Assembly: GCA_964609035.1 (NCBI GenBank)
Contig: CAZSQL010000003.1
Location: 4,058-68,057 of the forward strand
DNA length: 64,000 bases
Source of the DNA: an uncultured Candidatus Peribacteria bacterium
GTDB lineage: Bacteria > Patescibacteriota > Gracilibacteria > Absconditabacterales > Absconditicoccaceae
Direction: 5' to 3'
Part shown: piece after piece, positions 1-64,000 of the stretch
How the letters are laid out: each line of letters starts with the position of its first letter
Position numbering within the stretch: position 1 is the stretch's first letter
Notes under the pieces: model-generated
Told to the model about the DNA's origin: nothing
Seen by the model: only the letters and a program-made list of their open reading frames with translations
Databases searched by the model: none
Program-made: the position numbers and the translations under genes

Positions 1-739
1 TATTGCGCAAAATATAATCTGAAGTTTGTTCATCGTCATTTGTATGATCATCAAGAACATGCAGTAAAAAATATGTGGTTCATCCTTTTATTCTATTTAT
101 ACGCTCTATACAATGATTGTTATAGGAATTTTTTCATTTATATAAAGAATCTGAATCAAAATTGTCTATAATCTTAAATCAACTATTCAACGCATCATCA
201 ATAAATTGATCACAGTCATAAAACCAATTTCATAAAGTATCTGTTATTTTTGGTTTTACTATAAACGGCTGAAGTCAGAATATTTTTGCAATATCAATAT
301 ATATATGAAATAATTTTTTATGTAATAATACTCCCATATGAGAATCAATATGAGATACTTCAATTCAAGCATTTTTTGCAATTAATATCTGATTTATTAA
401 TTCTTTCTTAATTTCTTCATGTTTTGATTTGTATAATATATCATCAATATTTGATAAAAAATATCAATCTTTATCAATTAAGGAAGAAACTTCTTCTTTT
501 GGTAAAGTTGGTTTCCGCTTCAATGTTTCTAATAATCGTTCTGATGTTAATGTAAGATGTACTCAAATATCATATTTATTAAAAGCATCTTTTTTCATTC
601 TTATATCTTCGAATCATTGTCATGGCACAATAATACTTCCAGAAGTTGCCCTTCATTTTTGCAAAAGATTCAATGCCGATCTATTAGCACTTTTAGATAT
701 CCCAATATCATCTATATGTAATATAACCTCTTTTCTCAA
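1..739 (-). CDS. YdjC/ChbG-family carbohydrate deacetylase (C-terminus cut by window edge)
   Basis: Table-25 translation from TTG at 739: LRKEVILHIDDIGISKSANRSALNLLQKG...VGVHLTLTSE...SHIDSHMGV. Many in-frame TGA read as Gly. An in-frame TAA lies just upstream of the TTG. Confidence 0.6.
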
Positions 740-762
740 AATATATTAATAAATTATAAATT

Positions 763-1614
763 TTATTTTTGTGTTATTTGATTGTAATACATTTTATATT
801 TTTCTAAAAAATCATCATTACCCCATAAATTTAATAATTTTTTCATACAACTTGGTCTGTAATTTGAATCTACTCAATTAAAATGTATTATTGAGGCATC
901 TTTTATTAATTCTATATTTTCTTCTTTCATTAATATACGATGTTGAAAATTATATTTAAATTCTTTCTGTATTGGTATATTATTTTTGTATGCCCAAATA
1001 TTTAATATTGATTGATCAGCCCATTTAATATATTCTTTATATGATGATAGTAAGTATATTAAATAATCATAATTTAATTGGGTTCTATATTTTTTTGGTA
1101 ATAAAAATATTCATGCATTACTTGCTTCTCAGTTAATAAGAATTTTATCCTCCTCAAGTTTTTTGATTAGATTCTCATCATGATGATTCTTGAAAATCTT
1201 ATCATCTCATTGATAGGCTTCTTGTACAGTATAAAATTCATCAAAATTCATTAAGTTATCTAAATTATTCATAACTAAAGTATCTGCATCTAAATGCAAT
1301 ATATTATTATATTCTTTAAATACATCAGAAGTTCGCATAAGAAATCTAGCATAAAATACTCTAGGATCTATTTTCTTTGAAAGATGTCACATTATTGGTC
1401 AAACATTGTCTTTATTTAAATTATTTTCTATAATTCTTATTTTCTCTGAAATTCACAATAAATCTTGTATTTGTTTTTTAGTGAGGTCTGTGTGACATAT
1501 TATTATATCTGAATGTTCTGGATAGTTTTTTAAAATACTAAAAAGAGATATTTTGATCGTATCAAAAAAAGATTGATTCGTAGACATAAATATACAATTA
1601 TTGTTATTCTCCAT
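763..1614 (-). CDS. Glycosyltransferase family 8
   Basis: 852 nt, ATG to TAA. Motifs LHLDADTLV (DxD), NAGIFLL, ADQSILNIW. Start overlaps the stop of the upstream GT2 by 11 nt. Confidence 0.7.
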
Positions 1615-2479
1615 TTGGATTTGATATTTTTATAGGATAATTTCAATATTTATTCTGAATTTTATTAATTATATTTTTTTTAATATTATTATCTATTATT
1701 ATACAGTTGTGATAACTAATATATTTATTCTCTATATCTTTTTCTATCAAACGTATTTCAACCTTATTTTTTATATTTCGTTTTCATAAAAAATTTTTCA
1801 AACACTTATCAGCCTTTTCTCAACCATGATACTTTTCATATAAATAATGATCAACACAAATAGAAGGATCATAAATTATTTTTTTTCATTTATCTTTTAA
1901 ATTCAAAAAAAAATCATCATGTTCTCTAGCATATTTCAGATTATTGTCCCATCATCAGATTTTTTTTATATCATCAGTTTTTCATACAAAAAAATTAAAT
2001 ATGGTTTCATAATTATCAGATAGTGGATTTTTCTTATCCACAAAATGGAATAATATATTATCGATTATTTCATAATATCCATGAAAATAATATTTCTCAT
2101 GTCCAATATTATTTACATTTCATCACGACAAAACAATATCATCATTATATATAATATTATCTGCTAATTTTATTATATCAGTTTTAGGTGTACATATATA
2201 ATCATCATCTAATAAAATCACTAAATCAGTTTTTACATTTTTTATAGCTATATTCCTGTTCTTAGATATTCAAGAATCTCAATTAGTTAAAATATGAACA
2301 ATATCATTTCTAATTTTAGGATTTCTAGATGAGTCTGCAACAATTATTTCTAATTTTGGATAGTATTCACGAAATGAGGTTATCATTTTATTTAATGATA
2401 AACTCCTTTCATGTGTAGCCACTATAGCAGTAATGTCTGAAGTATCCATATTATCTCTATTAAAAAGATTTAAATTCAT
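1604..2479 (-). CDS. Glycosyltransferase family 2
   Basis: Translated codon by codon, 291 aa, no TAA/TAG. ITAIVATHERSLSLNKMITSF...IIVADSS...VILLDDD. Extends ORF-track fragment 2279..2479 through TGA codons. Confidence 0.7.
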
Positions 2480-2506
2480 ATATAAAAATTATTATACATT
2501 AAAAAA

Positions 2507-3415
2507 TTAGTATGCAAATTCATAAGGCAACAAATCAGCTCCTGCATTTGCTATTAATGTATTTTGTGAATCCTCAAACCATTTCTTTAATCTAAAATTA
2601 ACCTTTACCTCAAAATCATTTTTTACTTCTTCATAATATTCTAATCATAAAGATATATATTGATATGCTTTAATTGAATTTCAAATTGATTGATTTATAC
2701 AAGCCAATATCATTATAGAATTTAATATTTCCACTGGAAATCTAATATTTCTATATTTTAAAACATATTCAAAATACTCCAAAGATTTTTTTATATCATT
2801 ATTTTTAAAATAAAAATAACCAATAAATCGATAAAATCTTAAACATCAAGGATTCTCTTTGATTCAATTTTCTAGCTGTTCTATATATTTTGATCTATAT
2901 TTCTTATTTTCTGGATAATGGTGTAGCTCTATTCAGTTTAATCGATCTCATTTTCATCAATTATCTCTTATGTATATCTGAGGACAAGCATGTACAGAAA
3001 ATAAAAATCTAACATAATTTTTGTTTATTAAACACATTTTATAATCTTCAAATGGTTCTTTATATCTATGATCAATCCATTTAATAAAATATCACGATAC
3101 TCAATCCACATTCTCCATTTTTTTTATTTTTTTAATATCTTCTCTAGAGATATTTTCATCTCAATCTAAAATTAAAACCATTTCACAAGAATTGTTTTCT
3201 ATTGATAAATTTCTAACATCTATCAACCTTTTATCTTTATGTTGTATATCATATTTTTTTGCTTTTATTCAAAAATCACTTAATATCTTAATAGAATTAT
3301 CTGTAGATCATGTATCAAAAATAACAATATCATCAAACAAGTCATATATATTTCATAAATTTTTTTTAATATTATTCTCTTCATTTTTAATGATCATACT
3401 TAGTCATAATTTCAT
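2507..3415 (-). CDS. Glycosyltransferase family 2 with TPR-like C-terminal region
   Basis: 909 nt. LSMIIKNEENNIKKNL...DIVIFDTGSTDNS...MVLILDGDE. C-terminal helical-repeat region. Confidence 0.65.
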
Positions 3416-3443
3416 TTATATTTTAATAAAAGAAATAAAGAAA

Positions 3444-5057
3444 CTATTTTTCGCTTAATGTTCATCATTCAAAAAAAATCTTTTTATTAAATTTGATTTC
3501 ATTAATAAAACTTTTATCATGTGATACAACTATAACCATTCAATTAAAGTTATTTATAGCAGATCTTAATGCTTCTTTGATATCTACATCAACATGATTT
3601 GTTGGTTCATCAAACAATAAACAATTATCTTTCTTCAATGAAATTAAAGCAAACGTTAATCTTAATTTCATTCCCGGACTTAATAATTCAATATTTTTTT
3701 TCTTATCTTCATCTTGAAATCACATAGCTCAAAGTACTGAATGAACATCTGTTAATGAATAATTATTCTTCTCAATTAAAAAATCTATAGCTGATATACC
3801 TGATGGTAAATTATCTTGTTCTTGAGAAAAATATCATATTTTAAAAGACTTATTAATATTTATATATCAATTTGTAGGATTTAAATCTCATTTAATTAAC
3901 TTTAAGAAAGTACTTTTACCACTTCAATTCTCTCAATATATAATGATTTTATCTTTAGATGAGAAATTTATATTTTTTATATTTAATTCAAAATCATCAT
4001 TATCTTCATATTTAAATTTAACTGAATTCACATCTATTCATCAGACTATTTCTTCAGAAGGATTAAACATTATTTGTGTAGGCTTTTTTATTTTAGGTTT
4101 TTCTATTTGTTCCATTCTATCTATTCTATTTTGCATATTTTTTGCACTTTTAGCAAGTTTCTTTTCTACTTTTGATGCTCAATCTCACTTATCATTATCT
4201 CTCAAATTTCACTTATTACCTATACTCTGTGCTTTTTGTTTTAATTCTTGAGTAACTTTTTTTATACGAAGCTCTTCTTCTTGTTGTCTTTCATAAGCTT
4301 CAATATTCTTTTCATACTCCATTTTTTTTTGTCTTTCATAAAAATCATAATTTCAAGAATACTGAATTATTTTATTATTATTTATTTCAAATATTTTTTT
4401 TGTAACATTATTAAGAAATTCTTTATCATGTGAGACTATAAGACAAGATGTTAGAGATTCTTTAAGAAGTGTCGTCAATCACTCTATAGAAGAAGTATCA
4501 AGATCATTAGTTGGTTCATCTAACAATAACAAATCTCATCATTTAAGTAATGTTGAAGATAATAATAATTTTCTTTTTTCTCATCAACTTAATTGTTTTA
4601 CATTTGTATTAAGCGAATATTTTCATAATCATAGTTGATTCAATATTTTTTCAGATTTATATTCAAAATCATATCATCACAATCTATCAAAAACATCGTA
4701 TACTTCTGTATATTCTTCCATTTTTTTTTGATCTTCAAGTTGCGTAATTAGATCATCAATTTTATTTTCTAATTCACCAATGCCCGTATAATTTTTCATA
4801 AATTCTAAAATAGAACATTCTATATTTTCTATAGACATTTGTTGTTTCATATATCATATTAATGGTGTTTTTGAAGAATAGACAACAGATCACTCATATT
4901 CATCATCCTCTCAAGACAATATCTTAAATAATGTTGTTTTCCCTACTCCATTTATTCAAACTAATCATGCATTAATATTGTCACCAAGATTTAATTCTGC
5001 ATCTTCAAAAATTGTATTAGATCAAAAAGATTTTTTAAGTTTCTCTACTTTTAACAT
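3444..5057 (-). CDS. ABC-F family ATPase (two ABC domains)
   Basis: 1614 nt. Walker A GINGVGKTT and GENGSGKST (Gly encoded by TGA), signatures LSGGEKRK and LSPGMKLR, Walker B LLLLDEPTNDLD and LLFDEPTNHVD. Confidence 0.8.
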
Positions 5058-5197
5058 AATACCTAACATTAAATATATAAATTATAACAATTTTAAATAA
5101 TACTATACATAAATATACACAAAAATCAATTTAAAATTGTTTTTTTTTAAAATAAGTAAATATTATTTTAACTAAACCCTATTTAAAGTATAAATCC

Positions 5198-5839
5198 TTA
5201 ATCATAAAATTCTGTGAATAATTTGATATGATCTTTTAAGTATTCAGGATGCCATTGAACACAAAGTATTGTTCATTCTTTATTTTCTATAGCTTCTATA
5301 AATCATTTATCATTATGTGCAGATATATAAAGTCATTTTCAAACTCTTTTTACACATTGACTATGTATTGAGTTTATCTTTAATGATTCTTTTTTGTATA
5401 TTTTAAATAATTTAGATTCTTTATTAATACTTACATTCTCAACATAATCAAAACTATATTTAACATCTGGTATATTTTGTATCAAAGAACCTCACAATGA
5501 AACATTTATGAGTTGCATTCATTTACATATTCACAACATAGGTTTTTTATATTTTATTATTTTTTTAATAACAGCTATAATAGATTTATCACTATTTAAA
5601 TTTGTTGAATTTTTTCATTTATACTGTTCTCAATACAATGTTGAATTAACATCTGAATCTCATCAAGGTATTAAAAATCAATCTAATTTTAAAATATAAT
5701 CATCAATATTTCTAGAAATAGATGGAATCAAATAACATAAAAACTTATTGTTTTCTTCAAGAGCTTTTATATAAGATAATGGCAATTGATCCAAAACATT
5801 ATCTTGATTATAACCAACTATAATTCATATTTTTTTCAT
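5198..5839 (-). CDS. Class I glutamine amidotransferase / gamma-glutamyl hydrolase-like (peptidase C26)
   Basis: 642 nt. PGGDSDV, nucleophile elbow GICKGMQLIN, VQWHPE near the C-terminus. Confidence 0.7.
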
Positions 5840-5990
5840 AATTAAACTTACAATAAAATGTTTTTTATAAAATTATTGTATATAACTTATATTATAATTC
5901 AATTAAAATAATCTATATATTAAATTTAAACTAATATAATTAGCGAAAGCTTAATCTAATAATTATTTTATCTTTTTTTAATTTAATTTA

Positions 5991-6188
5991 GGGGCTTCTT
6001 CATCTTTAAAAATAAGAAAAATCCAAATTGGGATACATATCCTCACCCCGCAATTCTGCGGGGTTCAGTCATCTAACAGCCACTATCCGACATCTTCGTT
6101 ACACTCAGACATCGGACCATCGGCAAACGTTATACGTCATAGTCCCATCTATAAAAAAAACATAAAGAGACAGGAAGAGCTCTTTTTT
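5991..6188 (+). ncRNA. Candidate structured RNA / repeat element, family member A
   Basis: 5' GCUuCUUC pairs with 3' GAAGAGC. Internal TAAC..GCC..GGC-AAAC-GTTA helix covaries with members B and D. Carries the CCCCGCAATTCTGCGGGG hairpin (6046-6063). Ends in the palindrome AAGAGCTCTT plus a T-run. Confidence 0.35.
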
Positions 6189-6196
6189 ATTTTAAC

Positions 6197-6547
6197 TTAA
6201 TTTTTTTTAGAAAATGACTTCTCTCGCCCGACTAACTGCTTACTAATAGACTCAATCATCTGATTGATAACAACAAAATCTTTCAAATCAATTTCTCTCA
6301 AATCCTTGCACAATCTTATCAACAATCTCACTACTTCGATATATCCTCTCGCCTGTTCTAGATAATTCTGTTTTTCTATGTGTGAATTAGCACGATAGAT
6401 AGCAATAATCAAGTCAATAGCTTCTTTCTTGATCGTTTCTCACAGCGTGTATTTGTAATCTCTTTTGAAATTACGTACGACCAAAAATAACTTTTGCAAC
6501 AAATCGTAGGAAACTTTGTAAACAGGTAAATTATCGTATATTGCCAT
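6197..6547 (-). CDS. avd: DGR accessory variability determinant (Avd; four-helix-bundle / 23S rRNA IVS protein family)
   Basis: MAIYDNLPVYKVSYDLLQKLF...IAIYRANS...VRLLIRLCKDL. Start overlaps the RT 3' end by 17 nt. Joins ORF-track pieces 6440..6673 and 6197..6412 through a TGA. Confidence 0.75.
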
Positions 6548-7748
6548 GGCAATATCATTGAGGATAAAGATTTTTAATTTCAGAAGATTTGAGTTTTCTG
6601 ATATTGGGAATGGCTTTTGCATATGATTTTGTGAAATGGAATTGTGACCAAAACTTATTGGAGAATTTATCAATCACTTTCTTTCTGATGTTGTACGTTC
6701 TATAATGATTGAGAATTCATAGGTAGGAATTAACTATCGATTGCGTAAGCTCTTTATCAAAATTTTTGCTTTTATTCACTTCCTGCACTTTTTTGTAAAA
6801 ATTCCCAATCGTTCTTTTGCGTATATAGGTACGATACGGCTTGATATATGCTCAAAGAAATTGTGCTCACTTGGTATAATGTTGAAAATAGATTTTCTTG
6901 GGATGAAGCGTAAGATGTAATTTTTTAGTCAGAAAATCTCTAATTTTGGAAATCGCAGAAAGTAATTTTTCCTTGTCAGTATCGATGATAACAAAATCAT
7001 CTACATATCTGCCATAATACGAAAATCCTAGTTCATACTTAATATATTTATCCAAACTATCCAAGTAAATATTGGCAAATAACTGACTTGTTAAATTTCA
7101 AATTGCAAGTCCTGTGTCCTTCGGAGAGTGAAACAGACTTTTGTCGTTTGGTAATCAATTTCAGTCAGATTTGGATCATTTGATAATGCAATTCTGAGTA
7201 GAATCATGAAATATGACCTGACGAATAAGTTTGATGAGAAAATCGTAATCAATAGTCAATCTTTCCCTTTTTTCGAACAAAAATGTTTCAATTTTTTCAA
7301 ACAATATCTGTTTGTCAATGTGCATAAAAAATCACTTGATATCGAGCTTGAGAATATAAACATCGCGACTATAATTTTGCGAGCAAGAACGAAGAAAATG
7401 TTCTACTCTTTTGATGCCAAAATGTGTTCACTTTTCTAATCTGCAGCTATAACTATCATAGATAAAATGACGATCAAATAGTTCGTAAATATAATTGTAA
7501 ATCAAGTGATGAATTATTCTATCACGAAAATCCGCGGCGAAAACTTCCCTTTGGACGGGATCTTTGATGATAAAGCAGATACTGGGACTGATAGCATAAG
7601 TTTCGTTCACTAAATCATTTCGCAATTCAATAATTTTTGATTCATAATTCATTTCAAAAGCAACAGCAGAATTTGTATTTCTTTTATGCTGACGAGTATC
7701 GTAGTATGCTTGGAATAAATCATAAAGTAGCTTGTCTGTATCTAACAT
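6531..7748 (-). CDS. Diversity-generating retroelement reverse transcriptase
   Basis: 405 aa joined from three ORF-track pieces in one frame. DGR-specific motif LAIGNLTSQLFANIYL (Gly is TGA) and catalytic YGRYVDDFVII. Confidence 0.9.
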
Positions 7749-7767
7749 TTTTCATAATCATATAAAA

Positions 7768-7806
7768 GCTGACCGAACCCCGCAGAATTGCGGAGAAATG
7801 ATCAGC
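7768..7806 (-). promoter_or_regulatory. Stem-loop in the TR-to-RT spacer of the DGR RNA
   Basis: Outer stem GCTGACC/GATCAGC (with a G-T pair) encloses CCGCAGAATTGCGG (7778-7793). Lies between the TR end (7814) and the RT start (7748). Confidence 0.5.
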
Positions 7807-7813
7807 TTATTCC

Positions 7814-7977
7814 AGTTCTTGAGCAGACGACCGCTGAAACCATAATTTCTATTATTATTGTTTCGATTCCATTTATTCTGATTGAAGTTTGCATTGTTTC
7901 CACCAGCCAACCAAACGTTGGATCGTTCTCCGATATTGTTGAATTTATTATTATTCGGATTCCAGTAGCCCGCAAGG
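7814..7977 (-). repeat. DGR template repeat (TR)
   Basis: 164 nt, aligns gap-free with 8241..8404. 20 mismatches, 18 of them at TR adenines on the coding strand. Rich in AAT/AAC codons. The 3' 28 nt (GGTTTCAGCGGTCGTCTGCTCAAGAACT) is identical to VR. Confidence 0.85.
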
Positions 7978-8133
7978 AATAAAGATAGCCACTAACTTTG
8001 TCATACTATCCTAGCGAATAATATGATCTTTTACTACCATACAGTTTTATATGGTGGGCTATTGAACTAGACATACACGCTCCTTGTTCCCGTAAGAACA
8101 AAGACTCTGGCAAAAAATCTTATAGAGAAAAAT

Positions 8134-8158
8134 GGACAAAATGCAAAGCATTTTGTCC
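8134..8158 (-). terminator. Hairpin terminator downstream of the DGR target gene
   Basis: Perfect 11-bp stem GGACAAAATGC-AAA-GCATTTTGTCC, followed on the minus strand by ATTTTT. Confidence 0.5.
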
Positions 8159-8223
8159 ACCGATATTTTGTTGAATTAGATTTTTTGCTTGAAATAGTCA
8201 ACATAGACAAATAGTCGGATGTT

Positions 8224-8236
8224 TCGGCTACGCCGA
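8224..8236 (-). promoter_or_regulatory. Short GC hairpin immediately 3' of VR (candidate DGR target-recognition hairpin)
   Basis: TCGGC-TAC-GCCGA begins 3 nt past the target stop codon and VR end. Position matches the hairpin/cruciform described downstream of VRs. Confidence 0.45.
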
Positions 8237-8238
8237 GT

Positions 8239-8997
8239 CTAGTTCTTGAGCAGACGACCGCTGAAACCATAATTCCTGTTAAAATTGTATCAACTCCATT
8301 CATACTGATCGAAGTCTGCACCGTCCCCACCAGCCAACCAAACGTGGGATCGTTCTCCGATATTGCTGAAAATATCATTATTCGGATTCCAGTAGCCCGC
8401 AAGGTGACCCTTGACTTCTTTATTAAAGAATTTCTTGTATTCGTCAGAACGATCTGGTTTATCTTTCATTTTCTCTTTAAGTTCATCAACCGTCATCAGA
8501 TATTTCTGTTCAACTTCTTCCTTGCTGCAATTCTTAGCTTTCATCACTTCTCTGATAAATGCATCATAAGTAATGAATATTTGTTCTCATTTTGCTGGTC
8601 ATTCAAGATATTCTACCACGTCTCACGTAGCATTTACTTTTACTTTCATCTCTCCTTTATTATAAACATTCCTTTTTTCTTCTTTCCATCCTTTGCTATC
8701 GATTTTGAACGTATCTTCCTCGAATTCTAATGATTTAGTAAGTGTTTCTTTGGATTCTTTTTTGCTAGAAACTTTCTTTTTAAGTTCATCGCCTCCATGA
8801 AGCATATTGTAGGCTTCTTCAAAAGAAACGCCCATTTTTTCAGCGACTTTTTTGATAAGTGCTATATCTTCTTTACGAATTTTTATTGTCTGTTGAAATC
8901 ATTCTGTTTGTTTTCGTCCATCTCTAGTTTGCTTAATAGTTTCTTGTGTCTTTTTCTTTTTTTGAGAAACATATTCTGCAACTTCATCATCAGACAT
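8239..8997 (-). CDS. DGR target (variable) protein, C-type-lectin/FISUMP-like C-terminus carrying VR
   Basis: 252 aa, ATG 8997 to TAG 8239. C-terminus ...LAGYWNPNNDIFSNIGE(CGA)SHVWLAGGDGADFDQYEWSGYNFNRNYGFSGRLLKN. Three ORF-track fragments in one frame joined by TGA. Confidence 0.8.
8241..8404 (-). repeat. DGR variable repeat (VR)
   Basis: Last 164 nt of the target CDS. Counterpart of TR 7814..7977 with adenine-specific differences. Confidence 0.85.
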
Positions 8998-9342
8998 AAC
9001 TTCTGCAAGTTTCTTTTGCTGTTCTTAAGTAATAGCACCTTGTTTCTTAATATTCTTGAGTATCGCTCAATTTTCTCTGATAATGTCTTGTGTTTTTTTG
9101 ATTTGATTGTTCATAGGAATAAAAGTAATGAAGTAAAGTTATGTAGTAATTATAATCAGAATTTTTTATTTTGCAAATTTTTGAAAGAGAAAATTTTACT
9201 GGTAAAATCTATCTGTTTTAGTTAGGTTTTAACACTTGAATCTTTTAAAGATTTTCAATAATTTACACTTGATTCTATTTTGCGAATTCTTATATTTTTA
9301 TCGGAAAAGACAAACTAAATATTTACGTATAATCGCTAATAA

Positions 9343-9936
9343 ATGGCTAATTTAAAAGACAAATTACTTAACTTAAACAAAGAAATACTAAAAAAAGATT
9401 TTTTAGAGAAATTAGTAAAGAGATTTTGATATACCTACGAAATGGACGATTTATCCAATCTGGGGTATATCTCCGTGATAAAAAATGGTAAACGATATTA
9501 TAATAATCAGATCAAAACCATCAAAAATCCGTATATCATCTGAGCTGCGTATATGGACTTCAAAGACTATATGTTCTGATGACCAAATTTCTTCAATAGA
9601 TACGGCTTTACGACTCAAGTTTCCAATATTTTCACCGTATATAATCTTCATTATTCCAAAGAGATCGAAATACTCGGAATCAAATATAATTTCAAGAAAG
9701 TAAAAAAAGAGTTTCTCTATGGGAAAGACACAAAAATGATCAATTATCACAATCTGTATTTTATGAATAAAGAAAGATGCTTTCTTGAATTTGTAAGGAC
9801 ATATAGCTCGTATGACGATACATTCTTCATAGATAGCTATAAGCTTTTAGATAAAGAGAATTTAGCCAAAATGATAAAAAAGTATCCTATCAAATCCGTT
9901 TTAGATAAAGTAAAAAATATAGAAAAATGTATATAA
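9343..9936 (+). CDS. AbiEi-like antitoxin / transcriptional regulator
   Basis: 197 aa. ...LSNLGYISVIKNGK.YY... resembles the AbiEi wHTH region. Stop overlaps the start of the downstream AbiEii gene by 10 nt. Confidence 0.55.
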
Positions 9937-10784
9937 ACAATATCAAAAAGTTTATTTGAGTAGATTTTGATTATTCCAAAAAAGATTTTCTTGAAATATT
10001 GGAATTATCCAATAGTTATGGATTCGACGCATATAAACTCGAAAAAGACTTTCTTCTGACGGTTATCTTGATTTTCATCTGAAGAAATTATAAGGAACTG
10101 ATTTTCAAAGGATGAACTTGTCTCAACAAAATTTATCTTGATTATTTCAGATTGAGCGAAGATTTAGATTTTGTAGTGATCAATACATGAAATAGAACAG
10201 AAAGAAAAGCGATATTAGAAGACTACAAACAGAGATTGACCAAAGATTTGGCTACACTCGGACTGGAAATCACCGATCAAAGAACGAAATATAACGAAGA
10301 TAGACAATGAATCTTCAATTTTTCGTATATTTCGCTCATAGACAATTCCCCACAAAATATTCAGATAGATATCACCATGAAAGAAAGATTAGAAATTGAG
10401 CCTGTAAGCAAACACATAAAATCGATTTTTATCAGCAAGACTATGGAAGAAAGCATTTTCATTGAAAACACAATAACCTGTATGGAATTTGATGAAATAG
10501 TTGCAGAAAAGACAAGAGCGAGTCTTACAAGAATACAACCGGCAATTAGGGATTTTTTTGATGTCTGGTATATCAAGAATTTTGCAAAATTCGACTTTGA
10601 AAGAATTATGGATTTGATAGAGACAAAACTGGAAGAATCGAATCATGAATATACTATTAATGAAAGCTTCGATTTGCTCGAAAAACAGATTGAAACAGAT
10701 TTGAAGCCCGTATTGAAAAAGAATTTCGAATTTGACCTGAAAGAGATATTCGAATTCATCAAACAACTGAAAACAAAAAAATAA
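9927..10784 (+). CDS. AbiEii/AbiGii-family nucleotidyltransferase toxin (DUF1814)
   Basis: 285 aa. LEKDFLLTVILIFI...LIFKGGTCLNKIYLDYFRLSEDLDFV is the family hallmark. Extends ORF-track 10377..10784 upstream through TGA codons. Confidence 0.8.
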
Positions 10785-10845
10785 TGAGCTGAATGTGAGC
10801 CACAAATGAGCCAAATAAATTTTAACTTTTTTTTAATTTAATTTA

Positions 10846-11037
10846 GAAGAGCCCTTCCTTTTAGTGATTGTGGGTTTAATTACGGACTACGAACCTACAA
10901 CACGCACTATCCGATATCCCCGACCTAATGGACTTCAACGGTTCGTCGGAGCATCGGACTAGTGCGAAACGTTGTCTGTCATATCCCTATAAGCAACTAA
11001 GTCCTTTCAGAAAGAAATTTAGAGGGGATTTTTTTTA
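10846..11037 (+). ncRNA. Candidate structured RNA / repeat element, family member B
   Basis: Closing pairing CCCTTC/GAGGGG. Nested helices ACAAC/GTTGT, CGCAC/GTGCG, TCCGAT/ATCGGA, CCGAC/GTCGG with a conserved unpaired AAAC. Ends GGGGA plus T8. Flanked on both sides by TTTTTTTTAATTTAATTT. Confidence 0.4.
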
Positions 11038-11176
11038 ATTTAATTTTTTTAGAAAAAGAAAACCCGCCACCACGAAGGTAAACGGGAAATGCTTTTTTAA
11101 CAACTCGAAATGAAAAATGTTTAAGTTATCACTATTTTTCTAAAGCATAACTAATTAAGATTCATTGTAACTAATG

Positions 11177-11201
11177 AAGCTCGGATGTGCCGAGCTTTTT
11201 C
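11177..11201 (+). terminator. Rho-independent terminator
   Basis: AAGCTCGG-ATGTG-CCGAGCTT followed by TTTC. Closes a roughly 150-nt unit that starts after the third TTAATTTAATTT..TAG motif. Confidence 0.6.
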
Positions 11202-11347
11202 TAATTATTAAAATATATATCATAATAAGTGCTTATTTCATTAATTAAGTATTTCTATTTAAAATAAGAAAAAATATAAAATACCGTATTATCCTAAAAA
11301 CAATACAAAAAATTTAAAGCAATTATACCAATACAATTAAGTCTAAT

Positions 11348-11968
11348 CTAAATAGTCCAAGACCCACGAATAACTCAAACTAAATAATAATATCATTGAT
11401 ATTCTTCAAAAACCAATGTAAGACTCATTCGATCCAATCATTCATATTGTGGATCAAATCAATCAAAATAATATTCTATCGATTCAGCACCAGGAAAAAC
11501 ATCATCAATATTATTTAAGTTATTTCATCTAGCAATTTTTTGATTTATCAAAATTTGGTCCGCATATAAGAATCCTGTAGAATAAACCCATTTTTTAAAA
11601 TAATTATATTTGGTCTCAATCAACTCAAAACCAGCTCCATCTGTATATCCCCACAAGAAAGTACCACTATTCAAATCACCTTGAAAATCATCTGGATACA
11701 AAACCATAGAATGATCTAGATCAACATAAGTATATGGAGAAAACCTAACTCATTTAACAGGATGTGCAAAATCAGACATTTCACTCCACTTGTCTCATTG
11801 CATCAAAGTCAATATATCTCTAGAATAATCAACAATATCAAAGTTTTTATTTATACTTTCTCAACTACCTAAAGATTGATTCTCTCAATCAAAAATATCT
11901 GTTTTTAAAGAACATCAAAACAAAAATAATGATATAATAACAAACAACATTAAAAGAACTTTTTTCAT
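11348..11968 (-). CDS. Hypothetical lipoprotein
   Basis: MKKVLLMLFVIISLFLFGCS: signal peptide plus lipobox whose Gly is TGA. 206 aa, ATG to TAG. Confidence 0.6.
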
Positions 11969-12023
11969 TTTAAATTTTAAAAAATAAAATCTATCTAAAA
12001 AGTCTTAAACCAAAATTACATAA

Positions 12024-12125
12024 AAGGTTTCAAAGGGCGCAACAGGTTTCAATAGGCTGAAAAGAGCATGACTTTTGTAACCCTTGCAACTTTGTAACCT
12101 TTGTAACTTTGTGGCCATTGAAACT
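12024..12125. repeat. Dyad array of GGTTTCAAT / TTGTAAC words (family 1)
   Basis: Left arm GGTTTCAAAGGGCGCAACAGGTTTCAATAGG, centre AAAGAGCATGAC, right arm CCTTGCAACTTTGTAACCTTTGTAAC. Same layout at 30944, 38755 and 43925. Confidence 0.7.
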
Positions 12126-12133
12126 TGATAACC

Positions 12134-12598
12134 TTATACTTTTAACTTGATAACTGTCTTTATATCTTCCAACCTATAACCTTTTCTCATAAGTTTTTGA
12201 ATAATATCAAATCAATCAACTCATCTTTTTTTGTAAGAATCTATTTCTTTTCTAATTTTCTGAAAAACACCAACAGATATATCTTCTTGATAGTCTTTTA
12301 TCACTTCATTTATCAATTTTTTGTCTACTCATTTTTGATATAATTTGTTAGTCACGGCAATTACTGGCTTTCATTTATTTACCAATTCGCTCCTAATATA
12401 ACTTTCTGCAAAAACTCTATCATCAGCAAATTTTTTTGATTTGAGATAATCCATCGTATATCTTATTTCATCACTATTATATCATTTTTGTTGCAATTTA
12501 ATTCTCAATTCTTTTTCAGTTTTTGGATAAACAGAAATGTATTTTAAAGCATACTGACAACAATCAGAATATAATGTTTTCTCTTCTTGTGTTGCCAT
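12134..12598 (-). CDS. recX: RecX family regulatory protein
   Basis: 154 aa. ...CCQYALKYISVYPKTEKELRIKLQQKGYNSDEIRYTMDYLKSKKFADDRVFAESYIRS... three-repeat helical RecX pattern. Confidence 0.7.
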
Positions 12599-12600
12599 AA

Positions 12601-13227
12601 TTATTTTTTTAAACTAAAAGTAACAGTTTTTTCATCAATATTGAATATAGAAATAATATCTCATTCTTGTTTTGAGCTTTCAATAGACTCCAAAAGCGCT
12701 TCTGTAGACAAAAATTCTGAAAACTTTGTGATAACAGAAACCATGTATTCATCATTTGTATGGTAAAACATCTTTACTTTGTCATCTACATTGTAATCCA
12801 CATCTTTTCTCATTTGATTTAAAAATCTAGAAACTTCTCTAGCCATTCATTCCATTTCAAGCTCTGGAGTGAGCTGTAAATCTAATTTTGCTATAACTCC
12901 ACCATCGATAGCCACATCATCTCCATCCAAACCTTGATAAGCTATTTCATAATCTTCTTTTTCCAAAATCCATTCATTTCCATTTTCATCAAAAACTTTT
13001 ACTTTTCATTCTCAAAGTTCTGTGATATTTCACATTTTTCCATATTTAATAATATTACCAGTATCTTTTGCAAATTTAGCAGACAATGCAGATCATAAAG
13101 GTTTAAATACTTTTGTAATTTTTATATCATCACCAAAAGATTGAATATCTTTTACATTAATTTCTTCCTTAATAATATTTCAATACTTGTCCAAAACATA
13201 ATCTACAGAAAAATCTCACATAATCAT
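12601..13227 (-). CDS. Stand-alone ORF equal to the C-terminal region of type-2 isoleucyl-tRNA synthetase
   Basis: 208 aa. FKPLGSALSAKFAKDTGNIIKY...AKLDLQLTPELEMEGMAREVSRFLNQMRKDVDYNVDDKV matches the IleRS C-terminal pattern (LD..IT.EL..EG.ARE..R.IQ..RK). No catalytic domain lies upstream. Confidence 0.5.
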
Positions 13228-13484
13228 AATTTTAAATTATAAAAATAATAATACTCTATATCATCAAACATCTTTTATTTATTTAAGTTTGATTTTCAAT
13301 TCAATAATTTAAGAAAAGTTTATTAAAGTACTTTTTACTAAAACAAAGTTAAATACTAAGAAACAGAATCAATTCTTGCATTTGAGGAAGAAATATTTAA
13401 TAATCAAGTATACACTGAAAAACTTGTTTTTTATACAAATCATGTTCCTATTTGTTACATAAGTAAGTAGCAAATGAAACATTA

Positions 13485-13560
13485 GTACAACTACTAGTTG
13501 TCTGTCATATCCCTAGAAGTAAATAAGTCCTTTCTGAAAGAAATTTGGAGGAGATTTTTT
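13485..13560 (+). repeat. Structured element family, reduced member C
   Basis: GTACAAC-TACTA-GTTGTCTGTCATATCCCTAGAAGTAAATAAGTCCTTTCTGAAAGAAATTTGGAGGAGA plus T-run. The 3' module is near-identical to that of B. Confidence 0.35.
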
Positions 13561-13578
13561 ATTTTAATTTAGATTTTT

Positions 13579-14358
13579 TTATATTCTAACACGTGTGTTC
13601 ATATGCTTTTCAAAAACATCCTTTAATTTTGTAATATATGTACCTACTTCTTTTAGTTCTTCTTTAGTTTTTTTATCTTTAGTATTATTAAACAGATAAC
13701 CATATAATTTTATCATATCATCAAGTATTTTTTTATTCATCATAAACCCATTCATTTTTTTATTGGTTTGTTGTATCTGATAAACACACTCATGTAAAAA
13801 CTTTTTTCCCAAAGGATAAAGTTCTTCTTCATTTTTTGCATCATTAAATTGATGTAAAATTTCATTAAATGTTCAATCAGGATCCCAATTATTGGTTTTT
13901 TTTATTCATGATAAATACAAATTTCAAATTTCATTTCTTAAACCATCAAACGAACCAATAAATCCTTTTTTTAATTTAATCAACTCCTCATTTTCACCAA
14001 CATTTTCTTTATTTTCTATTATTTCCTCTTTTTTTTCAGAATTTGTATTATCTTTTTCATCATTCAATTGTCACATCAAATCATCCATTTTACTATTTTT
14101 TTCTTCATCTGCTTTCATTTTCATATTATCCATCTCTTTTTTATGTTCTTCAGTATTGGCTTCTATTTGATCAACTTTTTCAGAAATGTCAGATTCTGAC
14201 GCTTCTGTTGTTTCTTTAGATTTAAGTTCTTTTATCTGATCTCTTATTTTTATAGCTTCCTCAAAATTATCTGATTCTACAGCTTCAGCTTTTTTTGCTT
14301 CAAGGTCTTTAATAAGCTCCTCATTAGTCTTTTCTGAAATATTAATTGAATTAATCAT
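13579..14358 (-). CDS. Hypothetical acidic protein with UVR-like motif
   Basis: 259 aa from two same-frame ORF-track pieces. ESDNFEEAIKIRDQIKELK resembles a UvrB/C (UVR) motif. Confidence 0.5.
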
Positions 14359-14465
14359 GATGACAATATTTTATGAAGTAAATTACACTTATAAAGTGTA
14401 ATCAGAATCAAAAAAAATGCAAATTTTACGCTTGATTTATCTTATTTTTATCTTAATTTAATTTA

Positions 14466-14563
14466 GAAAAAATCCCCTCCAAGTAACTAAGTAAGGGATA
14501 CGAACAGACAACAGCCGATACATGACATAACAAGTACGTCACAAAATCGGCAAACGTTGTCGG
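14466..14563 (+). ncRNA. Candidate structured RNA / repeat element, family member D
   Basis: GACAAC-A-GCCGAT...ATCGGC-AAAC-GTTGTC helix covaries with A and B. Preceded by TTAATTTAATTTAG. Confidence 0.35.
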
Positions 14564-14628
14564 AAAAGTTCAAAATAAACAAAAAAAGTGACATTACTGC
14601 TACTTAATATTTCTAAAACAAACAAAAA

Positions 14629-14844
14629 CTATTTTTTCATCAATTTCTGCAAGATAAACACATACGCTGCTACCCAAATAATAGCATAAATCCACCACTT
14701 AACAGTTACCAATGCTGGTATCAATACTGCCAACATCAGTGTAAATGCTACCAAACATAATTTAAAAACAGCAAATTCCCAGATAGACAATTTTGCTAAA
14801 TTTTTGATAGCTTTCTTTTTCATTCCCATAATTTTTTTAATCAT
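14629..14844 (-). CDS. Small membrane protein
   Basis: 71 aa intact ORF ending in TAG. Two hydrophobic helices (FKLCLVAFTLMLAVLIPALV, WIYAIIWVAAYVFIL). Confidence 0.5.
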   Translation of the reverse strand: MIKKIMGMKKKAIKNLAKLSIWEFAVFKLCLVAFTLMLAVLIPALVTVKWWIYAIIWVAAYVFILQKLMKK

Positions 14845-14874
14845 TTTGTTTTATTTAAATATGTAAATAATTAT

Positions 14875-14956
14875 TAAGTTATCAAGTTTTCAAGTTATCA
14901 GGTTTTCAAGTTTATAATTTTAACTTGATAACTTTTAACTTTATACTTTTTAACTT
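14875..14956. repeat. Dyad array of GTTATCAAGTT / AACTTGATAAC words (family 2)
   Basis: AAGTTATCAAGTTTTCAAGTTATCAGGTTTTCAAGTTTATAA faces TTTTAACTTGATAACTTTTAACTTTATAC. Related arrays at 25921, 31211, 38060 and 57845. Confidence 0.7.
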
Positions 14957-15962
14957 ATATGTATTTCTTGGACTCTGCAATAATTTTATTCATCACTTTT
15001 ACACAAGTAATAGGATATTTTCATATAGAAGTCTCACCAGACAACATCAAATAATCAGCTCACTGCAATCCAGCATAAAATACATCAGATATTTCAGCCC
15101 TTGTCGGTACACGACTAGTCATCATAGTCTCCAACATCTGTGTGGCTACAATCACCTTTTTAGATTTTCTTTTTGCTTTACCAATGATATTCATCTGATG
15201 TGATGGGATTGTCTCAATAGGAACTTCTGCACCAAGATCTCATCTAGCTATCATGATTGCATCAGAAACTCTGATTATATCAGATATATTGTCTATTCAT
15301 TCTTGATTTTCTATTTTAGCTATAATCTTTACATGAGCAGCATTGTTTTTGTACAAAAATTCTCTTAATTCTAGTATATCTTCAGCATTTCTCACAAAAC
15401 TCAAAGATACATAAGCAATATTTCTTTTTATTCAAAATAGAATATCTTCCTTATCTTTTTCTGTAAAGCCAGGTAATTTTATTTTCAATCAAGGTATATT
15501 TACATGCCTTGTAGAACCAATAGTAGCTTTATTTATTGCCTGTCAAACAACATAATCTTTGTATTTTTTTACAACTTTAATATCAAACAATCATGAATCA
15601 ATTTTAATGATAGATTTCATTTGAATATCTTTTACTAAAAATGGATAATCTACAAACATAGTTTTGGGATCATCTACTAAGTTTTGATCTACAACTATCT
15701 TAAATTTTTCATCCTTTTCATATGTTACTGGCTCCAACAATTCTCAAGTTCTAATACCAGGACCTTTAATATCCAAGAAAAATGCGAATGTATTACTAAT
15801 ATCTTTTTCCACTTTTCTTGCAGTAGTAAAAAGATTGTCCATCCATTCAGGAGTAGCATGAGAACAGTTTATTCTCAATATTCTAACTCAATTATCATAC
15901 AACGCTATAAGCTTTTCTCTTGTTTGTGTTGCAGGTCATATAGTAGCTATTATTCCAGCCAT
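14955..15962 (-). CDS. pyk: Pyruvate kinase (short form, no C-terminal regulatory domain)
   Basis: 335 aa. IIATIGPA, FLDIKGPGIRTG, IMIARGDLGAEV, VATQMLETMM. Confidence 0.85.
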
Positions 15963-15981
15963 TTTAATTTATTTTTAATAG

Positions 15982-17844
15982 TTAAATTTTATTACCATAT
16001 CAATCAATTTTGATTTTAGAAAACAATCAATTAGATAAATCATAACCACTTCACTTCCTATCCATTTTAGAATAAGTTTTATTAATCTTCAAATCACCAT
16101 TTTCATCTAAATCATTAACAATATTAACATAATAATATACAAGATCACCACTCTTATTCTTCAATTGTATTATTATATTGGATGAAATTTTATCAGAACG
16201 GAAAACATACACATCTTCTATATTGTAGTTTGCATTATCTTTCAAAGACAAAACATTACTTTTATCAACATTTACCAATCTTTGGAAATTATGTCATCAT
16301 TTATTAAATGAAACTAAAACAAAACTAGTACCTGGTATAATATCAGAAGAAACTTTTCACATACAATCTACTACTTTTTTTGTTTTTTTATTTAAAATAA
16401 GATTGTTTCAATCAACTTTTGTAACAACACAATAATTGTCATAATTTTTTATTGAGTATCTAGTATTACAAAAATCAGAAGATAAATCTTTTTGTTCTTT
16501 TAGGTCAAAAATAATTCAATCGTTTGAATTTTCCATATATTTTAAGGCAACCATAGAACCATCCTCCATCTGCACAGCATCACTTTTGGTAGCAAAGTCA
16601 CCAATTTTTTCTAAAGTATTAGAATCTAATACAGAAATAGAATCAACTCCATATCAATTATCTATAAAAAACACATTACCCACGCCAAAAACTTTTTTTA
16701 TAAAATCACGTTTATCGCCATCAGAAACTGGATTTTGTGAAAGTTCATCCAAATCAAACACAATTCTATCTCCTATATATCCAGTTTTAGATCAAATCTC
16801 ATCTCAATTTTCTTTAGCATAAAAATGTATTCTAGTTTTATTACCAAAATATGTACGAGTATATACTATCTCTTTATCTCATATTTTTTTTATTCACCAA
16901 GGATTACCTTTAATCTTTTTATCAAAGATTTTTTCTCATGTTTTTAAATCAAAAATACTATATTCATTATCAGCAGCAAAAGTATTAACATCTCTTAAAC
17001 CCACATATTTATTTCAGCCATTTTCAAAAACATTTACGTTATGATCTACTTGTCACAAAATTTTCATATTTTTTAAATCATATATATAATGAGAATCATT
17101 TGAGACAATATCAATAAATCTATCGTCCAATTTTCTAACAAAATAAGATCCATGCCTATTTATATCTAATCATAAATTTTCTATACGCTCAATATTATCT
17201 CATTTTTCATCTACAAAAACATTACGATATCCATCAATATTTTTTAATTCATATTTATGCAACGCAAAATCTTTTTCTAGAAGCTTCTTTCATCAGATAC
17301 TTTCAATTTTTGTTGACAATGTTTTTGAAAGTAATTCAGAAGTTTCCTTTTCTTTTAATTCTTTTTCTTTAACCGACATCTCATCAGAAAGTTTTTTCAT
17401 CTCAGTTTGAATATTTTCCTGTATTTTAGGAAAAGAAACCATCGCATCATAATTTTCTTTTAATCTTTTTGATTCTAATTTTAAAGTCTCAATATCTCAT
17501 TTTAGTTTTTCTATAGATTCATCTCTATTTTTTGTTTGTCCTTCTAATCTGATATCCAATTTTTTTATTTGTGATTTTTTAATATCCAAATAATCAATCA
17601 AATCTTTTTTACTAGATCTAATTTTTTTTATATTAGATTTTCTATCTTCAATTTCTTTTGATATTGAATCTGATATAGACTTATTATCTTTTAAGGAATC
17701 AAGAGTTTGTGATAATTTTTCAATTTCTTGCTGATTTTTAGAAATCTCCTCATCATATTTGAATAATAAATCATCCCAATTTCATCAAGATTCTGTGAGT
17801 TCATTTAATACTTGTAATTTTTTGTCTTTTGACAATGAATTCAT
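15982..17844 (-). CDS. Hypothetical coiled-coil protein with beta-rich C-terminal domain
   Basis: 620 aa. About 230 aa of N-terminal heptad-like K/E-rich sequence. Same frame as ORF-track 16051..16278. ATG to TAA. Confidence 0.55.
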
Positions 17845-17850
17845 TTTAAT

Positions 17851-19371
<1,521 letters not shown>

Positions 19372-19394
19372 GTTTTTTTATAATTTATTTAAAA

Positions 19395-19856
19395 CTACCA
19401 AGTAAGAACATCTTTAATCTCAGTATTAGTTTGATTTAACTTTCTTGCATCAACACTCTTATTTGTAAATCAATTTTGATTATTAAAGTTTCTTGCCAAA
19501 TCTTGACCAGTTTTTGTATTTTGTTTATAAAACTTCTCATTATTTGCTACTTTTACATCTTCAAAAAATTCTGGATGATTAAATTCCACATATTCCATCA
19601 CTTTATCAATCATATTTTGATTAATACTTCACAAATAATTATCAAATTCCATATAATCTTCATCCAAAACTATTTGGTCTATATATTCTGTAGGGATTTC
19701 AATAGATTCTGGATCTTTAGTTAAATTTTCAATCAAAGAATCGACATATTCTCAACCATCTCAAACATCTCATTTTGGCTCAATATTATAAACATCATCA
19801 TTTAAATAATCATCATAAGTAATTTCATCAAAATTAACTTTAATATTATTGTTCAT
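19395..19856 (-). CDS. Hypothetical acidic protein
   Basis: 153 aa, ATG to TAG, open only with TGA as sense. No family recognised. Confidence 0.45.
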
Positions 19857-19942
19857 TTTTTTATAGTAAATTATATTTTAAAAGAGTCCACTACCCGCGT
19901 TTATAAGCCCATCTCCTTTGATGAGATGGGTTGGGGGTGAGA

Positions 19943-21403
19943 TTAAATCATCTCACTTTCTTCTGCCGCTTCTACTTCTTTAGTTTTCTTTTTTTCAAAG
20001 AATTCTATAGCCTCAGCCAATTCTACATGATCTTTTGCATATTCGTGAATATCTATTCATTTTTTAAACGCCTCACATGCTTGTACCAATGCTGTTGCTC
20101 ACACTTTTGTTCATCTTGGATGAGCATGACAACCAGCTCCCATAGTGGTAATAAAATCCATATTTCACATAACATCAATAAATGGTTTTAAAAGTGTGGG
20201 ATTTAGACCACCAGAAATAATAGGACAACATTTTTTCATAGTTCTCCAACTGTCATCCTCTGTAGTCAGAGCATGTTGAGTATCCATTTGTATTTTATTT
20301 ATCAAATCTTCATCATTTTCTGGTATCAATCACCAGTTTTGATCAAATATATGTCCAGCACCATGATAAGAATAAATATTGTTTGCTGCTGTCACATCTT
20401 CTTGTGGAGTACCTGCCATTTTTCCTACTCATGCAGTACCAGTATGAATTCATGAAGTACCAGCCAATCTAGCAAATTTAGAAAGAACTAATACTGAATA
20501 TCCAATAGGATTTTCTGGTCTAGTGAATGCTCCATGTCCAGCTCTATGAAAATGAATAAATACATCAGGATATTTTCTTCTAAGAGTTTGTACAGCCATC
20601 CATCCAGCAGTAGTTCAGTCAATAAGGAAAGCATAAGATCATTTTTCCATACCAGAATTTATAATCATCTCACATCTTGATATCATAGTATCATAATCTG
20701 CAGCAGAAACATTAAAAGAATGAACTTTTTTTTGTCATGTTTCTTTTACAGCCTTATCCATAGCTTCTTTTACATGAGCAACCATTTTTTCAAATGGACA
20801 AAAATCTTGATCTGCTTGAGGTTCGTCATTCTTTACAAAATCTCATCCTCATCTCCAAAAATCATAAGCCACTTCAGCATATTCAGCAGAAGTAAGACCC
20901 ATTTTTGGTTTCACAATAGTACCAAGAATTGGTCTATCATATACATTTAAGTATTTTCTCATATCATCCAAAGTATAACTAGGACCATCATATTGTTCCA
21001 ACATAGATGGTGGAAACCAAACATCAAGTAATTTTAATGCTTGAACTTCTTTCATTCCAAATATATTTCATGCAATATAAGTCAAAATGTTTTGCACATT
21101 TCCTCCTCTATCCCAAAGTCTCCATGGATAAGCAATCCACAATAAATTTTTCTCCAAATCAACCTTATAAACCAATGCGTTCATTTGACGAGAAAAAGGT
21201 GTTTCTGTATTCACCAAAAAGTTTGTCCCTGTACTAGACTCTGCTGCCACCTCACATGCTGCTTGCAAAAAGTTTAAGTTTTTATCAGGTACCATATGAA
21301 AACATGTCAACATGTACTCCCCATTTTTTGGATTTGGCATATTCATATTGATATAAGCCTCTTGATGAGGATTTAAAGTTTGTACTAATTCATTAATTGT
21401 CAT
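19943..21403 (-). CDS. rbcL: RuBisCO large subunit, form II/III-like
   Basis: 486 aa. GTIVKPKMGL, FWRGGGDFVKNDEPQ, HFHRAGHGA. ORF-track pieces 21068..21403 and 20849..21055 are in the same frame. Confidence 0.9.
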
Positions 21404-21433
21404 TTTGTTTTTGTATAATAATTTAAAAGATTT

Positions 21434-21712
21434 TTATTTTGTTAATTCACTCAAATTCTTGTCATCTATCAAAAGAAAAAATAAACCAATCAAAATAGGT
21501 ATAAAAGCGCTTAGAAAAGGAAACTTAGGCATAAAGAAAACATCCAACAAATTCCACACACCTCTCCAAACCATTATTACAGCAATAGATGTAAATAAGA
21601 TTTTTAGATTACTTTTTCCACCCCTCCAATCTAAAAACAACCTTCTTGTTTTTTGAACCTTTTTCTTAATCTTCTTTCTCATAATAAATGTTTTAAATGA
21701 ATAAACATACAC
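21434..21712 (-). CDS. Small membrane protein
   Basis: 92 aa intact ORF (possibly starting at MRKKIKKK). Two predicted TM helices. Confidence 0.4.
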   Translation of the reverse strand: MYVYSFKTFIMRKKIKKKVQKTRRLFLDWRGGKSNLKILFTSIAVIMVWRGVWNLLDVFFMPKFPFLSAFIPILIGLFFLLIDDKNLSELTK

Positions 21713-21810
21713 TCATAATTATATCCAAAAATCAAAAATAAATCAAAAAAATCGTCTTTTGAAAACGATTTCAGTATACATTTTATCTTTTTTCTATGTA
21801 ATATTTGTTT

Positions 21811-21946
21811 GACAGTTTACAGTGTACAGTTTACGGTGTACAGTGCACAGTTTACAGTGTACAATTACCAATTACCAATTCCCAATAAACCACTTCCCAC
21901 TTCCTAATTCCCATTTCCCAATTAACCAATTACTAATAAACCAATT
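21811..21946 (-). repeat. Tripartite word-repeat element (copy 1)
   Basis: (CAGTTTACAGTGTA)n, then (AATTACCAATT)n, then AATAAACC and CTTCCCA/TTCCCAATT. Homologous copies at 49823 and 55372. Confidence 0.7.
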
Positions 21947-21989
21947 CTATTCAAAAAAAATTATTTTTACAATATTTTTGCAATTTTAT

Positions 21990-24260
21990 CTAATTTGTAA
22001 TTATGACAAAACTTCCAATAGGAATAGTTTCAGCCAAATGATTAATTAACTTTTGTTTAGATATGTCCGATTTTCAATTTAACTCATCTTCATCAAGAAC
22101 TCTTACACAAGCGCTTGAACTAGGTCATATTTTTTGTTCTATAGTTCAATGAATAGCAATATAAGGTGTTCGTGGTCATATAAGTGTCAACATTCATCAT
22201 TTTTCTCATCAATAATATCATTTTTCATCAATATCACTTTTATCAAAATGATCATACAACTGTTCTCACATAACCTTATTTATAACCATATAATATCAAA
22301 CTGGCGTTTTATTATCTCAAAAAACTTTTCTATCATTTTTATATTCCAAACTATCTGTTCATTTACCAACTCATACCTTATACTTCTCAAGTAAATCTTT
22401 TCAATCTATAGAATAAACAAACATAGTATATTCAGATTTATCAACAATTATTAGTTTCTTTCAACTTTTCAAAGCATTCTCATATGTTTCTTCAGATCTT
22501 ATGTATTTGTATATTGCATTAGGTAGATTATGAGCAACAGTAGACCACAAATTTTTTATTTTTTTTTCTATAATCATTTTTTTTCAATCTCATTCTTTTT
22601 TGTAATCTTCAACTCAGCTTCAAGAAATCAATCATTGGTTTGATAACCGACTATCCCTAAAGACTTTACTTAAATTTGGATCAAAATATGTAGCATCTTT
22701 TAATTGATATTTTCAATTTCATATATTGGTCAATTTTCAATTTTTTACCATCAAATCCATTTGTTTTTTAGCTTTTTCTTTAATATCCTTCTTTGTTACA
22801 TCTGGCCTTCAGTCTTTATCTAAATCTATTCATTCATCAATCATCTTTGCAACTTCATCCAGTATATCATCGATATCTTTACCAAACAATGATCATTCTA
22901 AAAATAAAACCACATCATGTCATGCTTTCAGTGCCATTATTATTCTATTTGCTTCACTATCTTCTATTCACAAAGTTTTTATTCATTCTATAGCTCATTT
23001 CATTCATAAATCGTCAGAAAAAATAATTCAATTTTTTAATGGATTTTTTTGACCAATTTTAGTTTTTAATATTTCTAATATTTTTTCATCATATGTAATA
23101 ACTCATCCGCTTCAAAGAACTCTTTTATTTCAAGATATATGGGTAGTCATAAGTCATCCAACCTTATCTCAACTTGAGAGTTTAATACCATTTTCATTTA
23201 GAAAATTAATAAATTCAATATTTTTTTGTAAAATATTTATATATTCTTCATTTCAAGTTGATTTCTTAGCTACTGTAATACAATGCTTTACATATTTTTC
23301 ATCTAAGAACGGATTCTCTCAGTTTATTATGTTTTTAAACACAGCAATAGATCAATCATCTTTATTCATATTTGATGAGTCTGTTTTTTCGTGTGGATTA
23401 CCTGTTTTACCTGTTCATACAAAATGTTTTGGCACCAAAAGTGTCTTGTTTTCATACGATTGGTATCAGTCAATAAATGCTGAAATTATATCTTGTCATA
23501 TAATAAAATTATCTCAAAAAGATCTATCATCTTTTGCCATATAGTCTTTATCTCACTTTCAATCAAAATCATCAACAATATCTACATTTGGTCAATATAC
23601 TACATCAACTCATATATATTCCATAATTTTTCTAATAGATTTTCAATACTGTTGCATCATTAAAATAAAATCTAATCTTTCTTGATTTGTTCAATTCCAA
23701 AATAAATACTTATATTTTTTGCCAAGAAATTCAGCAGATGGAAATGCAGATAGATTTCATCAACTTTGTTTTTTTTCTTCTTCTCTTAAATAAATTATTT
23801 CTTTAGGAACTCAAAAACGTAAGATTTCTTCTTCTGATATAGACATTATATTTTGTACATATCATCACTCAAAATCAGTATGAATAAGTGTTGGTCATGT
23901 GGCTTCTCATCTTATTCTTTCAACAGCTTGTTTTTTTTCTTCAATCGTTGGGTAATTTTTTGCCCATAAAAAAATATTTTTAGTATTAGGCAATCAATCT
24001 ATAATATCTGGATTTATTCCAAGATTTTCATGTGCCTTTCTATAATATTTATTATCAAATTCTCAAGCTACAACAATATAGTCTAAAAGTTGTCTTGTAT
24101 GTAAATCATCAATATTTCGAGCAAAATCCATACTCTGATGTTGTTGATTTACAAGTCTTTGCTTATAGTTTTTTAGTCAAACAACTATCGCTAAAATTAT
24201 AAGTGGTCTAGTCCACTTATTCCAAGTACATTTTCTTATCGTATTTAAAACGTTTTTCAT
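21990..24260 (-). CDS. Fusion protein: GH3 beta-N-acetylhexosaminidase-like domain plus L,D-transpeptidase (YkuD) domain
   Basis: 756 aa. N-terminal TM, IHTDFEGGYV, YGPNVDIV, KHFVGTGKTGNPHE. C-terminus ...YIAIHGT...SSACVRV. The end was fixed by a coordinate-based frame check. Confidence 0.65.
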
Positions 24261-24356
24261 CGTTTATATTTAATAGAATTAAAGTTTTTACTATTCAATT
24301 TTCACAGCGAAAAGAAATAAAAATTTTTTAATTAAATCTCACTTCTAATTTCTCAC

Positions 24357-25919
24357 TTATCACTTATCAATTAAATAAAGTTCTCTCTTGTCCAATATTT
24401 TCATCCCTCTTTTCAAATCATTTTTGTCATTTGCATAAAGTTGGCACAAAACGTCTCATTTTTTTACTAATTCTCAAACCTGCTTATTTAAATAAAATCA
24501 AGCTTGCTTATCCAATGGTGCTCCAAAAATTCTACATATTTTTTTCAACAATTCTACATCCATACTTTTGAGTTTACCAGATTTCTTGGCTATTAGTTTC
24601 TGAGAAAATTTAGCCAATGGTAGTTCTTCGGAGTCCAAAACTCATAAATATGAAGTATTTTTATAATCTGGTTTTACATTATGAATACTATTTTGAGACT
24701 GAATTAACTTTTGCATATATTCCCATGCCAATCAAGACTCTAATTGTTTTTTAGCTAATCAAATAGCCTTATCTCATCTTGCCAATCAAACTAACTCTAT
24801 CAATTTAGCAGACAAACTAATCGCTTTTTTCTTTATATCTTTTGAAAAAATTTTTTTGTTTTGTAATACTCTAAGAGCTTCCCTCGTTTGTAAAACTGCT
24901 CCAATTCACTTACCAATAGGATTATCTGCATTTGTTATATCCACAAAAACCTTCATTCCAAGCTTTTTTCAAATATATTCAAAATGTCACGCGATTCTTT
25001 TTGCTGTCTTTTTGTCAGGTATCTTTCAATTCTTTCAGACAGGTAAATCAATAAGACAATATTTTGTTCATCCAGCATAAATTTTAGCCATTATACTAAT
25101 TGCAACCTTGGCATAAGCTTCCATATACAATGGATATGAAACTTTTATAATTCTATCATTTGCAGGAGCAAATTTCAAAGATTTTCAATTTGCCAAACAA
25201 GATCAAGTCTTATCCACCAAATGCTTCATCTCTTGGACAGAAAATTCAGTATCCATAAGTACTTCCACACACTCACCCGTTGCAGCAGGCGAAGTAATAG
25301 CTTTTGAAAAAGTTTTTGGACTAGAAATACCAAGTGAACCAAGTATTGGAACTATAATCATAGTTGTTTCATTTCATGGCACACCACCAATACAATATTT
25401 TACAGCAGTATCATGTTTAAATTTTATCATATCTCACATCTCAGCAGAATACTTAGCAGTCAAATAAAGTTCTTCTTCATCACTAGGATAAGCAAAACTA
25501 CAAGCTGCATAATATGCAGTAAGTAAATCACTAATTTTGCCATCTGTCATATCTCTCATCAAAGCTTTTATTTCCTCCTCATTTAATTTTTTGCCCAAAA
25601 GCTTTTTCTTTATAGCTTGCAAAGACAATGGATTTGTCTCAAGAGTAGATATAGAAACAATATCTCATTTTTTTATTTCATATTTATCAAAAATATCTTG
25701 CGTAATTCAAACTTCTCAAATATCCACTAAATCATTGGTCAAATCAACATTTACAACTATATTCTCCCACTTATTGTTTTTTTTATAAGACAAAATAACA
25801 TCATCAATCGCTGTTATGCCAAATTTAAAAGCTTCAGCCTCATTCAACAAAATCTGCAAGCTATTTCCTGCTCTTATATCTATTTGTTTTACTTTTACAG
25901 GGAAGGTTTTATGTTTCAT
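24357..25919 (-). CDS. AMP phosphorylase (thymidine phosphorylase family), paralog 2
   Basis: 520 aa. KYCIGGVPGNETTMIIVP. Same architecture as 17851..19371. ORF-track pieces 25716..25919 and 25434..25628 are in frame. Confidence 0.8.
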
Positions 25920-25959
25920 GAACTAAGTTATCAAGTTAAAAGTTTGCAAGTTATCAAGT

Positions 25960-26694
25960 TTAATGTTTTTTTGTATCAATAAGTTTTCAATCTAAAAGTT
26001 CCAACAATTCTTTTGTGTCAGATACCTCATAATTAGATCTTATTCATTTATTCTCTTTATTAAATCTATTAAGCCAAACTCACTTAATTCACAATGCTTG
26101 AGCTCAATCAATATCTCTTTCTATATTATCTCAAACCATTACACAATCTTTTGCCAAAACTCAAAGTTTATGTGCAGCCAAAAGAAATGTACTTGGATGT
26201 GGTTTTTCTATTCAAGCTTCTTCTGATGTTACCAAAACATCTATATATTGAGATATTCACAACAATTCCATTTTCTTTAATTGAGAATACGTTTGAGAAT
26301 CAGTTATAATTCAAGTTTTAATTCAATTTGATTTCAAAAATTTCAATACTTTTATTGCATATTTATCCTTTTTGATATTTTTAAAAAAAGTATCCCAATA
26401 TAATCTAAAAAGTTCAACTATATATTTGGCTTCTATTTTATGCTTTATTTTAGAATTTAATAACTCAAACAATTTCTGAAAATATAAATCTCTATTGTGT
26501 GATGCAGCAGTACCAATCAATTGTTTTTTAACTTCTTTTTGAGCTAATTCAAAAGCTATCTTAACCATTTCAATAGGCATATTTATAATCTCACTAATTC
26601 TATCAAACAACTTAACCAAAGTTTTGTCATGTACTGTCTGATAATCAAACAATGTATCATCCAAATCAAACAATACTGCTTTTATTTTACCCAT
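25960..26694 (-). CDS. HAD-IA family hydrolase
   Basis: MGKIKAVLFDLDDTL (DxDxT), ...GIITDS..., VMVGDNIERDIDGAQALG. Confidence 0.7.
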
Positions 26695-26795
26695 TTTTTT
26701 ATAACCCAAACTAAAACAATTTTCACAACTTTTAAGTTGCCTAACCTACCTATCGAAGGTAGACTTGATAACTCTAAAACTTGACAAACTTTTAA

Positions 26796-27716
26796 CTACT
26801 CCAGCATCCAAGGATATCTTTTTTCTATCTCTTTCACTAAATTTTCAGGTCTAATAACTCCAAACTCAGTAATAATTCACGTAATACACTTAGCAGGAAC
26901 TAGATCAAAAGCATAGTTGAGTATGTCCAATCCTTCTGGTGCTTCTGGCCAAAGTTCTTTGCCAGATCTAGTCTCTATTCATATAGTATTTGTCATGTCG
27001 ACTTTAAGCAAACTTCAAACTATATACAAAGGTATACCAGAATGCCAAGCAGACAAGGCTATAGAATAGCTTCCCACCTTATTTATTGTATCTCCATTTG
27101 TTCTAATACAATCTGATCACAAAAATACTTTGTGTATATCTAAATCATTTTCATATATATTATCTACAAAAAATGGAGCAGAACTATCTGTAATCATGGT
27201 ATTTGGCACACCAGCAGATACCAAATCTTTTGAAGTTTTTCTTCATTGATACAATGGTCTTGTTTCAGTATTGTAAACATGTATTTTTTTTCAATTATCC
27301 CATGCTGTTTTCAAAATTTTAGTAACCGAACCTGAATGACAATGTGTCACAATATTTTCACCACTATCAATCAACTCAGCACCAAGCCCTGTCCTAATCT
27401 TTTCTTCTTCATTTATCCAAGTTAAGTACTCTGCAAAAGCATCTGCAATTTCAATAGCACTTGCTCCATGATTTAATTTAAATCTAGCATATTTCATACC
27501 ATTACGAAGCATTGGCTCAGTTTCTCTAGCCTCTATAAGAAGTCTTGTTGATTTATCAAAAAATATTTTCAATTCTTTTTTACTAGAAAATTTTTTGCTA
27601 CGAAGCTGTTTTTCCATTACTTTACAGGCCTCTCTAGCAATATTAGTAGCTCATTGTATTGTAATAGTACCAATATCATCAGCTATTTTTAATATAATAT
27701 CATCAATTTTTACCAT
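26796..27716 (-). CDS. Ribose-1,5-bisphosphate isomerase (eIF-2B alpha/beta/delta family)
   Basis: 306 aa. ...IVTHCHSGSV...ETRPLYQGRKT...FLGSDCIRTNGDTINKVGSY. Confidence 0.8.
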
Positions 27717-27904
27717 GTTTTATTTTAGAATTTTAAAACATCATTTAATTATATATTATTTCATATTTTTTTGCAAATTTTTGAGGATTTTGTAAATGTA
27801 CTTGTTTTATTAATCACCCCCTATCCCCCGGGAATATAATTTACTTGCAAAACCATATTTTTTCAAATAGATCTCGGTAGTCGGGTTTGTTTAATAAAAC
27901 AGAT

Positions 27905-28250
27905 GGAAATTATTTTCTGTCTCCCCATCTTGCAGGCGCGTTGTCATTGCGAGGTTTACTCGGCAGTATTGCCGAGAAATCGAAGCAATCTGCACTCGCG
28001 CCTACATTGATTGTGAGTTTTATTTTCTGTCTCCCTCCTCTTGCAGGCGCGAATTCGAATTCGCGCCTACATTGATTGGAGATTTTGTTTTCTATCTCCC
28101 TTTGTCCTAAATCACCCACTATGCCCCTCTTTGATAAAGAGGGGGAATATTATCTGAATAAGCACCTCTTTGCCTGCCCCGCAGAACTGCGGTTGGTCAA
28201 AGAGGACCACCCTCTCCTCAGAGGAGAGGGGTTGGGGGAGAGGTCTGACT
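27905..28250. repeat. Cluster of GC-rich REP-like hairpins (locus 1)
   Basis: TGCAGGCGCG...CGCGCCTACA units (28041-28070 contains the perfect 24-nt palindrome AGGCGCGAATTCGAATTCGCGCCT). Also CTCGGCAGTATTGCCGAG, CCCCTCTTTGATAAAGAGGGG, CCGCAGAACTGCGG, CCCTCTCCTCAGAGGAGAGGG. Homologous to part of 61090-61250. Confidence 0.75.
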
Positions 28251-28254
28251 ATCA

Positions 28255-30921
28255 TTAACTTCTTCACTTCTTAATCCTATTTACCACAAACGCCAACACA
28301 AACAAAACCAACAATATTATTGCTATTTGCAACCACATCATAGATGATAATGGTTTTGTCTGAAATATTTCTGCCAAAAATGGAACATAAACCACCAAAA
28401 ACACTAATCCAACAGACAATAATACTGCACCAAAAAGCCATTTGTTTGACCAAAATGGTAAATTATATTCATCTCTAATCATCCATATTCTAAGCATCTC
28501 CAACAAAGTCAAAAGCACAAAAACTCAAGTCCTAGCTTCCACAAGATCTATTGAGTAGTTTTCCATAAACAAAAACAAACATCAAGCAGTCATAGCAATA
28601 GATAGGATTATTATATTTATTATCATATTTCTATCTACAATCTTAGATCACAATCTTCTAGGTTTGTGCGACATAATATCTGGACTAGCTGGATCTACTC
28701 ACAAAGCAAGAGCTGGCAATCCATCGCTCACAAGATTGATCCACAAAATTTGTATTGCTATCAAAGGCAAAGGTAACCCAATCAACACACTTATAAAAAT
28801 AATCAGTATCTCAGCAAAATTGGTAGAAAGAAGATAATTTACAAATTTTTTGATATTATCATAAATTCATCTTCACTCATATATGGCGTTTACTATCGTA
28901 GCAAAATTATCATCCAAAAGTATCATATCACTTGCTTCTTTAGTCACATCTGTGCCAGTAATTCACATCGCCAGACCAATATCAGCATACTTCAAAGCTG
29001 GAGCATCATTGACCCCATCTCCAGTCATAGCTACTATATTTCATTTTTTCTTCAAAAGTTTGACTATTCTCTGTTTGTGAGCAGGACTAACTCTAGCAAA
29101 TACTCAAATATCATCTATCATTTTTCATAATTTTTTGTCATCTATCTTGTCCAATTCCAGCCCATCCATAGCCATTCACTTAATTCAAAGTTCATGAGCT
29201 ATAGCTTTGGCTGTAATCACATTGTCTCCAGTAATCATAACTACTCTAATCCCGGCTCTTTCACAAATAGCTATCGAATCCCTTACTTCTATTCTAGGCG
29301 GATCTATCATCGCCTGCAACCCCACAAACACCAATCATGATTCTAATTGATAATTGATAGTTGATAGTTGATAATTATCAATTTTCAATTTTCAATTATC
29401 AACTGATTTATATGCAAACCCAAGCACTCTCAAAGCAGATTCTGCAAATTTTTTATTTTGATCTAATATTTGTTTCTTATCTTTTTCTGTCATCTTTTTT
29501 ATCTCACCATTTATCAACACATGACTACACTTCTCCAATAAAATTTCAGGCGCCCCCTTACTAAACATAATTCACTCTTCACTTTTCACTCTTCACTCTT
29601 CACTATATATCGTCGTCATCAACTTCCTCTCAGAATCAAAAGGAATTTCATCCAACAATTTATATTGTTTTTCCAAATCTTTTCTTACAAGTCATCATTT
29701 GATAGCACTGACAAGCAAAGCCACCTCAGTAGGATCTCAAACAATATTTTCTCAATTTATAGCAGAATTGTTGCACAAAACTCAAATTTTTAATATCTGT
29801 TCTAGTGAATTTATATTTTCTTTATTTTTGGACAGAAAATCTTTTTTTCCAAAATCTTGATAACCTACTCCATCCAAATCAAAAACCTTATCGTCTACAA
29901 AAATATGTTTTACTGTCATTTCATTTTTGGTCAAAGTTCATGTTTTGTCTGTACAGATAATATTTACAGATCACAATGTCTCTACACTAGAAAGTTTTCT
30001 CATCAAGGCATTTTTTTTGACCAATCTTTTTACTCACAATCACAAAGCAATAGTCACTACAGCAGGAAGTCACTCTGGTATCGCTGCTACAGATAAAGCT
30101 ATAGCTACCAAAAATGCTTGCTGCCAAGTATTTCAGACAAAAAATATAGCACTCACAAAAATAACTGCACATATCACAATCACTACAGCACCAAGCCATT
30201 TACTCAATTTATCTAAATCTTTTTGTAAATTAGTTTGTTTTTCTGGAGCTTCTTGTATCATACCAGCAATTTTACCAATCTCAGTCTGCATACCAATAGC
30301 TACCACAATAGCTCTACCATGTCATTTGGTCACTACAGTACCAGCAAAAAGCATATTTTTTTGGTCTCACAAAGCCGAATCTTTGTTTATAGTTTCTATA
30401 TTTTTGGCAACCGGCATAGACTCACCTGTCAGTACAGCTTCGGCCACTTCAGCACTCATAGATTGTATTATACGAGCATCAGCTCAGATTTTATCTCCTG
30501 CATCAAAAATCAAAATATCTCATACAGTCAAATACTGTGAATCTATCAATATCTCTTTTCCATTTCTGATTACTCTAGATTTCAAACTAGCCATCTTTTT
30601 CAAAGATTCTATAGACTTCTCAGCCTTGTATTCTTGTACAAAACCAAGTATTGAATTTAAAATTACTATCAAAATAATCACCACACTATCTACGGCTTCT
30701 CATACAAATATGGAAACTACAGCAGCAATAATCAATATCAAAATAAGAAAACTTTTGAACTGATTCAAGAAAACTTTCCAAGCACTGATTTTCTTTTCAT
30801 TGGTCAAAATATTTAATCCATATTTTTCTTGCTTATCTTGGACTTGTTTGTCAGTCAATCAAATTTCCACATCTACAGCCAATTCTTTGGCTACATTTTC
30901 TATAGGTTTTTGGTAATACAT
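28255..30921 (-). CDS. P-type cation-transporting ATPase (P2, Ca2+/SERCA-like)
   Basis: 888 aa. ICTDKTGTLT (Gly is TGA), [28 protein letters not shown]. The ORF-track C-terminal piece 28264..28518 ends at a TGA, so the gene continues 3 codons to TAA. Confidence 0.9.
29347..29402. repeat. Imperfect 56-nt palindrome of TTGATAATT words lying in frame inside the ATPase CDS
   Basis: TTGATAATTGATAGTTGATAGTTGATAATT|ATCAATTTTCAATTTTCAATTATCAA. Translates without stops as ...[21 protein letters not shown]... just before [10 protein letters not shown]. Confidence 0.8.
29571..29603. repeat. Tandem TTCACTC/TTCACTT words in frame inside the ATPase CDS
   Basis: TTCACTCTTCACTTTTCACTCTTCACTCTTCAC encodes SEEGRVKSEEG immediately before the conserved KGAPE. 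Confidence 0.75.
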
Positions 30922-30943
30922 AAACGACAGTTAAAAATAAAAA

Positions 30944-31080
30944 AGTTGCAAAGGTTACAATGTCTTAAAGGTTACAATGTTTCAAAGGCTATAAAGTTGC
31001 AAGAATTGCAAAGTCCATACTCTTTGAAACCTATTGCAACATATTGAAACCCGTTGCAACCTTTGATACCTTTGGAACCT
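30944..31080. repeat. Dyad array of TTGCAA/TTACAA/TTGAAAC words (family 1, inverted copy)
   Basis: GTTGCAAAGGTTACAATG...centre AGTCCATACTCTTT (reverse complement of the AAAGAGCATGG centre)...GAAACCTATTGCAACATATTGAAACCCGTTGCAACC. Confidence 0.7.
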
Positions 31081-31291
31081 TTTAATAATTATACCCACCA
31101 TACCCAAAAATAGCAAAAACAAACAAAAGCTAAGCGAAGATTTGTTTGACAAATAAAGAAAATATTAGATTGAAAAAAAATAACCAATCATTATACTAAG
31201 CACTAGTAATAAAGTTATCAAGTTCATCAAGTTTATAAAGTCTTATACTTTTAACTTGAAAACTTTTAACTTTATAACTTTACACTAACTT

Positions 31292-31682
31292 GGGGATGTA
31301 CAGGCTTCGATGAAAGATTCTCATATCTAATAACTGCCACTACTCGATGAGCGTACCGAGTATACTAATCGCTCAGCATCTAAAAATGCAAACTCAAAAA
31401 ACTTGTTAGCGAGAGCTAACGCCTTCGTTTTGAACTACGCTTAGTTCTACGATTGTATCAACCGGTTCTGCTAGACACCTACTAGGTAGACGGAGACATA
31501 AGTAGGTACCGCTACCTCTGGTAGCAAATGTCGATATGACAAAAAATCCATTGCCTGTTTGTTGGCTTTTGGATTTGCCAGTCATAAGGACACTAAATCT
31601 ACGGCTTAATAAACAAACTATTGTGGTAAGCGTTATTATTTATGTCTTTTAGACGCGAGTTCGACTCTCGCCATCTCCACCA
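31292..31682 (+). ncRNA. ssrA: tmRNA (transfer-messenger RNA)
   Basis: 5' GGGGATGTACAGGCTTCGATG..., 3' ...GGACGCGAGTTCGACTCTCGCCATCTCCACCA (T-arm plus acceptor). Candidate tag frame GCA AAC TCA...TAC GCT TAG gives ANSKNLLARANAFVLNYA. Confidence 0.9.
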
Positions 31683-31716
31683 AAAAAGATGAATCATAAA
31701 GACAAAATACCAAAAT

Positions 31717-31745
31717 CTCAGAGAGCAATCTTTGAGGTTTTTTTA
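31717..31745 (+). terminator. Terminator after tmRNA
   Basis: CTCAGAG-AGCAAT-CTTTGAG (one G-T pair) followed by GTTTTTTT. Confidence 0.55.
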
Positions 31746-31819
31746 GTTTGAAAATGATTTGAAAAAGAATATATGAGAGATAAGAATTTATTTTTTTAGT
31801 ATAAAATATTTTTAATAAA

Positions 31820-32161
31820 ATGAAAATAAAAGAACTGCAAAAATTAGTTACAGATTTTAGAGATAAAAGAGACCGAAAACAATTTCATAATCCAAAAGAT
31901 TTAGTAGAGGCTATTTCTATAGAATGTTGAGAACTAATGGAGCATTTCCTTTGGAAATCACAACAAGAATCACAAAAAATTGCGGAAAATAATAATGATA
32001 TTGCAGAAGAATTTGCTGATATAATGAACTATTTATTATTATTCGCGGATATTTGTAATATAGATATAGAAGAATCCATTATCAAAAAGATCAAAAAAAA
32101 CAATTTAAAATACCCTGTAGAAAAATCTAAATGAAAAAGTGATAAATACAATAAACTTTAA
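31820..32161 (+). CDS. MazG-like nucleotide pyrophosphohydrolase
   Basis: 113 aa. FRDKRD(CGA)KQFHNPKDLVEAISIECGELMEHFLW...EEFADIMNYLLLFA, the all-alpha NTP-PPase pattern. Confidence 0.75.
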
Positions 32162-32184
32162 AATTTTTAATCAAAAAATATAAT

Positions 32185-33795
32185 ATGTGAGCTACTATAA
32201 TAGATATTCCATTCAATAAAAAAGAAATAGACTGATTTATGTATTATCATCGAGATTATGATAGTCGACCAGTAGTTTATCTTATAAAAGGAGAAAAACA
32301 TATCTATATTGGAGAAACAACGAATGCTTATAAAAGGATGAAAGATCATCTAAAGAATACAGAAAGAACAGATTTATTAAATGAAGTATTAATTTTATAT
32401 GATCCAGAATATAATAAATCAGCCACATTAGATATAGAATCTAAATTAATAGAATATATTTCTGGAGAAGATTCCTTTATTTTACAAAACAGAAACGATG
32501 GAATAAGGAATCATCAGTATTATGATCGTGAAAAATATCTTGCCAAATTTGAAGACGTGTGGAAAGACTTACAGAACAAAAGAATAGTATATAAAGATTT
32601 GAATGAAATAAGAAATAGTGATTTATTTAAATATTCTCCATATAAATCACTAAATAACGATCAATATAATGTTGTTACAGAAATATACGAAGATATTAAA
32701 AACAAAAGAAATTGAACATATATTGTTAATTGAGAACCAGGTACATGAAAAAGTGTTGTAGCAAGCTATTTAGTAAAATATTTAAAAGATAAAAACGATA
32801 CAAAGAATTTGAAAGTTGGTCTTGTTGTCCCTATGGCATGATTAAGAAATACTTTTAAAAAAATCTTTAAAAATATAGATTGATTGAAATCTAGTATGGT
32901 TATTTGACCAAATGAGATTGCAAAAGATTATTCAAACACAAACAAAACCCCATATGATATATTAATTGTAGATGAAGCTCACAGACTACAAAAAAGAAAA
33001 AATATAATGTGATATGGTGCTTATGATGATGTTAATAGAAAACTATGATTATCAAAAGAATCAACTCAATTAGATCGATTAATTAATTTATCAAAAACAC
33101 AAATATTATTTTATGATAAAAACCAATCAATAAAACCATCAGACGTGAATTCAGAAGATTTTGAAAAAATTAAACAAACAAAACATTATGTTTTAAAAAG
33201 TCAGATGAGAGTTAATTGATGAAATGAATATTTGAATTTTATAAATAATTTTTTCGATTGATTAAATCCAGATTTTATTAAAGTAAAAAATTATGATTTT
33301 AAATTATTTGATAATTTTAAAGATTTTAGAAATAATATCTTAGAAAAAGATAAAGAGTTCTGATTGTCTAGAATAGTCGCTTGATATGCACGATCACGAA
33401 CTTCTAAAAATAACCCCAATCAACATGATATAGAAATAGATTGAGTAAAAATGTTTTGGAATACTACAAATAAAGATTGGGTAAACTCTGAAAACGCTTT
33501 ACATGAAATATGATGTATTCATACTGTACAATGATATGACCTAAACTATGTATGAGTAATTTTATGAAATGAGCTATCTTACAATAAAGAAACTGGGGAA
33601 TTTATTATTAATAAAGATAATTATTATGATAAAAATTGAAAGAATTGAATTACAGATATGTATGAATTAAAAAGATATATAATAAATATATATAAAACCT
33701 TAATGACACGCGGGATTAAATGAACTTATATATATGTGGTAGATGATAATTTAAGAGAATATCTAAAAAGTAAAATAAAGTGATTTTTTTACTAG
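32185..33795 (+). CDS. GIY-YIG nuclease domain fused to DUF2075 (Schlafen-like) P-loop ATPase/helicase
   Basis: 536 aa. VVYLIKGEKHIYIGETTNAYKRMKDH (GIY-YIG), NGEPGTGKS (both Gly TGA), ILIVDEAHRL, SQMRVNGG, AGYA(CGA)S(CGA)TS, IHTVQGYDLNYVGVILG. The start may instead be 32239. Confidence 0.75.
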
Positions 33796-33816
33796 ACCCC
33801 AGGGTCTAACAAAAAT

Positions 33817-33984
33817 CTATCTTCCCCTTCCCCTAGCTCCTCTACTATTCTGAGACCTATTCAAATCGCCATCAGTCCTTCTAGGTTTTTTGTGAATTCT
33901 TTTTGGACCATATCACTCCTGTGACTGAGAATCTCTCCTTGGTGGATATTTTTTTGGTCATTCTGATTTATAATGAGACGCCAT
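33817..33984 (-). CDS. Basic RG-rich ORF, in frame with and probably once part of the helicase C-terminal tail
   Basis: MASHYKSEGPKKYPPRRDSQSQEGYGPKRIHKKPRRTDGDLNRSQNSRGARGRGR. Same frame as 34081..35385 with only one TAA (34081-34083) between them. Confidence 0.3.
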
Positions 33985-34017
33985 GAAAAATTGAATAATT
34001 GAAATTTTTCAAACGTC

Positions 34018-34113
34018 GAATTTATACCGACAGATATTAGAAACTTTTAGATCAACCCCGCAGTATTGCGGGGGAAGAGATTAAAAATTTCTAATGCGCT
34101 TCGGTATAAATTC
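34018..34113. repeat. 96-nt imperfect palindromic element overlapping the helicase stop codon
   Basis: GAATTTATACCG/CGGTATAAATTC (12 bp), ATTAGAAA/TTTCTAAT (8 bp), apical CCCCGCA-GTAT-TGCGGGG (34056-34073). Length is a multiple of 3. Confidence 0.75.
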
Positions 34114-35385
34114 ATCTTTTTTGTCTCCACTTCTACGATCATTTCTATTGTTGGGACGAAAATCTTTTTTTTTGTCTACAGAAGGAGTAGCATTACGAGT
34201 ACTTTTACCTCATTTTTTATCAGTAGATCTATTTAGACGAATATTATCAAATCTTCATTCCTTGTCATGTACTACTATATGCTCAGAAGGTTTTATGCTA
34301 ATCTTGTGCATTTTCTCTATCTCCTTTACCAATGGTCATTCCAATGGAGAAACAAGCATGATAGCTTTTCCATAAGCACCAGCTCTTCATGTCCTACCAA
34401 TTCTGTGGATATAACTTTTGGCATCTATAGGCACATCAAAATTGATTACAAGTCATACATTTTCCATGTTAAGTCATCTTGCAGCTACATCAGTAGTCAC
34501 AAGCACCTTCAGTTTCCCTTGCTTAAAATCATTTAATGTTCATTGTCTTTTATTCTGCGACATGTTACCATTTAACATACCAACATTAAATTGATTTTTC
34601 ACCAAAATATCCTGAATAGTCTTGGTGTTTCTTTTTGTATGAGTAAAAACAATCACCTTTTCCCTGGAATGAGTCTGGATTAGTTGAATCAAATTAGATA
34701 ATTTATGCTCATGATCTACAGCTAGATATCTATGATGTATCTTGTCTACTGTCACAGTCTCCCCTATTTTGATAAATTCATAGTCTGTGATATGCTCTTT
34801 TATAATTTCTTTCATATCATTGTTCATAGTAGCAGAAAATGTGAAAGTTTGTTTGATATTTTTCATTTGAGCCCAAATTTTTCTGATATCACGGACAAAT
34901 CCCATGTCCAACATCATGTCTACCTCATCCAAAACAAAATATTTTACACTACTTAGACTTACTTCTCATTGACCGATAAAATCCATTAGCCTACCTGTAG
35001 TAGAAACAATAATAGATGGCTTCCTTTTTAAATTTTGCTTTTGAACATTGATACTAGCTCATCCATAAAGACAAGTAGAAGTCACCCCATAGAATTTAGT
35101 CAATCACCTAATTTCATCTCATATTTGAGCTACCAATTCTCTAGTTGGAGCCAATATCAAAACCTGTAAAGACCTGTCATTGGTATCTACTTTGTTCAAT
35201 ATCGGTATAAGAAACGCCGCAGTTTTACCTGTTCACGTCTGAGATTGTCATACAATATTTTTTCAAGCAAGTGCTACAGAAATAACTTTCTCTTGGATTG
35301 GCGTAGCATGTACATATCACATATTAAATATAGACCTCAATAATCCATTCTTCAATCAAAATTCACTAAACAACATAGAAAACAT
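34081..35385 (-). CDS. DEAD-box ATP-dependent RNA helicase
   Basis: 434 aa. [46 protein letters not shown], then a basic tail. Confidence 0.85.
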
Positions 35386-35536
35386 TTTTTATAAATAAAA
35401 TTTATAACTCAGGACAGTATAATAGTTAAGACCACAATAGCAATAGAGATTGAATTATATTTTTAAATATAATAGTAATAAGAAATTAAATAAAAAAGAT
35501 TATTCTTTTAATAAACAAAAAAATAATTAAAAATTC

Positions 35537-35668
35537 TTGGTCACATTCGTCAGGATTATTGTAATTAATAAACATACATTTCAAATTGAAACTTAAGGAA
35601 GCGAGCCTATGCGAGATTCCTTCGTATTCATTATTTCATTTTCAATTCAAATGTATGACTGTGACCAA
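35537..35668. other. Long (about 130 nt) imperfect hairpin, candidate sRNA or palindromic element
   Basis: CTTGGTCACA (35537-35546) pairs perfectly with TGTGACCAAG (35659-35668). Inner CATACATTTCAAATTGAAA pairs with TTTCAATTCAAATGTATG. Apex AAGGAAGCGAGCCTATGCGAGATTCCTT. Confidence 0.5.
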
Positions 35669-35776
35669 GCTAAGTAAAAAGACTTTTTTTGGTGACTTTT
35701 GTAAGTCTACAAAAGTTACCCGCCGGAGGCATATAAAATTATCATTAGACCTTCTGAATAATAATAGGAGAATAAT

Positions 35777-36367
35777 TTAATCTACCTTTTTTCTCAAAAT
35801 TTTAGATAAATAGAAATATAATTTTTTGATTCACCATAAAATTAGAATTCCACCGATTACATATATCATAACTTGTTTTCGACCATCTACAAAACTTGAT
35901 AATTGCCTTAAACTCACACTTCACACATATCACAGAAATAAATATACAGCTTTTACAATTATTGAAGTACAAAAAGAATAAAAGAAAAAATATCTAAATT
36001 TCATTTTTTTCATTCACATATATATCAATGATGGGGTAGCTATATATGGCGTTATTTTTATCAGAAGAAAATATATAAATGGAGCTTTTTTGGATATTTT
36101 TGTCAAAAAACCTTTCTGATTTTCAAAATCATGAAATCTTTTTAAAAACTTTATTTTTTTGATCAATGCACCAAAAAATCTACCAAAAAAATAAGCAAAA
36201 ACATCTCATATAATATCTCAAACAAATGCTATTAATACAACATACCACAAATTCAATATTCATTGTGCAGCAAATCCAGCAGCCACAAAAGATGTGATTG
36301 GTCATTCAGTTGTAGTCAAAAAAAGCAATAACAGATATATATGACTTTTGAGAAACTCAATTAACAT
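35777..36367 (-). CDS. DedA/SNARE-associated family membrane protein
   Basis: 196 aa. ...EGPITSFVAAGFAAQGILNLWYVVLIAFVGDIIGDVFAYFFGR... Confidence 0.75.
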
Positions 36368-36388
36368 ACTACAGAAAAATTATAAAAA

Positions 36389-37115
36389 TTATTTTCTATT
36401 CCTAATTTTATTATACTGCTCTACACTATAAGGATTGAAAGAAAATGTATGTTTTATATAGAAAAACATACCTTGATATCTAAATATATCTCTAAACATG
36501 GCAAAATCTTTTTTCCAACCACCCCAAAATCATCGTTTTTGAGATTTAAAAGTATTTTCAGCAGAGAAAGGATATCGTACCACAATTTTTTTATTTTTGT
36601 GCATATAGGTATTTATAGCTATTTCCAATTGATATCTGTCAAATTTATCTTCAAAAACCCTGCGAAGATCTTCTGTTCTCATCATCCTTTGCCCAGACAA
36701 TATTAATTCCCTATAAAATAATTTAATATACCATTTAGACAAAACACGTCTAAGTATTCACATATCAATTTTCTCATCTTGATACAGCCCATCTATAACA
36801 CATATAACTTCATCAATATTTACTTTTTTAAGATCTGAGTCAAAAAGAAAAACATAATCAGTATCGACTATTTTCAATCATTCTTTTATAGCATCAGATT
36901 TTCATTTGTTGTTTTTGTAAGAAACTATCTCAATATTTTCAAATTTACTATTTTTTACAAACTTTCTAGCTATATCAAAACTATTGTCAGTAGATCAATC
37001 ATCAACCAAAACAATTCTATCAAATTTAGATATTTGGGTAATCTTCTCCAAAAACTTCTACAATTCAGTCCTTTTCATTGTAAAAAGGTATTATACACGT
37101 GCAAGATTTTAGCAT
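36389..37115 (-). pseudogene. GT2 glycosyltransferase (dolichol-phosphate sugar transferase-like) with a +1 frameshift at a T5 run
   Basis: Frame A: MLKSCTCIIPFYNEKDGIVEV.. Frame B from about 37060: (L)EKITQISKFDRIVLVDDGSTDNS...FLFDSDL...KIVV(CGA)YPFSAEN. The frames switch within GAAGTTTTTGGAG. Confidence 0.6.
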
Positions 37116-37263
37116 ATTCACAAAAAATATATCTAAAAATACTTTTAAAAGATAAGTATATATAATCTTTAGTAATAAAATTTCAAGATAATAAAAATCA
37201 TTTGAAAATAGAGTATAAAAACTTAACCTTAAATTGATAATTTTATTGTATATCAAAAAACAA

Positions 37264-37464
37264 ATGGAGACAAAAGATTGTAATGGGAATATCTTACAAA
37301 CATGAGATACTGTCCAAACCATAAAAGATCTACCAGTAAAATGAAGCTCACAAATTTTCAAAAAATGAGAAGCTATCAAAAAAATACGCTTAACAGACGA
37401 TCCAGCTTATGTAGAAGTAAAATGAGTGTATTTAAAGACAGAGTTTTTGAAGAAAAGAAAATAA
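37264..37464 (+). CDS. PhnA C-terminal domain protein
   Basis: 66 aa. DCNGNILQTGDTVQTIKDLPVKGSSQIFKKGEAIKKIRL...YLKTEFLKK closely follows the PhnA C-terminal pattern. Confidence 0.7.
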
Positions 37465-37491
37465 TATTTTAACCAAAAGAAACAAAAAAAA

Positions 37492-37962
37492 ATGACAATA
37501 CCAAAAAATTGCCCACTAACAGAAACAGAGATCAAAAAAATGATAAAAGTAGCAAGAGACACACGTAAAAATGCATTTTCTCATCGCTCTATGCACAAAA
37601 TATGAGCTAGTGTTTTGACAATGGATGGTAAAATATTTGGATGATGTAATATAGAAAGTGCAATTAGTGGACTTGGAACTTGTGCAGAACGCTGTGCAGT
37701 AGACAATGCTGTTTCAAACTGAAAATATGATTTTAAAGCCGTATGTGCAATAGATTCGCATCTCACACCAGTTTGTGGAGCTTGTTTACAATACATACTA
37801 CTCTTTTCACAAGTCTCTGACCAAGAAGTATGGATAATAAACGCTGATATAAAATGAAATTATGAAATTAGATCACTTACAGAATTACTACCAGAATGAT
37901 ACAGGACAAAAAGTAATTTAGAATCAATCAGATCATACAGTAAAATAAAGAAAAAGAAATAG
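37492..37962 (+). CDS. cdd: Cytidine deaminase
   Basis: 156 aa. zinc-binding motifs GTCAERCA (Arg is CGC) and PVCGACLQY. Confidence 0.85.
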
Positions 37963-38100
37963 TCATTAGTCATTAGTCATTAGTCGTTAATCGTTAGTTC
38001 CCATATAAATTAAATAACAAATTGGGGCTATTGACTAATAGCTAAAGACTACAGAGACTATTATTAACTTGAAAACTTGATAACTTTTAACTTGATAACT
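37961..38100. repeat. Word-repeat dyad (AGTCATT x3 / TTGACTAAT) followed by AACTTGATAAC words
   Basis: AGTCATTAGTCATTAGTCATTAGTCGTTAATCGTTAGTT...ATTGACTAATAGC, then AACTTGAAAACTTGATAACTTTTAACTTGATAAC about 35 nt upstream of the LemA ATG. Confidence 0.65.
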
Positions 38101-38132
38101 AAGTTATTTTACCCACTTATATACACAAAAAA

Positions 38133-38753
38133 ATGACAGGAGAAGAAATTACAACAGTAGAAAATGTTGTTGCAACATGAGATGCAATGGCAAAAAGCAT
38201 CAACACAAACACAGTATTACTTATAGTTTGATGATTTATAGTTTTGTATATTATAGTAAGATACAATGCTCTAGTTAGACTCAAAAATCATATCAAAAAC
38301 TCATTTGCAGACATCGATGTACAAATGAAACTTAGATTTGATCTTATAGAAAACTTAGTAAACACAGTAAAATGATATGCAACACATGAAAAAGAAACAT
38401 TAGAAAACGTTACAAAAGCAAGAACTAGTTTTTTGAATGCATGATCTCCAAACGAAAAATTGGCTGCAGATAACATGCTTAGTGGAGCATTGAAAAGTCT
38501 TTTTGCTGTATCAGAAAACTACCCTGATCTAAAAGCAAATCAAAACTTCTTACAACTACAGACAGAATTGTCTGATATAGAAAACAAAATCGCTGCTGCT
38601 AGAAGATTTTTCAACTCTAGCATCAATGAATACAATTCTACAATACAATCATTCCCTACAAATATTGTAGCTAAATTATTTGGATTTAAATACGAAGAAT
38701 TTTTTGCTATCAAAAATGAAGCAGAAAAACAAGCACCTAAAGTACAATTCTAA
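38133..38753 (+). CDS. lemA: LemA family protein
   Basis: 206 aa. N-terminal TM, RYNALVRLKNHIKNSFADIDVQMKLRFDLIENLV...ENYPDLKANQNFLQLQTEL...ARRFFN. Confidence 0.85.
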
Positions 38754-38754
38754 A

Positions 38755-38880
38755 ACACAAAGGTCTCAACAGGTTGCAAAAAGTTTCAATAGGTTGCAAT
38801 GGGTTTCAAGGGCTTCAAAGAGCATGGCCCTTGCAACCTTTGCAACTTTTGTAACGCTTGTAACTTTGCAATATTTTTAT
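38755..38880. repeat. Dyad array of TTGCAAC/TTGTAAC words (family 1)
   Basis: Right arm CCTTGCAACCTTTGCAACTTTTGTAACGCTTGTAACTTTGCAAT has a 9-nt period. Centre CAAAGAGCATGGCC. Left arm holds the inverted words. Confidence 0.7.
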
Positions 38881-38910
38881 AACATTTAAATTACTTTAAC
38901 CAAAAAAACT

Positions 38911-39849
38911 ATGTACAAAGGTATTTATGATTCTATGCGACAAAATAGATTTAGGAGTTTTTCTCTTATAATACTTTTTCCAATATTCTTGTATCTAGTT
39001 GTAGCTATTATAATGACAATTTTAGGCGTAAATAGTGGTGAATGAATTACTCTATCTCAATCACGAAATTATGCATTATATGAGACAAACAACATTTTCA
39101 TATTACTTGGACCAGTAATATTGATACGATGAATTATATCCTTTTTATTTTATAGACAAATGATATTCAAATTTGCAGGAGCTAGACCAATTACTAGAAA
39201 AGAAAATCCAGAAATTTACAATATAGTAGAAAATCTATGTATATCCAGATGATTACAAACCCCCAAAATATGAATCATAGAAGATGATAGTTTAAATGCT
39301 TTTGCTACATGATGGAATACCAAAAATTGACGAATAGTATTTTCTAGATGACTATTAAATAAATTAAACAAAGCTGAAATAGAAGCTGTAGCAGCACACG
39401 AATTAACACACATCATAAACAAAGATTCACTTATGATGATTATTATAGTAGTTTTTGTTTGAGTTGTTTGAACATTATGACAAATATTGATCAGAGTTTC
39501 ATGAAATTCTAAAAATGAAAAATGAGGAAATATTTTGCCACTTATAGGGCTATGACTTCTAATACTTTGATATTTGATATATCCTTTAATCAGACTTGCA
39601 CTTTCTCGCAAAAGAGAATATTTAGCAGATGCCTGAAGCGTTTACCTAACAAAAGATAAATATGCAATGATCTCTGCTTTACAAAAAATTAGCCAAGATT
39701 CAACTATTGAATCAATACAAAAAGATACTGTAGCAGCTATGTGTATAGAAACACCTTTCTCCAAAAAGAAAAATAATTGATTTTTTAGTAATATGCTTTC
39801 TACACATCCACGCATACAAGACAGAATAGCAGCATTAGAAAAATACTAA
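38911..39849 (+). CDS. htpX: M48 family zinc metalloprotease HtpX
   Basis: 312 aa. NAFATG, AHELTHIINKD (HExxH), multiple TM segments, C-terminal STHPRIQDRIAAL. Confidence 0.85.
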
Positions 39850-39851
39850 TA

Positions 39852-40000
39852 AACGATGAGGCGTTCAAACGATAAAACGATCAAACGTTGAAATGGTAAA
39901 GCGGTGAAACGTTGAACAGTTGCAAAGTTTTGCCGTTTTCCCGTTCTATCGTTTTATTGTTCTATCGTTCTATCATTTTCTCGTTCTATCGTTTTCTTAT
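39852..40000. repeat. Dyad array of AAACGAT / ATCGTTT words
   Basis: AAACGATGAGGCGTTCAAACGATAAAACGATCAAACGTTGAAA...faces...CCGTTCTATCGTTTTATTGTTCTATCGTTCTATCATTTTCTCGTTCTATCGTTTTC. Confidence 0.65.
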
Positions 40001-40144
40001 AAAATCATTTGACTTTCCATTCTTGTTTCTTAACATACAAATGTTACTATTTCAAAACAAACATGATAAATCCAAATTTCTATGTTATTTTAAATTAGTA
40101 ATGCCTATTTAAAGGCTATTTTTATTATTTTGTATAATTATTAA

Positions 40145-40420
40145 ATGACAAAAGTTGACAACACCAACCTATTCGTTGGAAATTTCTCATGGAACATGGG
40201 AGAACAAGACATGAGAGATCTTTTTGCTCCATACGGAGAACTTGAAGATGTAAAATTAATCATCGACAGAATGACAGGTAGAAGTAAAGGATTTGGTTTC
40301 GTAAAATTCGTAAACGAAGATGATGCAGCTAGAGCTTTAGCTGAATTAAATGACAAAGAAGTTGACGGAAGAGAAATCAAAATTACAGTTGCTAGACCTA
40401 GAGAAGAAAGAACTTATTAG
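40145..40420 (+). CDS. RRM-type RNA-binding protein
   Basis: Intact 91-aa ORF. RNP-2 LFVGNF and RNP-1 KGFGFVKF. Confidence 0.85.
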   Translation: MTKVDNTNLFVGNFSWNMGEQDMRDLFAPYGELEDVKLIIDRMTGRSKGFGFVKFVNEDDAARALAELNDKEVDGREIKITVARPREERTY

Positions 40421-40444
40421 TATTACTCAAATACTGTTAACAAA

Positions 40445-40474
40445 AAAAAAGCTCGAATTAATTCGAGCTTTTTT
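40445..40474. terminator. Bidirectional rho-independent terminator
   Basis: A-run, AAGCTCGAATT|AATTCGAGCTT perfect palindrome, T-run. Lies between convergent genes. Confidence 0.7.
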
Positions 40475-40481
40475 ATAATTT

Positions 40482-40655
40482 TTAATTTTCTTTTTTTATA
40501 AACACTCGTCTATTCCCCTCTCATTTTCTTGAACCACAACCTTTGTTTCATTTTCATTCACTAAAAGATACATGTTTTCATCATTCACATTTTCACATCT
40601 TATGTCATGTCATAGGTCATTTACCTTGTGGTCATGTTCAATCTCTTTTTGGCAT
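40482..40655 (-). CDS. DUF5320-like small Gly-rich protein
   Basis: 57 aa. MPKRDGTGPQGKGPMTGHKMGKCEGGKH... About 10 of its Gly codons are TGA. Adjacent to a DUF134 gene, as is common. Confidence 0.6.
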
Positions 40656-40680
40656 CTTTATATAAGTTATTTATAAAATT

Positions 40681-40983
40681 TTATTTATCTATTTTTATAG
40701 ATTTAACATTAATTATTGCATCAGTAATTTTATCTACAGCTTGATTATAAATTCTAGCAAATGTAGATTTAGAAATTCACATTTTTTCTGCTCATTGAAT
40801 AACATCAAGTTTATCAATGTTTTTTAATCTCAATGCTTCTATTTCATCATGAAATAGAATTACTTCCTCTAATTTAGAATTTGGAATTCATGCTGGCTTA
40901 AAATATGCTACATCAACAAAAAAATCAATATTTCTCATCTTTCTATTTCTACCTCTTCCTCTACCACATCAAAATCAATTCAT
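40681..40983 (-). CDS. DUF134 (UPF0251) putative DNA-binding protein
   Basis: 100 aa. GRGRGRNRKMR...YFKPAGIP...EEVILFHDEIEALRLKNIDKLDVIQGAEKMGISKSTFARIYNQA. Confidence 0.7.
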
Positions 40984-41081
40984 AGGAACAATACGATAAA
41001 TAAAAATTAATTATGGGAATATTCCCATAATTAATTTAAACTTTTTTGTATTAAATGCAAGAGAAAGTATATTTATAATAT

Positions 41082-41963
41082 TTAGTATCAAAGTAAACTT
41101 TTTCTTATATATTCCACCTCTTTATGATCATACCAGGACTGTTTAAATTTTGATAATTTATAAACATACTCTATAGCAGAATGATTGTAATATTGATCTT
41201 CATTATACACAAAAATATCTGGATAATTGATTTTTAAATACTTTATAAACCCAGCCATAAAAGAAATTTCATTCAAAGAAGTATCATCACATCACTCCAT
41301 ATTTATCATAATATTATCTCTCAAAATCTTCAATCACTCCATATACAAAGGTCAGAAAAAACCTTGCTCAAAATCTATTACACCAACGACATTTTCTCAA
41401 TCACACAATATATTTTTTACCCAAAAATCATAATGTATCAATCAAATATTCTCAGTATCCAACGAATTAAAAGTTTTAACAATGTTTTTATTCAATAATT
41501 CCATCTCTCATTTTTTTAAGAAAGGATTGTTTCTGGCCTTTTTATACAAATATCTATATCTATTTTTATAATGTTTTAAAAAATCAAAATCAGTGAACGG
41601 CTTTATGGAATTAATCTTCTTTAAAATTTCTGTCAATTGTGCAAAAATATTTTCTTTATTATCAATATTGTGCCATATATCATCCAACAAATAACCACTC
41701 AACCTACTCATAATAATTATTTTTTGATCATCATAAGATGATAAAATTTTGGGGAAATATTTTTTATTAAGTAACTGTAATCTATTTAATATATCTAATT
41801 CATGTATATAATTATCTTTTCTCTTATATTTTTTAATAATAATTTCATTATTTCACCAAATATAATTATTATCAGAATTTTTTATTCTTTGTACTGCTAT
41901 ATTTTTATCATCGCATAATTTCTGTACAAAAGTAGGAAGTTTTTGCATTTTAATATTTCTCAT
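41082..41963 (-). CDS. Aminoglycoside phosphotransferase / choline-kinase-like kinase
   Basis: 293 aa. LIHYDFWVKNIL...VVGVIDFEQ (Brenner and DFE motifs). Two ORF-track pieces in frame. Confidence 0.65.
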
Positions 41964-42702
41964 CTAAAAAAACTACTTCTATACCAAAATCCTTTTTCAA
42001 CTTTTCTGCCAATGTTTGTACTCCAAAAACCTCTGTTTCATAATGTCATCACAACAAAACACTCTGCCCCATTTCTTTAGCCGAAATTATTTCATAATGA
42101 GCTCATTCTCCAGTAATCAATAAATCATATTTTTTTTCTTTTGTTGCTTTAGCACTATAAAGTCCTCCACCACTACTAAAATAAACAGAATTAATTTTTT
42201 CTTTATTTCAGAAATTATATATTTCTGGCACTATTCATATGCTTTTACAATAAATTTCAATAACATCTTTCAAAAAAACTCAGTCTATAAATTTTAATCA
42301 AAAAGCATGTCAATTTTGTTCAATATCAAAATTACTTATATTCATGATTTCTACAAATTTGTTTAACATCACAATATTGTTACCAACTTCCTCATGACCA
42401 TCCAGAGGAAGATGGCACGCATACAAAGATATGTCATTTTTTATCAATTTACTTAATTTCTGATAATGAACTCATGTCACTATAGGATCAAATCACCAAA
42501 ACAATCCATGATGACAAATCACCATATCTACATTTTCTTTTACAGCTTTATCAAAAATATAAGTACTTGCATCTACCGCATATCATATTTTTTTAATATC
42601 ATTTTTTGTGGTATCTACTTGCAATCCATTTTTACTAGTATCCTCATACTGACCAATTTTTAAATATTCATTTAAAAATTTAATTAAATCTAATTTTTTC
42701 AT
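41950..42702 (-). CDS. Nif3-like dinuclear metal-centre protein
   Basis: 250 aa. NGLQVD, MVICHHGLFW, ACHLPLDGH, GGHYETE. Confidence 0.8.
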
Positions 42703-42834
42703 TTTTAGATATTTAAGTATAAAACAGAATTATGTTAAATATAAAAACATTGTTTTCAATAAATTATGATAATTTATTAATTGCAATAAACTGTTTTTTT
42801 AGTATTTTATCATCATTTATATAATTATATCAAT

Positions 42835-43005
42835 ATGTTTTGAGACACAATCATAGCAAAAATAATAGCCATAATCTTTATGACAATCAGCACCTTCTCT
42901 ATTTTTATTTTAACCACACGAAGTTTAAGTAATTTTTTTAAATACAATATATGATTCAAAAAAATATTAATTTTTTCAATGATTATTTTTCTTTTATTTG
43001 GATAA
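42835..43005 (+). CDS. Two-TM ORF in frame with the downstream metallophosphoesterase (separated by one TAA)
   Basis: MFGDTIIAKIIAIIFMTISTFSIFILT...ILIFSMIIFLLFG then TAA (43003-43005), ATT, ATG of the next ORF. Confidence 0.35.
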
Positions 43006-43008
43006 ATT

Positions 43009-43911
43009 ATGTTTACCAAACAATTAAGCTGAATATTTGTTGATATTGTATCCACTTCAGTAGTACGAATTTTTTATGCTATTTGGGTTGTTCTACCAGT
43101 TATCATAATATTAAATATTATAAATTTAAAATATAAAGTACCATTTTATATAAGCATAATTATCTGTTTATTGCGAATTATTTTTTGAGTTTATAGTGGA
43201 ACACAAAAAAAGATTGTAACTTTGGAAATTGTAAATGAAAAAATACAAGAAGATATGGATATAGTTTTTATAAGTGACTTGCATATAAATATATTTCAAA
43301 ACAAAAATTATATTAAAAATATAGTCAAAAAAATATCCACAATCAACCCTGATCTTATATTAATATGATGAGATATCGTAGACTCACCAGAAAAACATTA
43401 CAAGAAAGCTTTTTTAGAGTTTAACAATATAGATATTCCCATTTTTGCTACACTAGGAAATCACGACAATTTTTGAGAAAAGGATATAATATTAGATTTA
43501 TTAAAAAACATAAAAATCACAACATTGAGAAATGAACAAATAAATTTCAAAAATATTTGAATTATTGGGATTGATGATAAAAGTTATCGATTATGAAAAA
43601 ATCTAGATGATATATTGGGCGAAATAGAAATTAAAAATAATTGAAAATTTAATATATTGATATCTCATCAACCACAGCATTTAACAAAGATAAAAGACTA
43701 TTATATCGATTTACAACTTGCAGGACATACACACAAAGGACAGTTTGTGCCAATATCCTGGATAGTTTGAATATTCAATGACTATAAATATGGTAAGTAT
43801 ATACTAGAAAATCAAACTGCATTCGTATCTCAATGAGTATGAAATCGATGAGCTCCAATAAGAGTATGAACCAGTAGCGAAATAGTATTAATCAAACTTA
43901 GAAAAGAATAA
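43009..43911 (+). CDS. Membrane-anchored metallophosphoesterase (YkuE/YaeI-like)
   Basis: 300 aa. FISDLH, LIGGD, TLGNHD, LAGHTHKGQ. Two N-terminal TM helices. Confidence 0.75.
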
Positions 43912-43924
43912 TAAAATTGACTGC

Positions 43925-44095
43925 TACAAAAGATTACAAAGGTTTCAATAGGTTTGCAATAGGTTTCAATAGGTTTCAAAGGGTTACAATAGGTTTCAAA
44001 AAACATGGTATTTGCAACCCTTGAAACTTTGTAGCCTTTGAAACATTGCAGCCTTTGAAACTTGTAACTTGTAACTTTTAACTTTCTAACTATTA
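43925..44095. repeat. Dyad array of AGGTTTCAAT / CTTTGAAAC words (family 1)
   Basis: Five to six phased AGGTTTCAAT units, centre AAAAACATGG, then TTGCAACCCTTGAAACTTTGTAGCCTTTGAAAC...TTGTAACTTGTAAC running to 5 nt before the ATG at 44099. Confidence 0.7.
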
Positions 44096-44098
44096 CCC

Positions 44099-45403
44099 AT
44101 GCCAGAATTATCAAAACATTTTCAATCTAGGAAACCATCTGCAATCAGGACTGCACAAATCGAATTTATGAAAAGAGCTGATGACACGATAGCAATAAAC
44201 ACAGCTATATGAAACGTATCTTTGTCAATGCATCCAGCTATGCAAAAAAGAATGTTTAATTTGAAAAACGAAAACAGTCCATTTAAAAATTGAGTAGTAA
44301 AATATACTGCAACAGTATGAGAAAAAGAGACAAATGATGCATTTTTAAATATTATTGCATCTAGTGGCTTTGATACAAAATGATTGTATTCTCAGATCAC
44401 AGATGGATGAAGCCAAGCTATGGAATTGATCATATTATGAGTTTGTGGTGAAGCTGGAAAAGATGAAAAACCATTACTTCTCATAGATGCTGCATACACA
44501 AACTATGTCGCTATGGCAGAAAGAGTTGGCAGAAAGACCATATCTGTAAGTAGAAAATTACAAGACGATGGACAATTTACATTGCCAGATATGTCTGAAA
44601 TAGAAAAAGTGATTGAAACACAAAAACCATGAGCTATAGTAGTAATACCTTACGACAATCCTACATGACAGTACTTTAATCTAGAAAAAATGAAACAAAT
44701 AGCTCAACTTTGCGTAAAACATGATTTATGGATGATAAGCGATGAAGCATACAGAGAATTTTTTTATACATGAGAAGATGTATCTAGTATCCGATGAATC
44801 ACAAACAATGAAGTACCATGAATACAGTGAAGAAGAATTAGTATAGAAACATCTTCAAAAGTTTGGAATGCTTGTGGACTTAGAATAGGCGCAATCATAA
44901 CAGACAACCAAGATTTTCATACAAGATCGGTTGCCGAAAATACAGCATGATTGTGTTCAAATGCTATAGGACAATATATTTTCTGATCCTTGGCACATGA
45001 ATCCAAAGAAGATTTAAACAAACGGTATCAAGATCAAAGAAAATATTATTTTGATATGATGAACAAACTTACAATTGAATTCAAAGATAAATTACCATGA
45101 ATTATAGTATCATCTCCAGATGCATCTATATATTCTGTAGTAGATGTAAAAAACATAGCAAAACCTTGATTTGATGCTATGGAATTTGTACTATACTGTG
45201 CTCAAAAAGGATCAATAGATATTAATTGAAAAAATCACACACTACTAGTATCTCCCATGACATGATTTTACAAAACAAAAAATGGAGAAACAAATCCATG
45301 ACTTACTCAAATGAGAATCGCATACGTAGATACACCAGAAAAAATGGCTATAGTGCCAGAACTCTTTGCTAAATTATTCCAAGAATTTGAAAATCTAAGA
45401 TAA
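44099..45403 (+). CDS. PLP-dependent aminotransferase, class I/II
   Basis: 434 aa. ...YDNPTGQY..., ETSSKVWNACGLRIG (PLP-Lys context). Confidence 0.8.
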
Positions 45404-45566
45404 AATATAAAATTAACACAATCAAGGTATTCTTCCCCTAAAAGGAAAACCTGTACTACAATATTGCGGCATCATTTTATTATAATTATAAGTATTATAA
45501 TTTCTAAAAACAAAAACAAACCAACTTAGCAAACTACCAAATACTATTTCAAAAAGTTTTTGTATC

Positions 45567-46322
45567 TTAAATTTTCTTAACTACATAAAAACCATAACTT
45601 ATATAATCTTTGTATTTTTTATAAAGGTAAATTTCCTTCTTTTCACCTTCAACTATATTCCTAGCTATTTTTGAATTATTATGCCTTTTTAAAAAATCAT
45701 TTAAATTATTTTCTATAGGTTGGTAATAATTATCAAACCAATTACTTTGAGGTAAATAAAAATAACCAACCAACGAAAATCAATTTTCTTCTAAGATTTT
45801 TATTTTATTTGATGCAGTATTAATTTCAGGATATTCATTATTCCAATGTTCTTGAATTTCTCTGGTTCTTTTTGTGGTTAGCCATGTAATTTCACTTAAA
45901 GCCATATATCAACCTTTTTTAATAAATTGCTTCCAATTTTTTATTCCAGACTCAAAGCCCATATTATAAATTGCTCCCTCAGACCAAATAATATCAAATT
46001 GTTCTTTTTCAAAAGGAAGTTTATCCATAGATGCCTCTAATGTTTTTATCTTATTTTCAAATCCTTCTAATTTAGCATCTTGTTTCAACTTATTCAAAAA
46101 ATCAGGAAATAAATCAACTGCTGTTATTTGACTATTAATTGCCTTAGCAAGTGAAATTGTTTGGGAACCAGAACCACAACCAATATCTGCAATTTTATAT
46201 GTTTTACCTTCTTGTATATCAATAAAACTTAAAGCCTTCAAAGTAGTCCCATTACTACCAGGTCCTTGTCTTTTATTATTTTTATGTAGATCTATTAGTA
46301 ATTCCATATATAAATCATTCAT
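45567..46322 (-). CDS. Class I SAM-dependent methyltransferase
   Basis: 251 aa. IADIGCGSGSQT motif I. ORF-track pieces 45909..46322 and 45567..45773 are in frame. Confidence 0.75.
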
Positions 46323-46415
46323 AATTTATATCCTTATTAAAAATTAAATTTCGTAACCAACGTATATCATAAATTTTCCTCAATATAAATATTTTTATAT
46401 ACCTTAAATTATTTA

Positions 46416-47366
46416 TTACTCATCCAATAAATCATGAACCTCTTTCAAATATTTATCATCTACATGAGTATATATCTGTGTAGTAGTTATACTAGAATGA
46501 CCCAATAAAGTTTGCACAGCCCTAATATCTGCTCATTTTTTCAAAAGTGTAGTAGCAAAACTATGACGAAGTGTATGTGGTGTCACTTTCTTTTTTATTC
46601 ACGCTAGATCTTTATATTTTCTAACTATATCTTCTATTGAATTTCTACTCAGTGGCTTTCACATACTATTTCCAGATAAACTTACAAATAAATAGTCTGA
46701 ATCATCGTATCTAGCTTTTAAATACTCTAACAAAGCTTCTCTAGCATGTTTTGTCATAAATATAGCTCTAATTTTTGATCATTTTCATACTACAGAAAAT
46801 TGTTTGCTATCAGCATTTATTTGAGATCTTTTTATACTCACAAGCTCTCAAACACGAAGCCCAGTCCCATATAACATCCAAAGTATAGCAATATCTCTTT
46901 TAATCTTTAAACTATTTTCTACATTCTGAATTCATCATTTTACACTCTTCATAGGTGCTTCCATTATTTTTTGCACCTCATCCTCCAACAAATAATTTAC
47001 TTCTCTGTTTGGTATTTTAGATAACTCTAATTTTTCTGGAGACATGCAATCTATATCATTTTTCAAACAAAACTTAAAAAACGATCTTATCGCCACTATA
47101 TGGTAATTTATCGTTTTTTTTGATAGACCAAGACCATTTAAATACATTCTATAATCAAGCACATGCATTGATTTAATCTCAGTTACATTTATATCTCAGA
47201 TATAATTTACAAATCTATTTAGCCACAGACTATAATTTTCCAAAGTTTTAGGACTATTATTTTTTTCATATTCCAAATAATAAAGAAATTTTTCTATAAG
47301 AGATTCTATAGATAAGCTAAATCTAGAATTCTGTTCCTGTTGAAACTTCTTGTTGTTCAATACCAT
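46416..47366 (-). CDS. Tyrosine recombinase, XerC/XerD family
   Basis: 316 aa. ...GLRVGELVS...[39 protein letters not shown]. Confidence 0.8.
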
Positions 47367-49740
47367 TATCTAATATACCATTTTGTAAAGTACTTTCAGC
47401 AGAGCTTAAAGTATTACCAGTAGAATCTGAATCATTATCTGTATAAGTTGAATTATTATCAGAAGAATCTACAACATTTTGCTCATTACGTAAATTATTT
47501 AATCTTTCTATATAATTATCAAATCTAACTATATATCAATCAATTTTAGATTTATCTATTTCATTACCACTTTCAATATCATTTATAAATTGTTCCGCAT
47601 AATTAGCAATATATAATCAATATTTCATTGCAGTAGAATTATTATTTTGCCTTCACCAAGTATTAAATTCATTTCATTTTGCCAAATATCATTTAAGACT
47701 TTCTAATAAGTCTATATTTAAAGAAGATGTTTCATTATTTTCCAAAACATTATCCAAATCCTCAAAAGCATTGAAGTCTGCTGCGCCATGACCTGTTTGT
47801 CACTCTACAAAACCTGTTTCTTCTAATGGGATTTCAAAATCACCAGATCATATATTTTCCATCTCAAGTTGTCATGCCAAACTGTTAGGGTCTACTTCAT
47901 CTTCTTCATACAAATCACCAGTTAAGACATTTCAGGTCTCATCCAAAGCTACAGAAACATCAGAATTATCAGAATATTCTATAGATGCCTGATTATCATT
48001 TTTTATAGCATTCATTATCTCTTTTATTTCTTCTGGATACATCTTACTGATAATCATAAATCATCCTACCAAAAGTAACACAATCAAAACAAAAATTTTT
48101 ATTCCTGAATGACTATTTTTCTTATTCAAAAATTCAGAAGATGAAACGACTTGAACATTATTTGGTATATTTTGCAAATTAATATCCAAACCACTATTCT
48201 GAGTTGCATCCACAACTTGTGTTGTCGTGTTGCTATTTTGCGATTCTACTACATTATTTTTCATTTGTTCTGCTGGCATTACAACATCACTTGTTTGGAT
48301 AGAAGAACTAGTAGCATCTATTGTTTTGTTGTTTTCATTCTCTATTTTTATTGGTTCAATTTGAGTAGATTGTATAATATCTTCTATATTAATACCATTA
48401 CTTGATCAAGCAATAATTTCATCAACATTTATTCAATTATTTTGACTGTTTTCAGAAACATTTTGTGCAGCTTCTCATAAGTCTAATTTATTAGAATTTT
48501 CAGGATTTCCCAAAGAAGATATATCTATTGCTCATTTCTGATCAGAATTTAAGATATTTTGAACTTGCACAAAATCACTTTCATTTGGAATATAATTAGA
48601 ATTACCCACAACCATATCTCAAGTGTCAGAGACCAATTCTCATTGATTATTTTGTACCACAGGCTCATTTGTATTTTTAATAATTTCCATATTATTACTT
48701 CATTCAGTTAGATTATTTCCTTGAAAATTACTTTCTTCAATCCTATTTTCTTGAACATCTACATTTAAAACATTTATATTTTGATTTACTTCTTCTACAG
48801 GAATTTCGATTTTAGACTCATTTCCTTGAACACTTTCTTCTTCAGAAAATAAATCTGACAAATCATCAACTTTTGTAGCAGCTTCAACATTTTGATCAAG
48901 CAAATTTTCTTTATCTTTTGATTCATCTGATACAAAAGGTAAGTCTAAAGAAGACAATTTGTTTTCATCTAACAACAAAGAACCATCTTTTGGTAAAACA
49001 TTTTCCTCAACTACATTTTCTGGTTTTGGTAAAATTTCTTCTACTTTTTTATCTTCTTCCAACAACCAATCATTCTCTTTTTCTACATTATCATTTTCTA
49101 CTACAACTTGGTCAGGAATAAATTCATTATTTTGATTTTCTAAATTGATATCAGAAAAATCAATCTGTTGAGAATCCCTAGAGAAATTGTCTTGATTTAT
49201 TGAAGACAAGTCTACTCAATCTCAATTTAAATTATCATCACTTTTATTTAAATCATTTAATGAATCATCCTGCATATTAACATCTTCTGTGACATTTTCA
49301 TCTTCAACAGGATTAGTTTCATCTTCCACTAAATTATTTTCTGTAAAATCTGATTTTACTTCATTTTCAGATATGTCTTTATTTTCAATAAAATCAGGTT
49401 CACTTTGAATTTCATCAACCTTATCTTCATTTACATTTAGCTCACCTTGCTGTGCATCTATATTATCAGATGAACCAACATTTATATTTCATAAATCCAA
49501 AGTATCTATTTTTTGAGAATCATCTCAAGAATCAGATACAATTAAATCTTGATTTTTTTCTACTGGCAAATCCAATCAATCCAAATTTAAATCTATATCC
49601 AAAGTATCTATTTTTTGATTTTCTCAAGAAATATTTTGGTTTGTAGATTGATCATCCGATTGAGTTCAAGCAGGATTAGACGGACTAAAACCTGATGAAT
49701 TAGCTGGATTTAAAGTTGTTTGATTTTCTTCTGTAGGCAT
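47323..49740 (-). CDS. Large acidic low-complexity protein with a single central TM helix
   Basis: 805 aa. D/E/N-rich N-terminal about 560 aa, TM IKIFVLIVLLLVGGFMII, C-terminal domain. 3' end overlaps the recombinase start by 44 nt. Confidence 0.55.
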
Positions 49741-49822
49741 ATCAAAAAAATTAATTTATAAAATTCAATCAATTATACTTATAAACAAAAAAAAATGCAA
49801 ATTTTTAAGCACTTTTTTTATA

Positions 49823-49930
49823 TAGTGTACAGTTTACAGTTTACAGTTCAGAGTTTGTAGTTCAGAGTTCAAAGTTCACCAATTACTAATTACCAATTAC
49901 TAATAAACCAATAAACCGCTTCCCAATTAA
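49823..49930 (-). repeat. Tripartite word-repeat element (copy 2)
   Basis: GTGTACAGTTTACAGTTTACAGTTCAGAGTTTGTAGTTCAGAGTTCAAAGTTCACCAATTACTAATTACCAATTACTAATAAACCAATAAACCGCTTCCCAATTAA. Confidence 0.7.
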
Positions 49931-50634
49931 CTATCCTTTCTCCCCAAAACAATTCACCAAACAGAAATTTTTGGATATTTGAATTTTATCAATTTCGCTA
50001 CTTCATTCATTGTACTACCAGTAGTAGTTATATCATCGACTAAAATTATAGTTTTTACATTTTCCAAAAAAGAAATATCTCATTTAAAATCAAAAACATT
50101 TTTCAAGTTTTTCAATCTTCACTCTCTATCCAAACTAGCTTGTGATTTAGTATTTTTTCTTTTTTTCAAAAATTTTTTGTATTCCAATCATAATTTCTTA
50201 GCCAGATTTCATGCCAACAAATATGATTGATTGTATCATTTCACAAAATAGTTTCTGTACCAATGCGATGGAATTCAAGAAACAACAACATTTCATTTAC
50301 CAATCTTAGCACTTAAAGAACTATTAGCATAAATAGCCAATACTGCCCTATCTATCAAAAAATCAACAAGATCTCTTTTGTGATAATATTTTAGTTTTAA
50401 AATAATTTTTTTTAGAAAACCAGTATAAGAAAAAGGCACCAAAATTCAGTCTAAAACAAATTCTCTAGCCGATTTACAGTCTAAACAAGTTTGATAATCT
50501 TTGGAATATTTGTGACAAGAAGGACAAATCTCCATATGAGGTTTTAGTTGTCTTTTACAGTCCTTACAGAGATACTCTCATATCTTGGAACATCAAATAC
50601 ATTGTTTTGGAAAGATCAAATCTAATATTTTCAT
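49927..50634 (-). CDS. ComF family protein (phosphoribosyltransferase domain)
   Basis: 235 aa. N-terminal Cys clusters CIGC...CKDC...CPSC, C-terminal ILVDDITTTGSTM. Confidence 0.75.
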
Positions 50635-50720
50635 TGAAAATTATGATTAATAAATACCAAATGAATACAGATTTGATAAAAAATTTCAAACTAGAAAAAA
50701 GCTACAAACAAGAAATAAGT

Positions 50721-50966
50721 TTATTTGTAGCTTTCAATAAGATTGTATAAGATTCACCTAACATCAGGATCATCCAGAAAATGTTTAAAGTGTTTTTTAC
50801 CAATTAGCCAACCAATCACACAAAGTAATAGACCGACCAACATAGATTCCCATGTAGGATTTAAAATACTAGGGTCTATTGGATCTGGTTTTCCACCAGA
50901 GAACACTACGAAACCCAAACAAATCAAAAACACTCCTAATAAGGAATAAAATTTTTCTTTTTTCAT
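50721..50966 (-). CDS. Small membrane protein
   Basis: 81 aa. Two TM helices. The ORF-track piece ends at a TGA and continues 10 codons to TAA. Confidence 0.4.
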
Positions 50967-51085
50967 TTTTTTTATTTTTTTGTTAATGAATAATTAATAA
51001 ATATTTCATTCTTTTTGTCAATCAAAAAAAGCATCCAAAATCAAACAAAATATTTGTTTAATAAAAGATGCTTCAAATAAAAGTA

Positions 51086-51376
51086 TTAACAAACTCTGAA
51101 TTCTTGCCTCAAATCAGGCAAAAATTCATGTCCGTTTTTAATTAATTCAATAGCCACATTTGGATCAAAACAATAAATTGCTTTATGATCACCGGAAAAT
51201 ATCGGTCTTACCCGATCATCGGTTTTGTCCAATAATCCTTCAATTTGTTCCAAAGACATGTTGCCTTTGTAACTAATTGGAATAGGTGAGCTAAACAAGC
51301 ATCCACCTTTTTCTTGAGATTCAAAATCCCAAGCTTTAATAAGAGCTACAGCTCTTTGTTGTTCATTTTTTGCCAT
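51086..51376 (-). CDS. Hypothetical protein
   Basis: 96 aa from ATG (MAKNEQQRAVALIKAWDFESQEKGG...). No TGA codons. No family recognised. Confidence 0.4.
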   Translation of the reverse strand: MAKNEQQRAVALIKAWDFESQEKGGCLFSSPIPISYKGNMSLEQIEGLLDKTDDRVRPIFSGDHKAIYCFDPNVAIELIKNGHEFLPDLRQEFRVC

Positions 51377-51568
51377 TTTATTATTTTTTTTAAGTTTACA
51401 GTTAAATATTCTAATAAAACAAAAACAATATTCAAGATCAATTTGACATTTAAACAAAAATACTAAATATCTGTGTTTCTTCAAAAACATTAACTTGAAA
51501 TAAAGCTAGTAATCTATATCAATAATCCTATTGATTAAGTCCATTTTAGATTTAAATAAAGAAAATTA

Positions 51569-53992
51569 ATGAATAAGTACAATCCAAAAGAATCAGAAAA
51601 AAAACGACAAGATTTTCGAGAACAAAACAGAATAAATAATTTTGATTTAAATTCCGACAAAGAAATTTTTAGTATTGACACTCCTCCACCTACAGTGAGT
51701 GGAAAACTACATATCTGACATATCTCATCATATACCCAAGCTGAAATTATTGCTAGATACAAAAGGATGAAAGGCTTTAATGTATATTATCCTATGGGTT
51801 TTGATAACAATGGAATTCCTACAGAACAACTAGTAGAAAGAGACCTAAAAATCAACATAAAAGAGATGGAAAGAAAAGATTTCATCCAAAAGTGTCTTGA
51901 AGTAAACGAGAAATATGTTCAAATATATGAAAACTTATGGAGAACTATGTGACTTTCCATAGATTGGACAAAAACATATAGTACCATAGAACTCAAAACC
52001 CAACAAATAGTACAACAAGAGTTTGTAAAATTGTACAACAAATGACATATAGTTTCCAAAGAATTTCCTGCTTTACGATGTACAAAACTTCAAGCTACTA
52101 TAGCACAAGCAGAGACAGAAGATCAAGAATTTGAAGAGTATTTCAATGATATAGAATTTACTTTAGAAGATGGTACAAAACTTAATATCGCTACTACTAG
52201 ACCAGAGCTATTGCCTGCATGTAAAGCTGTCTTTGCTCATCCAGATGATACTAGATATCAAAAATATTTTCATCAAAACATCACAACTCCATTGTGAGAA
52301 ACTGTTCCTTTATTACCAGATGACAAAGCAAAAATAGACAAATGAACATGACTTGTAATGTGCTGCAGTTACTGAGATGAAACAGATGTTTTTTGGTTTC
52401 AAAAACACAATTTACAACCAAGAATCTGCATCGACAAATACGGTAAAATGCAAAATACTTGATTATCAGAAATTGATTGACTAAAAATATCAGAAGCTAG
52501 AGAAAAAATGATGGAAATTTTAGAACAAAAAGGAGTGGTAAAAAATAGGACAAAAATAACTCAATCTAAATCTATTTCAGAAAGATGAAAAGTACCAGTA
52601 GAAATTATCCCAGTTCACCAACGATTTGTAAATATATTGGACAAAAAAGAAATATTGTTAAAACAAAATGACAAAATGAATCGATTTCCAGAATTTATGA
52701 AAAAAAGATCCAACGACTGGATCGAAAATCTTCATCGAGACTGGAATATATCTAGAAATAGAAAATTTGGGATACCTATTCCTGTATGGCACAATATTGA
52801 AACTGGAGAAATTATATTACCAAGCTCAGAACAATTAGAAAAATGACCAATAGATCCTTCTTCAGATTTACCAGATTGATACACAAAGGACCAAGTAAGA
52901 TGAGAAACATTGGTTCTAGATACATGGTTCACATCTTGATTATCACCACTTATAAATAAAAATCTACTTGAAAAAGATAATTTTGATACAAGTAAATTTT
53001 TTCCTATGAGCTTAAGACCTCAAGCTCATGATATTATCAGAACTCGGCTACTTTATACTACATTACATTCTTATTTTAGAGATTGAGAAATACCTTTCCA
53101 AAATATTATGATGTCATGATTTGTGTTGGCAGAAAAATGACAAAAATTTAGTAAATCAAAATGAAATGCTAAATTTGATCCAGAAAGTTTAATAGAACAA
53201 CGATGAGCTGATGCGATAAGATATTGGGCTGCATGATGACAGTTATGAAAAGATATGTTGTTTGAAGAAAACGAAATAAAAAATTGACAAAAACTTGTAA
53301 CCAAACTACGAAATGCATCCAATTTTGTACAGATGCTAAATCAATGATTTGATCCAAATCAAGAATTTGATACTAATACTTTATTATCCACAGACAAGCG
53401 AATTATATCTAGAGCAAACGAAACTATACAAAAAATGACAAAATATCTAGATAAATATGAGTATGGTTTGGCAAAGATAGCTTTTGAAGAATTTTTCTGG
53501 GCAGATTTTTGTGATAACTACTTGGAAATGGTAAAAGTTAGATTATACAAACCAGAAATATTTGAAAATGGAGAACAAAAAAAATTAGCAGGACAATGGA
53601 CATTATACCACGTATTATTTAACATATTAAAATTGACTGCATCTTATCTTCCACACGTAAGTGAAGAAGTATATCAAAACTATTTCAAACAATACGAAAA
53701 AGAAATATCAATACACAAAAGTTCATTTCCCACACAAATATTGGATATAGCAGGACCAGAAAAGATAATAAAGGATTTTGAACAAATCAAAGAAATTATA
53801 GAATCAGTAAGAAAATTTAAAACAGAAAAACAAATATCTATGTGAGCAGAATTAAAAACACTAATAATTTCTGGTCCAAAAGATTATTTAGAATTGGTTA
53901 AACAATACTGAGATGACATTATTGGTGTTACAAAATCTCAAAAAATAGAATTATTAGAAAAGGATGGTATAGCTTGTTTGTGTGAAATATAA
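51569..53992 (+). CDS. valS: Valyl-tRNA synthetase (archaeal-like type)
   Basis: 807 aa. IDTPPPTVSGKLHIGH, ...DWNISRNRKFGIPIPVW, LRPQAHDIIRT(CGG), KFSKSKGN. Confidence 0.9.
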
Positions 53993-54032
53993 AAATTTCA
54001 TCATATATATATTTTAAATATCAAAAAATAAA

Positions 54033-54617
54033 ATGAAAAAAATTTTCTTACCTATACTAATTGCAACCATATTACTATCTGCTTGTAGCACACAAAAACC
54101 TTTACAAAACAATCAAGAAATAGATTTTAATATAGATGAATATAGTGAAAATTTCGAACTAGAATTTGAAGATATAAACACAAATAAAATAGAAAATGAA
54201 GTACTAGACACTAAACCCAAAAAATTTGGAAAATTTGAAGATAAAAACATATGATTTTCTTTCTTATATCCAGATAATGAAAAAATCACAAAAAATGAAA
54301 ACTCATCCAACATTAGAATACAAAACTACAAATACGAGGAATTATATGATAGTGTTTTAAATGCATGAGATTTTTATATAGAAATCTTTTATTTAGATAA
54401 TAATTGAAATTGTGATCAAGAAATGTGAGAAATAACATCAATATATGAAAATAAATGAACCACAATATATAGATGATTTGGACAAGAATGATGAGATTCA
54501 TGATGAACAAGATATGCTATGTGTTTTCAAAAGTGAGATAAATTAATCTATATATGATACACAGAAAATTGAGATATAAATGTAAATACTATATTTAATT
54601 CACTACAAATATATTAA
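54033..54617 (+). CDS. Hypothetical lipoprotein
   Basis: MKKIFLPILIATILLSACS lipobox. 194 aa after reading 12 or more TGA as Gly. Confidence 0.6.
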
Positions 54618-54626
54618 ATATAACAT

Positions 54627-54656
54627 AAAAACTCCCTCAGCCCAAGGGAGTTTTTG
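54627..54656. terminator. Bidirectional terminator
   Basis: AAAAACTCCCT-CAGCCCA-AGGGAGTTTTT between convergent genes. Confidence 0.65.
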
Positions 54657-54689
54657 TATAAGAAATTTACCATAACATTAAACTTTATA

Positions 54690-55124
54690 CTACCTAAGCA
54701 CCATTTCTCCAACATTGATCTCCTCTAAAACATTTTCAATCATATTTTGGATTTCAATAATAGCCATACTATAAACATTATTAAAATTATTATCACTGAT
54801 CAACAAAGAATTTAATCTATCTCCAGTCTCTCTTAATCCAGAAATAATATTTTCCAAATCTAAAGTATCAGAAATTATAGTACTATTTATACCATCTTTT
54901 AATTCAGAAAGGTGTGTTTTCATAGAAATTATGTTTTTTGTAACTAAGTCTATAAATTCTGAGTTCATGTTCATCCTATCTACAATAGTCATATTGTAAC
55001 TAGAAACTTTTTCAGAATTTACTTCAAGAGCAGATATCAATGCATCACAAGTAGCATTAATTTTATCAATCAAAACATTAATCTTATTAATTGATTGAGA
55101 AGAAAGAGAGTTTAGGTTGTTCAT
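54690..55124 (-). CDS. Hypothetical helical protein
   Basis: Intact 144-aa ORF ending in TAG. No family recognised. Confidence 0.45.
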   Translation of the reverse strand: MNNLNSLSSQSINKINVLIDKINATCDALISALEVNSEKVSSYNMTIVDRMNMNSEFIDLVTKNIISMKTHLSELKDGINSTIISDTLDLENIISGLRETGDRLNSLLISDNNFNNVYSMAIIEIQNMIENVLEEINVGEMVLR

Positions 55125-55371
55125 TTTTTATAGGGCTATAAGTTAAAATAAGTTTAAAGTTAAATGTTTTAAAGTTAATAAAGTTAAATAATTTTATAAC
55201 TTGATGAACTTTCCAACTTTTTTACTAACTCAATTATAACCCTAAAATTTATTTTTACTAAAAAAATAACAAATTTTGACAAATCAAATACAGACTAAAC
55301 AACAATAATATCATAAAAATATTTACATATTATCTTTTTTATCTATTTTTGAAAACAATTAGTTATCAGAA

Positions 55372-55492
55372 ATGGGGGAAAATTAGGAAGTAGTGTATTA
55401 ATAATCGGTTTATTTGTAATTAGTAAACTCTGAATTATAAACCCTGAACTCTAAACTGTAAATTGTTCACTTTACACTGTAAACTGTATCTT
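55372..55492 (+). repeat. Tripartite word-repeat element (copy 3, opposite strand)
   Basis: Reverse complement reads CAGTTTACAGTGTAAAGTG...TTCAGGGTT..TTCAGAGTT..AATTAC..AATAAACC..CTTCCTAATT. Ends 58 nt before the ATG at 55550. Confidence 0.7.
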
Positions 55493-55549
55493 GTCTTGAT
55501 TTAAAACTTAAAAGGATTAGATTAAAAATGTTTTACAAACCACAAAAAG

Positions 55550-56095
55550 ATGTTTAAAATAATATTAAGCCTTACAATTCTTTTGATAACAATTGTATTA
55601 GTTGGGATTTTTTTAACATTTATGTTTAAATCACTTTTTATGCCATCAAAAACAGCCCCATACGTTGGGACATTCAAAAGACACCTAGAGTTGATGAAAA
55701 AATTAAAAATAAAAAAATGAGCAACAATATTGGATTTGTGATGTGGAGATGGTAAAGCACTTAGATTTTTTTATAAAAACTTTGATACAAAATATTGCAC
55801 AGGCTATGATATAAATCCATATGCCATAATAATATGAAAAATAATAAATAAACTATTTTGATACAAAAACATAAAATTACATCAAAACAATTTCTTAAAC
55901 GCAAGCCTAAAATGATATGACTATATATATGTGTACCTACGACCTAGCCAATTAGCAAAAATAGAAGATCGATTACGAAAAAACAAAGATAAAAATAGTA
56001 TCATAATATCAAACTCATTCCAATTCACAAAACACAAAGAATTTGATTACGTAAAAAATACTAAAAACAAAAAAAGTATATTTCTGTATAAATAA
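55550..56095 (+). CDS. SAM-dependent methyltransferase with N-terminal TM helix
   Basis: 181 aa. ILDLGCGDGKAL motif I. Confidence 0.6.
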
Positions 56096-56096
56096 A

Positions 56097-56582
56097 CTAC
56101 TCTATTATATCACTATTAAAATTTCTATTCTTTTTTTTCTCAGAATGAAATTTTTTATTTTTTAATCTTTTTTTTTGTGCTTTCTTTATATTTTTCTCCA
56201 TTTTCTCCGGAATTTCTTTACTTATTCTTTCTGTTTCCTCTTCTAAAACTTCACGTAATAGTGATTTTAAATGACTCAAGACTTTCTCTTTATTTTTTTG
56301 AGCATGTCTTGTTTCCTGATTTTCCAAGATAACCATAGAATTATCGTGATGTATTTTACTAGGACCAAAGACTTCCACAAATTTATCCCATTTACTATCA
56401 TGTATTTCAAATGTCTCAAAAAATTTATTAATATCAAAAGTTAATTGAGCTTTTGAATTCCCATGATTAATATTTTGTCATCCATGTCCACTAGCATGCA
56501 CTAATTTTATTTCCCAAAATTTTTCATTATTTTTATCTAGTTTATGAATAATTTCGTCTATATTATGATTAATTGAATCCAT
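56097..56582 (-). CDS. arfB: ArfB-like peptidyl-tRNA hydrolase (class I release-factor GGQ domain) with basic tail
   Basis: 161 aa. HASGHGGQNINH (second Gly of GGQ is TGA at 56478-56480). Lys-rich C-terminal tail. Confidence 0.7.
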
Positions 56583-56700
56583 TAATTTAATTGTAAAAAA
56601 ATAAAACTACATAAAACATTATAAAAATATTTTTTTTTCTGTCAAAAAAAAGACACCATAAAGTGCCTTTATTATTTATGAACATTTTTTTATTGCATAT

Positions 56701-57636
56701 TTAGGCTTTTCTTCTAACAATTTTGTAAGCCAAATATAATATAATAGTTCATACAAGTATAGCTATCACATTTTCTTTTGGTCAAACAACAACTGGAGTC
56801 ACAGTAGTAGAGGTGGCTGTAGATGTTGATGTTGGATCTACAGCATCTGTTATTCAAACAGCATTAAATGTATAATTTATTTCTTTTCATTCATTATTTG
56901 GTATAAATTTAACAATGTGTTCACCATTTCTAGTCAAAGCAAAAGAATAAGATTCTGCTGACATATTTACAGTAGCTAGTTTACTAAAATTTCACAAGCT
57001 TTCATTCCACAAAAATATATCAATAGAATTACTACCATTTAAAGAAATCCATCTCAATGTCACATTGTTTCAATTTAAAGTATGTGATATATTTGCTAAA
57101 CTCATATCAGCTCAAGCAGAATGAAGATTTACTCAATTAACACAATCATCTCATTCTCAATGTAATTGATCACTCAATCTAAAACATAATTCGTTTGACA
57201 CTTCTCACAAAGTTCAAACAGAATCTTTGGGAATAGACATAACATAATATATTGTATTAGGATTTAACGTATCAGTAGTAGTTAGATTCATTGTAAAATT
57301 AGTCTGTCCAGCTAGATTAAGATTTGAAAAAACTTTTTCTTTTGTATTTGAAATCAATGTAGGATCAGCAACAATTTGAGATAAGGTATTTGGACCATAC
57401 ATCAATGTATAATGCCTTATTGTATCATTAAATTCATCTTTCAATACCGGAGATTTTATTGTAATAGATGTACTAGTAATAGAATCTACAGATATCTTGT
57501 CAGTAGCTGGCTTGTAACCAAACAAAATATTTTGTCATATATTATTTATATAATCTAATACACTATCAGAAAAAGAAAACCCAAATATACTAAGAGCAAA
57601 AAACGCTCACAAAACAAAGCTAATTAGTTTTTTCAT
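56701..57636 (-). CDS. Hypothetical surface protein (signal peptide, C-terminal TM anchor)
   Basis: 311 aa. MKKLISFVLGAFFALSIFGFS..., C-terminus ...VIAILVGTIILYLAYKIVRRKA. Confidence 0.55.
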
Positions 57637-57844
57637 AACAAAATTTGTTTTATAAATAAATAATTTACAAGACTATAACAAAATGTATGCATTTTTTAAT
57701 AGCTTTTTCAACATTAAATCAACAAAAATCTTGAAAAAATGTTAAAAAGTTTGACAAAAATGATTTTTCTGATATACAATGGTTATCACATTTTTATAAA
57801 AATATTAAATAATATGGATTTTTGGATTTAGTTTATTATAAATA

Positions 57845-57945
57845 TATAGTGTAAAGTTAGAAAGTATAAAGTTATCAAGTTTTATGTTGCAACTTTTAAC
57901 TTTAAAACTTTATTACTTGAAAACTTTTTAACTTGTAACTAAAAT
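57845..57945. repeat. Dyad array of AAGTTATCAAGTT / AACTTGAAAAC words (family 2)
   Basis: AAAGTTAGAAAGTATAAAGTTATCAAGTTTTATGTTGCAACTTTTAACTTTAAAACTTTATTACTTGAAAACTTTTTAACTTGTAAC ends 12 nt before the thyA ATG. Confidence 0.65.
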
Positions 57946-57948
57946 ATT

Positions 57949-58878
<930 letters not shown>

Positions 58879-58911
58879 AGTAATGGACAATTGAAAGTGG
58901 ATAATTGATAA

Positions 58912-59253
58912 TTATATTCCATTGTTTTTGGTATTTTTTACTATAACAACCAAAATCTTGATAATTTCCTGACAATCATTTTGCAAATCAAAAACATTTT
59001 CTTTAAATCATTTATCTAAAATCTCCAACCAATATTCTGTTTCTTGTGCCTCTTTCAGGGAGATTCATATTTTATTTAAAAAATCTTTTCTACTTACTGC
59101 TTGTTGTGCCTCTGAAATGTTAGCTCAAACACTTGTACCACTTCTAAACAACTGAGATGCTATTTCAAAATATTTTTTATCTTTTAAATTTAAATAAAAT
59201 TTACTAATCTTTATTCAAAATTCTAAAGACTTTTCCTTAATTATATTCCCCAT
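58912..59253 (-). CDS. Four-helix-bundle protein (23S rRNA IVS / Avd-like family), orphan
   Basis: 113 aa. QLFRSGTSVGANISEAQQAVSRKDFLNKIGISLKEAQETEYWLEIL. Confidence 0.7.
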
Positions 59254-59280
59254 CAAAAATTCAACTAAAATATATAAAAG

Positions 59281-59345
59281 TTATCAACTATCAATTATCA
59301 ATTATCAATTATCAATTATCAACTATCAATTATCAATTAATTATC
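59281..59345. repeat. Tandem ATTATCAA(T/C)T words overlapping the comM-like stop codon
   Basis: TTATCAACTATCAATTATCAATTATCAATTATCAATTATCAACTATCAATTATCAATTAATTATCAAC. Same words as the in-CDS palindrome at 29347. Confidence 0.7.
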
Positions 59346-60896
59346 AACAAACATACTCTTACTTCTATACTGCATAGCTTCAGCCAAATGTTTGATTTCT
59401 AAATTTTCTACTCACTCCATATCAGCTATAGTCCTAGCAAGCTTTATAATTCTATGAACCACTCTTGGTGACAAAACTAATTTTTCAGAAGCATTGGTAA
59501 GGAATTCTTTGATTTCATCTGACAAGGGGATATATTTATCTATATCATTGCTACCCATATCAGAATTAGAAACAATATTTGTACCAGCAAACCTTTGTTT
59601 TTGTATATGCCAAGCTTTGATAATCTTGTCTCTAATGGACTGACTGCTCTCTCATTTTATATTGTCCAAAAGTTTGTCTATATTTTCTCTAGGTATTTCC
59701 AATATCATATCTATCCTATCCATCAAAGGGCCAGAAATTTTACTTTGATAATTTTTTACATCATTTATGCTACAAGTACAAGCTCTTTCTGGATCTTTGT
59801 AATAACCACATTTACAAGGATTCATACTAGCTACAAACATAAAATTAGCCGGATAATTTACACTACCAGATACTCTAGAAATACTAATATTTTTGTCCTC
59901 AAGTGGCTGCCTGAGGACTTCCAATGTCTCTCTAGGAAATTCTGTAATTTCATCAAAAAACAAAACTCACTTGTGTGCCATACTCACCTCTCATGGAGTA
60001 AGATTGGATCATCATCAGACTATAGAAATTTTGGATGCTGTATGATGTACTTGCCTAAAAGGTCTTTGTACAATCAATGGATGTTCTTTGTTTAGTTTAC
60101 CTACTACAGAATAAATTTGAGACACTTCCAAAATTTCTTGAAATCACAATGGTGGCAAAACACTCTTAAGTGCTTTACTAAGCATAGTCTTTCCACTCCC
60201 TGGAGCTCATACCATCAGTAAGTTATGCAAACCAGCAGCAGCGATGGAGAGTGCTCTCTTTGCTAAAATATGTCATTTGATATGTTCAAAATCTACATCA
60301 AAATCAAATTTGATATCATATAATTTCTCTACATCTTTGGATTCTGAAATACAATTTAAATCTAATCAATCAATAAAATATCATACCAATTGATCAAAAC
60401 TATCCAATGGATATATATTTATCCCCGATATGTACTCTAATTCATAAAGATTTTCACTAGGTACAAAGAAATCTTTGTATCATTTTTTGATAGCAGAAAT
60501 CACGGATGGAAGAAGTCAGTTTACTCTTTTGATCTTACCATCCAGTCACAATTCTCCAAAAAATAAATATTTTTGTAAATCTTTTTTATGATTTATACTT
60601 CATTCATGTAGCAACACCAATATAGCTACAGCCATAGAAAGATCGAATGATGTGCCTACTTTTCTAATATCTGATGGCGCTAAATTTAAAACAAACCTTT
60701 TGTTTGGCAATAGTATGCCAACATTGCGAAAAGTCGCTCTAAGTCTTTCTTTAGATTCTTTGATAGCAGCATCTGGGAGTCAAATAATCTCTATACCAGG
60801 CAAAGATCTATTGCAATCCGCTTCTACCAAAATTTCGTAACCATCCAATCATACATTTGTAAATGTTTTTGTCATTCGTACCATCTTGTTATTCAT
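59337..60896 (-). CDS. YifB/ComM family Mg-chelatase-like AAA+ ATPase
   Basis: 519 aa. Lon-like N-domain, MVGAPGSGKTM (Gly is TGA), VLFFDEITEF, MNPCKCGYY. Confidence 0.85.
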
Positions 60897-60989
60897 TTAA
60901 GTATAAAATATCAAAGTTCATTGTCAAAAATATTTTTTACAAAACAAAAATCAAGACTTTTTTTGACAAAAAAATAATTTTTTATAAAT

Positions 60990-61497
60990 TGTAAGGGCGA
61001 TTAGTAATCGCCCCTATTTTATGGCTTTCCGATTTGACGAACTGCATACACCAGCAAAGAAAGATTTTATTTAGTCCACCTCCTATTGCATACACGTTGT
61101 CATTGCGCGAACGTAAGGAGTTCACGACACTTTGGGAAACCTGCGAAACAATCTGAACTAACGCCTACATTTTATCGACTATTTTTACTCTTGTCTTGCA
61201 GGCACGAATTTTTACCAATCCTTTGGTTGGCGAATTCGCGCCCACATCATTTTTTTATATTAAAAACATCTTGATTTGTAGGGAACGCTCGCGCCTGCCT
61301 GCCGGCAAAGGCAGGAGCGTTCCCTACATAAAAAAAACTTTTTGTCGTAAGGGCGATTAATAATCGCCCCTACCTCGTTTTATTTTATTAAATTATACTC
61401 TTTGGAAAAAAATATAATAAAAATGTAAGGAACGGTCGCGACCGTTCCCTACAAAATACATTATTTGTTGTAAGGGCGATTACTAATCGCCCCTACA
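60990..61497. repeat. Cluster of GC-rich REP-like hairpins (locus 2)
   Basis: Five hairpins of the form TGTA(A/G)GG-[GC palindrome]-CC(C)CTACA at 60990, 61277, 61347, 61424 and 61469. Also a degenerate copy (61090-61250) of the 27940-28075 unit. Confidence 0.75.
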
Positions 61498-61533
61498 ACA
61501 AACCTTATAACTTTCAACTTGATAACTTTAGTA

Positions 61534-62670
61534 CTATTTCTTATGGTCCACAGACAACCACCTAAATATCAATATAAAAGACATCAAACCAAACAACAAC
61601 CATCCTAAAACAGCAAAAACAGAAAATCACACTTTTTCTTCAACTTTTTTTTCAACAACAGTATCATCCAATCAAGCTAAATCGCTACAACTAAGTCTTT
61701 TATTTATAGACAATATAATATTTTTTACATCTTGCTCAGCCAATAGATAATTTTCTTTGAGCCAATCACATTCAGCTTTAGATCATTGATAATATTTTTC
61801 CTTATTTACAAGTTTTCTAAATTGAACCGGATCTATTTCATTCAAAAGATTTAACCCAGTAGATGTATAAAAAACAAAATCTTTGTTTGTTATATTTGAC
61901 TTTCCATAAACTTGTTTGTCATGCACCTCAATATTTAATAATATCTCAGAACCCAATGGCAATCGGTTATCTGGATATATTGTCAAATTATTTCCACTCC
62001 ATTCATGCTCTATATTTGATAAATCGTATTTTATATCATCTATAGTAAAATAAATTTTGTCTTTATTGATTCATTTTCATAAATCATAAATATCAAAAAT
62101 AAAGTGAGAATCCAAAGCTACATACTCTCCAGTTTTTAAAATTGGGAACAATAATTCAACAGTAGGGGCTATAATATCTGGTTCACATTCAGGTACTTTT
62201 GCAAACATAAAATCATAAGATTTATTTAACTCTACCATATTACTTTTTGTATCCAAAACATAGCTTCCAGTAGAAAATCTAAGACTAGTAGATATCAAGC
62301 TAGACTCAACCTTAAAAAACAATTTAAAAACAACTTTTTGTAAACCAGAGTCTTGAGTTTTTAGTTTATTGAAAATAATTTTATTTTCCTCAACAACATA
62401 AGTTAAGTTATTTTCTTTTTCTCATTCTGGCAAAACTTTTAATATTTCAACTTCATTTCAATTGTATTCCAATATTGCATTTACTCAAACCACATTTGAA
62501 TAATTTAAAGAAAAAACGACATCCAATTGATTTTCACATCATGCATGAAATTTGTCTGATGGTTGGAATCTCTCAGAACTATAGATAGGATTTAAATTAA
62601 CTTGTGCAATAGTATAAGAAAAAAACAATACACAAGCAAACAAAGACAAAAATATATTAAATTTTTTCAT
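61534..62670 (-). CDS. Hypothetical secreted protein with C-terminal TM anchor
   Basis: 378 aa. Signal peptide MKKFNIFLSLFACVLFF, C-terminal FSVFAVLGWLLFGLMSFILIF. Three same-frame pieces. Confidence 0.55.
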
Positions 62671-62787
62671 TTTTTAAAAATCAATATAAAACAACTAATT
62701 TGTATTTAATATTTATCAAAAAATTATCAAGAGAAAAATAAAAGAAAAATAAAAGATAGTCAATAAAATTGACTACCTTTTAAGAAA

Positions 62788-63048
62788 TTATCTTATTAAA
62801 ATTGTTTTTTCTTGCTGTTTAAAAGTTACAACAATACCTTCTTGTCTCAACATTGCCCTCACATCTCTCCTAATGTTATGTTGAGAATTTTTCCCTGGAT
62901 CTACTAGCAGTCTTTTACTACAGCAATCTAAACACATCTTATTTCCACCCAAAAATAAACTTTCAGGCATTTGTACGATAATTTTTCCATCTTTTTTATC
63001 AACCACTTCAACATAAAATGGTTGCACACCCTTTAATTGTTCGTTCAT
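62788..63048 (-). CDS. Hypothetical small protein
   Basis: Intact 86-aa ORF (ATG to TAA) with a CxxCC cluster. No family recognised. Confidence 0.4.
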   Translation of the reverse strand: MNEQLKGVQPFYVEVVDKKDGKIIVQMPESLFLGGNKMCLDCCSKRLLVDPGKNSQHNIRRDVRAMLRQEGIVVTFKQQEKTILIR

Positions 63049-63377
63049 TTTTTAATTTTTTTTGTTAGACTTTTTTTAGCAAGTACAAATTATACAAAAC
63101 AAACAAAAAAAATCAAGATAAACTTGACTTTAATAAATACTTTTATTATAAGCTAAGTAATACATTTAAATACAAAAAAATCAAAAATGAACCAAGACAA
63201 ACAACAAGAAATAAAAAAAACTATAGACAATCCTATCACACAAAACATGAAACCATGACAAGCAGCACTGACTTCTGCAATTTCCAAACCATGACAAAAA
63301 AAAGTAGATTCAAATCAAATCACTACATGACTGGATAAATGGGAAAGTAAGTTAGCAGAAAAAAGAAAGCCAGAAAA

Positions 63378-63872
63378 TTAGTATTTCACATAGTATATTC
63401 ACACTACAAACAATATTATAACCAACATTATTATAACTTTTAAAAGTTTTGCCAAAAAGGAGCAAAGCTTTATTTTTTTTGCAAATTTTTTGATCTTCAA
63501 CCAATTTTCACTTGGTATTATTTTTTTTCAAAAATCTATCTCAATTTCTTTTATAGCATTTACTATTAGCTTATGATTTGATATATAAGATGGATTTTTG
63601 TTTTCAAAAATTTTATTGATAATTTTCAAAGAATCACTTGTTCAAGTCTGATAATTGTATCATGAAACAATATAAAAAATATTATCATACTCATAAATTA
63701 ATTTTTGTTTATTTTTTAGTAGTTTTCACTTCAATAATTTGATAAATATTGATCCAAAAATCAAAACAAAGACTAAAACAAGTATCATTATCAAAATCAA
63801 TTGAGAATTAATCAATCACAATCAAAAAATATTATCAATATATCAAACTAAATTATTCCAAAACTCATACAT
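63378..63872 (-). CDS. Hypothetical membrane protein
   Basis: 164 aa with TGA as Gly. TM helices LILIMILVLVFVLIFGSIF and VIIMLVIILFVV. Confidence 0.35.
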
Positions 63873-64000
63873 TTGTAATCTATCAAAAATAAAAGTGCTT
63901 CAAAATATTTTTTCAATCTACAATTACTGGCACAAAATTTCTCCAAAAAATAGGGATTTTATTGTTGATACAATATTTACTCCAAGACTTAGAGCTAATT

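What the first reader, a model, noticed from the sequence alone, without database searches (positions are those of the whole stretch)
5973..11052. DGR plus AbiE toxin-antitoxin block bracketed by ~19-nt direct repeats
The string TTTTTTTAATTTAATTTAG occurs at 5973-5991 and again at 10827-10846. These copies bracket a 4.9-kb block that contains element A, the whole DGR, and an AbiEi/AbiEii type IV TA pair (9343-10784, AbiEii hallmark FKGGTCLNKIY...RLSEDLDF). Further copies or variants occur at 11029-11052, 13555-13572 and 14445-14466. Each of these abuts a member of the structured-element family. The pattern resembles cassette boundaries or att-like duplications, with a TA module as an addiction or defence passenger beside the DGR. 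Alternatively the motif is a shared promoter for small RNAs.
Basis: inference. Interest (0 to 1): 0.65.

Follow-up and report, generated by a model that had tools for sequence, protein, structure and literature searches.

The report
Integron-like cassette sites in Absconditabacteria
The repeated 19-letter string is the outer edge of a family of hairpin-forming recombination sites that divide this candidate-phylum bacterium's accessory genes (here a diversity-generating retroelement plus an AbiE toxin-antitoxin pair) into swappable cassettes, much as integrons do; my literature searches found no description of this for the group.

Summary
The 19-mer is real: it is exact at 5973-5991 and 10828-10846, with variants at 11030, 13554 and 14448. 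It is not an att duplication made by the block. It is the conserved A/T-rich outer flank of the left half of a long palindromic site ("E element"). The same flank precedes solitary E elements in at least 10 unrelated metagenomic and GTDB Absconditabacteria loci.

Each E element has a covarying core hairpin (11 of 13 pairs compensatory). Homology between genomes switches at AACG|TT. The DGR+AbiE block is a genuine cassette spanning 6130-10971. It starts with a right half-site (E1R) and ends with the 19-mer plus a left half-site (E2L). These two halves are complementary to each other rather than to their immediate neighbours, which is the circular-permutation signature of integron cassettes. Ten of 12 cassettes tested show it clearly, one weakly and one not.

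The same cassette, with the same half-sites, lies among different neighbours in two other assemblies. A relative has a beta-lactamase-family gene at this position instead.

In four related loci a 270-aa XerA/IntI-like tyrosine recombinase lacking the IntI-specific insert lies divergently beside a conserved site. In three of them a cassette can be seen starting there.

Verdict: this is an integron-like, CALIN-like array and a new variant of a known kind. The recombinase assignment is inferred.

The parts
5973..5991 (+). 19-mer, the outer A/T-rich flank of left half-site E1L
   Evidence: Exact match. The same motif sits directly 5' of the G-run of E1-type elements in at least 10 other loci.
5992..6129 (+). 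E1L, a left half-site: D arm (GGGGCTTCTTCATC...AAAATCCAAATTGGGATA), V1 hairpin, R''-like ATCTAAC and the core hairpin, ending at AAACG
   Evidence: CM R1 hit at 6064-6146, 70.9 bits. The D arm pairs with D'-type right halves in relatives (-46 to -50 kcal/mol). The same element lies next to the C26 gene in L003, L004 and L127, which have no DGR there.
6126..6131 (+). AACGTT junction; exchange point G6129|T6130
   Evidence: Against the DGR cassettes in L135 and L134, identity is 56-61% to the left and 83-86% to the right. Against L003 it is 73% left and 53% right.
6130..6183 (+). E1R, the right half-site that opens the DGR/AbiE cassette and is the cognate partner of E2L
   Evidence: Cofold with E2L gives -14.2 kcal/mol, z -3.7. 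This is the best partner for E2L among 10 right halves. It is conserved at the Avd side of every DGR cassette in L133, L134 and L135.
6184..6210 (+). Right-flank T-rich motif (TTTTTTATTTTAACTTAATTTTTTTTAG); overlaps the last bAvd codons
   Evidence: family D17. The same motif follows right halves in L016, L003, L133-L135 and L128.
6197..6622 (-). bAvd accessory protein of the DGR. The relatives' 116-aa Avd suggests a later true start.
   Evidence: Pfam bAvd, E=1.2e-11. 116-aa Avd in L134 and L135.
6531..7748 (-). DGR reverse transcriptase
   Evidence: Pfam RVT_1, E=1.9e-17. Homologues at 74-90% identity in Absconditabacteria/SR1.
7811..7977 (-). DGR template repeat (TR)
   Evidence: 167-nt repeat, 87% identical to VR. 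18 of 21 differences are at TR adenines.
7978..8111 (-). RT-7-like DGR-associated RNA motif between VR and TR
   Evidence: Rfam RF03028, E=1.9e-8, 46 bits. This is below the gathering score of 117.
8239..8997 (-). DGR target gene, with the VR (8238-8404) at its 3' end
9343..9936 (+). AbiEi antitoxin
   Evidence: PADLOC AbiEi, E=1.8e-9.
9927..10784 (+). AbiEii toxin (nucleotidyltransferase)
   Evidence: Pfam AbiEii, E=1.5e-33. PADLOC, E=4.9e-40.
10828..10846 (+). 19-mer, the outer flank of left half-site E2L (the cassette's own left half)
   Evidence: Exact match. A motif variant (2 substitutions in the last 15 nt) precedes E2L-type halves in L133 and L135; L134 J8183 has a looser variant.
10847..10971 (+). 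E2L, the left half-site that closes the DGR/AbiE cassette: arm AAGAGCCCTTCC...GGACTACGAACCTACAAC plus the core hairpin, ending at AAACG
   Evidence: CM R1 hit at 10888-10988, 63 bits. Cognate with E1R. Junction AACGTT at 10968-10973.
10972..11028 (+). E2R, the right half-site that opens the next segment (lipoprotein, RecX, IleRS-C)
   Evidence: 100% identical to L057 to the right of G|TT but 74% to the left. 91% identical to E3R (family D16).
11030..11052 (+). Right-flank motif of E2R (19-mer variant)
13497..13554 (+). E3R, a right half-site only (junction CTAG|TT at 13494-13499); opens the cassette carrying the UVR-motif protein
   Evidence: Pairs with E4L at -25.5 kcal/mol, z -7.5.
13554..13572 (+). 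Right-flank motif of E3R (19-mer variant)
13579..14358 (-). Cargo of the third cassette: a 259-aa protein with a UVR motif
   Evidence: Pfam UVR, E=1.7e-10. This segment is absent from L057. A 262-aa gene sits in the equivalent position between E3R-type and E4L-type halves in L134; I did not test its homology.
14448..14466 (+). 19-mer variant, the outer flank of E4L
14467..14556 (+). E4L, a left half-site ending at AAACG (junction AACGTT at 14553-14558)
   Evidence: CM R1 hit at 14499-14573, 68.7 bits. Compared with L001: 56% identical to the left and 100% to the right of G|TT.

Best explanation
The 19-mer is the conserved A/T-rich outer flank of the left half of a family of long, imperfectly palindromic recombination sites (E elements). 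These sites partition accessory genes of Absconditabacteria into cassettes.

Anatomy of a site:
- [19-mer] left arm, then an R''-like box (YTAAC or ACAAC).
- A 35-60-nt covarying hairpin.
- CAAAC-G|TT, then a right arm, a G-run and a T-rich motif.

Strand exchange takes place at G|TT. As a result every integrated cassette begins with a right half-site and ends with a left half-site. The two halves are complementary and would rebuild one hairpin site in a circular cassette.

The window holds a short array. E1L closes a large upstream cassette that carries the C26, ABC-F and glycosyltransferase genes. It is followed by the DGR+AbiE cassette (6130-10971), then a segment that opens with E2R, then the UVR-protein cassette (E3R...E4L).

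The mechanism is inferred. A tyrosine recombinase would act on the folded single strand, most likely the bottom (-) strand. This would resemble IntI acting on attC, or Xer acting on the CTX-phi hairpin. The candidate enzyme is the 270-aa XerA/IntI-like recombinase that sits next to a conserved attI-like site in four related loci. No such gene is in this window, so the array here is CALIN-like. The role of the 19-mer itself is not settled; it could help hairpin extrusion, bind an accessory protein, or drive outward transcription.
For: Shown:
1. The motif is part of the element. It precedes E1-type elements in at least 10 unrelated loci.
2. The core is a conserved structure. In 24 distinct cores, 94.8% of cells are paired against 65.6% in shuffles. 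Eleven of 13 pairs change on both sides. The covariation score is 0.70 against 0.15, and slid controls pair in 23-36% of cells.
3. Identity switches at G|TT:
   - Window E2 against L057: 74% left, 100% right.
   - Window E4 against L001: 56% left, 100% right.
   - L057 against L114: 100% left, 57% right.
   - L003 against L127: 99% left, 51% right.
   - Window E1 against the DGR cassettes: 56-61% left, 83-86% right.
4. Cognate halves flank the cassettes in the order R...genes...L. This holds in 10 of 12 cassettes with z from -3.7 to -17. One more is weak (z -2.3) and one fails. Adjacent halves at heterologous junctions give z from +1.7 to -2.7.
5. The DGR(+AbiE) cassette recurs with the same halves among other neighbours in L133 and L135. 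It recurs without AbiE in L134.
6. L057, which is 90% identical to window 10934-13300, has a one-gene beta-lactamase-family cassette in place of DGR+AbiE.
7. The cargo in relatives includes defence-type genes (HaeIII R-M, ResIII, DpnII, RhuM, Thoeris, type I R-M, Fic) alongside others such as a CMD-family gene and methyltransferases.
8. The recombinase and its conserved site lie together in L128, L130, L131 and L132. Conservation begins exactly at AAC|TAG, and the first cassette's halves are cognate (dG -58 and -39).
9. The bottom strand folds better in 22 of 24 cores and in 10 of 10 arm pairs.
Against: - There is no recombinase in or next to the window's array. The only tyrosine recombinase in the window (46416-47366) is a 36%-identical paralogue about 32 kb away.
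- The 270-aa recombinase family is conserved across the CPR at about 60% identity. It may simply be the host Xer, with its neighbouring site being dif.
- The cassettes are large: 4.8 kb here and 8 kb in L131 and L003. They carry several genes, and here the genes are on both strands. Classical integron cassettes are not like this.
- The R''/R' boxes match the attC consensus only at AAC and GTT plus one or two further positions.
- All comparisons use metagenome assemblies. No circular intermediate or empty site has been observed directly.
- One cassette (RhuM in L074) shows no cognate pairing.
- E3 has only a degenerate left side.
Confidence: 0.72

Rival explanations
1. The E elements are genes for a family of structured small RNAs. 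On this reading the 19-mer is their shared promoter, the T-run after the right arm is their terminator, and the DGR/AbiE block merely lies between two such genes.
For: - The motif sits at a fixed distance 5' of a G-run in many loci.
- E1 and E2 fold well as RNA (z -4.5 and -3.4).
- The right arms end in a G/C stem followed by a T-run.
- Motif-like sequence immediately precedes start codons in L057 and L074, so it may act as a promoter.
Against: - An RNA gene does not explain the identity switches at G|TT.
- It does not explain why complementary halves lie at opposite ends of gene blocks.
- Only 2 of 310 helix cells are G.U, against 9 A.C or C.A.
- The strand opposite to the proposed transcript folds better in 22 of 24 cores.
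- No Rfam family matches.
- There is no sigma-70-type match at the motif.
- Some left halves lack the motif (L131, L135 J11600).
Confidence: 0.12
2. The E elements are non-autonomous palindromic transposable repeats of the MITE, REP or BOX kind. They would have inserted at many intergenic sites, with the 19-mer as their preferred target or target-site duplication. The block would then be bracketed by two independent insertions.
For: - The D and D' arms look like terminal inverted repeats.
- Similar A/T-rich motifs flank both ends in direct orientation.
- The elements are multi-copy, intergenic and modular.
- An IS110-family transposase lies next to one weak core in L134.
Against: - The flank motifs are conserved in sequence across unrelated loci, so they belong to the element and are not duplicated target.
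- The core hairpins differ in sequence between copies while keeping the structure. A transposase that recognises its ends by sequence would not tolerate that.
- Heterologous left/right junctions, and cognate halves separated by kilobases of genes, require exchange at the centre of the element.
- All elements within a locus point the same way.
Confidence: 0.1
3. The two exact 19-mers are attL/attR-type duplications created when the 5973-10846 block integrated.
For: There are two exact 19-nt copies 4.85 kb apart bracketing accessory genes.
Against: - The left copy, with E1L, is present next to the same C26 gene in L003, L004, L005 and L127, which lack the block.
- Homology with other copies of the cassette starts at 6108-6130, not at 5973.
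- The motif also occurs at elements that bracket nothing comparable.
Confidence: 0.03

Closest known systems
Integron gene cassettes and attC sites, especially sedentary chromosomal integrons and CALINs (clusters of attC sites lacking an integrase)
   Same: - Co-oriented arrays of cassettes are separated by imperfect-palindrome sites whose structure, not sequence, is conserved.
- AAC and GTT are invariant, with exchange at G|TT.
- Each integrated cassette is a circular permutation that carries the parts of its own site at its two ends.
- The bottom strand is the better folder.
- Cargo includes TA and anti-phage systems.
- In relatives, a tyrosine recombinase gene lies divergent from the array next to an attI-like site.
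- The recombinase's best PDB match is VchIntIA (2a3v).
   Different: - The recombinase lacks the IntI-specific insert with the I2 helix: TIGR02249 scores 199 against a cut-off of 265, and model positions 178-236 are absent.
- The sites are much longer. Their arms of 50-140 nt lie on both sides of the crossover, so right halves are substantial rather than 6 nt.
- A conserved 19-mer or T-rich motif flanks the sites.
- The spacers are asymmetric (2 nt against 5 nt).
- The cassettes are multi-gene, up to about 8 kb, and may carry genes on both strands.
- No integrase lies near the array in this window.
IMEXs (integrative mobile elements exploiting Xer), such as CTX-phi integrating at dif as a folded single-stranded hairpin; also XerS/difSL and XerH/difH, where the site lies beside the recombinase gene
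   Same: - The candidate enzyme is a conserved, Xer-like, probably housekeeping recombinase (NF040815 XerA, 227 bits against a 220 cut-off).
- Its conserved site lies directly upstream of its gene. The site contains an 8-6-8 palindrome, AATATACA-N6-TGTATATT.
- Successive elements stack up at that site.
- The substrates form hairpins.
   Different: - The cassettes have no phage or replication genes.
- Arrays also occur away from the recombinase gene, as in the window.
- Exchange maps to the base of the hairpin (G|TT) and not to the central region of the inner palindrome.
- There are many sequence-divergent sites rather than dif mimics.
pdif modules of Acinetobacter plasmids
   Same: Discrete modules, often TA or resistance genes, are bounded by recombinase sites and are found in different contexts.
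   Different: pdif sites are 28-bp double-stranded XerC/D sites in alternating orientation. They have no long hairpins, no covarying stems and no co-oriented arrays.
Palindromic intergenic repeats (REP/BIME, BOX, Correia/MITE)
   Same: They are multi-copy, modular, hairpin-forming and intergenic.
   Different: Those repeats are conserved in sequence within a genome. They do not show cognate halves split across gene blocks or a fixed exchange point.

Membership tests
Integron | IntI integrase carrying the IntI-specific additional domain (I2 alpha-helix) | tested here: not met
   The candidate recombinase (L128 2200-3012 and its homologues) scores 199 on TIGR02249 against a cut-off of 265. It matches in two stretches that skip model positions 178-236. 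Against 2a3v it aligns at query 4-170 and 199-270, skipping about 43 IntI residues. It aligns end to end with XerA 4a8e. No such gene is in the window.
Integron | Integrase gene adjacent to attI and divergent from a co-oriented cassette array | tested here: inconclusive
   The layout is met in relatives L128, L131 and L132; L130 is cut by the contig end. It is not met in the window, where the array at 5.9-14.6 kb has no recombinase nearby. That makes the window's array CALIN-like.
Integron | attC site: R'' RYYYAAC ... R' GTTRRRY with exchange at G|TT | tested here: inconclusive
   In 27 of the 28 CM matches, AAC and GTT are present and the base after GTT is a purine where I read it; L125 has AACATT. 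Full consensus is met in some sites (ATCTAAC, GCCTAAC; GTTAGAT, GTTAGGC) and not in others (CTACAAC; GTTGTCT). The exchange point is narrowed to ACGTT.
Integron | attC conserved as a structure (imperfect hairpin, variable sequence and length), with the bottom strand as the folded substrate | tested here: met
   94.8% of cells are paired and 11 of 13 pairs are compensatory. The predicted internal loops are asymmetric, which may correspond to extrahelical bases. The bottom strand is more stable in 22 of 24 cores. That the bottom strand is the substrate in vivo is inferred.
Integron | Cassettes are circularly permuted units that carry their own site | tested here: met
   The R half at the start of a cassette and the L half at its end are complementary in 10 of 12 cassettes (z -3.7 to -17), weakly in one more (z -2.3) and not in one.
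Integron | Detection by the IntegronFinder attC covariance model | not testable with these tools
   The attC model is not in Rfam and IntegronFinder is not available here.
Integron | Cassettes are mostly short, single, promoterless ORFs co-oriented with attC | tested here: not met
   The window cassette is 4.8 kb with six genes on both strands. The L131 and L003 cassettes are about 8 kb. Single-gene co-oriented cassettes do exist in L057, L016 and L074.
IMEX / Xer-dif | Integration at the chromosomal dif site by the host Xer recombinase | tested here: inconclusive
   The recombinase passes the NF040815 XerA cut-off and is conserved across the CPR. The adjacent site has a dif-like 8-6-8 palindrome. 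Whether that site is dif cannot be told from these data.
Diversity-generating retroelement (cargo) | RT, Avd, and a TR/VR pair with adenine-specific differences at the 3' end of the target gene | tested here: met
   18 of 21 differences fall at TR adenines.
AbiE type IV toxin-antitoxin (cargo) | An AbiEi gene upstream of, and overlapping, an AbiEii nucleotidyltransferase gene | tested here: met
   The two genes overlap by 10 nt (9927-9936).
MITE / REP-type repeat | Sequence-conserved ends, and a target-site duplication that differs between insertions | tested here: not met
   The flank motifs are the same at unrelated loci. The core sequences vary with compensation.
Rfam RNA families | Match to a curated covariance model | tested here: not met
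   No family matches any E element, either at gathering score or at E<=5.

The most novel reading that the evidence does not exclude
Absconditabacteria, and perhaps other UGA-recoded CPR lineages, may run a natural "proto-integron". In it a Xer-type tyrosine recombinase without the IntI I2 helix would capture and shuffle circular cassettes through long hairpin sites that exchange at G|TT. Whole DGRs, TA modules, restriction-modification systems and other defence systems would be the cassettes. If so, it would be a living example of the Xer-to-integron transition that so far has been reconstructed only by protein engineering.
Probability: 0.4. Interest if true: 0.9.

Novelty: new variant of a known kind. 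Interest (0 to 1): 0.8.

Why it matters
If this holds, it matters in four ways.

- It adds a cassette-exchange platform to a host-dependent, small-genome candidate phylum. Four full-text searches combining integron terms with Absconditabacteria, Gracilibacteria, Patescibacteria or "candidate phyla radiation" found no report of such arrays in these lineages.
- It shows that a complete DGR can travel as a cassette. That would explain why near-identical DGRs occur in multiple copies and varied contexts in these genomes.
- It offers a natural test of how integron-type single-strand recombination could arise from Xer recombinases. The background is in PMC4792948 and PMC7790495, which I saw by title and abstract only.
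- The half-site pairing rule found here (R...genes...L with complementary arms) gives a simple computational way to delimit cassettes and mobile defence genes in CPR metagenomes.

Tried and rejected
- **Rfam.** Searches at gathering score (whole window) and at E<=5 (5-16 kb) found nothing for the E elements. Only tmRNA and a sub-threshold RT-7 hit inside the DGR came up.
- **tRNA scan.** It found only tmRNA, so this is not a tRNA-gene att site.
- **Lookups with my own translations.** I worked around this with a UGA-free 71-aa ORF and with protein ids from the homology searches.
- **Metagenome scan.** Most hits were chance matches, for example a recurring conserved coding sequence. Only 8 of the 120 loci were real.
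- **Viral-contig scans.** Scans for two E-specific strings gave either nothing or 13 chance hits, none confirmed by the CM. I therefore have no evidence that the sites are phage-borne.
- **Promoter scan.** The sigma-70 scan gave 61 sites against 54 expected and none at the 19-mer. It is uninformative in a genome of about 27% GC.
- **A chimeric E1 hairpin.** I considered that the window's E1 hairpin arose from a crossover inside the loop. I dropped this because the similarity to L135 left of GTT is only at family level (56-61%).
- **A DGR-specific link for the shared hairpin.** The hairpin CCCCGCAATTCTGCGGGG occurs both in E1 and between TR and RT. I rejected a DGR-specific link because the same hairpin sits in E1 homologues that have no DGR (L003, L127). 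A similar hairpin also follows an unrelated gene at 34045-34075.
- **Assembly chimeras.** I considered these as the cause of the junction swaps. The shared sequence at the switch is only 6-9 nt, which I judge too short for typical assembler k-mers to join across.

Full report
**Observation**

The string TTTTTTTAATTTAATTTAG is exact at 5973-5991 and 10828-10846 on the + strand. With up to 3 mismatches there are 7 matches in the window against 1.8 expected, and none of 100 shuffles reaches 7. Two-mismatch variants lie at 11030, 13554 and 14448.

The window has about 27% GC and reads UGA as a sense codon. I translated it with table 25. Host genes carry many in-frame TGA codons, for example 31 in a 541-aa gene.

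Between the two exact copies lie:
- a bAvd gene and a reverse transcriptase gene;
- a 167-nt TR/VR pair in which 18 of 21 differences fall at TR adenines;
- the DGR target gene;
- an AbiEi/AbiEii pair.

These rest. A sub-threshold RT-7 RNA motif lies between VR and TR.

**What the 19-mer belongs to**

Each copy abuts a structured element: E1 at 5992-6183, E2 at 10847-11028, E3 at about 13497-13554 and E4 at 14467-14556. None matches Rfam.

A closely related strain, L003, is 97.6% identical to window 1-5938. It carries the 19-mer and an E1-like element upstream of the same Peptidase_C26 gene, but then continues into unrelated genes with no DGR or AbiE. L004, L005 and the GTDB genome L127 do likewise.

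A metagenome scan and a GTDB scan recovered E1-type elements in further contexts: L016, L039, L052/L074, L057, L114, L124, L125, L128 and L129. Every one has the motif, or a close variant of it, directly 5' of the G-run that starts the element. The GTDB titles place the family in Candidatus Absconditabacterales/Absconditabacteria.

The 19-mer is therefore an integral outer flank of the element. It is not a duplication created by insertion of this block.

**Anatomy of the elements**

Alignment shows a modular build:
- the motif;
- a left arm, for example the "D" arm GGGGGCTTCTTCATC...AAAATCCAAATTGGGGATA;
- an optional variable hairpin;
- an R''-like box ending in AAC;
- a variable core hairpin;
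- CAAAC-GTT;
- a right arm ending in a G-run;
- a T-rich motif, TTTTTATTTTAATTTAATTTTTTTTAG.

I built a covariance model of the core. It finds 28 matches (24 distinct) in the window and the related loci. All matches within one locus lie on the same strand.

The core helix is strongly supported:
- 94.8% of cells are paired, against 65.6% in shuffles and 23-36% in slid controls.
- 11 of 13 pairs change on both sides.
- The covariation score is 0.70 against 0.15.

**Exchange point**

Pairs of loci that share one side of an element lose similarity exactly at G|TT. Identity over the 70 nt to the left and to the right of G|TT is as follows:

| Pair | Left | Right |
|---|---|---|
| Window E2 vs L057 | 74% | 100% |
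| Window E4 vs L001 | 56% | 100% |
| L057 vs L114 | 100% | 57% |
| L003 vs L127 | 99% | 51% |
| Window E1 vs three DGR cassettes elsewhere | 56-61% | 83-86% |
| Window E1 vs L003 | 73% | 53% |

The sequence shared at the switch is only 6-9 nt. I judge that too short for assembler mis-joins to explain the pattern.

**Circular-permutation signature**

I scored every left arm against every right arm by cofolding. The best partner of a left arm is the right arm at the other end of the gene block, not the right arm next to it.

| Pairing | dG (kcal/mol) | z |
|---|---|---|
| E2L with E1R (cognate) | -14.2 | -3.7 |
| E2L with adjacent E2R | -8.7 | -1.4 |
| E4L with E3R (cognate) | -25.5 | -7.5 |
| E4L with its adjacent flank | -7.6 | -2.7 |

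The same holds for cassettes in L016 (-49.5, z -16.6), L074 (-27.2), L131 (-58.3), L132 (-38.8), L135 (two cassettes), L134 and L003 (-44.2, z -16.7). It holds weakly for L057 (z -2.3) and not for the RhuM cassette of L074. Adjacent halves at heterologous junctions score z from about +1.7 to -2.7.

A gene block that begins with a right half-site and ends with the complementary left half-site is what integration of a circle through a site at the centre of a palindrome produces. This is the structure of integron cassettes.

**The DGR+AbiE block as a cassette**

By this rule the cassette runs from 6130 to 10971 (junctions).

In L133 and L135, which come from two other assemblies, the same gene order occurs: AbiEii-AbiEi divergent from target-RT-Avd. 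Nucleotide identity to the window is 84-87%. The block is bounded by an E1R-type right half on the Avd side and by a motif variant plus an E2L-type left half on the AbiEii side. Its neighbours differ: an AAA_14/DUF4143 gene, a second DGR cassette and an SLH protein.

L134 has a DGR cassette with the same halves but without AbiE.

L057 is 90% identical to window 10934-13300. It shares E2R and the downstream lipoprotein, RecX and IleRS-C genes. It has a single beta-lactamase-family gene where the window has DGR+AbiE, and it lacks window 13300-14948, which holds E3R, the UVR-motif gene, E4L and the 71-aa gene.

Other cassettes in relatives carry HaeIII and DpnII R-M systems, ResIII, RhuM, Thoeris, type I R-M, Fic and methyltransferases.

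In L003 the 8.4-kb block from C26 to the glycosyltransferases is itself flanked by D' and D arms. E1L is therefore the closing half-site of that upstream cassette.

**Which enzyme**

No recombinase lies in or near the window's array. The window's only tyrosine recombinase (46416-47366) is XerA-like.

In L128, L130, L131 and L132 a different, 270-aa tyrosine recombinase lies divergently next to a conserved site. It is 36% identical to the window's recombinase. Conservation among the four loci starts exactly at AAC|TAG, which reads CTAG|TT on the array strand, and runs to the start codon. The sequence on the other side is unrelated between loci and is the right half of a first cassette. The partner left half of that cassette lies 1-8 kb away.

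This recombinase:
- passes the NCBIfam XerA cut-off (227 against 220);
- is below the integron-integrase cut-off (199 against 265), with model positions 178-236 missing;
- has VchIntIA as its best PDB match, but with the IntI-specific region skipped;
- aligns end to end with XerA.

Its family is conserved across the CPR (3970 proteins at E<1e-40). It may therefore be the host Xer and its site may be dif, which would make the arrays IMEX-like. The assignment is guilt by association only.

**DNA or RNA**

- Helices are kept almost entirely by Watson-Crick pairs: 292 WC, 2 G.T and 9 A.C/C.A.
- The bottom strand, which is the - strand in the window, folds more stably in 22 of 24 cores under both RNA and DNA parameters.
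- It also folds more stably in 10 of 10 cognate arm pairs, with 33 wobbles on the bottom strand against 6 on the top.

This fits a folded bottom-strand DNA substrate, as for attC. It argues against a + strand transcript launched from the 19-mer as the structured molecule.

The 19-mer has no sigma-70-type match. Its own function is open. Possibilities are an aid to cruciform extrusion through the A/T-rich flank, a binding site for an accessory protein, or outward transcription. In favour of the last, motif-like sequence directly precedes start codons in L057 and L074.

**Comparison and novelty**

The system works like an integron array. It fails the integron membership test on the integrase, which lacks the I2 insert. 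It also differs from the usual cassette form, since its cassettes are large, multi-gene and two-stranded, and its sites are much longer with substantial right halves. In the window it is CALIN-like.

It also resembles Xer-driven hairpin integration of the CTX-phi kind.

Four full-text searches combining integron terms with Absconditabacteria, Gracilibacteria, Patescibacteria or "candidate phyla radiation" found no description of such arrays. A fifth search (Absconditabacteria with "diversity-generating retroelement") returned one CPR genomics paper, which I did not read. I rate this as a new variant of a known kind.

The main uncertainties are the enzyme, the lack of any direct observation of circles or empty sites, and the role of the 19-mer.

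Noticed in passing
window 21790-21945, 49800-49927, 29343-29402, 59268-59339; also 12018-12127, 38755-38879, 43959-44064: Intergenic regions carry tandem, roughly 7-nt periodic repeat tracts (TTTACAG, CAATTAT and GTTTCAA/GGTTGCAA types). They recur at several intergenic sites.
   Followed up: no
window 12601-13227 (-): A stand-alone 208-aa gene consists only of the isoleucyl-tRNA synthetase C-terminal domain (DUF5915, E=6e-28). It is conserved next to RecX in L057. It is either a gene fragment or an independent domain protein.
   Followed up: partly
window 8998-9117 (-): An in-frame TAA separates a 30-codon upstream ORF (starting with ATG at about 9117) from the DGR target ORF that starts at 8997. 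The target may be N-terminally truncated, or it may be read through.
   Followed up: no
window 6045-6066 (+), 7775-7800 (-), 34045-34075 (-): The G/C-rich hairpin CCCCGCAAT(T/A)CTGCGGGG occurs in three places: in E1, inverted between the DGR TR and RT, and after an unrelated gene. E1 homologues without a DGR (L003, L127) also carry it, so it is not DGR-specific.
   Followed up: partly
window 7978-8111 (-): There is a match to the Rfam RT-7 DGR-associated RNA motif between VR and TR. It has E=1.9e-8 but only 46 bits against a gathering score of 117. It is probably a shortened variant.
   Followed up: no
window 6531-6622 (-): The bAvd ORF, as read from its first ATG, overlaps the RT ORF by 92 nt. 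Relatives annotate a 116-aa Avd that overlaps RT by 17 nt, so the true start is probably internal, near 6547.
   Followed up: partly
L134 573-1694 and 1709-1810: An IS110-family (DEDD) transposase gene lies directly beside a weak E core. This recalls IS1111-attC elements, which target integron attC sites.
   Followed up: no
L003 18183-18345: A D'-type right half adjoins a hairpin resembling the recombinase-proximal site (TTGATATATACATTTTTTTGTATA). Here it lies next to a VIT1 gene and not next to a recombinase.
   Followed up: partly
L130-L132, downstream of the 270-aa recombinase: The recombinase gene is always followed by a 258-aa gene made of UvrB C-terminal parts (Helicase_C, UvrB, UVR). 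Beyond two small genes on the opposite strand lies a gene of about 4,550 aa, also on the opposite strand. The window's cassette protein at 13579-14358 also carries a UVR motif.
   Followed up: no
window 17851-19371 and 24357-25919 (-): Two paralogous genes of about 510 aa share a 151-nt stretch at 74% identity. The L001 homologue of the first hits PYNP_C, so they appear to be thymidine/pyrimidine-nucleoside phosphorylase-like.
   Followed up: no
L057 3600-3680: Where the window has the E3R-UVR-E4L segment, L057 has three tandem copies of a GTCATTCTGAGC-type repeat. This is a different repeat family.
   Followed up: no

What the first reader, a model, noticed from the sequence alone, without database searches (positions are those of the whole stretch)
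5991..14563. Family of intergenic structured elements with covarying helices, no known RNA class recognised
There are four members: A 5991-6188, B 10846-11037, C 13485-13560 and D 14466-14563. They share a stem interrupted by a conserved unpaired AAAC. The flanking pairs change in a compensatory way:
- A: TAAC..GCC/GGC-AAAC-GTTA
- B: ACAAC..CGCAC/GTGCG-AAAC-GTTGT
- D: GACAAC..GCCGAT/ATCGGC-AAAC-GTTGTC

A and B also close their 5' and 3' ends with different but complementary sequences (GCTtCTTC/GAAGAGC versus CCCTTC/GAGGGG). A, B and C share GTCATA(G)TCCC. A, B and C end in a stem plus a T-run. This amount of covariation in an approximately 28% GC genome argues for a functional RNA or a structured mobile element. 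I could not match it to tmRNA, RNase P, SRP, 6S, a riboswitch or a known ribozyme core.
Basis: seen in the sequence. Interest (0 to 1): 0.7.

Follow-up and report, generated by a model that had tools for sequence, protein, structure and literature searches.

The report
Integron-like cassette recombination sites
The four "structured elements" are not RNA genes but folded DNA recombination sites that bound mobile gene cassettes, in an integron-like system of tiny-genome Absconditabacterales whose sites and associated recombinase both differ from classical integrons.

Summary
A, B and D contain a covarying hairpin core. C and D are two halves of one site.

I found about 70 related sites in 30 public contigs, mostly Absconditabacterales with TGA recoded. 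They always occur as co-oriented arrays, spaced 0.5-5 kb apart, usually just 3' of a single ORF.

- **Covariation:** it is very strong; all 20 inner pairs show double changes.
- **Break point:** similarity between copies breaks inside ACGTT.
- **Cassette logic:** the 5 bases after GTT do not pair with the site's own 5' arm (2.3 of 5, same as random). They pair with the 5' arm of the next site downstream (4.2 of 5; 61% perfect). Each inter-site segment therefore carries the two halves of its own site, as integron cassettes do.
- **Recombinase:** a 270-aa tyrosine recombinase sits divergently next to such arrays in 5 of 5 loci examined. Its best solved match is the integron integrase VchIntIA, but it lacks the IntI-specific additional domain.
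- **This window:** it has no such recombinase, so this array is integrase-less. Its three cassettes carry (1) a DGR plus an AbiE toxin-antitoxin pair, (2) RecX and neighbours, and (3) a UVR-domain gene.

Verdict: a new variant of a known kind.

The parts
5991..6128 (+). Site A, 5' half: leader (5991-6069), basal-helix 5' arm CATCTAAC (6070-6077) and hairpin core ending in the unpaired AAAC (6125-6128). This half belongs to the left chromosomal flank.
   Evidence: The same leader lies next to the same GATase gene in close relatives L046, L047 and L048, but with a different core and different DNA after GTT.
6129..6210 (+). Junction GTT (6129-6131) and A's 3' trailer, which is the first bases of cassette 1: GTTATACGTCATAGTCCC..., then GGAAGAGCTC, a T-run and an AT-rich tail.
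   Evidence: Similarity between copies breaks exactly after AAACGTT. The trailer end is 12/13 complementary to B's leader start. The B5'+A3' chimera closes end to end, whereas A and B in situ do not.
6129..10970 (.). Cassette 1. It holds a DGR on the minus strand: avd 6197-6547, RT 6531-7748, TR 7811-7977, RT-7-like RNA 7978-8111, and VR 8238-8404 inside target gene 8239-8997. It also holds AbiEi 9343-9936 and AbiEii 9927-10784 on the plus strand. It ends with B's leader and core.
   Evidence: Pfam: bAvd, RVT_1, AbiEii. TR/VR: 18 of 21 mismatches fall at TR adenines. RT-7 hit. The same DGR+AbiE cassette with the same end structures occurs in L025.
10846..10970 (+). Site B, 5' half: type-1 leader, 5' arm CCTACAAC (10894-10901) and TATCCGA-type core. 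This is the 3' end of cassette 1.
   Evidence: The DGR cassettes of L025 and L013 end with the same leader and core.
10971..11054 (+). Junction GTT (10971-10973) and B's 3' trailer, which is the start of cassette 2: GTTGTCTGTCATATCCC..., then GAGGGGA, a T-run and an AT-rich tail.
   Evidence: family D13 (91% identical to C). This flank is cognate to D's 5' arm, 5/5 with a run of 6.
10971..13496 (.). Cassette 2: a lipoprotein-like ORF 11348-11968(-), RecX 12134-12598(-) and a stand-alone IleRS C-terminal domain 12601-13227(-). It ends in a decayed 5' half-site whose core is deleted (...GTACAAC-TACTA at 13480-13496).
   Evidence: The covariance model scores only 9.5 bits at 13476-13513.
13497..13585 (+). 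Element C: junction GTT (13497-13499) plus a 3' trailer only. This is the start of cassette 3.
   Evidence: D13. C pairs with D's leader to form an end-to-end rod.
13497..14555 (.). Cassette 3: C's trailer, a UVR-motif protein gene 13579-14358(-), and D's leader and core.
   Evidence: UVR. The D5'+C3' chimera folds at -26.6 kcal/mol (z -6.4), against -11 (z -1.4) for D with its in-situ 3' flank.
14466..14572 (+). Element D: leader, 5' arm CAGACAAC (14505-14512), a short core, AAAC, junction GTT (14556-14558), and a non-cognate flank GTTGTCGGAAAAG. This is the last site of the array.
   Evidence: 47.5 bits. No further site lies downstream.

Best explanation
A, B, C and D are attC-like recombination sites that delimit three mobile gene cassettes. 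Together they form an integron-like cassette array of an Absconditabacterales-type bacterium (genetic code 25).

**Site anatomy.** Each site is an imperfect hairpin with four parts:
1. A basal helix whose only fixed pairs are AAC/GTT.
2. An asymmetric unpaired spacer: one A on the 5' side and RRAC on the 3' side.
3. A covarying stem with a bulged base.
4. A variable tip.

**Where exchange happens.** Strand exchange takes place within ACGTT. As a result, everything 5' of GTT (leader, 5' arm, core) belongs to the upstream cassette, and everything from GTT onward belongs to the downstream cassette. A cassette excised as a circle rebuilds a complete, fully paired site from its two ends.

**The enzyme (inferred).** The likely catalyst is a 270-aa tyrosine recombinase. 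It is related to integron integrases and XerA but lacks the IntI-specific additional domain. In other contigs it lies divergently at the head of such arrays, next to an attI-like hairpin. It is not in this window, so this array is an integrase-less cluster, comparable to a CALIN.

**The folded strand (inferred).** The wobble-pair bias suggests that the folded substrate is single-stranded DNA of the bottom strand.

**Shown versus inferred.** Shown here: the site structure, the arrays, the break point, the cassette-end cognacy, strain-level variation, and the linkage to the recombinase. Inferred: catalysis by that recombinase, the single-stranded substrate, and circular intermediates.
For: - **Family and arrays:** 71 model hits in 30 sources, always co-oriented within a locus. 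Examples: 8 sites in 13.7 kb (L005), 6 in 8 kb (L016), 6 in 12.6 kb (L025).
- **Cassette size and content:** 44 inter-site segments, median 1.1 kb. 25 hold exactly one ORF. 59 ORFs are co-oriented with the sites and 30 are opposite.
- **Covariation:**
- **Break point:** identical leader plus core is followed by unrelated DNA straight after ACGTT (L026 vs L036; L010 vs L012/L023; the two copies in L013). The same 3' flank class occurs behind different cores.
- **Cassette-end test:** for the 5 positions beyond AAC/GTT, in-situ pairing is 2.34 of 5 and random pairing is 2.48 of 5. The 5' arm of the downstream site against the 3' flank of the upstream site gives 4.23 of 5, 61% perfect, with runs of 6-7 (31 adjacent pairs).
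- **The core travels with the 5' arm:** the DGR cassette in the window, L025 and L013 ends with the same leader and core, while the site at its start differs.
- **Chimera folds:**
- **Recombinase identity:** its best PDB hit is VchIntIA (2A3V, E 2e-42). NCBIfam gives integron integrase 187-196 bits and XerA 202-222 bits, against XerC/D 160-180.
- **Recombinase linkage:** sites are found only upstream of the recombinase gene, on the opposite strand, in L037, L038, L042, L043 and L044. The partial gene in L027 is arranged the same way.
- **First-cassette start:** the cognacy rule places it about 190 bp upstream of the recombinase ATG in L042 and L043, at a conserved hairpin.
- **Strain variation at site A:**
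- **Wobble bias toward the bottom strand:** 35 vs 13.
Against: - No recombinase of this family lies in the 64-kb window. The only tyrosine recombinase, at 46416-47369, is an ordinary XerD-like protein.
- In this window most cassette genes are antisense to the sites, unlike the compact arrays elsewhere.
- Cassettes 1 and 2 are long (4.8 and 2.5 kb), and cassette 2 carries ordinary-looking genes (RecX, an IleRS fragment).
- The A-to-B cognacy is only 3 of 5 in the basal helix.
- Some arrays (L001/L014) do not obey the cognacy rule.
- The sites differ from canonical attC: the extra unpaired bases are on the R'-L' arm rather than the R''-L'' arm (PMC2727003).
- The recombinase lacks the domain that defines IntI.
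- No excision product or circular cassette was observed. All evidence is comparative.
- The alignment used for the covariation and wobble counts was fitted to the model structure.
Confidence: 0.8

Rival explanations
1. They are genes for, or cis-acting parts of, a family of structured non-coding RNAs of about 200 nt. Each would have its own promoter-like AT-rich box and an intrinsic terminator.
For: - The helices covary strongly.
- A, B and C end in a stem plus a T-run, and a conserved AT-rich box precedes A, B and D.
- Type-2 leaders contain a TTGAAA-16-TATAGT promoter-like sequence.
- RNA folds are well below shuffled controls.
Against: - No Rfam match at E <= 10.
- G.U pairs on this strand are rare; mismatches favour wobble pairing on the opposite strand.
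- The 5' and 3' parts assort independently, with a fixed break inside ACGTT.
- The 3' part pairs with the next element's 5' part, not its own.
- Most family members are compact sites of 75-105 nt squeezed between ORFs, with no leader or terminator.
- Half-elements such as C, D and L003 would be non-functional RNAs.
Confidence: 0.07
2. They are ends or targets of a different mobile-DNA system that also uses folded single-stranded DNA. Examples would be IS200/IS605-type elements (PATE-like) or group IIC intron targets. The neighbouring tyrosine recombinase would then be coincidental.
For: - Hairpin sites with a fixed cleavage-like point.
- The wobble bias suggests single-strand folding.
- A recurrent GC-rich sequence follows GTTGAGACGAAATAGCTCC in several loci. 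It is unexplained and could be another element that targets the sites.
Against: - A phmmer search with an IS608 TnpA sequence and with a serine recombinase found nothing in any locus or in the window.
- The segments between sites are diverse single genes, not transposon bodies.
- The recombinase is linked to the arrays in 5 of 5 loci, with a fixed divergent geometry.
Confidence: 0.06
3. They are duplicated intergenic terminator or insulator hairpins with no role in mobility. The arrays would simply reflect gene-dense accessory regions.
For: - T-runs follow A, B and C.
- The AT-rich flanks carry stop codons in all six frames.
- The sites lie between convergent or tandem genes.
Against: - This reading cannot explain the fixed homology break at ACGTT.
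- It cannot explain the cassette-end cognacy.
- It cannot explain the strict co-orientation or the synteny breaks at the site between strains 95-98% identical.
- Compact sites lack T-runs.
Confidence: 0.03

Closest known systems
Integron attC sites and gene cassettes, in particular sedentary chromosomal integrons and CALINs (clusters of attC sites lacking an integrase)
   Same: - Imperfect-palindrome sites of about 75-120 nt, conserved mainly in structure, with AAC...GTT at the base and a G following AAC on the bottom strand.
- An unpaired spacer, a bulged base and a variable tip.
- Co-oriented arrays of mostly single-ORF cassettes of about 0.5-1.2 kb.
- The exchange point is at GTT, so the bases after GTT belong to the next cassette and match that cassette's own site.
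- A divergent tyrosine recombinase with a primary site sits at the head of the array.
- Cargo is rich in TA and defence genes.
- Integrase-less clusters also occur, such as the one in this window.
   Different: - The extra unpaired bases are on the R'-L' arm, the same arm as the junction, not on the R''-L'' arm.
- The spacer is 1 nt against 4 nt.
- The R boxes follow (N)4-YAAC / GTTR-(N)4, not RYYYAAC / GTTRRRY.
- Some sites carry roughly 95-nt complementary leaders and trailers, making a rod of about 200 nt that ends in a T-run.
- The head-of-array site is itself a hairpin.
- The host has a very small genome and an alternative genetic code. Cury et al. (PMC4889954) found no complete integrons in very small genomes.
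- My model does not significantly hit a canonical attC (7.6 bits).
Integron integrase IntI (e.g. VchIntIA, PDB 2A3V; IntI1)
   Same: - IntI is the best solved-structure match (E 2e-42).
- 29% identity to IntI1 across both domains, including the GxRISE...L.VKD.DF...GKG.KDR region and the RHRY catalytic region.
- It scores higher on the integron-integrase model than on XerC/D.
- The gene is divergent from the cassette array.
   Different: - It is 270 aa, against about 320-337 aa for IntI.
- IntI1 residues about 193-245 and VchIntIA residues about 199-224, the IntI-specific additional domain that defines the family and contacts the extrahelical bases, have no counterpart.
- It is below the TIGR02249 cut-off (187-196 bits against 265).
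- It scores about as well on the archaeal XerA model.
Xer/dif-dependent modules (pdif modules, IMEXs)
   Same: Small gene modules bounded by sites for a Xer-family tyrosine recombinase.
   Different: dif-type sites are 28-bp double-stranded sites with two 11-bp arms. They are not covarying hairpins of 75-200 nt. The genomes here also carry a separate, ordinary XerD-like protein.
REP/BIME and other intergenic palindromic repeats
   Same: Structured intergenic repeats in multiple copies.
   Different: Those repeats are dispersed in both orientations and do not bound cassettes. They show no fixed exchange point and no cassette-end cognacy.

Membership tests
Integron (attC sites, cassette array) | Imperfect inverted repeat that can fold into a hairpin, with conserved AAC (R'') and GTT (R') at its base | tested here: met
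   AAC/GTT is invariant in 61-62 of 62 aligned sites, and the inner helices are 87-90% paired with covariation.
Integron (attC sites, cassette array) | R-box consensus RYYYAAC / GTTRRRY | tested here: inconclusive
   GTTR holds at every site I inspected, and the partner is YAAC. The outer positions do not follow RYYY/RRRY (for example CCTACAAC, TCCGACAAC, CATCTAAC).
Integron (attC sites, cassette array) | Extrahelical bases on the R''-L'' arm, which determine strand choice (PMC2727003) | tested here: not met
   The bulged base and the three extra spacer bases (RRAC against A) are on the R'-L' arm. The model's only, non-significant, hit on a canonical attC lies on that site's bottom strand.
Integron (attC sites, cassette array) | Co-oriented sites separated by short, mostly single-ORF cassettes, with the ORF upstream of its site | tested here: met
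   In this window, however, most cassette genes are antisense.
Integron (attC sites, cassette array) | Exchange at GTT, so the bases after GTT belong to the next cassette and match that cassette's own site | tested here: met
   Homology breaks inside ACGTT. Cognacy is 4.23 of 5, against 2.34 in situ and 2.48 random.
Integron (attC sites, cassette array) | Recognition by the IntegronFinder attC covariance model | not testable with these tools
   That model is not available here.
Integron (platform) | Integrase carrying the IntI-specific additional domain (intI_Cterm; Messier and Roy 2001, cited in PMC8352920; PMC4889954) | tested here: not met
   The array-linked recombinase lacks the segment and is below the TIGR02249 cut-off. 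The window holds no such gene at all.
Integron (platform) | Integrase gene divergent from the array, with a primary site (attI) beside it | tested here: met
   This holds in 5 of 5 recombinase loci, and also in L027. A conserved junction hairpin lies about 190 bp upstream of the ATG in L042 and L043, and further upstream in L027, L037 and L038. It is not present in the window.
Integron (platform) | Excision and integration of cassettes through a folded bottom strand, shown experimentally | not testable with these tools
   There is only an indirect hint: wobble-compatible mismatches favour the bottom strand, 35 against 13.
CALIN (cluster of attC sites lacking an integrase) | At least two sites with no integron integrase nearby | tested here: met
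   The window holds three cores plus one half-site within 8.6 kb and no array-type recombinase in 64 kb. This is membership by analogy only, because the sites are not canonical attC.
Structured ncRNA family (Rfam) | Match to a curated RNA family | tested here: not met
   No hit over A-D at E <= 10. The only hits in the window are tmRNA and a sub-threshold RT-7 match elsewhere.
Diversity-generating retroelement (cargo of cassette 1) | RT with the IGxxxSQ motif, Avd, and a TR/VR pair that differs at TR adenines | tested here: met
   IGNLTSQ and YVDD in the RT; bAvd and RVT_1; 18 of 21 mismatches at TR adenines.

The most novel reading that the evidence does not exclude
Absconditabacterales, and probably related code-25 Patescibacteria, carry a distinct lineage of integron. 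Three things set it apart. Its integrase lacks the IntI additional domain. Its folded sites have the asymmetry on the opposite arm from canonical attC. Whole DGRs and TA or defence systems travel as its cassettes. It would be either a sister or ancestral form of integrons or an independent invention of the same logic, and tools that require the IntI-specific domain would miss its integrase.
Probability: 0.55. Interest if true: 0.8.

Novelty: new variant of a known kind. Interest (0 to 1): 0.7.

Why it matters
- **Where integrons are thought to occur.** Integrons are regarded as a feature of mid-sized genomes in a limited set of phyla, and they are defined by an integrase with a unique extra domain that reads extrahelical bases. 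A working cassette system in roughly 1-Mb, recoded, episymbiotic bacteria would extend that range.
- **Origin of integrons.** Here the recombinase lacks the extra domain and the sites have mirrored asymmetry. That gives a natural comparison for asking how single-stranded hairpin recognition and strand choice evolved from Xer-like recombinases.
- **Accessory functions in tiny genomes.** It would explain how these bacteria shuffle accessory functions such as DGRs, AbiE, restriction-modification and other defence genes.
- **Annotation.** It warns annotators that these conserved, covarying 'RNA-like' elements are DNA sites.

Tried and rejected
- **Rfam:** searched at gathering threshold and at E <= 10. 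Nothing over A-D.
- **tRNA/tmRNA scan:** only the tmRNA.
- **Hammerhead or other ribozyme cores:** checked by eye around GAAAC. The required CUGAUGA and UH motifs are absent.
- **Retron, DGR template RNA, or TnpB/IscB guide scaffold:** considered because a conserved part is followed by a variable part. Rejected for three reasons: the elements lie on the strand opposite the DGR, no such nucleases are nearby, and the 'variable' part obeys cassette cognacy.
- **Integration of islands into an RNA gene (tRNA-like attB):** considered because C repeats B's 3' end. Rejected because the arrays contain many full sites and the cores differ between sites.
- **Crude motif screen for tyrosine recombinases:** found nothing. 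phmmer with XerD did find them. phmmer with Hin and with IS608 TnpA found nothing.
- **AAA-ATPase/DUF4143-like ORFs next to sites:** the sequences looked by eye like that family and are probably cargo, not recombinases. They were not scanned against Pfam.
- **attI-like platform motifs:** not present in the window.
- **Literature searches** for integrons in Absconditabacteria, Gracilibacteria, Patescibacteria or CPR: nothing relevant.
- **My site model against a class 1 integron:** only a non-significant 7.6-bit hit on the aadA2 attC.

Full report
**1. The observation**

The window is 27.8% G+C. In-frame TGA occurs at a glycine-like frequency, for example 61 times in a 756-codon ORF. I therefore translated genes with code 25. 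With TGA read as a stop, the ORFs are fragmented.

- The exact 14-mer TTAATTTAATTTAG abuts the 5' edge of A, B and D.
- C is 91% identical to the last 64 nt of B (family D13).
- Rfam has no match over any of the four, even at E <= 10.

**2. The surroundings**

Between A and B lies a complete diversity-generating retroelement (DGR) on the minus strand:
- avd at 6197-6547 (bAvd);
- a reverse transcriptase at 6531-7748 with IGNLTSQ and YVDD motifs (RVT_1);
- TR at 7811-7977 and VR at 8238-8404, the latter at the end of target gene 8239-8997.

18 of the 21 TR/VR mismatches fall at TR adenines. An AbiEi/AbiEii toxin-antitoxin pair follows on the plus strand. Between B and C are a lipoprotein-like ORF, RecX, and a stand-alone IleRS C-terminal domain. 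Between C and D is a single gene for a UVR-motif protein.

**3. Relatives elsewhere**

I scanned public collections with a pattern taken from the blocks A and B share (TATCCGA...CATCGGAC...AAACGTT).
- It found 3 genome contigs. One is labelled Candidatus Absconditabacterales.
- It found 33 metagenome contigs, of which about 7 are chance hits in unrelated DNA.

Three things stood out.
1. The helices covary. Examples are CGCACTA/TAGTGCG, GCTGCTA/TAGCAGC and CGTACTA/TAGTACG in one helix, and CCCCGAC/GTCGGGG, CTCTGGC/GCCAGAG and CTCCTAC/GTCGGAG in another.
2. Similarity between copies stops exactly after AAACGTT. Identical leader plus core is followed by unrelated DNA (L026 vs L036; L010 vs L012/L023; the two copies in L013). 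The same 3' sequence class follows different cores and leaders.
3. The 3' end of an avd gene lies right after the element in the window, L007, L027 and L036.

**4. Arrays**

A covariance model of the hairpin core found 71 matches in 30 sources. Within each locus every match is on one strand: 8 in 13.7 kb (L005), 6 in 8 kb (L016), 6 in 12.6 kb (L025).

In compact arrays each site sits just 3' of a co-oriented ORF. Over 44 inter-site segments the median length is 1.1 kb. 25 segments hold exactly one ORF, and 59 ORFs are co-oriented with the sites against 30 opposite.

Divergent members share only ...YAAC-A-[stem ... stem]-RRAC-GTT-R....

On 63 distinct aligned sites:
- 84.7% of cells are paired, against 34% or less for slid partners;
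- all 20 pairs of the inner helices change on both sides;
- there are 280 double-change cells against 100 +/- 9 in shuffles.

One caveat applies: that alignment was fitted to the model. However, the MAFFT alignment of 27 sites gives the same picture.

**5. The decisive test: cassette logic**

At the positions just outside AAC/GTT, the two sides of a site vary independently. From the pair counts (CG 21, UG 13, UA 8, other 20), the four YAAC x GTTR combinations occur at about the frequencies I calculate for random assortment.

I then scored the five positions beyond AAC/GTT.

| Comparison | Pairs out of 5 |
|---|---|
| A site's own two sides (in situ) | 2.34 |
| Random sites from other loci | 2.48 |
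| 5' arm of a site vs 3' flank of the previous site in the array | 4.23 |

For the last comparison, 61% of the 31 adjacent pairs are perfect, with contiguous runs of 6-7.

Each inter-site segment therefore carries the two complementary halves of one site at its two ends. This is the signature of integron gene cassettes, which are inserted by exchange at GTT.

The core travels with the 5' arm. The DGR cassette in the window, L025 and L013 always ends with the same type-1 leader and TATCCGA core, while the site at its start differs.

**6. Reading the window with this key**

| Part | Coordinates | Content |
|---|---|---|
| A, left half | 5991-6128 | Belongs to the left flank |
| Cassette 1 | 6129-10970 | DGR plus AbiE |
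| Cassette 2 | 10971-13496 | Ends in a decayed half-site whose core is deleted (ACAAC-TACTA-GTT) |
| Cassette 3 | 13497-14555 | C trailer, one gene, D leader and core |
| D | 14466-14572 | Last site of the array |

Joining D's 5' part to C's 3' part gives an end-to-end rod (-26.6 kcal/mol, z -6.4). D with its in-situ flank folds only the core (-11 kcal/mol, z -1.4).

B's 5' part joined to A's 3' part closes its ends, with 12 of 13 complementary bases. A and B in situ do not close under DNA parameters.

With filters off, the model finds no other site in the 64 kb.

**7. The recombinase**

A phmmer search with XerD found two tyrosine recombinases:
- an ordinary XerD-like protein at 46416-47369, 32 kb from the array;
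- a partial recombinase in L027, 2 kb from a site and divergent from it.

Homologues of the L027 protein form a family of about 270 aa in Absconditabacterales and Gracilibacteria records.
- On NCBIfam models they score 187-196 bits on the integron-integrase model (cut-off 265), 202-222 on archaeal XerA (cut-off 220), and 160-180 on XerC/D.
- Their best solved relative is the Vibrio integron integrase (2A3V, E 2e-42).
- The IntI-specific additional domain is missing: VchIntIA residues about 199-224 and IntI1 residues about 193-245 have no counterpart.

In every contig with this gene and enough upstream sequence (L037, L038, L042, L043, L044), sites lie only upstream of the gene and on the opposite strand. 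On the other side of the gene are housekeeping genes. These genomes also carry a separate XerD-like gene.

Using the cognacy rule, the start of the first cassette maps to a conserved hairpin about 190 bp upstream of the recombinase ATG in L042 and L043. It maps to a related hairpin in L027, L037 and L038. That hairpin is an attI-like primary site. Neither hairpin type, nor the conserved CTGACAAAGTCAGGACAAAA motif, occurs in the window.

**8. Strain variation at site A**

Contigs 97.6% (L046) and 95.6% (L047/L048) identical to the window's left flank keep the A leader next to the GATase gene. They have a different core and entirely different DNA after GTT. In L046 a convergent RsmB-family methyltransferase gene follows directly. 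Synteny therefore breaks at the site between close relatives.

**9. DNA or RNA, and which strand**

In the inner helices, G.T pairs on the modelled (gene-sense) strand are rare. After dereplication to 37 clusters there are 13. A.C mismatches, which are G.T wobbles on the opposite strand, number 35 and are spread over 18 of 20 pairs. This argues against a sense-strand RNA. It is what a folded bottom-strand DNA substrate would give, as in attC sites.

**10. Comparison with canonical integrons**

Shared features:
- the AAC/GTT base, with a G after AAC on the bottom strand;
- an unpaired spacer, a bulged base and a variable tip;
- exchange at GTT;
- array anatomy and a divergent recombinase with a primary site;
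- integrase-less clusters.

(Definitions are from PMC2727003 and PMC4889954.)

Different features:
- the extra unpaired bases are on the R'-L' arm, whereas PMC2727003 defines canonical extrahelical bases as lying on the R''-L'' arm;
- the spacer is 1 nt against 4 nt;
- the R boxes do not follow RYYYAAC;
- some sites are rods of about 200 nt that end in a T-run;
- the primary site is itself a hairpin;
- the recombinase lacks the domain that defines IntI (Messier and Roy 2001, cited in PMC8352920).

My model gives only a non-significant 7.6-bit hit on the aadA2 attC of a class 1 integron, and on that site's bottom strand. Cury et al. found no complete integrons in very small genomes (PMC4889954). 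Full-text searches found nothing on integrons in these lineages.

**11. Verdict**

The elements are real and non-random, but they are not RNA genes. They are attC-like recombination sites of an integron-like cassette system, seen here as an integrase-less array of three cassettes.

- **Shown:** the structure, the arrays, the break point, the cassette-end cognacy, the recombinase linkage and the strain variation.
- **Inferred:** catalysis by the 270-aa recombinase, the single-stranded bottom-strand substrate, and circular intermediates.
- **Unexplained:** the AT-rich TTAATTTAATTTAG flanks and T-runs of the long sites, the antisense orientation of most cassette genes in this window, and the recurrent GC-rich sequence after GTTGAGACGAAATAGCTCC in other loci.

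Noticed in passing
window, whole: TGA is recoded as a sense codon at a glycine-like frequency (for example 61 in-frame TGA in a 756-codon ORF at 21990-24260). This fits genetic code 25 of Absconditabacteria/Gracilibacteria. ORF lists made with table 11 are fragmented.
   Followed up: partly
window 6197-8997 (-): A complete DGR: avd, RT (IGNLTSQ, YVDD), TR 7811-7977, and VR 8238-8404 at the C-terminus of target gene 8239-8997. 18 of 21 TR/VR differences fall at TR adenines. The whole DGR travels as a cassette, and syntenic DGR (+AbiE) cassettes occur in L025, L013 and L007.
   Followed up: partly
window 7978-8111 (-): A sub-threshold match to Rfam RT-7 RNA (46 bits, E 1.6e-8, gathering score 116.8), lying immediately 5' of the DGR template repeat. 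It may be the structured part of the DGR RNA in this lineage.
   Followed up: no
window 31292-31682 (+): A tmRNA gene with tag peptide ANSKNLLARANAFVLNYA.
   Followed up: no
window 21798-21945, 49801-49927, 38754-38879, 43934-44091, 12018-12155, 14912-14955, 31226-31286, 29343-29402, 59270-59336: Many intergenic regions carry short tandem arrays of 7-, 10- or about 17-nt units (ACAGTTT/ACAGTGT; TTGCAANAGGTTTCAA; AACTTGATAACTTTTAACTT; CAATTAT). Related arrays recur at distant loci. Their function is unknown.
   Followed up: no
window 60974-61017, 61330-61373, 61453-61496: Three copies of a hairpin repeat, GTAAGGGCGATTANTAATCGCCCCTAC, within about 500 bp.
   Followed up: no
window 12601-13227 (-): A stand-alone ORF that matches only the C-terminal domain of isoleucyl-tRNA synthetases (DUF5915), next to RecX and inside cassette 2. 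It could be a gene fragment or a free-standing domain.
   Followed up: no
window 46416-47369 (-): An ordinary XerD-like tyrosine recombinase (245 bits on the XerD model). It is distinct from the 270-aa array-associated family and lies 32 kb from the array.
   Followed up: partly
window 5978-5991, 10833-10846, 14453-14466, and the tails after A, B and C (6184-6214, 11035-11054, 13559-13585): The AT-rich motif T-run + AATTTAATTTAG (+ATTTTTTTAG) flanks the long sites on both sides as a direct repeat, not an inverted one. It carries stop codons in all six frames. Its role (promoter, insulator or binding site) is unexplained.
   Followed up: partly
L006 2153-2250, L022, L047 2700-2865, L001 80-93 and 3325-3340: A recurrent GC-rich sequence follows the flank GTTGAGACGAAATAGCTCCGC in several unrelated arrays. 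It may be another element that targets these sites.
   Followed up: no
L038 3470-3851, L037 9172-9852: A PemK-like toxin gene lies directly upstream of the array-associated recombinase gene and is co-oriented with it. It sits between the recombinase gene and the attI-like hairpin.
   Followed up: no
L046 9800-9910: A close relative carries about four tandem copies of a 24-nt unit (AATAATCTATATATTAAATTTAAA) upstream of the A-type leader. The window has one copy at about 5908-5930.
   Followed up: no

Follow-up and report, generated by a model that had tools for sequence, protein, structure and literature searches.

A dispersed GC-rich hairpin cassette, probably lineage-specific, of which a DGR in a code-25 Patescibacteria genome carries a copy

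The hairpin CCCCGCA-N4-TGCGGGG, one copy of which lies in the TR-to-RT spacer of a DGR, is probably a lineage-specific, dispersed, GC-rich hairpin cassette, and the DGR merely carries a copy of it. The hairpin is scattered across the genome independently of the DGR and is found in both filled and empty states at orthologous sites, and the outer stem around the spacer copy shows covariation. The window, i.e. the whole stretch of 64,000 nucleotides analyzed here, comes from a genome of 1.16 Mb with a GC content of 28%, in which UGA encodes glycine (code 25). Long open reading frames emerge only when TGA is read as a sense codon, the RT reads ...EK*TH... with a TGA at a conserved glycine position, and a gene for tRNA-Gly(UCA) is present in the genome. 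The organism is an ultra-small bacterium with a very AT-rich genome, from a Patescibacteria lineage of Gracilibacteria/Absconditabacteria type.

Hairpins in the window and across the genome

The preliminary description placed the hairpin at four sites of the window and a related hairpin at a fifth, and all of these can be read directly from the letters:

6046-6063, plus strand: site 1, CCCCGCA-ATTC-TGCGGGG, with all 7 stem pairs intact, in the opposite orientation to the spacer copy
7778-7795, minus strand: site 2, CCCCGCA-GAAT-TGCGGAG on the genomic plus-strand letters, with one non-Watson-Crick position
28177-28194, minus strand: site 3, CCCCGCA-GAAC-TGCGGTT, with pairing limited to the 5-bp core CCGCA/TGCGG
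34056-34073, unstranded: site 4, CCCCGCA-GTAT-TGCGGGG, a perfect stem
27958-27975, unstranded: related hairpin CTCGGCA-GTAT-TGCCGAG, the tip of an insert within a GTAG-type REP hairpin (27932-28005)

The core CCGCA-N4-TGCGG occurs four times in the window and never in 100 dinucleotide-preserving shuffles, and the 18-mer with up to two mismatches gives the same outcome (four in the window, none in the shuffles). On the DGR sense (minus) strand site 2 reads CUCCGCA-AUUC-UGCGGGG, where the non-Watson-Crick position is a U.G wobble. Close to the CTCGGCA hairpin lies a plain REP copy (28043-28070); hairpins of the form TCGGC...GCCGA number only two in the genome, this one and one adjacent to the VR. 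None of the four window sites is located at a tRNA gene or has a GIY-YIG gene alongside.

A genome-wide census, as had been proposed, recovered 24 CCGCA-N3-6-TGCGG hairpins on 17 contigs, in unrelated contexts and with flanks that fall into at least four unrelated subfamilies; the hairpin is not specific to the DGR. CCGCA (23) and CCCGA (25) together make up about half of the 101 GC-rich hairpins in this genome that combine a 5-bp stem with a 4-nt loop, and the CCCCGCA hairpin is one of its two dominant stock hairpins, the other being CCCGA-N4-TCGGG. Among relatives, CCCGCA-N4-TGCGGG is present in all eight sampled congeners (2-79 copies each), in five of ten other genera of the family and in one of 12 other families of the class; a reversed control pattern is absent from all family members and occurs once in each of two more distant genomes. 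Homologues of the RT (E<=1e-20) were detected in only two of the eight congeners and in none of the other six, among them one (G008) with 79 hairpins. Copy number does not follow RT presence, which gives no support to the extra copies being decoys. Two of the 24 copies fall within about 675 nt of DGR non-coding DNA (post-hoc Poisson P ~0.006), an excess that we attribute to local copying and that a DGR-linked role would also produce.

Sites 3 and 4 are the tips of two distinct repeat families. The flanking arms CCTCTTTG/CAAAGAGG previously described around site 3 are indeed present at 28165-28172 and 28198-28205, and the core CCGCA-GAAC-TGCGG tops a CCTCTTTGCCTG...CAAAGAGG element (28165-28205, minus strand) located 62 nt beyond the stop codon of a P-type ATPase gene. 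BLAST identifies copies with the same flanks at C2:18559 and C2:62813, the latter containing a nested insert, and further matches at C24:15702 and C20:1. Site 4 belongs to a longer element:

34018-34113, unstranded: site 4 element (family A), a palindromic repeat of about 90 nt whose tip is the hairpin 34056-34073

The 96-nt palindrome noted here earlier holds up in folding (-42.6 to -44.4 kcal/mol, z ~ -8). At least seven copies of family A exist in the genome; in one of them a C-G pair has become T-A by compensatory change, and two contain nested inserts. The copy at site 4 lies in frame in the tail of a DEAD-box helicase gene, into which the element probably landed, and provides its TAA stop; the helicase frame stays open for another 88 codons.

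Further copies illustrate the range of contexts. In a PLD-like gene an in-frame cassette is present in three congeners and absent from six relatives (five congeners plus a genome from a different genus), and the first hairpin of the insert is different in each of the three. In the host genome, spare tRNA copies have CCGCA and CCCGA hairpins in place of either the T-arm or the stretch running from D-arm to anticodon loop, and several of these copies adjoin ORFs of 76-90 aa that encode a GIY-YIG domain; the hairpin sequence is the sole link between these and the window sites. Across the relatives, hairpin numbers are not matched by the numbers of Y1-transposase or GIY-YIG genes, and no mobilizing enzyme was found.

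These contexts bear on the idea that a host factor (for instance an RNase or a protein that binds RNA or DNA) binds or processes the hairpin, which would then be kept alike by selection at many terminator-like positions and not by selfish copying. Such a role would be in keeping with the strict conservation of the 14-nt core across genera and across contexts with unrelated flanks, the compensatory change in family A, the loops, which mostly match GNAY/RTNC, and the many copies immediately beyond gene ends. We nevertheless consider it unlikely, given the in-frame coding and spare-tRNA copies, positions hardly suited to a regulatory site, the mixed orientation to transcription (site 1 is opposite to sites 2-4), the unrelated hairpins swapped in at orthologous sites and the variation from 2 to 79 copies among congeners.

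The DGR and its spacer stem-loop

The DGR in the window is genuine, as indicated by the Pfam matches of its RT and avd genes and by adenine mismatches between TR and VR (18 of the 21 differing positions are at TR adenines). Its parts are:

6197-6550, minus strand: avd (bAvd-like accessory protein), Pfam bAvd, E = 6.9e-12
6531-7748, minus strand: DGR RT gene (code 25), Pfam RVT_1, E = 1.9e-17
7760-7807, minus strand: composite spacer stem-loop, an outer stem AGCUGAUC/GGUCAGCU (7800-7807 / 7767-7774) around site 2, then UUUUAUAU
7811-7977, minus strand: TR, a 167-nt direct repeat with the VR, 87% identity
7978-8111, minus strand: RT-7-like structured RNA motif, immediately 5' of the TR, Rfam RF03028, E ~1e-9, 46.4 bits, below the gathering score of 116.8
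8223-8237, minus strand: small hairpin CUCGGC-GUA-GCCGA(A), just beyond the target-gene stop
8238-8404, minus strand: VR, in the 3'-terminal part of the target gene (8239-8997)

The second stem that had been proposed to enclose site 2 exists, at 7767-7774 / 7800-7807, and the composite stem-loop folds at -23.5 kcal/mol (z = -4.9). Judged from its sequence it is terminator-like and would form the 3' end of the TR RNA; a simple scan for terminators returned no call for the nested hairpin of the spacer. Across orthologous DGRs, whose RTs are 74-88% identical, the outer stem and a TTTTAT tract are conserved, and in the seven orthologues compared three of the eight outer-stem pairs have both sides altered. 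The inner hairpin is present in the window DGR, L026, L032/L034 and L035/L025 (four orthologues), and is absent in L030, the closest by RT identity (88%), L024 (86%) and L002, all of which retain the outer stem, the U-tract and a full-length RT gene. In L030 this part of the spacer reads AGCTGATC-CTCGT-GGTCAGC. More distant relatives have an unrelated stem-loop followed by a T-run at the spacer position in eight of nine RT loci. In the weakly resolved RT tree one gain and one loss are not separable from several gains. The inner hairpin, then, merely caps and lengthens an outer stem that related DGRs form without it, and the spacer cassette would only extend a stem that is functional in its absence.

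An alternative is that the hairpin is a working cis-element of the DGR, which binds RT-Avd or positions the priming site, with the copy beside avd acting as a decoy or pairing over a long range, the 3' end of the TR RNA with the 3' UTR of the RT-avd mRNA. The hairpin does lie 3' of the TR, exactly where a primer-bearing spacer must be. Where present its helix is 100% paired, with changes solely to G.U on the DGR sense strand, and its persistence with an intact stem and sense-compatible wobbles in four diverged orthologues fits some selection on the DGR RNA. Moreover, each of the two DGR copies is most similar to the other, and since they are inverted their RNAs could base-pair along 36 nt at 83%, and the local excess of hairpins around the DGR points the same way. 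Against this stand the three hairpin-less orthologues, the missing avd-side copy in L026, the abundance of the hairpin in congeners in which no homologue of the window RT was detected, and a sense-strand loop (AUUC) unlike the GRNA loop of DGR target hairpins; we regard a DGR cis-element as quite improbable. Because copies are dispersed and the spacer copy is absent in three orthologous DGRs, the evidence goes against a DGR-specific role on both counts.

A hairpin or cruciform downstream of the VR marks DGR target sites (Guo et al. 2011, PMC3240598), and in phage BPP-1 the TR-to-RT spacer holds a structured priming RNA, RT-10 (PMC5737381). The spacer hairpin shares with these a 7-bp GC-rich stem and 4-nt loop next to a DGR repeat and the location between TR and RT. 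However, it follows the TR and not the VR, which has its own small covarying hairpin: that at 8223-8237 is likely the counterpart of the target-site hairpin, and the VR-adjacent stems differ among orthologues (CCCGCC-AGA-GGCGGG in L024, TCCGC-TAGAG-GCGGA in L031). The spacer gave no Rfam RT-10 match, the sole RT motif found being the RT-7-like one upstream of the TR, and the inner hairpin appears dispensable, being absent in some orthologues.

Site 1 and element A

Site 1 caps a variable arm that belongs to a larger element:

5989-6194, minus strand: element A, structured and about 200 nt long, 3' of avd

Alignment with L026, L035 and L024 shows that orthologous DGRs conserve element A downstream of avd. 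About 11 paralogues, most of which lack the whole arm, lie elsewhere in the genome, away from any RT (nhmmer matches down to E = 7e-17). L026 has the spacer hairpin but carries GCTTTTGC at the position of site 1, which further weakens the decoy proposal. The 24-nt inverted near-repeat of the spacer reported here is real (6048-6071, 23/24 nt, 95.8% by BLAST) and is part of a 36-nt inverted repeat of 83% identity; the spacer copy is the sole genomic BLAST match to the site 1 flanks. Site 1 thus appears to be a recent, lineage-specific local copy, in which the spacer cassette was probably written in inverted orientation into the arm tip of a conserved 3' element.

The near-copy on the opposite strand had also prompted the proposal that site 1 and element A are remains of a second, oppositely oriented DGR. 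Site 1 is flanked neither by a repeat resembling TR or VR nor by a piece of RT or avd, the only other RT of the genome is on contig C58, and element A is collinear with the post-avd sequence of orthologous DGRs, with its paralogues distant from any RT. A second DGR at this place is hence extremely improbable.

Likeness to other small repeats and possible mode of spread

The proposal that fared best was that of a generic REP-type hairpin captured by the DGR: there are 24 dispersed copies, all eight congeners have it, six of them without an RT homologue, and the spacer copy is missing in three orthologous DGRs. The REP/BIME and REPIN elements of proteobacteria are mobilized by RAYT (Y1) transposases (PMC3116915). 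Like these, the hairpin is a short, GC-rich, imperfect palindrome. It is lineage-specific, with tens of dispersed copies that mostly lie just beyond genes and cluster with other repeats. The likeness to REPs goes no further than this loose sense of a dispersed palindrome, as the hairpin has neither a conserved GTAG foot nor a RAYT transposase link. Classical-looking GTAG-footed REPs, the same as that at 27932-28005, flank a Y1-transposase-like gene on contig C20, whereas the CCGCA hairpin does not flank that Y1 gene, tops other hairpins instead of standing alone, and also occurs within tRNA copies and, in frame, within genes; no Y1 gene was detected in G008 with its 79 hairpins.

MITE-type small repeats, such as the pneumococcal BOX, RUP and SPRITE, nest in one another and mimic terminators, and Rickettsia palindromic elements insert in frame in genes (PMC10969869). 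Mutual nesting and terminator-like stem-loops are shared with the former, and in-frame insertion into conserved proteins (here the PLD-like protein and the helicase tail) with the latter. The common unit here is, in contrast, just 18-30 nt or so, the loop is replaced, comparison of filled and empty sites reveals no terminal inverted repeats or target-site duplications, and the host is a code-25 Patescibacteria in which the GC-rich inserts lack stop codons.

The AT-rich mitochondrial genomes of yeast harbor mobile GC clusters, which are GC-rich palindromic mini-elements, and very small dispersed repeats (SDR) have reportedly been described in Nostoc by Elhai. Both insert in intergenic DNA, genes and RNA genes, often in hairpins, and are not known to have an enzyme of their own. 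The hairpin cassette resembles them, though lineage and sequence differ.

Taken together, the cassette recurs at the tips of larger stem-loops, many of them unrelated. We favor spread by copy-and-paste into single-stranded loops (template switching or gene conversion), which a structure-specific nuclease may initiate. In the DGR, the spacer stem-loop most likely ends and stabilizes the non-coding TR RNA, made up of the RT-7-like motif, the TR and the hairpin in this order.

The CCGCA hairpin in the window, the genome and its relatives

Direct reading of the sequence confirmed both the presence and the placement of the four CCCCGCA-N4-TGCGGGG-type hairpins of the preliminary description, together with a related CTCGGCA hairpin. 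The four sites are:

6046-6063: site 1, after avd, the bAvd-like accessory gene of the diversity-generating retroelement (DGR); perfect 7-bp stem, 4-nt loop
7778-7795: site 2, in the DGR spacer between the template repeat (TR) and the reverse transcriptase (RT) gene; 7-bp stem with one wobble position, 4-nt loop
28177-28194: site 3; 5-bp core only
34056-34073: site 4, within a 96-nt palindrome; perfect 7-bp stem, 4-nt loop

Four copies of the core CCGCA-N4-TGCGG are in the window, against none in 100 dinucleotide-preserving shuffles. Folding of the enclosing stems and of the 96-nt palindrome is far more favourable than that of shuffled sequence, and the 24-nt inverted near-copy shared by site 1 and the spacer is likewise real. 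Relative to the density of the hairpin in the genome, the window is mildly enriched (4 observed, 1.3 expected, P ~0.05). At the Rfam gathering threshold the whole window yielded only a tmRNA, the hairpin being covered by no known family.

The genome (1.156 Mb in 83 contigs, 28% GC), of which the window is C3:4058-68057, nearly lacks long ORFs under table 11, and reading TGA as sense fills the window with genes. As TGA also occurs at conserved glycine positions of the RT frame (...EK*TH...) and a tRNA-Gly(UCA) gene is present, the genetic code is code 25, like that of Gracilibacteria and Absconditabacteria-type Patescibacteria. Because GC-rich repeats stay open under this code and create false genes, the ORF-based classing of hairpin positions as convergent, tandem or divergent is unreliable and was excluded from the evidence.

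A whole-genome census recovered 24 CCGCA-N3-6-TGCGG hairpins on 17 contigs, most of them intergenic and a few inside genes, in unrelated flank contexts that identify the motif as a generic dispersed repeat. Nested GC-rich hairpin families abound in this genome; about half of the 101 GC-rich hairpins with a 5-bp stem and a 4-nt loop are of the CCGCA (23 copies) or CCCGA (25 copies) types. The CCGCA core is common to at least four contexts defined by their flanks:

Context 1: a family of palindromes of about 90 nt (family A), with at least seven copies, including site 4
Context 2: a family of the form TTCTTCT-hairpin-ATCAGAATGAC, like the two DGR copies
Context 3: three-hairpin units with the flanks ...ATTA-hairpin-CACAGGC
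Context 4: a CCTCTTTGCCTG...CAAAGAGG unit, which contains site 3

The larger units of family A and of a further family, B, are palindromic; one family A copy has a compensatory change from C-G to T-A, and nested inserts are present in two. Site 3 is situated 62 nt beyond the stop of a P-type ATPase gene, within a 540-nt cluster of hairpins, and its unit recurs on contigs C2, C20 and C24, with another hairpin nested in the CCGCA arm in two of those copies.

Among relatives, all eight sampled congeners have CCCGCA-N4-TGCGGG (2-79 copies), as do 5 of the 10 other genera sampled in the family and, further out in the class, 1 of 12 other families; no sampled genome of the family contains the reversed pattern used as a control. 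RT homologues (E<=1e-20) were recovered from two of the eight congeners and from four other genera. Since six of the eight congeners carry the hairpin with no RT homologue, including the congener with 79 copies (G008), which has none at E<=1e-20, the abundance of the hairpin is independent of the DGR, and the motif behaves as an abundant genome-wide repeat. In G008 a locus (L016, C33:5800-7400) contains a tandem array of at least 11 units of identical length (88 nt), each containing a long hairpin that has CCCCGCA-GTYT-TGCGGGG at its tip; as the AT-rich linker is repeated too, the array is not CRISPR-like. The genome under study additionally codes for a second reverse transcriptase (G000:C58:1483-2307), which is 29% identical to the DGR RT.

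The DGR spacer and the element after avd

All parts of the DGR, and the element that follows it, are on the minus strand:

8239-8997, minus: target gene, ending in the variable repeat (VR, 8238-8404)
8223-8237, minus: small hairpin just past the target-gene stop
8161-8131, minus: strong terminator-like hairpin, from a terminator scan
7978-8111, minus: RT-7-like Rfam match, full-length, directly upstream of the TR (46 bits, E ~1e-9, under the gathering score)
7811-7977, minus: TR, with 21 differences from the VR, 18 of them at TR adenines
62 nt between TR and RT gene, minus: short spacer with site 2
RT gene (RVT_1) and avd (bAvd), minus: identified by their Pfam domains
5989-6194, minus: element A, bounded by A-rich tracts and a GC clamp, after avd in orthologous DGRs as well

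Weinberg et al. proposed that such RT motifs belong to DGRs and placed RT-10 in the spacer of BPP-1 (PMC5737381). In the present DGR the spacer is a short one, and the recognisable motif precedes the TR. An Rfam E-value search of 5800-8300 returned only the RT-7-like match upstream of the TR, with no match of any kind, RT-10 included, in the spacer. This arrangement suggests that the RT-7 motif class is one of DGRs with the order VR -> RT-7 -> TR -> RT -> avd.

A metagenome scan with the invariant 3' end of the TR recovered 12 loci, whose RT proteins are 78-88% identical to that of the DGR studied here. The orthologous spacers align in register and conserve a TTTTAT tract and the outer stem enclosing site 2 (AGCTGATC...GGTCAGCT), which reads GCTGGTT/AACCAGC at locus L024 and GCCGGTT/AACCGG at L002 (RT identity 74%), with three of its eight pairs changed on both sides across the orthologue set. 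The inner hairpin is present in the genome under study (loop ATTC), at L026 and L032/34 (loop GTAT) and at L035/25 (CCCCGCA-ACTC-TGTGGGG), and is absent from L030, L024 and L002; L030, the closest by RT identity (88%), has just a 5-nt loop, CTCGT. At more distant RT loci of relatives, an unrelated stem-loop followed by a T-run occupies the spacer position in eight of nine cases. Judging from its absence in three orthologues and from the unrelated stem-loops of the distant loci, the CCGCA cassette is an optional cap, the conserved feature being the stem-loop and U-tract after the TR.

The composite spacer hairpin, a GC-rich stem-loop with a UUUUAU tail, has a predicted energy of -23.5 kcal/mol; a stem-loop and U-tract are seen in the orthologous spacers too, and at L003 a CCCCGCA hairpin after the target gene is likewise terminator-like in sequence. 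Sites 1 and 3 have no U-tract, and the nested spacer hairpin was not called by a simple terminator scan. The composite structure probably serves to end and protect the TR RNA; the cassette would add stability and be at most mildly useful. Wherever it is present the inner stem is fully paired, its sole changes being G.U wobbles on the DGR sense strand, which leaves some room for a benefit of the inner hairpin to the DGR. The RT tree, too weakly supported to count gains and losses of the spacer cassette or to date its gain, leaves the same room. Literature searches on DGR spacer terminators and on palindromic repeats in Absconditabacteria turned up nothing specific.

DGR target-site hairpins have a GC-rich stem of 7-10 bp and a 4-nt loop, with the sense-strand sequence 5'-GRNA, and lie 4-34 bp downstream of the VR (Guo et al. 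2011, PMC3240598). Sites 1, 2 and 4 match them in the size of stem and loop, but sites 1 and 2 follow avd and the TR, respectively, rather than the VR, and their sense-strand loops (GAAU and AUUC) do not match GRNA. The hairpin just past the VR stop, at 8223-8237 and in orthologues, fits such a target-site hairpin and is its likely counterpart. At L024, L030 and L031 the hairpin in this place changes sequence and keeps its position; at L030 an extra hairpin is inserted right after it.

Element A, of about 200 nt and structured, is collinear at L026, L035 and L024. It has about 11 paralogues in the genome, which lie after other genes:

10827-11042 and 14437-14563, in the window
further copies on contigs C11, C14, C28 and C63

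The element A family matched neither Rfam nor the phage database. In this element site 1 is the tip of an arm that varies: at the same position L026 has GCTTTTGC, L035 and one paralogue have other inserts, and most paralogues are armless. L026 carries the cassette in its spacer and lacks it on the avd side, and the flanks of site 1 have the spacer copy as their sole genomic match (23 of 24 nt). The simplest reading would be that site 1 is a recent, lineage-specific, inverted copy of the spacer cassette into the arm of element A. As GGTCA is already found beside the insertion point in cassette-free orthologues at both recipient sites, microhomology may have guided this copying.

The preliminary description had considered that extra copies might be remnants of a second, inverted DGR or might be decoys. 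A second DGR finds no support, as no TR, VR or RT remnant was found beside site 1 and element A is a conserved element with paralogues; decoys find none either, given a hairpin abundance that is independent of the RT and the missing avd-side copy at L026. Its remaining proposal, that of a generic dispersed hairpin captured by the DGR, is supported by the dispersal of the motif, its independence of the RT and its absence from three orthologous spacers. As outcomes that would count against a special tie to the DGR, the preliminary description had named a very abundant genome-wide repeat not enriched near the DGR and a spacer copy dispensable in, or missing from, orthologous DGRs; the hairpin-rich congeners with no RT homologue and the three orthologues devoid of the inner hairpin correspond to these.

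Hairpin inserts in protein genes and tRNA copies

A DEAD-box helicase gene contains the palindrome around site 4 (34018-34113, 96 nt or 32 codons) in frame in its C-terminal tail and takes its TAA stop from it, beyond which the frame is open for 88 more codons and ends in an RG-rich tail; the sole true orthologue (G001, 72% identical) ends at a contig end before the tail and thus gives no view of an empty site. A PLD-like gene (G000:C4:34429-35436; orthologues L044-L051) contains an in-frame two-hairpin unit of 19-22 aa, which this genome shares with G007 and G002 and which six relatives (five congeners and G009) lack. All three carriers agree in the flanks and the second hairpin, and the first is different in each (TCCCGCA-AAA-TGCGGGA, GTCACGA-CAAG-TCGTGAC and CCCC-TTAC-GGGG). 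Further in-frame CCGCA copies occur in a 1453-aa protein, an SbcC-like protein and a glycosyltransferase. No target-site duplication was seen at the PLD site or between filled and empty spacers, where about 25 nt replace the CTCGT loop.

A second group of inserts is found near tRNA genes, 12 of 47 of which have partial tRNA duplicates within 700 nt (at least 17 in total). Fragments that keep the 5' part are upstream of the parent gene, and those that keep the 3' part are downstream. In these copies a CCGCA hairpin takes the place of everything from the 3' strand of the D-arm to the anticodon loop; some have a CCCGA hairpin where the T-arm would be, and in some the replacement is another GC hairpin. 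Hairpin-swapped copies of this genome outside the window are:

C16:17431-17692
C43:4923-5034
C22:4500-4735
C1:10300-10385
C13:16880-16960
C13:19802-19851
C29:10756-10910
C2:39468-39630

On C22 a run of N (4562-4659) spans the junction of two hairpin-swapped tRNA-His copies. Comparable copies exist in the congeners G001, G002 and G008, at times as tandem arrays; G008 has three tandem 106-nt units before tRNA-Val. These copies were also considered as tRNA introns or functional odd tRNAs, against which stand the replacement from the D-arm to the anticodon loop and the truncation of many copies.

Several hairpin-swapped copies have a small ORF (76-90 aa) beside them that codes for a GIY-YIG domain:

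G000:C29:10429-10617
G000:C13:19887-20081
G000:C10:1997-2104
G001:C70:2067-2258, congener
G002:C2:49504-49695, congener

The C13 ORF is situated between a swapped 5' fragment of tRNA-Gly and an intact tRNA-Gly, and that of C10 is split by a CCCGA element and a family A palindrome. The association of tRNA copies with GIY-YIG genes is apparently new to description. The hairpin of the DGR type is thus a member of a genome-wide repertoire that also marks tRNA cassettes; the link between the two is this shared repertoire, and spread of the hairpin by the nuclease is conjecture.

Affinities and spread of the cassettes

The CCGCA hairpin is a dispersed palindromic repeat of an already known kind. In character it is close to yeast mitochondrial GC clusters and to Elhai's small dispersed repeats as well. 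Like REP/REPIN sequences it is a short, dispersed, mainly extragenic palindrome, and, as in Rickettsia palindromic elements, which insert in frame into conserved genes, the unit in the PLD-like gene is an in-frame palindromic insert absent from orthologues. Its behaviour is that of REP, MITE and RPE-type palindromic repeats (PMC3116915; PMC10969869). Nevertheless, it lacks the defining features of REP/RAYT systems, namely the GTAG foot and a Y1 gene flanked by the repeat (PMC3116915), and at the spacer and PLD sites it shows neither the terminal inverted repeats nor the target-site duplication of MITEs. Tabulation of the flanks revealed no common GTAG 5' foot among the CCGCA hairpins, the flanks being subfamily-specific; other hairpin families of the genome do have this foot (GTAG-GCGCGAATTCGAATTCGCGC and GTAG-GGAACGCTCGCGAGCGTTCC).

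Mobilisation of the CCGCA hairpin by a RAYT was rejected because the single Y1_Tnp match (C20:4766-5005) is flanked by a different, GCGCGAATTC-type REP family and because the presence of such genes does not track hairpin counts, G008 with its 79 hairpins having no Y1 match. Within G000:C20:4259-5338 the RAYT-like gene is placed between arrays of GTAG-GCGCGAATTCGAATTCGCGC REP hairpins and is apparently interrupted by a REP array between the HUH motif and the C-terminal Tyr region, though its frame stays open under code 25. The C20-type GTAG-footed REP is also found in the window, at 27932-28070.

The hairpin is dispersed, lineage-wide, independent of the RT and placed at the tips of unrelated stems; orthologous sites occur filled, empty and swapped, and the outer stem of the DGR spacer covaries. 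The favoured reading of the spread of the cassettes is that they are copied into loops, with template switching or gene conversion acting where hairpins extrude. Comparison of Y1 and GIY-YIG gene counts with hairpin counts across relatives tied no enzyme to the spread, the GIY-YIG counts showing no clear relation. A tentative and somewhat doubtful proposition goes further: a small set of CCGCA and CCCGA cassettes would be repeatedly copy-pasted into single-stranded loops of existing stem-loops genome-wide and swapped at orthologous sites, in a process undescribed for code-25 Patescibacteria. On this view, terminators and structured RNAs would receive cassettes at their tips, the TR-RNA terminator of the DGR being one case; spare tRNA copies would take them up in their D, anticodon and T loops, and coding DNA would do so in frame. 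The small structure-specific GIY-YIG nucleases beside tRNA copies might act as the trigger.

These results remove a tempting but wrong lead, that of decoys or a second DGR, and give a cleaner picture of this DGR clade, in which the TR is part of a compact non-coding unit, after an RT-7-like motif and before a covarying stem-loop that has a U-tract. Deletion of the inner hairpin is a natural experiment that has already been run, with the close orthologues that lack it offering a useful deletion series. A consequence for annotation is that, under code 25, long spurious ORFs arise from such hairpins, which can also pass for functional RNA motifs. One cassette sequence now joins repeat contexts that were noted separately before, and a streamlined, very AT-rich genome that reads UGA as glycine is seen to be riddled with nested GC-rich hairpin cassettes, which extend even into its protein genes and tRNA gene copies.

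What the first reader, a model, noticed from the sequence alone, without database searches (positions are those of the whole stretch)
6197..8997. Complete diversity-generating retroelement (target-VR, TR, RT, Avd) in a recoded genome
All parts lie on the minus strand.
- Target gene: 8239-8997. Its last 164 nt (VR, 8241-8404) align gap-free with a non-coding copy (TR, 7814-7977).
- Mismatches: 20 in total, 18 at TR adenines. The TR is full of AAT/AAC codons.
- 3' end: the last 28 nt are identical and unmutated (IMH-like), after which the two sequences diverge.
- Hairpin: a GC hairpin (8224-8236) follows VR.
- RT (6531-7748): carries the DGR-specific IGNLTSQ motif and YVDD.
- Avd (6197-6547): overlaps the RT 3' end.

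The gene order (TR, then RT, then Avd downstream) differs from the Bordetella phage BPP-1 order. The target C-terminus (GYWN...WLAGG...YGFSGRLLKN) looks like a FISUMP/C-type-lectin fold. DGRs are known to be common in CPR genomes, so the class is not new, but this is the main accessory system in the window.
Basis: partly seen in the sequence, partly recalled or inferred. Interest (0 to 1): 0.75.

Follow-up and report, generated by a model that had tools for sequence, protein, structure and literature searches.

The report
Diversity-generating retroelement with upstream RNA primer
This is an intact diversity-generating retroelement in a bacterium that reads TGA as glycine. Comparison with relatives suggests that the RNA piece which starts DNA copying, and matches the target gene's end, sits upstream of the template rather than downstream as in the textbook phage system.

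Summary
TR (7814-7977) and VR (8241-8404) align gap-free over 164 nt with 20 mismatches, 18 at TR adenines (P=2e-7).

- **RT:** its best solved-structure match is Bordetella bRT (E 1e-33).
- **Avd:** it passes Pfam's bAvd threshold.
- **Genetic code:** TGA is a sense codon and falls on conserved RT glycines, which indicates code 25 (SR1/Absconditabacteria).
- **Relatives:** fifteen related loci share the order target-VR, TR, RT, Avd. Three have near-identical TRs (one non-A difference), and their VRs differ only at TR-adenine columns, so the lineage diversifies.

Beyond the finding:
- The 135 nt upstream of TR (7975-8111) is a divergent member of the Rfam RT-7 motif, whose function was unassigned. 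Its fold is supported by compensatory changes in 24 of 32 pairs.
- Its single-stranded linker GUCUAGUUC pairs with the TR 3' end. It is perfectly complementary to the VR 3' boundary, and it covaries with both across the loci.
- I infer that this linker is the cis-primer strand and the guide to the target's IMH site. It lies 5' of TR, which is permuted relative to BPP-1.
- TGA also serves as a diversifiable codon in the TRs of relatives.
- The target belongs to an unannotated family, and the C-type-lectin/FISUMP link is only weakly supported.

Verdict: a real DGR, a known kind with a variant RNA architecture.

The parts
8239..8997 (-). Target gene, 252 aa under code 25. It has a Lys-rich helical N-terminus, a beta domain, and a C-terminal variable domain. 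No signal peptide is evident.
   Evidence: Translation. 88 homologs with a conserved scaffold and a hypervariable VR. AF2 model with pLDDT 87, above 95 for residues 90-252. No Pfam or NCBIfam family.
8241..8404 (-). Variable region (VR), the last 54 codons of the target. It contains one in-frame TGA (Gly) codon.
   Evidence: Gap-free match to TR, with 18 of 20 mismatches at TR adenines. TR CGA corresponds to VR TGA at codon 37.
8237..8245 (-). VR 3' boundary GAACTAGAC, spanning the stop codon TAG. It is the site complementary to the RNA linker element and is the IMH-equivalent.
   Evidence: 9/9 complementary to 8064-8072. The pairing covaries in 15 loci.
8224..8236 (-). GC hairpin directly after VR (5-bp stem, GTA loop).
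   Evidence: By my reading of the flanks, unrelated GC hairpins with 3-nt loops occupy the same place in about 10 of the 15 related loci.
8191..8216 (-). Tandem 8-nt repeats (GACTATTT-like, 3 copies, one degenerate) after the hairpin.
   Evidence: 2-4 copies within 95 nt after VR in 14 of 15 loci. The window background is 0.026 per 95 nt. The repeats also follow VR in distant loci L024, L032, L054 and L067.
8131..8161 (-). Terminator-like hairpin followed by a T-run, ending the target transcript. A conserved TATAAG-like box follows, 7-9 nt before the RT-7-like RNA (promoter role inferred).
   Evidence: Conserved across loci.
7975..8111 (-). Structured non-coding RNA 5' of TR, a divergent RT-7 motif. 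It comprises a P1 hairpin, a single-stranded linker, and a three-way junction whose closing stem abuts TR.
   Evidence: Rfam RF03028 at 46.4 bits, E 1e-9, full model length. 95% of cells paired, 24 of 32 pairs with compensatory changes, 0 of 500 shuffles as good. Own model scores 142 bits.
8064..8072 (-). Linker element GTCTAGTTC, the inferred cis-primer strand and IMH guide.
   Evidence: Pairs with the TR 3' end (8 bp including one G-U) and with the VR boundary (9 bp). Covariation shown. The BPP-1 analogue was checked.
7814..7977 (-). Template region (TR). It is non-coding, rich in AAY codons, and has TGG where VR has the stop codon TAG.
7811..7818 (-). TR 3' end GAACTGGA (IMH*-equivalent), paired with the linker element.
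   Evidence: The C:G pair at the anchor position is kept in 15 of 15 loci.
7767..7807 (-). Stem-loop AGCTGATC...GGTCAGCT followed by TTTTAT, just 3' of TR. This is the position of the Avd-binding stem-loop in BPP-1. In this window a copy of a dispersed GC hairpin (7778-7795) sits in its loop.
   Evidence: Stems differ but stay complementary between loci: GCTGATC/GGTCAGC, GCTGGTT/AACCAGC, CCGGTT/AACCGG, GTTGATC/GGTCAAC. Compared with Handa et al.. Hairpin copies found.
6531..7748 (-). DGR reverse transcriptase, 405 aa, with 12 in-frame TGA codons.
   Evidence: PF00078. Best PDB match is bRT 8ub7 at E 1.3e-33, against 9e-11 for a group II RT. Thousands of homologs, the closest named Absconditabacterales/SR1.
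6197..6547 (-). Avd accessory protein, 116 aa, overlapping the RT 3' end by 17 nt.
   Evidence: PF22296 bAvd at 46.3 bits (cutoff 40). NF033474 DivGenRetAVD is the best NCBIfam hit but falls below its cutoff.
6074..6146 (-). Second conserved structured RNA, 3' of avd. A single-stranded GGACUAUGAC..UAACG segment precedes a long interrupted hairpin. Function unknown.
   Evidence: Fold z-score -3.9. Conserved in at least 9 loci, 13 of 20 pairs compensatory, invariant G-U pairs fix the strand.

Best explanation
This is a chromosomal diversity-generating retroelement of an SR1/Absconditabacteria-type bacterium that uses genetic code 25.

**Shown**
- A 252-aa target gene ends in a 164-nt VR.
- A non-coding TR lies 263 nt downstream of VR. 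It is followed by an RT and an overlapping Avd gene.
- TR and VR differ almost only at TR adenines.
- Closely related loci with near-identical TRs (one non-A difference) carry different VRs.

**Inferred mechanism**
1. A transcript starts at the RT-7-like RNA (7975-8111) and runs through TR.
2. The three-way junction and the stem-loop after TR are bound by RT-Avd.
3. The single-stranded linker GUCUAGUUC, which lies 5' of TR, pairs with the TR 3' end (GAACUGGA). It serves as the cis-primer strand, the role that spacer (Sp) nucleotides 47-56 play in phage BPP-1.
4. TR is reverse-transcribed with random incorporation opposite adenines.
5. The junction's closing stem, which abuts TR, acts as the stop.
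6. The RNA-primer-cDNA hybrid is colinear with, and fully complementary to, the VR 3' boundary GAACTAGAC. This directs integration to VR and not back to TR.
7. The GC hairpin and the 8-nt repeats next to VR assist integration in an unknown way.

The outcome is continual rewriting of about 18-20 codons of a C-terminal binding surface. In relatives, in-frame TGA (Gly) codons in TR are used as extra variable codons, giving Gly, Trp or Cys.
For: **DGR identity**
- Adenine bias P = 2e-7.
- RT closest to bRT, with IGNLTSQ and YVDD.
- bAvd domain above the Pfam threshold.

**Activity in the lineage**
- 15 of 16 related loci have the same layout, with 11-29 TR-adenine mismatches against 0-3 others.
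- L005, L010 and L013 share near-identical TRs (one non-A difference). Their VRs differ at 36 TR-adenine columns and at 0 of 105 columns where TR is an invariant non-A base.

**RNA module**
- Rfam RT-7, E 1e-9.
- 24 of 32 pairs have compensatory changes.
- It is present upstream of TR in 51 of 87 loci searched.

**Primer/guide element**
- It forms 5-11 contiguous complementary bases with the VR boundary in all 15 loci (8 or more in 13), with seven distinct sequence versions.
- Permuting the 8 representative element/VR-flank pairs reached the observed total in 0.015% of 20,000 permutations, and 0 of 2000 shuffles did.
- 7 of 10 pairs carry double changes.
- The anchor C:G pair with TR is kept in 15 of 15 loci.
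- In 25 distant loci the best complement of the linker falls 181-190 nt past the module, at the TR 3' end, in 11 cases (P = 5e-10).

**Precedent**
- In BPP-1, Sp48-56 is perfectly complementary to the VR IMH and imperfectly to the TR IMH*. Naorem et al. 2017 proposed this as the basis of directionality.

**TGA as a variable codon**
- 8 of 15 TRs carry in-frame TGA, paired in VR with TGG (4), TGC (1) or TGA (4).
Against: - No read-level or experimental data exist for this window, so current activity here is inferred from relatives.
- VR carries two non-adenine differences from TR. These imply either RT errors or time elapsed since the last homing event.
- The primer and guide roles of the linker rest on complementarity and covariation only.
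- In several distant loci (L059, L067, L045) the linker pairs better with TR than with VR. The guide role may therefore be clade-specific or secondary to priming.
- The last paired primer nucleotide is C, not A as in BPP-1.
- A homolog of the target in another lineage keeps the recognition site yet is essentially invariant across the six full-length cluster members I aligned, from a cluster seen on 30 contigs.
- The window scores well below RT-7's curated threshold (46 bits against 116.8).
- The target gene's N-terminal module is interrupted by an in-frame TAA when compared with P0069 and P0073.
Confidence: 0.85

Rival explanations
1. The DGR is real but now a relic. The cassette is intact in sequence but no longer diversifies the target in this strain, and the TR/VR differences date from past activity.
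For: - Two non-adenine TR/VR differences exist inside the repeat.
- An in-frame TAA truncates the N-terminal module of the target relative to P0069 and P0073.
- A related target (the P0008 cluster, seen on 30 contigs) is essentially invariant across the six cluster members aligned.
Against: - The RT, Avd, TR, RNA modules and target-site elements are all intact and under evident purifying selection.
- Relatives with near-identical TRs have different VRs.
- The VR reading frame is open.
Confidence: 0.15
2. The RT-7-like RNA is only a protein-binding or regulatory leader. The linker's complementarity serves RNA-RNA priming on TR alone. Its better match to the VR flank would then be incidental, with no role in target choice.
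For: - The anchor C:G pair with TR is kept in 15 of 15 loci.
- In distant loci L059, L067 and L045 the pairing with TR is longer than with VR.
- In BPP-1 only the TR:Sp pairs have been tested functionally.
Against: - Positions outside the TR/VR homology covary with the linker. The distal pair is standard in 15 of 15 loci with VR but in only 2 of 15 with TR.
- L007 and L022 each show changes compensated on the VR side only.
- The primer plus cDNA is exactly colinear with antisense VR both here and in BPP-1.
Confidence: 0.3
3. TR and VR are an ordinary tandem duplication of the gene's 3' end with random drift, next to an unrelated retron-like or group II-like RT.
For: The two copies lie 427 nt apart on the same strand.
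Against: - 18 of 20 differences fall at adenines of one copy and none at adenines of the other (P = 2e-7).
- The same bias recurs in 15 independent loci.
- The RT is closest to bRT.
- A bAvd gene is present.
Confidence: 0.01

Closest known systems
Bordetella phage BPP-1 DGR (mtd-avd-TR-Sp-brt)
   Same: - Adenine-specific TR-to-VR information transfer.
- Homologous RT (E 1e-33 to bRT, with IGxLTSQ and YxDD).
- An Avd partner protein.
- VR at the 3' end of the target, followed by a GC hairpin.
- A stem-loop just 3' of TR.
- A short RNA strand that pairs imperfectly with the TR 3' end and perfectly with the VR IMH.
   Different: - The gene order here is target-TR-RT-avd, with avd overlapping the RT 3' end.
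- The inferred primer strand and stop duplex lie 5' of TR in a 135-nt RT-7-like RNA, not in a 140-nt spacer 3' of TR.
- The TR-RT spacer is only 62 nt.
- The host is a code-25 cellular genome, not a phage.
- The target is a small protein without a signal peptide, not a tail-fibre tip.
Rfam RF03028 RT-7 RNA motif (Weinberg et al. 2017, one of the RT-1 to RT-19 motifs found near RT genes)
   Same: - Full-length match.
- The same P1 hairpin starting GCCAGAGU.
- A single-stranded linker ending ..UUC-A.
- The same three-way junction.
   Different: - The score of 46 bits is far below the gathering score of 116.8, so this is a divergent subfamily.
- The 2017 paper assigned no specific role to RT-7. 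It tied only RT-10 to a DGR.
- Here RT-7 sits directly 5' of TR, and its linker covaries with the TR and VR 3' ends.
CPR DGRs surveyed by Wu et al. 2018 (architecture B3, TR-(avd)-RT)
   Same: - The host belongs to the CPR/Patescibacteria.
- It is an Avd-type DGR with a single nearby target whose VR is C-terminal.
   Different: - avd here is on the same strand and downstream of the RT.
- That order is not among the core organisations named in the text read (avd-TR-RT, avd-RT-TR, TR-(avd)-RT).
- I could not inspect their 48 sub-architectures.
FISUMP (PF09603) / C-type-lectin-fold DGR variable proteins
   Same: - The VR scaffold motifs resemble each other: LAGYW..N...NN.G....VWLAGG....GFSGRLLKN against L.GNRN......NN.G....FWSS....GFSVRCLKD.
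- hhalign gives E 2.7e-4.
- Family member P0290 ends in GFSVRCVQG and weakly hits PF09603.
- The best BFVD structural hit is a FISUMP protein.
   Different: - No member reaches any Pfam threshold.
- Foldseek gives no significant PDB match.
- hhalign probability is only 42%.
- A distinct conserved N-terminal beta domain and a four-helix insertion are present.

Membership tests
Diversity-generating retroelement | Reverse transcriptase of the DGR clade (motif 4 [ILV]GxxxSQ and catalytic YxDD). | tested here: met
   IGNLTSQ and YVDD are present. The best solved-structure match is bRT 8ub7 at E 1.3e-33, against 9e-11 for a group II maturase RT.
Diversity-generating retroelement | A TR/VR repeat pair whose differences fall at TR adenines. 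| tested here: met
   18 of 20 mismatches at TR-A and 0 at VR-A, P = 2.1e-7.
Diversity-generating retroelement | VR lies inside a protein-coding target, with an invariant 3' segment (IMH/IMH*) after which TR and VR diverge. | tested here: met
   VR is the last 54 codons of the target. A 34-nt identical stretch is followed by divergence at the stop codon.
Diversity-generating retroelement | Accessory protein (Avd or equivalent). | tested here: met
   PF22296 bAvd at 46.3 bits, above the cutoff of 40. NF033474 scores 51.5 bits, below its cutoff of 80.
Diversity-generating retroelement | Ongoing mutagenic retrohoming (VR alleles that differ at TR-A sites within or between close strains). | tested here: met
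   Met for the lineage. L005, L010 and L013 have near-identical TRs (one non-A difference), and their VRs differ at 36 TR-A columns and at 0 of 105 invariant non-A columns. For this window itself the feature is not testable without reads.
Diversity-generating retroelement | C-type-lectin or Ig-like fold of the variable domain. | tested here: inconclusive
   The AF2 model is confident, but Foldseek gave no hit with E below 0.25. hhalign to FISUMP TR peptides gave probability 42%, E 2.7e-4.
Rfam RF03028 RT-7 RNA | Score at or above the curated gathering threshold (116.8 bits). | tested here: not met
   46.4 bits, E 1e-9, covering model positions 1-191. Relatives score 39-54 bits. I therefore treat it as a divergent relative, not a curated member.
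Rfam RF03028 RT-7 RNA | Consensus architecture: P1 hairpin, unpaired linker, three-way junction, located next to an RT gene. | tested here: met
   The independent RNAalifold structure on 12 loci is the same. 95% of cells are paired and 24 of 32 pairs are compensatory.
Genetic code 25 (SR1/Gracilibacteria, UGA = Gly) | TGA is a sense codon and falls on conserved glycines. | tested here: met
   ORF coverage is 84% against 25.5%. TGA aligns with Gly of KGTH and IGSLTSQ in bRT. No tRNA gene is present in the window, so the tRNA-Gly(UCA) could not be checked.
BPP-1-type cis-primed DGR RNA | The primer strand and cPRT-stop strand lie in the spacer 3' of TR. | tested here: not met
   By inspection, the 62-nt TR-RT spacer holds no complement of the TR or VR 3' end. 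The only covarying complement is 5' of TR.

The most novel reading that the evidence does not exclude
The RT-7 motif would be a circularly permuted DGR RNA core. Its single-stranded linker, located 5' of TR, would be both the cis-primer for cDNA synthesis and a base-pairing guide that selects the VR 3' boundary. The covariation seen here would then be the first comparative evidence that DGR homing is RNA-guided and, in principle, reprogrammable. The same clade would also exploit the reassigned UGA codon as a Gly/Trp/Cys diversity codon.
Probability: 0.5. Interest if true: 0.72.

Novelty: new variant of a known kind. Interest (0 to 1): 0.55.

Why it matters
DGRs are well known, and so is their abundance in CPR bacteria. 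As first stated, the finding is therefore one more member of a known kind. Three things add value.

- **Function for an orphan RNA motif.** RT-7 had no assigned role. Here it is placed as the 5' half of a DGR RNA in a large RT clade that extends well beyond SR1.
- **Evidence on target choice.** How the mutagenised cDNA finds VR rather than TR is described as incompletely understood in the recent literature read here. The covariation between the linker, the TR 3' end and the VR 3' boundary gives independent, natural-variation support for the RNA-primer/IMH pairing model proposed for BPP-1. It also shows that the primer strand can sit on the other side of TR. This suggests simple retargeting rules for engineered DGRs.
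- **Effect of recoding.** A reassigned stop codon has become usable inside a hypermutation template, which would be impossible under the standard code.

The target family has about 300 clusters at 50% identity, no Pfam match and no signal peptide. It is an uncharacterised candidate for the host-interaction biology of these episymbiotic bacteria.

Tried and rejected
- **Family searches on the target.** Pfam and NCBIfam on the target alone and on all 78 family members gave no consistent family. A profile search against PDB sequences gave nothing relevant.
- **Structural searches on the target.** Foldseek against PDB and BFVD gave no significant hit.
- **Source contig.** The look-up for P0001 returned nothing.
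- **Structure job.** I used P0001, the code-4 translation with 5 Trp in place of Gly.
- **Genome-collection scan.** The first attempt failed for lack of a conserved stretch. The second found only 5 loci.
- **Inverted repeat around RT-avd (6039-6074 / 7767-7802).** I considered it as the ends of a mobile cassette and rejected that. Both arms are copies of a dispersed GC hairpin that also occurs at 28178 and 34057. In relatives the copy near TR is absent or sits elsewhere.
- **TR reading frame running into the RT.** The database ORF P0089 is 459 aa. I considered a TR-RT fusion protein and rejected it, because the frame relation is not kept in L010 (my reading).
- **Pairing between the 8-nt repeats after VR and the junction strand ACAAAUAG.** Rejected, because the junction strand varies while the repeats stay constant, so there is no covariation.
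- **Positional profile of TR/VR mismatches around the primer site.** Confounded by a 1-nt register shift in loci with the other target type, so I did not use it.
- **Avd against PDB sequences.** No bAvd hit by phmmer. The Pfam profile was needed.
Full report
**1. The observation**

On the minus strand, TR (7814-7977) and VR (8241-8404) align without gaps over 164 nt. Of 20 mismatches, 18 are at TR adenines and none at VR adenines. TR has 60 A in 164 nt, so hypergeometric P = 2.1e-7. In frame, 19 of 54 TR codons are AAT or AAC.

The copies diverge at the stop codon, which is TAG in VR and TGG in TR. A 5-bp GC hairpin with a GTA loop follows at 8224-8236. No other sequence in the window matches TR at its non-adenine positions.

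**2. Genetic code and host**

If TGA is read as sense, non-overlapping ORFs cover 84% of the window. Under code 11 they cover 25.5%. GC content is 27.8%. In the RT, TGA codons fall on the glycines of KGTH and IGNLTSQ, which align with glycines in Bordetella bRT. UGA is therefore Gly (code 25), not Trp.

The public database copies of the target and the RT (P0001, P0089) are translated with Trp at these sites, which is an annotation error. The closest RT homologs are named Absconditabacterales or candidate division SR1. A tmRNA gene at 31292-31682 and housekeeping genes show that this is a cellular chromosome.

**3. The proteins**

- **RT (6531-7748, 405 aa).** It matches PF00078. Its best solved-structure relative is bRT (8ub7, E 1.3e-33), far ahead of group II intron RTs (9e-11).
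- **Avd (6197-6547, 116 aa).** It overlaps the RT 3' end by 17 nt. It passes the Pfam bAvd threshold at 46.3 bits against 40. DivGenRetAVD is its best NCBIfam hit but falls below that model's cutoff.
- **Target (8239-8997, 252 aa).** It has no Pfam or NCBIfam match.

**4. The target family**

A database search found 88 homologs. A profile search found 299 clusters at 50% identity with E of 0.001 or better among 1.84 billion representatives. The scaffold is conserved, for example KSLEFEEDTFKID, EQIFITYDAFIREV, LAGYW, VWLAGG and GFSGRLLKN. The positions encoded by TR AAY codons are hypervariable.

AlphaFold2 gives a confident model, with mean pLDDT 87 and above 95 from residue 90 onward. It shows N-terminal helices, a small beta domain, four helices, and six short strands that carry VR.

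Foldseek finds nothing significant in the PDB. The best hit has E 1.3, and C-type-lectin-like folds such as the TSG-6 link module and LOX-1 appear only as weak hits. The best viral hit is a FISUMP-domain protein at E 0.25. hhalign of the family against three FISUMP-type TR peptides gives probability 42% and E 2.7e-4 over the VR. One family member, P0290, ends in GFSVRCVQG and weakly hits PF09603. The FISUMP/C-type-lectin reading is therefore plausible but not established.

No signal peptide or hydrophobic segment is visible at the N-terminus of this protein or its homologs. This rests on my reading of the sequences, not on a predictor.

The first ~85 residues are shared with proteins that have other C-termini (P0069, P0073). 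In the window this shared module is interrupted by an in-frame TAA at 9025-9027, upstream of the ATG at 8997.

**5. Related loci**

A metagenome scan with an RT alignment and a genome scan with a target alignment gave 15 usable loci with RTs 66-88% identical.

- All 15 place VR 405-535 nt upstream of TR on the same strand, followed by RT. Avd overlaps the RT end in all but L007, where tblastn found no Avd, and L022, where it lies about 200 nt further downstream.
- Each locus has 11-29 mismatches at TR adenines against 0-3 elsewhere.
- L005, L010 and L013 have near-identical TRs (one non-A difference). Their VRs differ at 36 TR-adenine columns and at none of 105 columns where TR is an invariant non-A base. 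This is direct comparative evidence that the lineage diversifies.
- The same RT clade serves at least three target types. Their C-terminal endings are GFSGRLLKN, FPVRPVLK-like and YGLGVWFLE.
- A target homolog in another lineage (P0008) has no RT within 6 kb. It keeps the recognition elements, yet it is essentially invariant across the six full-length cluster members I aligned, from a cluster recorded on 30 contigs.

**6. Non-coding anatomy**

The spacers are strongly conserved. Reading 5' to 3' on the coding strand, the order is:

1. VR
2. GC hairpin. By my reading, non-homologous stems occupy this place in about 10 of 15 loci.
3. Two to four tandem 8-nt repeats (GACTATTT-like). They occur in 14 of 15 loci against a chance expectation of 0.026, and also in distant loci.
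4. Terminator-like hairpin.
5. A TATAAG-like box.
6. A 135-nt structured RNA.
7. TR
8. Stem-loop AGCUGAUC..GGUCAGCU followed by UUUUAU.
9. RT, then Avd.
10. A second structured RNA.

The 135-nt RNA matches Rfam RT-7 (RF03028) over the whole model at 46.4 bits and E 1e-9, below the gathering score of 116.8. Relatives score 39-54 bits. RNAalifold on 12 loci gives a P1 hairpin, an unpaired linker and a three-way junction. Of the cells, 95% are paired, 24 of 32 pairs show compensatory changes, and 0 of 500 shuffles do as well. Slid controls pair at 38-54%.

A covariance model built from these loci finds the RNA just upstream of TR in 51 of 87 sources. These include loci whose RTs are only about 50% identical.

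Weinberg et al. 2017 reported RT-1 to RT-19 as motifs near RT genes. They tied only RT-10 (the BPP-1 spacer) to a DGR and speculated that others might also be DGR parts.

**7. The linker element**

In the window the linker contains GTCTAGTTC (8064-8072). It is the exact reverse complement of the VR 3' boundary GAACTAGAC (8237-8245), which spans the stop codon. It pairs with the TR 3' end GAACUGGA (7811-7818) over 8 bp including one G-U.

The pairing with the VR boundary is kept across the 15 loci through seven different sequence versions:

| Locus | Linker element | VR boundary |
|---|---|---|
| L007 | GCCTAATTC | GAATTAGGC |
| L022 | ATCTAGTTC | GAACTAGAT |
| L012 | ACAGGAGTT | AACTCCTGT |
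| L014 | ATTAGGAGTTC | GAACTCCTAAT |
| L020 | TAGTCC | GGACTA |

Statistical checks:
- Permuting the 8 representative element/VR-flank pairs reached the observed total in 0.015% of 20,000 permutations. No shuffle of the flanks did.
- On a fixed-register alignment, 7 of 10 linker-VR pairs have double changes, against 0 of 500 shuffles.
- The pair next to the putative initiation site is C:G with TR in 15 of 15 loci. The distal pair is standard in 15 of 15 with VR but in only 2 of 15 with TR.
- In 25 more distant loci, the best strict complement of the linker lies 181-190 nt after the RNA module in 11 cases (P = 5e-10). Where VR could be located, that position is the TR 3' end.
- There, pairing with VR exceeds pairing with TR in L054, L061 and L024. 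The reverse holds in L059, L067 and L045.

**8. Comparison with the known mechanism**

In BPP-1, cDNA synthesis is cis-primed from spacer (Sp) nucleotide A56. Sp47-56 pairs with TR117-129. An adjacent duplex between Sp and the avd 3' end stops synthesis. A stem-loop just 3' of TR binds Avd.

I fetched BPP-1 and confirmed that Sp48-56 (AGGUGGUCA) is perfectly complementary to VR 118-126 (TGACCACCT). With TR it forms U-C, G-U and A-A mismatches. Naorem et al. 2017 noted this and proposed that the RNA primer attached to the cDNA pairs with IMH DNA, which would explain directionality. A 2026 paper still describes the retrohoming step as incompletely understood.

In the window, primer strand plus cDNA would read GUCUAGUUC + TTGAGCAG.... 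This is exactly antisense to VR ...CTGCTCAA GAACTAGAC, so the same logic applies.

The difference is topological. The primer strand and the adjacent duplex, which is the closing stem of the junction and abuts TR, lie 5' of TR. The 62-nt TR-RT spacer holds only the stem-loop. The survey in the Handa et al. preprint looked only at 40 nt upstream and 100 nt downstream of TR and does not mention such an arrangement. I could not read the final journal version.

I therefore regard the permuted RNA core as probably undescribed, and as an inference from sequence (probability about 0.5-0.6).

**9. UGA in the template**

In 8 of 15 loci TR carries in-frame TGA codons. The matching VR codons are TGG (4), TGC (1) and TGA (4), as expected from mutagenesis of the third-position adenine. 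In the window, TR has CGA and VR has TGA at that codon. Under the standard code these templates and VRs would contain stop codons. I found no paper in the searchable library that discusses DGRs together with code 25.

**10. Verdict**

As a class it is known.

What lies beyond the known: the target-TR-RT-avd order, an RT-7-type 5' RNA that most likely carries the primer and guide strand, the use of UGA as a variable codon, and an unannotated target family.

Confidence that this is a DGR of a lineage that diversifies: about 0.95. Confidence that it is currently active in this strain: about 0.8. Confidence in the 5' primer/guide model: about 0.55.

Noticed in passing
window 6045-6064, 7778-7795, 28178-28193, 34056-34073: A dispersed GC-rich hairpin family (A)CCCCGCAG(A/T)A(T/C)TGCGGGG, with 0 copies expected by chance in this 28% GC sequence. 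One copy sits inside the loop of the stem-loop after TR. Another lies after the 3' RNA of the DGR. L015 and L017 carry copies at slightly different places. It looks like a small mobile or REP-like element.
   Followed up: partly
window 6074-6146 (-): A conserved structured RNA downstream of avd. A single-stranded GGACUAUGAC.UAUAACG segment precedes a long interrupted hairpin. 13 of 20 pairs are compensatory in 9 loci, and invariant G-U pairs fix the strand. It has no Rfam match. By shape it recalls the Thumb-Ring plus bRT-binding stem of BPP-1, but that comparison is speculation.
   Followed up: partly
window 8191-8216 (-): Tandem 8-nt repeats (GACTATTT-like) just after the VR hairpin. They are present in 14 of 15 related loci and also directly after VR in distant DGRs (L024, L032, L054, L067). 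They do not covary with any RNA segment I examined, so a protein-binding or DNA-structural role at the target site seems more likely.
   Followed up: partly
window 9025-9114 (-): A 29-codon ORF (MNNQIKK...GAIT) ends at an in-frame TAA (9025-9027) 28 nt before the target's ATG. In P0069 and P0073 the same sequence is continuous, with Glu in place of the stop, and forms one N-terminal module joined to different C-terminal domains. The window's target may therefore be N-terminally truncated, or the assembly may carry an error.
   Followed up: partly
L001-L004 and L006 (P0008 homolog): A target homolog without an RT within 6 kb keeps GAACTAGAC, a GC hairpin and the 8-nt repeats. It has a duplicated AAGAAC before the stop. 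It is essentially invariant across the six aligned members of a cluster recorded on 30 contigs. A second copy lies about 5.6 kb downstream, at the end of the fetched stretch.
   Followed up: partly
window 9343-10784 (+): A divergently oriented gene pair next to the target. The second gene is an AbiEii nucleotidyltransferase toxin (PF08843, E 1.5e-33). The first has no Pfam match and is probably the AbiEi-like antitoxin.
   Followed up: partly
window 58912-59256 (-): A second four-helix-bundle protein of the 23S rRNA IVP family (PF05635, 76 bits). It is related to Avd but has no RT nearby.
   Followed up: no
window 31292-33795: A tmRNA gene (tag ANSKNLLARANAFVLNYA) is followed by a MazG-like pyrophosphatase and a 536-aa Schlafen-type helicase with a weak GIY-YIG hit at its N-terminus. 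This may be a defence islet at the tmRNA locus.
   Followed up: no
window 27750-28250: A roughly 500-nt intergenic stretch that is unusually GC-rich and holds several strong hairpins, one of them a copy of the dispersed hairpin. No Rfam family matches at gathering score.
   Followed up: no
window 6531-7910 (-), database protein P0089: TR has TGG in place of the stop codon and TGA is sense, so an ORF stays open from inside TR into the RT. Public gene calls for this RT and many relatives (448-522 aa) carry a spurious TR-encoded N-terminus. Those public sequences also have Trp instead of Gly at every TGA.
   Followed up: yes

Follow-up and report, generated by a model that had tools for sequence, protein, structure and literature searches.

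REP/RAYT systems have, to our knowledge, been studied almost solely in Proteobacteria. The 2013 survey of GTAG-tagged repeats by Di Nocera and colleagues predates most CPR genomes. GC-rich palindromes that lie in-frame in genes and nest within one another are also familiar from AT-rich genomes, in the form of the yeast mitochondrial GC clusters and the Rickettsia palindromic elements; no HUH transposase is known to be associated with either. The best-matching described system is that of Enterobacteria and Pseudomonas, where REPs and BIMEs together with TnpA-REP constitute the 'REPtron' (Nunvar 2010, PMC2817692; Ton-Hoang 2012, PMC3333891; Messing 2012, PMC3479197, PDB 4ER8). In Pseudomonas, an inverted doublet of REPs, the REPIN, is taken to be the replicative unit (Bertels and Rainey 2011, PMC3116915). 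Our search of the literature on CPR, Patescibacteria and Gracilibacteria turned up no account of REP families in Patescibacteria or of the biology of their RAYTs, in line with the first-pass annotation of the present locus, which knew of no such elements described for this lineage.

The DNA analyzed here, referred to as the window, is a stretch of 64,000 nucleotides (G000:C3:4058-68057) from an assembly of 1.156 Mb, 83 contigs and 28% G+C. Long open reading frames appear only if TGA is treated as a sense codon (table 25), which indicates a recoded Patescibacteria genome; TGA is read as Gly in this host. The interval under study, locus 1 (27905-28250), lies between the stop of a P-type cation ATPase gene (28255..30921, minus strand) and the start of an IF-2B-family gene of the ribose-1,5-bisphosphate-isomerase (R15P isomerase) type (26796..27716, minus strand), for whose exact product a database look-up returned no record. 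The spacer measures 538 nt, close to the first estimate of about 540 nt. Locus 1 is very probably a small BIME-like cluster of REPs belonging to a REP/RAYT system, with two direct family-A units and three unrelated hairpins. Its elements are as follows.

27905..27930, minus strand: extra copy of the AGAGGAGGGAGACAGAAAA-like part of the linker, 3' of the A1 unit on this strand (repeats D2, D5).
27931..28006, minus strand: long variant A1 of REP family A, with feet TGTAGGCGCG / CGCGCCTGCA (from the sequence).
28007..28041, minus strand: conserved 35-nt linker of the REP-A unit, AGAGGAGGGAGACAGAAAATAAAACTCACAATCAA on this strand (direct repeats D1, D2).
28042..28071, minus strand: canonical 30-nt form of REP family A, TGTAGGCGCGAATTCGAATTCGCGCCTGCA (from the sequence; fold z -4.9).
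28072..28104, minus strand: third, diverged copy of the linker, 5' of the canonical REP-A on this strand (repeats D1, D2).
28110..28150, plus strand: low-copy hairpin without GTAG feet, AAATCACCCACTATGCCCCTCTTTGATAAAGAGGGGG, hairpin at 28125-28145 (z -3.5; direct repeats D4, D8).
28160..28206, plus strand: low-copy nested hairpin CCTCTTTGCCTGCCCCGCAGAACTGCGGTTGGTCAAAGAGG, hairpin at 28165-28205 with CCGCAGAACTGCGG nested in it (z -3.2).
28210..28230, plus strand: short perfect hairpin CCCTCTCCTCAGAGGAGAGGG (inverted repeat I7; weak against shuffles, z -1.6).

The spacer had been credited with at least six GC-rich hairpins, and we counted at least six: the two REPs, the hairpins at 28125-28145, 28165-28205 and 28210-28230, and the one nested inside the first REP. 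Two hairpins had been described as sharing their feet; both indeed read TGCAGGCGCG...CGCGCCTACA on the plus strand, and the perfect 24-nt palindrome with two GAATTC reported for one of them (AGGCGCGAATTCGAATTCGCGCCT) is contained in the 30-mer at 28042-28071. The other hairpin (27931-28006) was said to combine the same feet with a 60-nt insert: the feet are as described, but the insert is 56 nt long. Its loop is exchanged for a nested module, AGTGCAGATTGCTTCG...CCTCGCAATGACAA, enclosing the hairpin CTCGGCAATACTGCCGAG, and the DNA fold of the whole variant reaches -21 kcal/mol (z -4.7). On the minus strand, both REPs read TGTAGG...CCTGCA and a T.G wobble completes the pairing of their foot, which shows a C.A mismatch when read on the plus strand, an asymmetry kept in all copies. 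When folded as single-stranded DNA and compared to dinucleotide shuffles, the locus-1 REPs yielded z-scores of -4.5 to -5.0 and the other hairpins of -1.6 to -3.5. The two REPs are direct repeats in the same orientation, and their 3' feet and linkers recur every 65 nt; because the A1 unit holds the 56-nt insert, the REPs start 111 nt apart. A conserved linker, about 35 nt long, comes after either REP, which makes this part of locus 1 a short tandem array of REP and linker.

The REP cluster had been proposed to cover the whole interval. This applies to the two REPs but not to the right-hand third (28105-28250), which consists of other, low-copy hairpin families devoid of GTAG feet. The family of the hairpin at 28110..28150 has four copies in the genome and its 5' part recurs at 27812-27840; partial copies of the hairpin at 28160..28206 are found on contig C2. 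These right-hand hairpins have no motif in common with the repeats at 5973-11052, and the REP/RAYT model leaves them unexplained. The open reading frames called across the interval (27887-28258 and 27903-28274) lack any Pfam match and are built from repeat sequence, as expected of the artefacts that they had been suspected to be. A structured RNA of a known Rfam family had been named as the outcome that would speak against REPs: in Rfam 15, searched with permissive settings at both loci, only chance hairpin matches were obtained. No family reached its threshold at locus 1 (best match 23.3 bits against a gathering cut-off of 46), and all matches at locus 2, described below, were far below threshold. 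Separately, a tRNA-like hairpin stretch on contig C32 was discarded as a candidate; it received no ARAGORN call and looks like a tRNA 3' fragment.

A likeness of about 170 nt between locus 1 and positions 61090-61250 had been pointed out, and we recovered it: 27905-28080 can be aligned with 61068-61262 (column identity 76%), and both loci share one architecture, a long REP-A, a linker and then a further REP-A, which at locus 2 has a 20-nt loop insert. This second locus, around 61 kb, also contains two REP families that differ from family A.

60990..61018, minus strand: REP of family C (consensus TGTAGGGGCGATTAnTAATCGCCCTTACA), a copy with degenerate 5' foot, AATAGGGG (census).
61087..61169, minus strand: degenerate copy of REP-A1 (alignment with locus 1).
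61197..61246, minus strand: REP-A variant A2, with a 20-nt hairpin inserted in the loop (alignment, census).
61277..61328, minus strand: family-D REP whose centre contains a nested hairpin, CCTGCC...GGCAGG (z -7.6).
61346..61374, minus strand: REP of family C (census).
61424..61453, minus strand: canonical REP of family D, TGTAGGGAACGGTCGCGACCGTTCCTTACA (z -5.1).
61469..61497, minus strand: canonical REP of family C (z -6.5).

A genome-wide census of such hairpins had been recommended as a check, and it returned roughly 100 hairpins with GTAG feet, from three families (A, C and D), in 1.16 Mb. When the search was restricted to perfect hairpins with such feet, the genome yielded 59 and a reversed-sequence control 4. 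The foot common to the three families is (T)GTAGG...CC(T/C)(T/G)AC(A) and all of them begin with (T)GTAG/GTAA. Family A comprises 25 short copies of TGTAGGCGCGAATTCGAATTCGCGCCTGCA, 14 of which are identical, and approximately 18 long forms. Family C (TGTAGGGGCGATTAnTAATCGCCCTTACA) is represented by approximately 32 copies, or 37 when the long variants are included, and family D (TGTAGGGAACGsTCGCGAsCGTTCCTTACA) by 14 copies, or approximately 20 with its long variants. All three families also have long variants, whose loop or centre is occupied by a further small GC-rich hairpin: A1 (approximately 15 copies in the genome) carries the module GATTGCTTCG...CGCAATGAC holding variable hairpins, the inserts of A2 and C1 are 20 nt and 24 nt long, and D1 and D2 contain one or two CCTGCC...GGCAGG hairpins. 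In an alignment of family D, 97.7% of the cells are paired, a value reached by none of 500 shuffles, and double-sided changes were observed in four of nine pairs of the stem (unique variants from five genomes).

The repeats are distributed over approximately 45 dispersed clusters, in which most copies are singlets or belong to direct heterogeneous arrays (C-D-C or C-A), and these mixed direct arrays have conserved linkers (C-16 nt-D-49 nt-C; C-16 nt-A). Cluster orientation agreed with GC skew in 29 of 45 cases (p = 0.07) and with the majority gene strand in 30 of 45 (p = 0.04, uncorrected); in an assembly of 83 contigs, both trends are too weak to be decisive. Contig breaks in MAGs of this kind often fall at REP arrays. 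We placed the copies on a crude table-25 gene map (87% coding, approximately 13% non-coding) and found them to be intergenic, except for those inside the two RAYT genes presented below and those in repeat-made open reading frames of at most 135 aa.

On this map, 20 copies are located between convergent genes versus 3 between divergent genes. Such a preference for gene 3' ends is what would be expected if the hairpins were immobile cis-regulatory elements of the host, i.e., terminators or 3'-end mRNA stabilisers maintained by selection. It is also consistent with the T-run that follows family D in the GTAG orientation and with the reported action of E. coli REPs on 3'UTRs (bioRxiv 10.64898/2026.03.23.713779). 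We consider this explanation very improbable, given that REP-A has no T-tract and is followed by AGAGGAGGG instead, that no terminator-like site is found on the minus, transcribed strand of 27600-28400, and that orientation relative to co-directional flanking genes is random (2:2 for family A, 5:4 for C and 4:3 for D). Moreover, identical 30-mers occur at unrelated loci and are missing from the orthologous spacer in congeners, and terminators are not expected in tandem arrays or as nested copies. It is possible that REPs have been secondarily exapted for regulation.

Occupancy of the isomerase-ATPase spacer, another check that had been suggested, differs among relatives, which are approximately 75% identical (four congeners compared). 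The orthologous spacer of G003 is about 60 nt long, AT-rich and empty; those of G001, G007 and G008 contain different hairpin elements. Family A was detected in 2 of 61 related genomes, namely the host and its congener G008 (approximately eight copies), and the exact REP-A 30-mer in a single further MAG among public records, 'Patescibacteria group bacterium UR.bin133'. The distribution of REP-A and the occupancy of the spacer together mark the cluster as a lineage-specific acquisition, in a spacer that generally receives elements of this sort. Families C and D are both present in five of nine congeners (G000, G001, G002, G007 and G008) and absent in G003-G006.

The REP reading implied the existence of a RAYT or TnpA-Y1 gene. 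A search of the whole genome with the Y1_Tnp profile found one gene above the Pfam cut-off, and in all we identified two genes with HUH and Tyr motifs, both outside the window and each beside the matching REP families. The gene from the profile search, the C20 RAYT (G000:C20), presents the HUH motif YDHFHIL and a RAYT-type C-terminus, FHDHIIRNEGDFVQHLKYIQFNYLKH (KFQRQKSFHDHIIRNEGDFVQHLKYIQFNYLKH). It scored 31.4 bits on Pfam Y1_Tnp (cut-off 23) and, as native open reading frame, 70.1 bits on NCBIfam NF047646 REP_Tyr_transpos (equivalog cut-off 80); when its internal REP array was removed in silico, the latter score rose to 81 bits, past the cut-off. Across 30 homologues, the residues H62, H64 and Y230 show little or no variation. 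An AlphaFold model based on these 30 homologues displayed a core with pLDDT >90 and a REP-encoded insert of low confidence. The top PDB match of the model was 4ER8, E. coli TnpA-REP in complex with REP (E 1.4e-5, TM 0.68 on the target), followed by the TnpA proteins of IS608 and ISDra2. The second gene, the C8 RAYT, is intact and encodes 175 aa with five TGA codons, the HUH motif PNHLHGIL and the Tyr in IIEYIELNP; its score on REP_Tyr_transpos was 49.9 bits, below the cut-off of 80. REP_Tyr_transpos was the sole NCBIfam match of the C20 and C8 proteins, besides a weak match of the spliced C20 to transpos_IS200 (16.5 bits, cut-off 55). A third paralogue, on contig C1, has lost its HUH histidines. 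Databases already tag such genes 'RayT' automatically, and truncated N-terminal RAYT products exist (e.g., P0007, 95 aa).

Each RAYT type is represented by one gene in the genome. Members of IS200/IS605 are multi-copy, have end hairpins and often combine tnpA with tnpB, whereas the Y1 genes of this host are single-copy. In addition, the neighbours of the C20 homologues, a pyruvyl-transferase-like gene and ComEC, are unchanged in L046 and L048. Constant neighbours and a single copy are as expected of a domesticated RAYT, unlike an IS. A family-C REP is found 20 nt past the stop of the C8 RAYT and another one inside its open reading frame, and homologues are likewise flanked by their cognate REPs (L046, L047, L014, L003 and L008). 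The five congeners that carry the C8-type RAYT are the same five that carry families C and D, although this co-occurrence is suggestive only, because kin are not independent. The congener G008 has family A, and a close C20-type RAYT homologue was not found in its 94%-complete assembly. We infer that family A is moved by the C20 RAYT and family C by the C8 RAYT. Family D, which no RAYT of the host genome carries, is probably moved by the C8 RAYT as well.

Could the repeats be mobile or amplify without RAYTs, as MITEs of TnpB-type elements or by slippage combined with gene conversion? Two TnpB-like open reading frames do exist on the small contigs C55 and C71, and tandem arrays with periods of 57 or 65 nt suggest a slippage-type expansion. 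These contigs, however, contain no copies of REP A, C or D and no Y1 gene lies beside the TnpB open reading frames, slippage accounts for local arrays but not for the approximately 45 dispersed clusters, and the REP families co-occur with RAYT types in the genus. All of this makes such an origin very unlikely. Alternatively, the hairpins might be integron-like cassette recombination sites served by a tyrosine recombinase rather than by a Y1 transposase. The genome encodes three proteins of the Phage_integrase family, one of them within the window. Yet the REPs are near-perfect 30-nt palindromes arranged in tandem without intervening genes, they have nothing in common in sequence with the repeats inspected at 5973-11052, they are physically linked to Y1/HUH genes and their GTAG foot is typical of REPs, which renders the integron-like explanation very unlikely. 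The initial proposal that GTAG/CTAC feet flanking a palindrome mark REPs mobilised by RAYTs is supported by the census, the RAYT genes, the Rfam search and the occupancy of the spacer.

The biochemistry of TnpA-REP and of IS200/IS605 TnpA (PMC3333891, PMC3479197, PMC8266576) provides the basis of the mechanism that we propose for these REPs. The REP hairpin would extrude in single-stranded DNA, a RAYT of the HUH/Y1, TnpA-REP type would recognise the stem and its GTAG foot, and the HUH/Tyr site would cut and rejoin the strand. During replication, the units would thereby be disseminated to sites between genes, chiefly where genes end. Catalysis, transposition and the single-strand mechanism are predicted here by analogy with these systems. 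A putative single-stranded target fits the small hairpins inserted in the loops of other hairpins.

Both RAYT genes of the host hold their own REP in frame. The C20 RAYT contains five family-A units within its open reading frame, between the HUH and the C-terminal motifs, and approximately five more just upstream. The intragenic REP-A unit is 57 nt long (19 codons); the intergenic period is 65 nt. The 3' flank AGAGGAGGG is found in about half of the dispersed REP-A copies and in the units inside the RAYT gene, and a 5' flank ending in ...CCCAnnAA is also common to dispersed copies and intragenic units. Close homologues of the C20 RAYT present variable numbers of internal units.

P0004, 99% identity to the C20 RAYT: five internal units, in frame, of a composition unlike that of G000.
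P0001, 89% identity: seven internal units, in frame.
P0003, 76% identity: one internal unit, in frame.
P0002, 70% identity: two internal units, in frame.

A more distant homologue of the C20 RAYT (54% identity) is associated with another REP family, GCTCGAAAnCGnTTTCGAGC, which has two copies upstream of the gene, one within it at the corresponding position and two downstream. The family thus differs both inside and around this gene, which indicates that internal and flanking REPs change together as the protein diverges. We then surveyed the segment between HUH and WQKSFHDH in 48 genes of the C20 (family-A RAYT) clade, which includes Patescibacteria, Cloacimonadota and others. Of the 48 genes, a sample of metagenome contigs and a few further loci whose ascertainment favours intact open reading frames, 41 contain a perfect hairpin there with a stem of 8 bp or more. 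The stems have a median of 12 bp and a maximum of 27 bp and are mostly loopless, compared to a median of 6 in control segments and of approximately 6 in shuffles. The outer arms of the palindrome are usually GAAGGCG...CGCCTTC and encode E-G-x5-R-L-R. Several of the palindromes share the centre of REP-A, GCGAATTCGAATTCGC, and one has TGTAGG...CCTACA feet. The palindrome is also kept in the members from Cloacimonadota, and most of the surveyed loci contain no further copy of it within 2.5-4 kb.

The C8-type genes offer a second case. A GC-rich segment bracketed by GTAG...CTAC was found right after HUH in eight of the nine congeneric genes examined. The C8-type homologue of G006 lacks the bracketed segment, and G006 also lacks families C and D; in a more distant C8-type homologue, that of G056, a hairpin without GTAG feet occupies the same place. 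The segment consists of a single family-C REP in G001 and of a single family-D REP, GTAGGGAACGGTCGCGACCGTTCCTTAC, encoding VGNGRDRSL, in G007, and a doublet of inverted hairpins bracketed by GTAGGGG...CCCCTAC is found in the C8-type genes of G000, G002 and G007. The C8 RAYT clade carries its intragenic REP or REPIN-like doublet independently of the C20 clade. We rejected the notion that every intragenic hairpin corresponds to an amplified family, since GGGAAGATAnTATCTTCCC and GGGAGCTTAnnAAGCTCCC are almost confined to RAYT genes.

The simplest reading of these sequence comparisons is that the palindrome would be an old, selected feature of the C20 RAYT clade that, in this lineage, would have multiplied inside the gene and come to occupy intergenic sites. 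If so, REP-A might descend from a palindrome coded in its own RAYT, which might even now act as its template or regulator, a possibility that we rate slightly below even. The clade-wide palindrome, its multiplication in the gene, approximately 40 intergenic copies with the same flanks and the occurrence of a second clade all suggest that RAYT genes would hold a master copy or an autoregulatory operator. An own REP in frame, at a conserved and clade-specific position, provides a concrete and testable source for REP families, and the intragenic REP suggests a mechanism for the linkage of RAYT and REP or for autoregulation. The finding bears on how REP families arise and on what keeps a single-copy RAYT associated with them. 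The host, an ultra-small, recoded genome of a candidate phylum, contains a complete multi-family REP/RAYT system whose hairpins represent approximately 1% of the DNA and recurrently sit inside the loop of another hairpin. For annotation purposes, the open reading frames called over REP clusters are artefacts.

The repeats described here possess the properties of REPs: a short GC-rich palindrome, many and mostly extragenic copies, a GTAG foot and a narrow lineage. As in the REPtron, they are GC-rich palindromes of 27-30 nt with a GTAG-type foot that occur in tens of extragenic copies, are confined to one species or genus and form clusters with conserved linkers, and a single-copy HUH/Y1 gene, with 4ER8 as its best match, lies amid the same REPs. 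Unlike the REPtron, they inhabit a Patescibacteria genome of 1.16 Mb and 28% GC with TGA=Gly, and they include hairpins nested in the loops of hairpins. Their clusters are mostly direct rather than alternating: the REPs at 27931-28071 and in the C-D-C arrays are direct, without the regularly spaced alternation of BIMEs, and alternating orientation is confined to the arrays inside RAYT genes. Like REPINs, they are non-autonomous hairpin repeats tied to a vertically inherited RAYT, and the doublets of the C8-type genes are inverted. Unlike REPINs, the REPs of locus 1 are direct and most dispersed copies are singlets or direct arrays, so that inverted pairs, lacking at locus 1 and in most clusters, are found inside C8-type RAYT genes. 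They are not known to be related in sequence to the yeast mitochondrial GC clusters or the Rickettsia palindromic elements. Compared to the GTAG-tagged repeats of Di Nocera et al. (2013; PMC3733652), they similarly present a tag at one end of the palindrome and several families per genome, but their tag is partly degenerate on one side, with CTGC or TTAC in place of CTAC, which results in G.T wobble pairing on one strand only. Unlike E. coli TnpA-REP, the RAYTs of this host have their HUH and WQ motifs separated by an insert of approximately 25-100 residues and, unlike those of the REPtron, their genes carry REPs inside the reading frames. Core REP/RAYT papers, searched by keyword, say nothing of REPs within RAYT genes. 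As a system, the cluster belongs to a known kind; the new part would be the intragenic REP or palindrome.

Two RAYT (HUH/Y1 transposase) genes of the source genome G000, in which TGA encodes glycine, carry REP sequence within their own reading frames. Three RAYT-like genes and two TnpB-like ORFs were found on its contigs (coordinates in the corresponding locus sequences in brackets):

C20:4259-5047 (L001 994-1782), minus strand, outside the window: RAYT gene of the family-A type
C8:11869-12396 (L021 1070-1597), minus strand, outside the window: intact RAYT-like gene, second type (putatively for family C and probably D)
C1:66445-67005 (L002 1408-1968): third RAYT-like paralogue
C55:1526-1726 and C71:1747-1950: two TnpB-like (Cas12f1-like_TNB) ORFs of ~385-390 aa

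Between its HUH and Tyr motifs, the C20 gene contains five in-frame family-A REP units, each spanning 57 nt, or 19 codons. A metagenomic gene 99% identical to it also holds five units, but the array differs, and other homologues present one, two or seven. Across the family-A RAYT clade (metagenome contigs L052-L111), a perfect palindrome with a median stem of 12 bp was detected in 41 of 48 genes, always in the same gene segment, the interval from HUH to the WQKSFHDH motif. Its arms are mostly GAAGGCG...CGCCTTC and code for E-G-x5-R-L-R. The C8 gene possesses a REPIN-like doublet (GTAGGGGAAGATATTATCTTCCC ... GGCGATTAATAATCGCCCCTAC) immediately 3' of the HUH motif, a site occupied by different REPs in its orthologues. 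The C1 paralogue is conserved across the genus and lacks the HUH histidines (LPDRFYFVL is found instead); it is presumably catalytically dead. The TnpB-like ORFs contain no TGA codons and lie on small contigs; they may represent foreign or contaminant DNA.

REP clusters terminate several contigs (e.g., C9:28, C24:15938, C41:8107 and C66:9). REPs are probably a main cause of the assembly breaks, and their copy numbers are therefore lower bounds. Throughout the genome, REP loops or centres repeatedly host small GC-rich hairpins (e.g., window 61277-61328 and C5:43997-44065). One such nested hairpin, CCTGCCTrCCG..AGGCAGG, is present in ~60 copies; other inserts comprise CCCCGCnnnnnGCGGGG and the module GATTGCTTCG...CGCAATGAC, and double hairpin insertions were also observed.

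A ~30-nt direct repeat, AATCACCC(C/A)CTAT(C/G)CCCC...GGGAATAT(A/T)AT, flanks the pair of family-A REPs between the P-type ATPase and isomerase genes on both sides (window 27812-27840 and 28110-28153), with a hairpin inserted in the second copy. The ATPase ORF itself contains an in-frame repeat of an AT-rich palindromic word (29344-29402; TTGATAATTGAAAATTGAAAATTGATAATTATCAACTATCAACTATCAATTATCAA), and many similar copies are found in related genomes of the genus. At C32:12455-12504 (L022 250-305), a fragment resembling a tRNA 3' end, GGTGGGTGTAGGTGGAC...CTCGAACCAC, is split by a 20-nt CCTACCTACCGGCAGGTAGG hairpin; ARAGORN called no tRNA for this fragment.

Finally, a family-A RAYT homologue of a Cloacimonadota MAG (GCA_018334695.1; L050) lies within a CRISPR-Cas operon, with cas6b on one side and a Cas8b/TM1802-type gene on the other.
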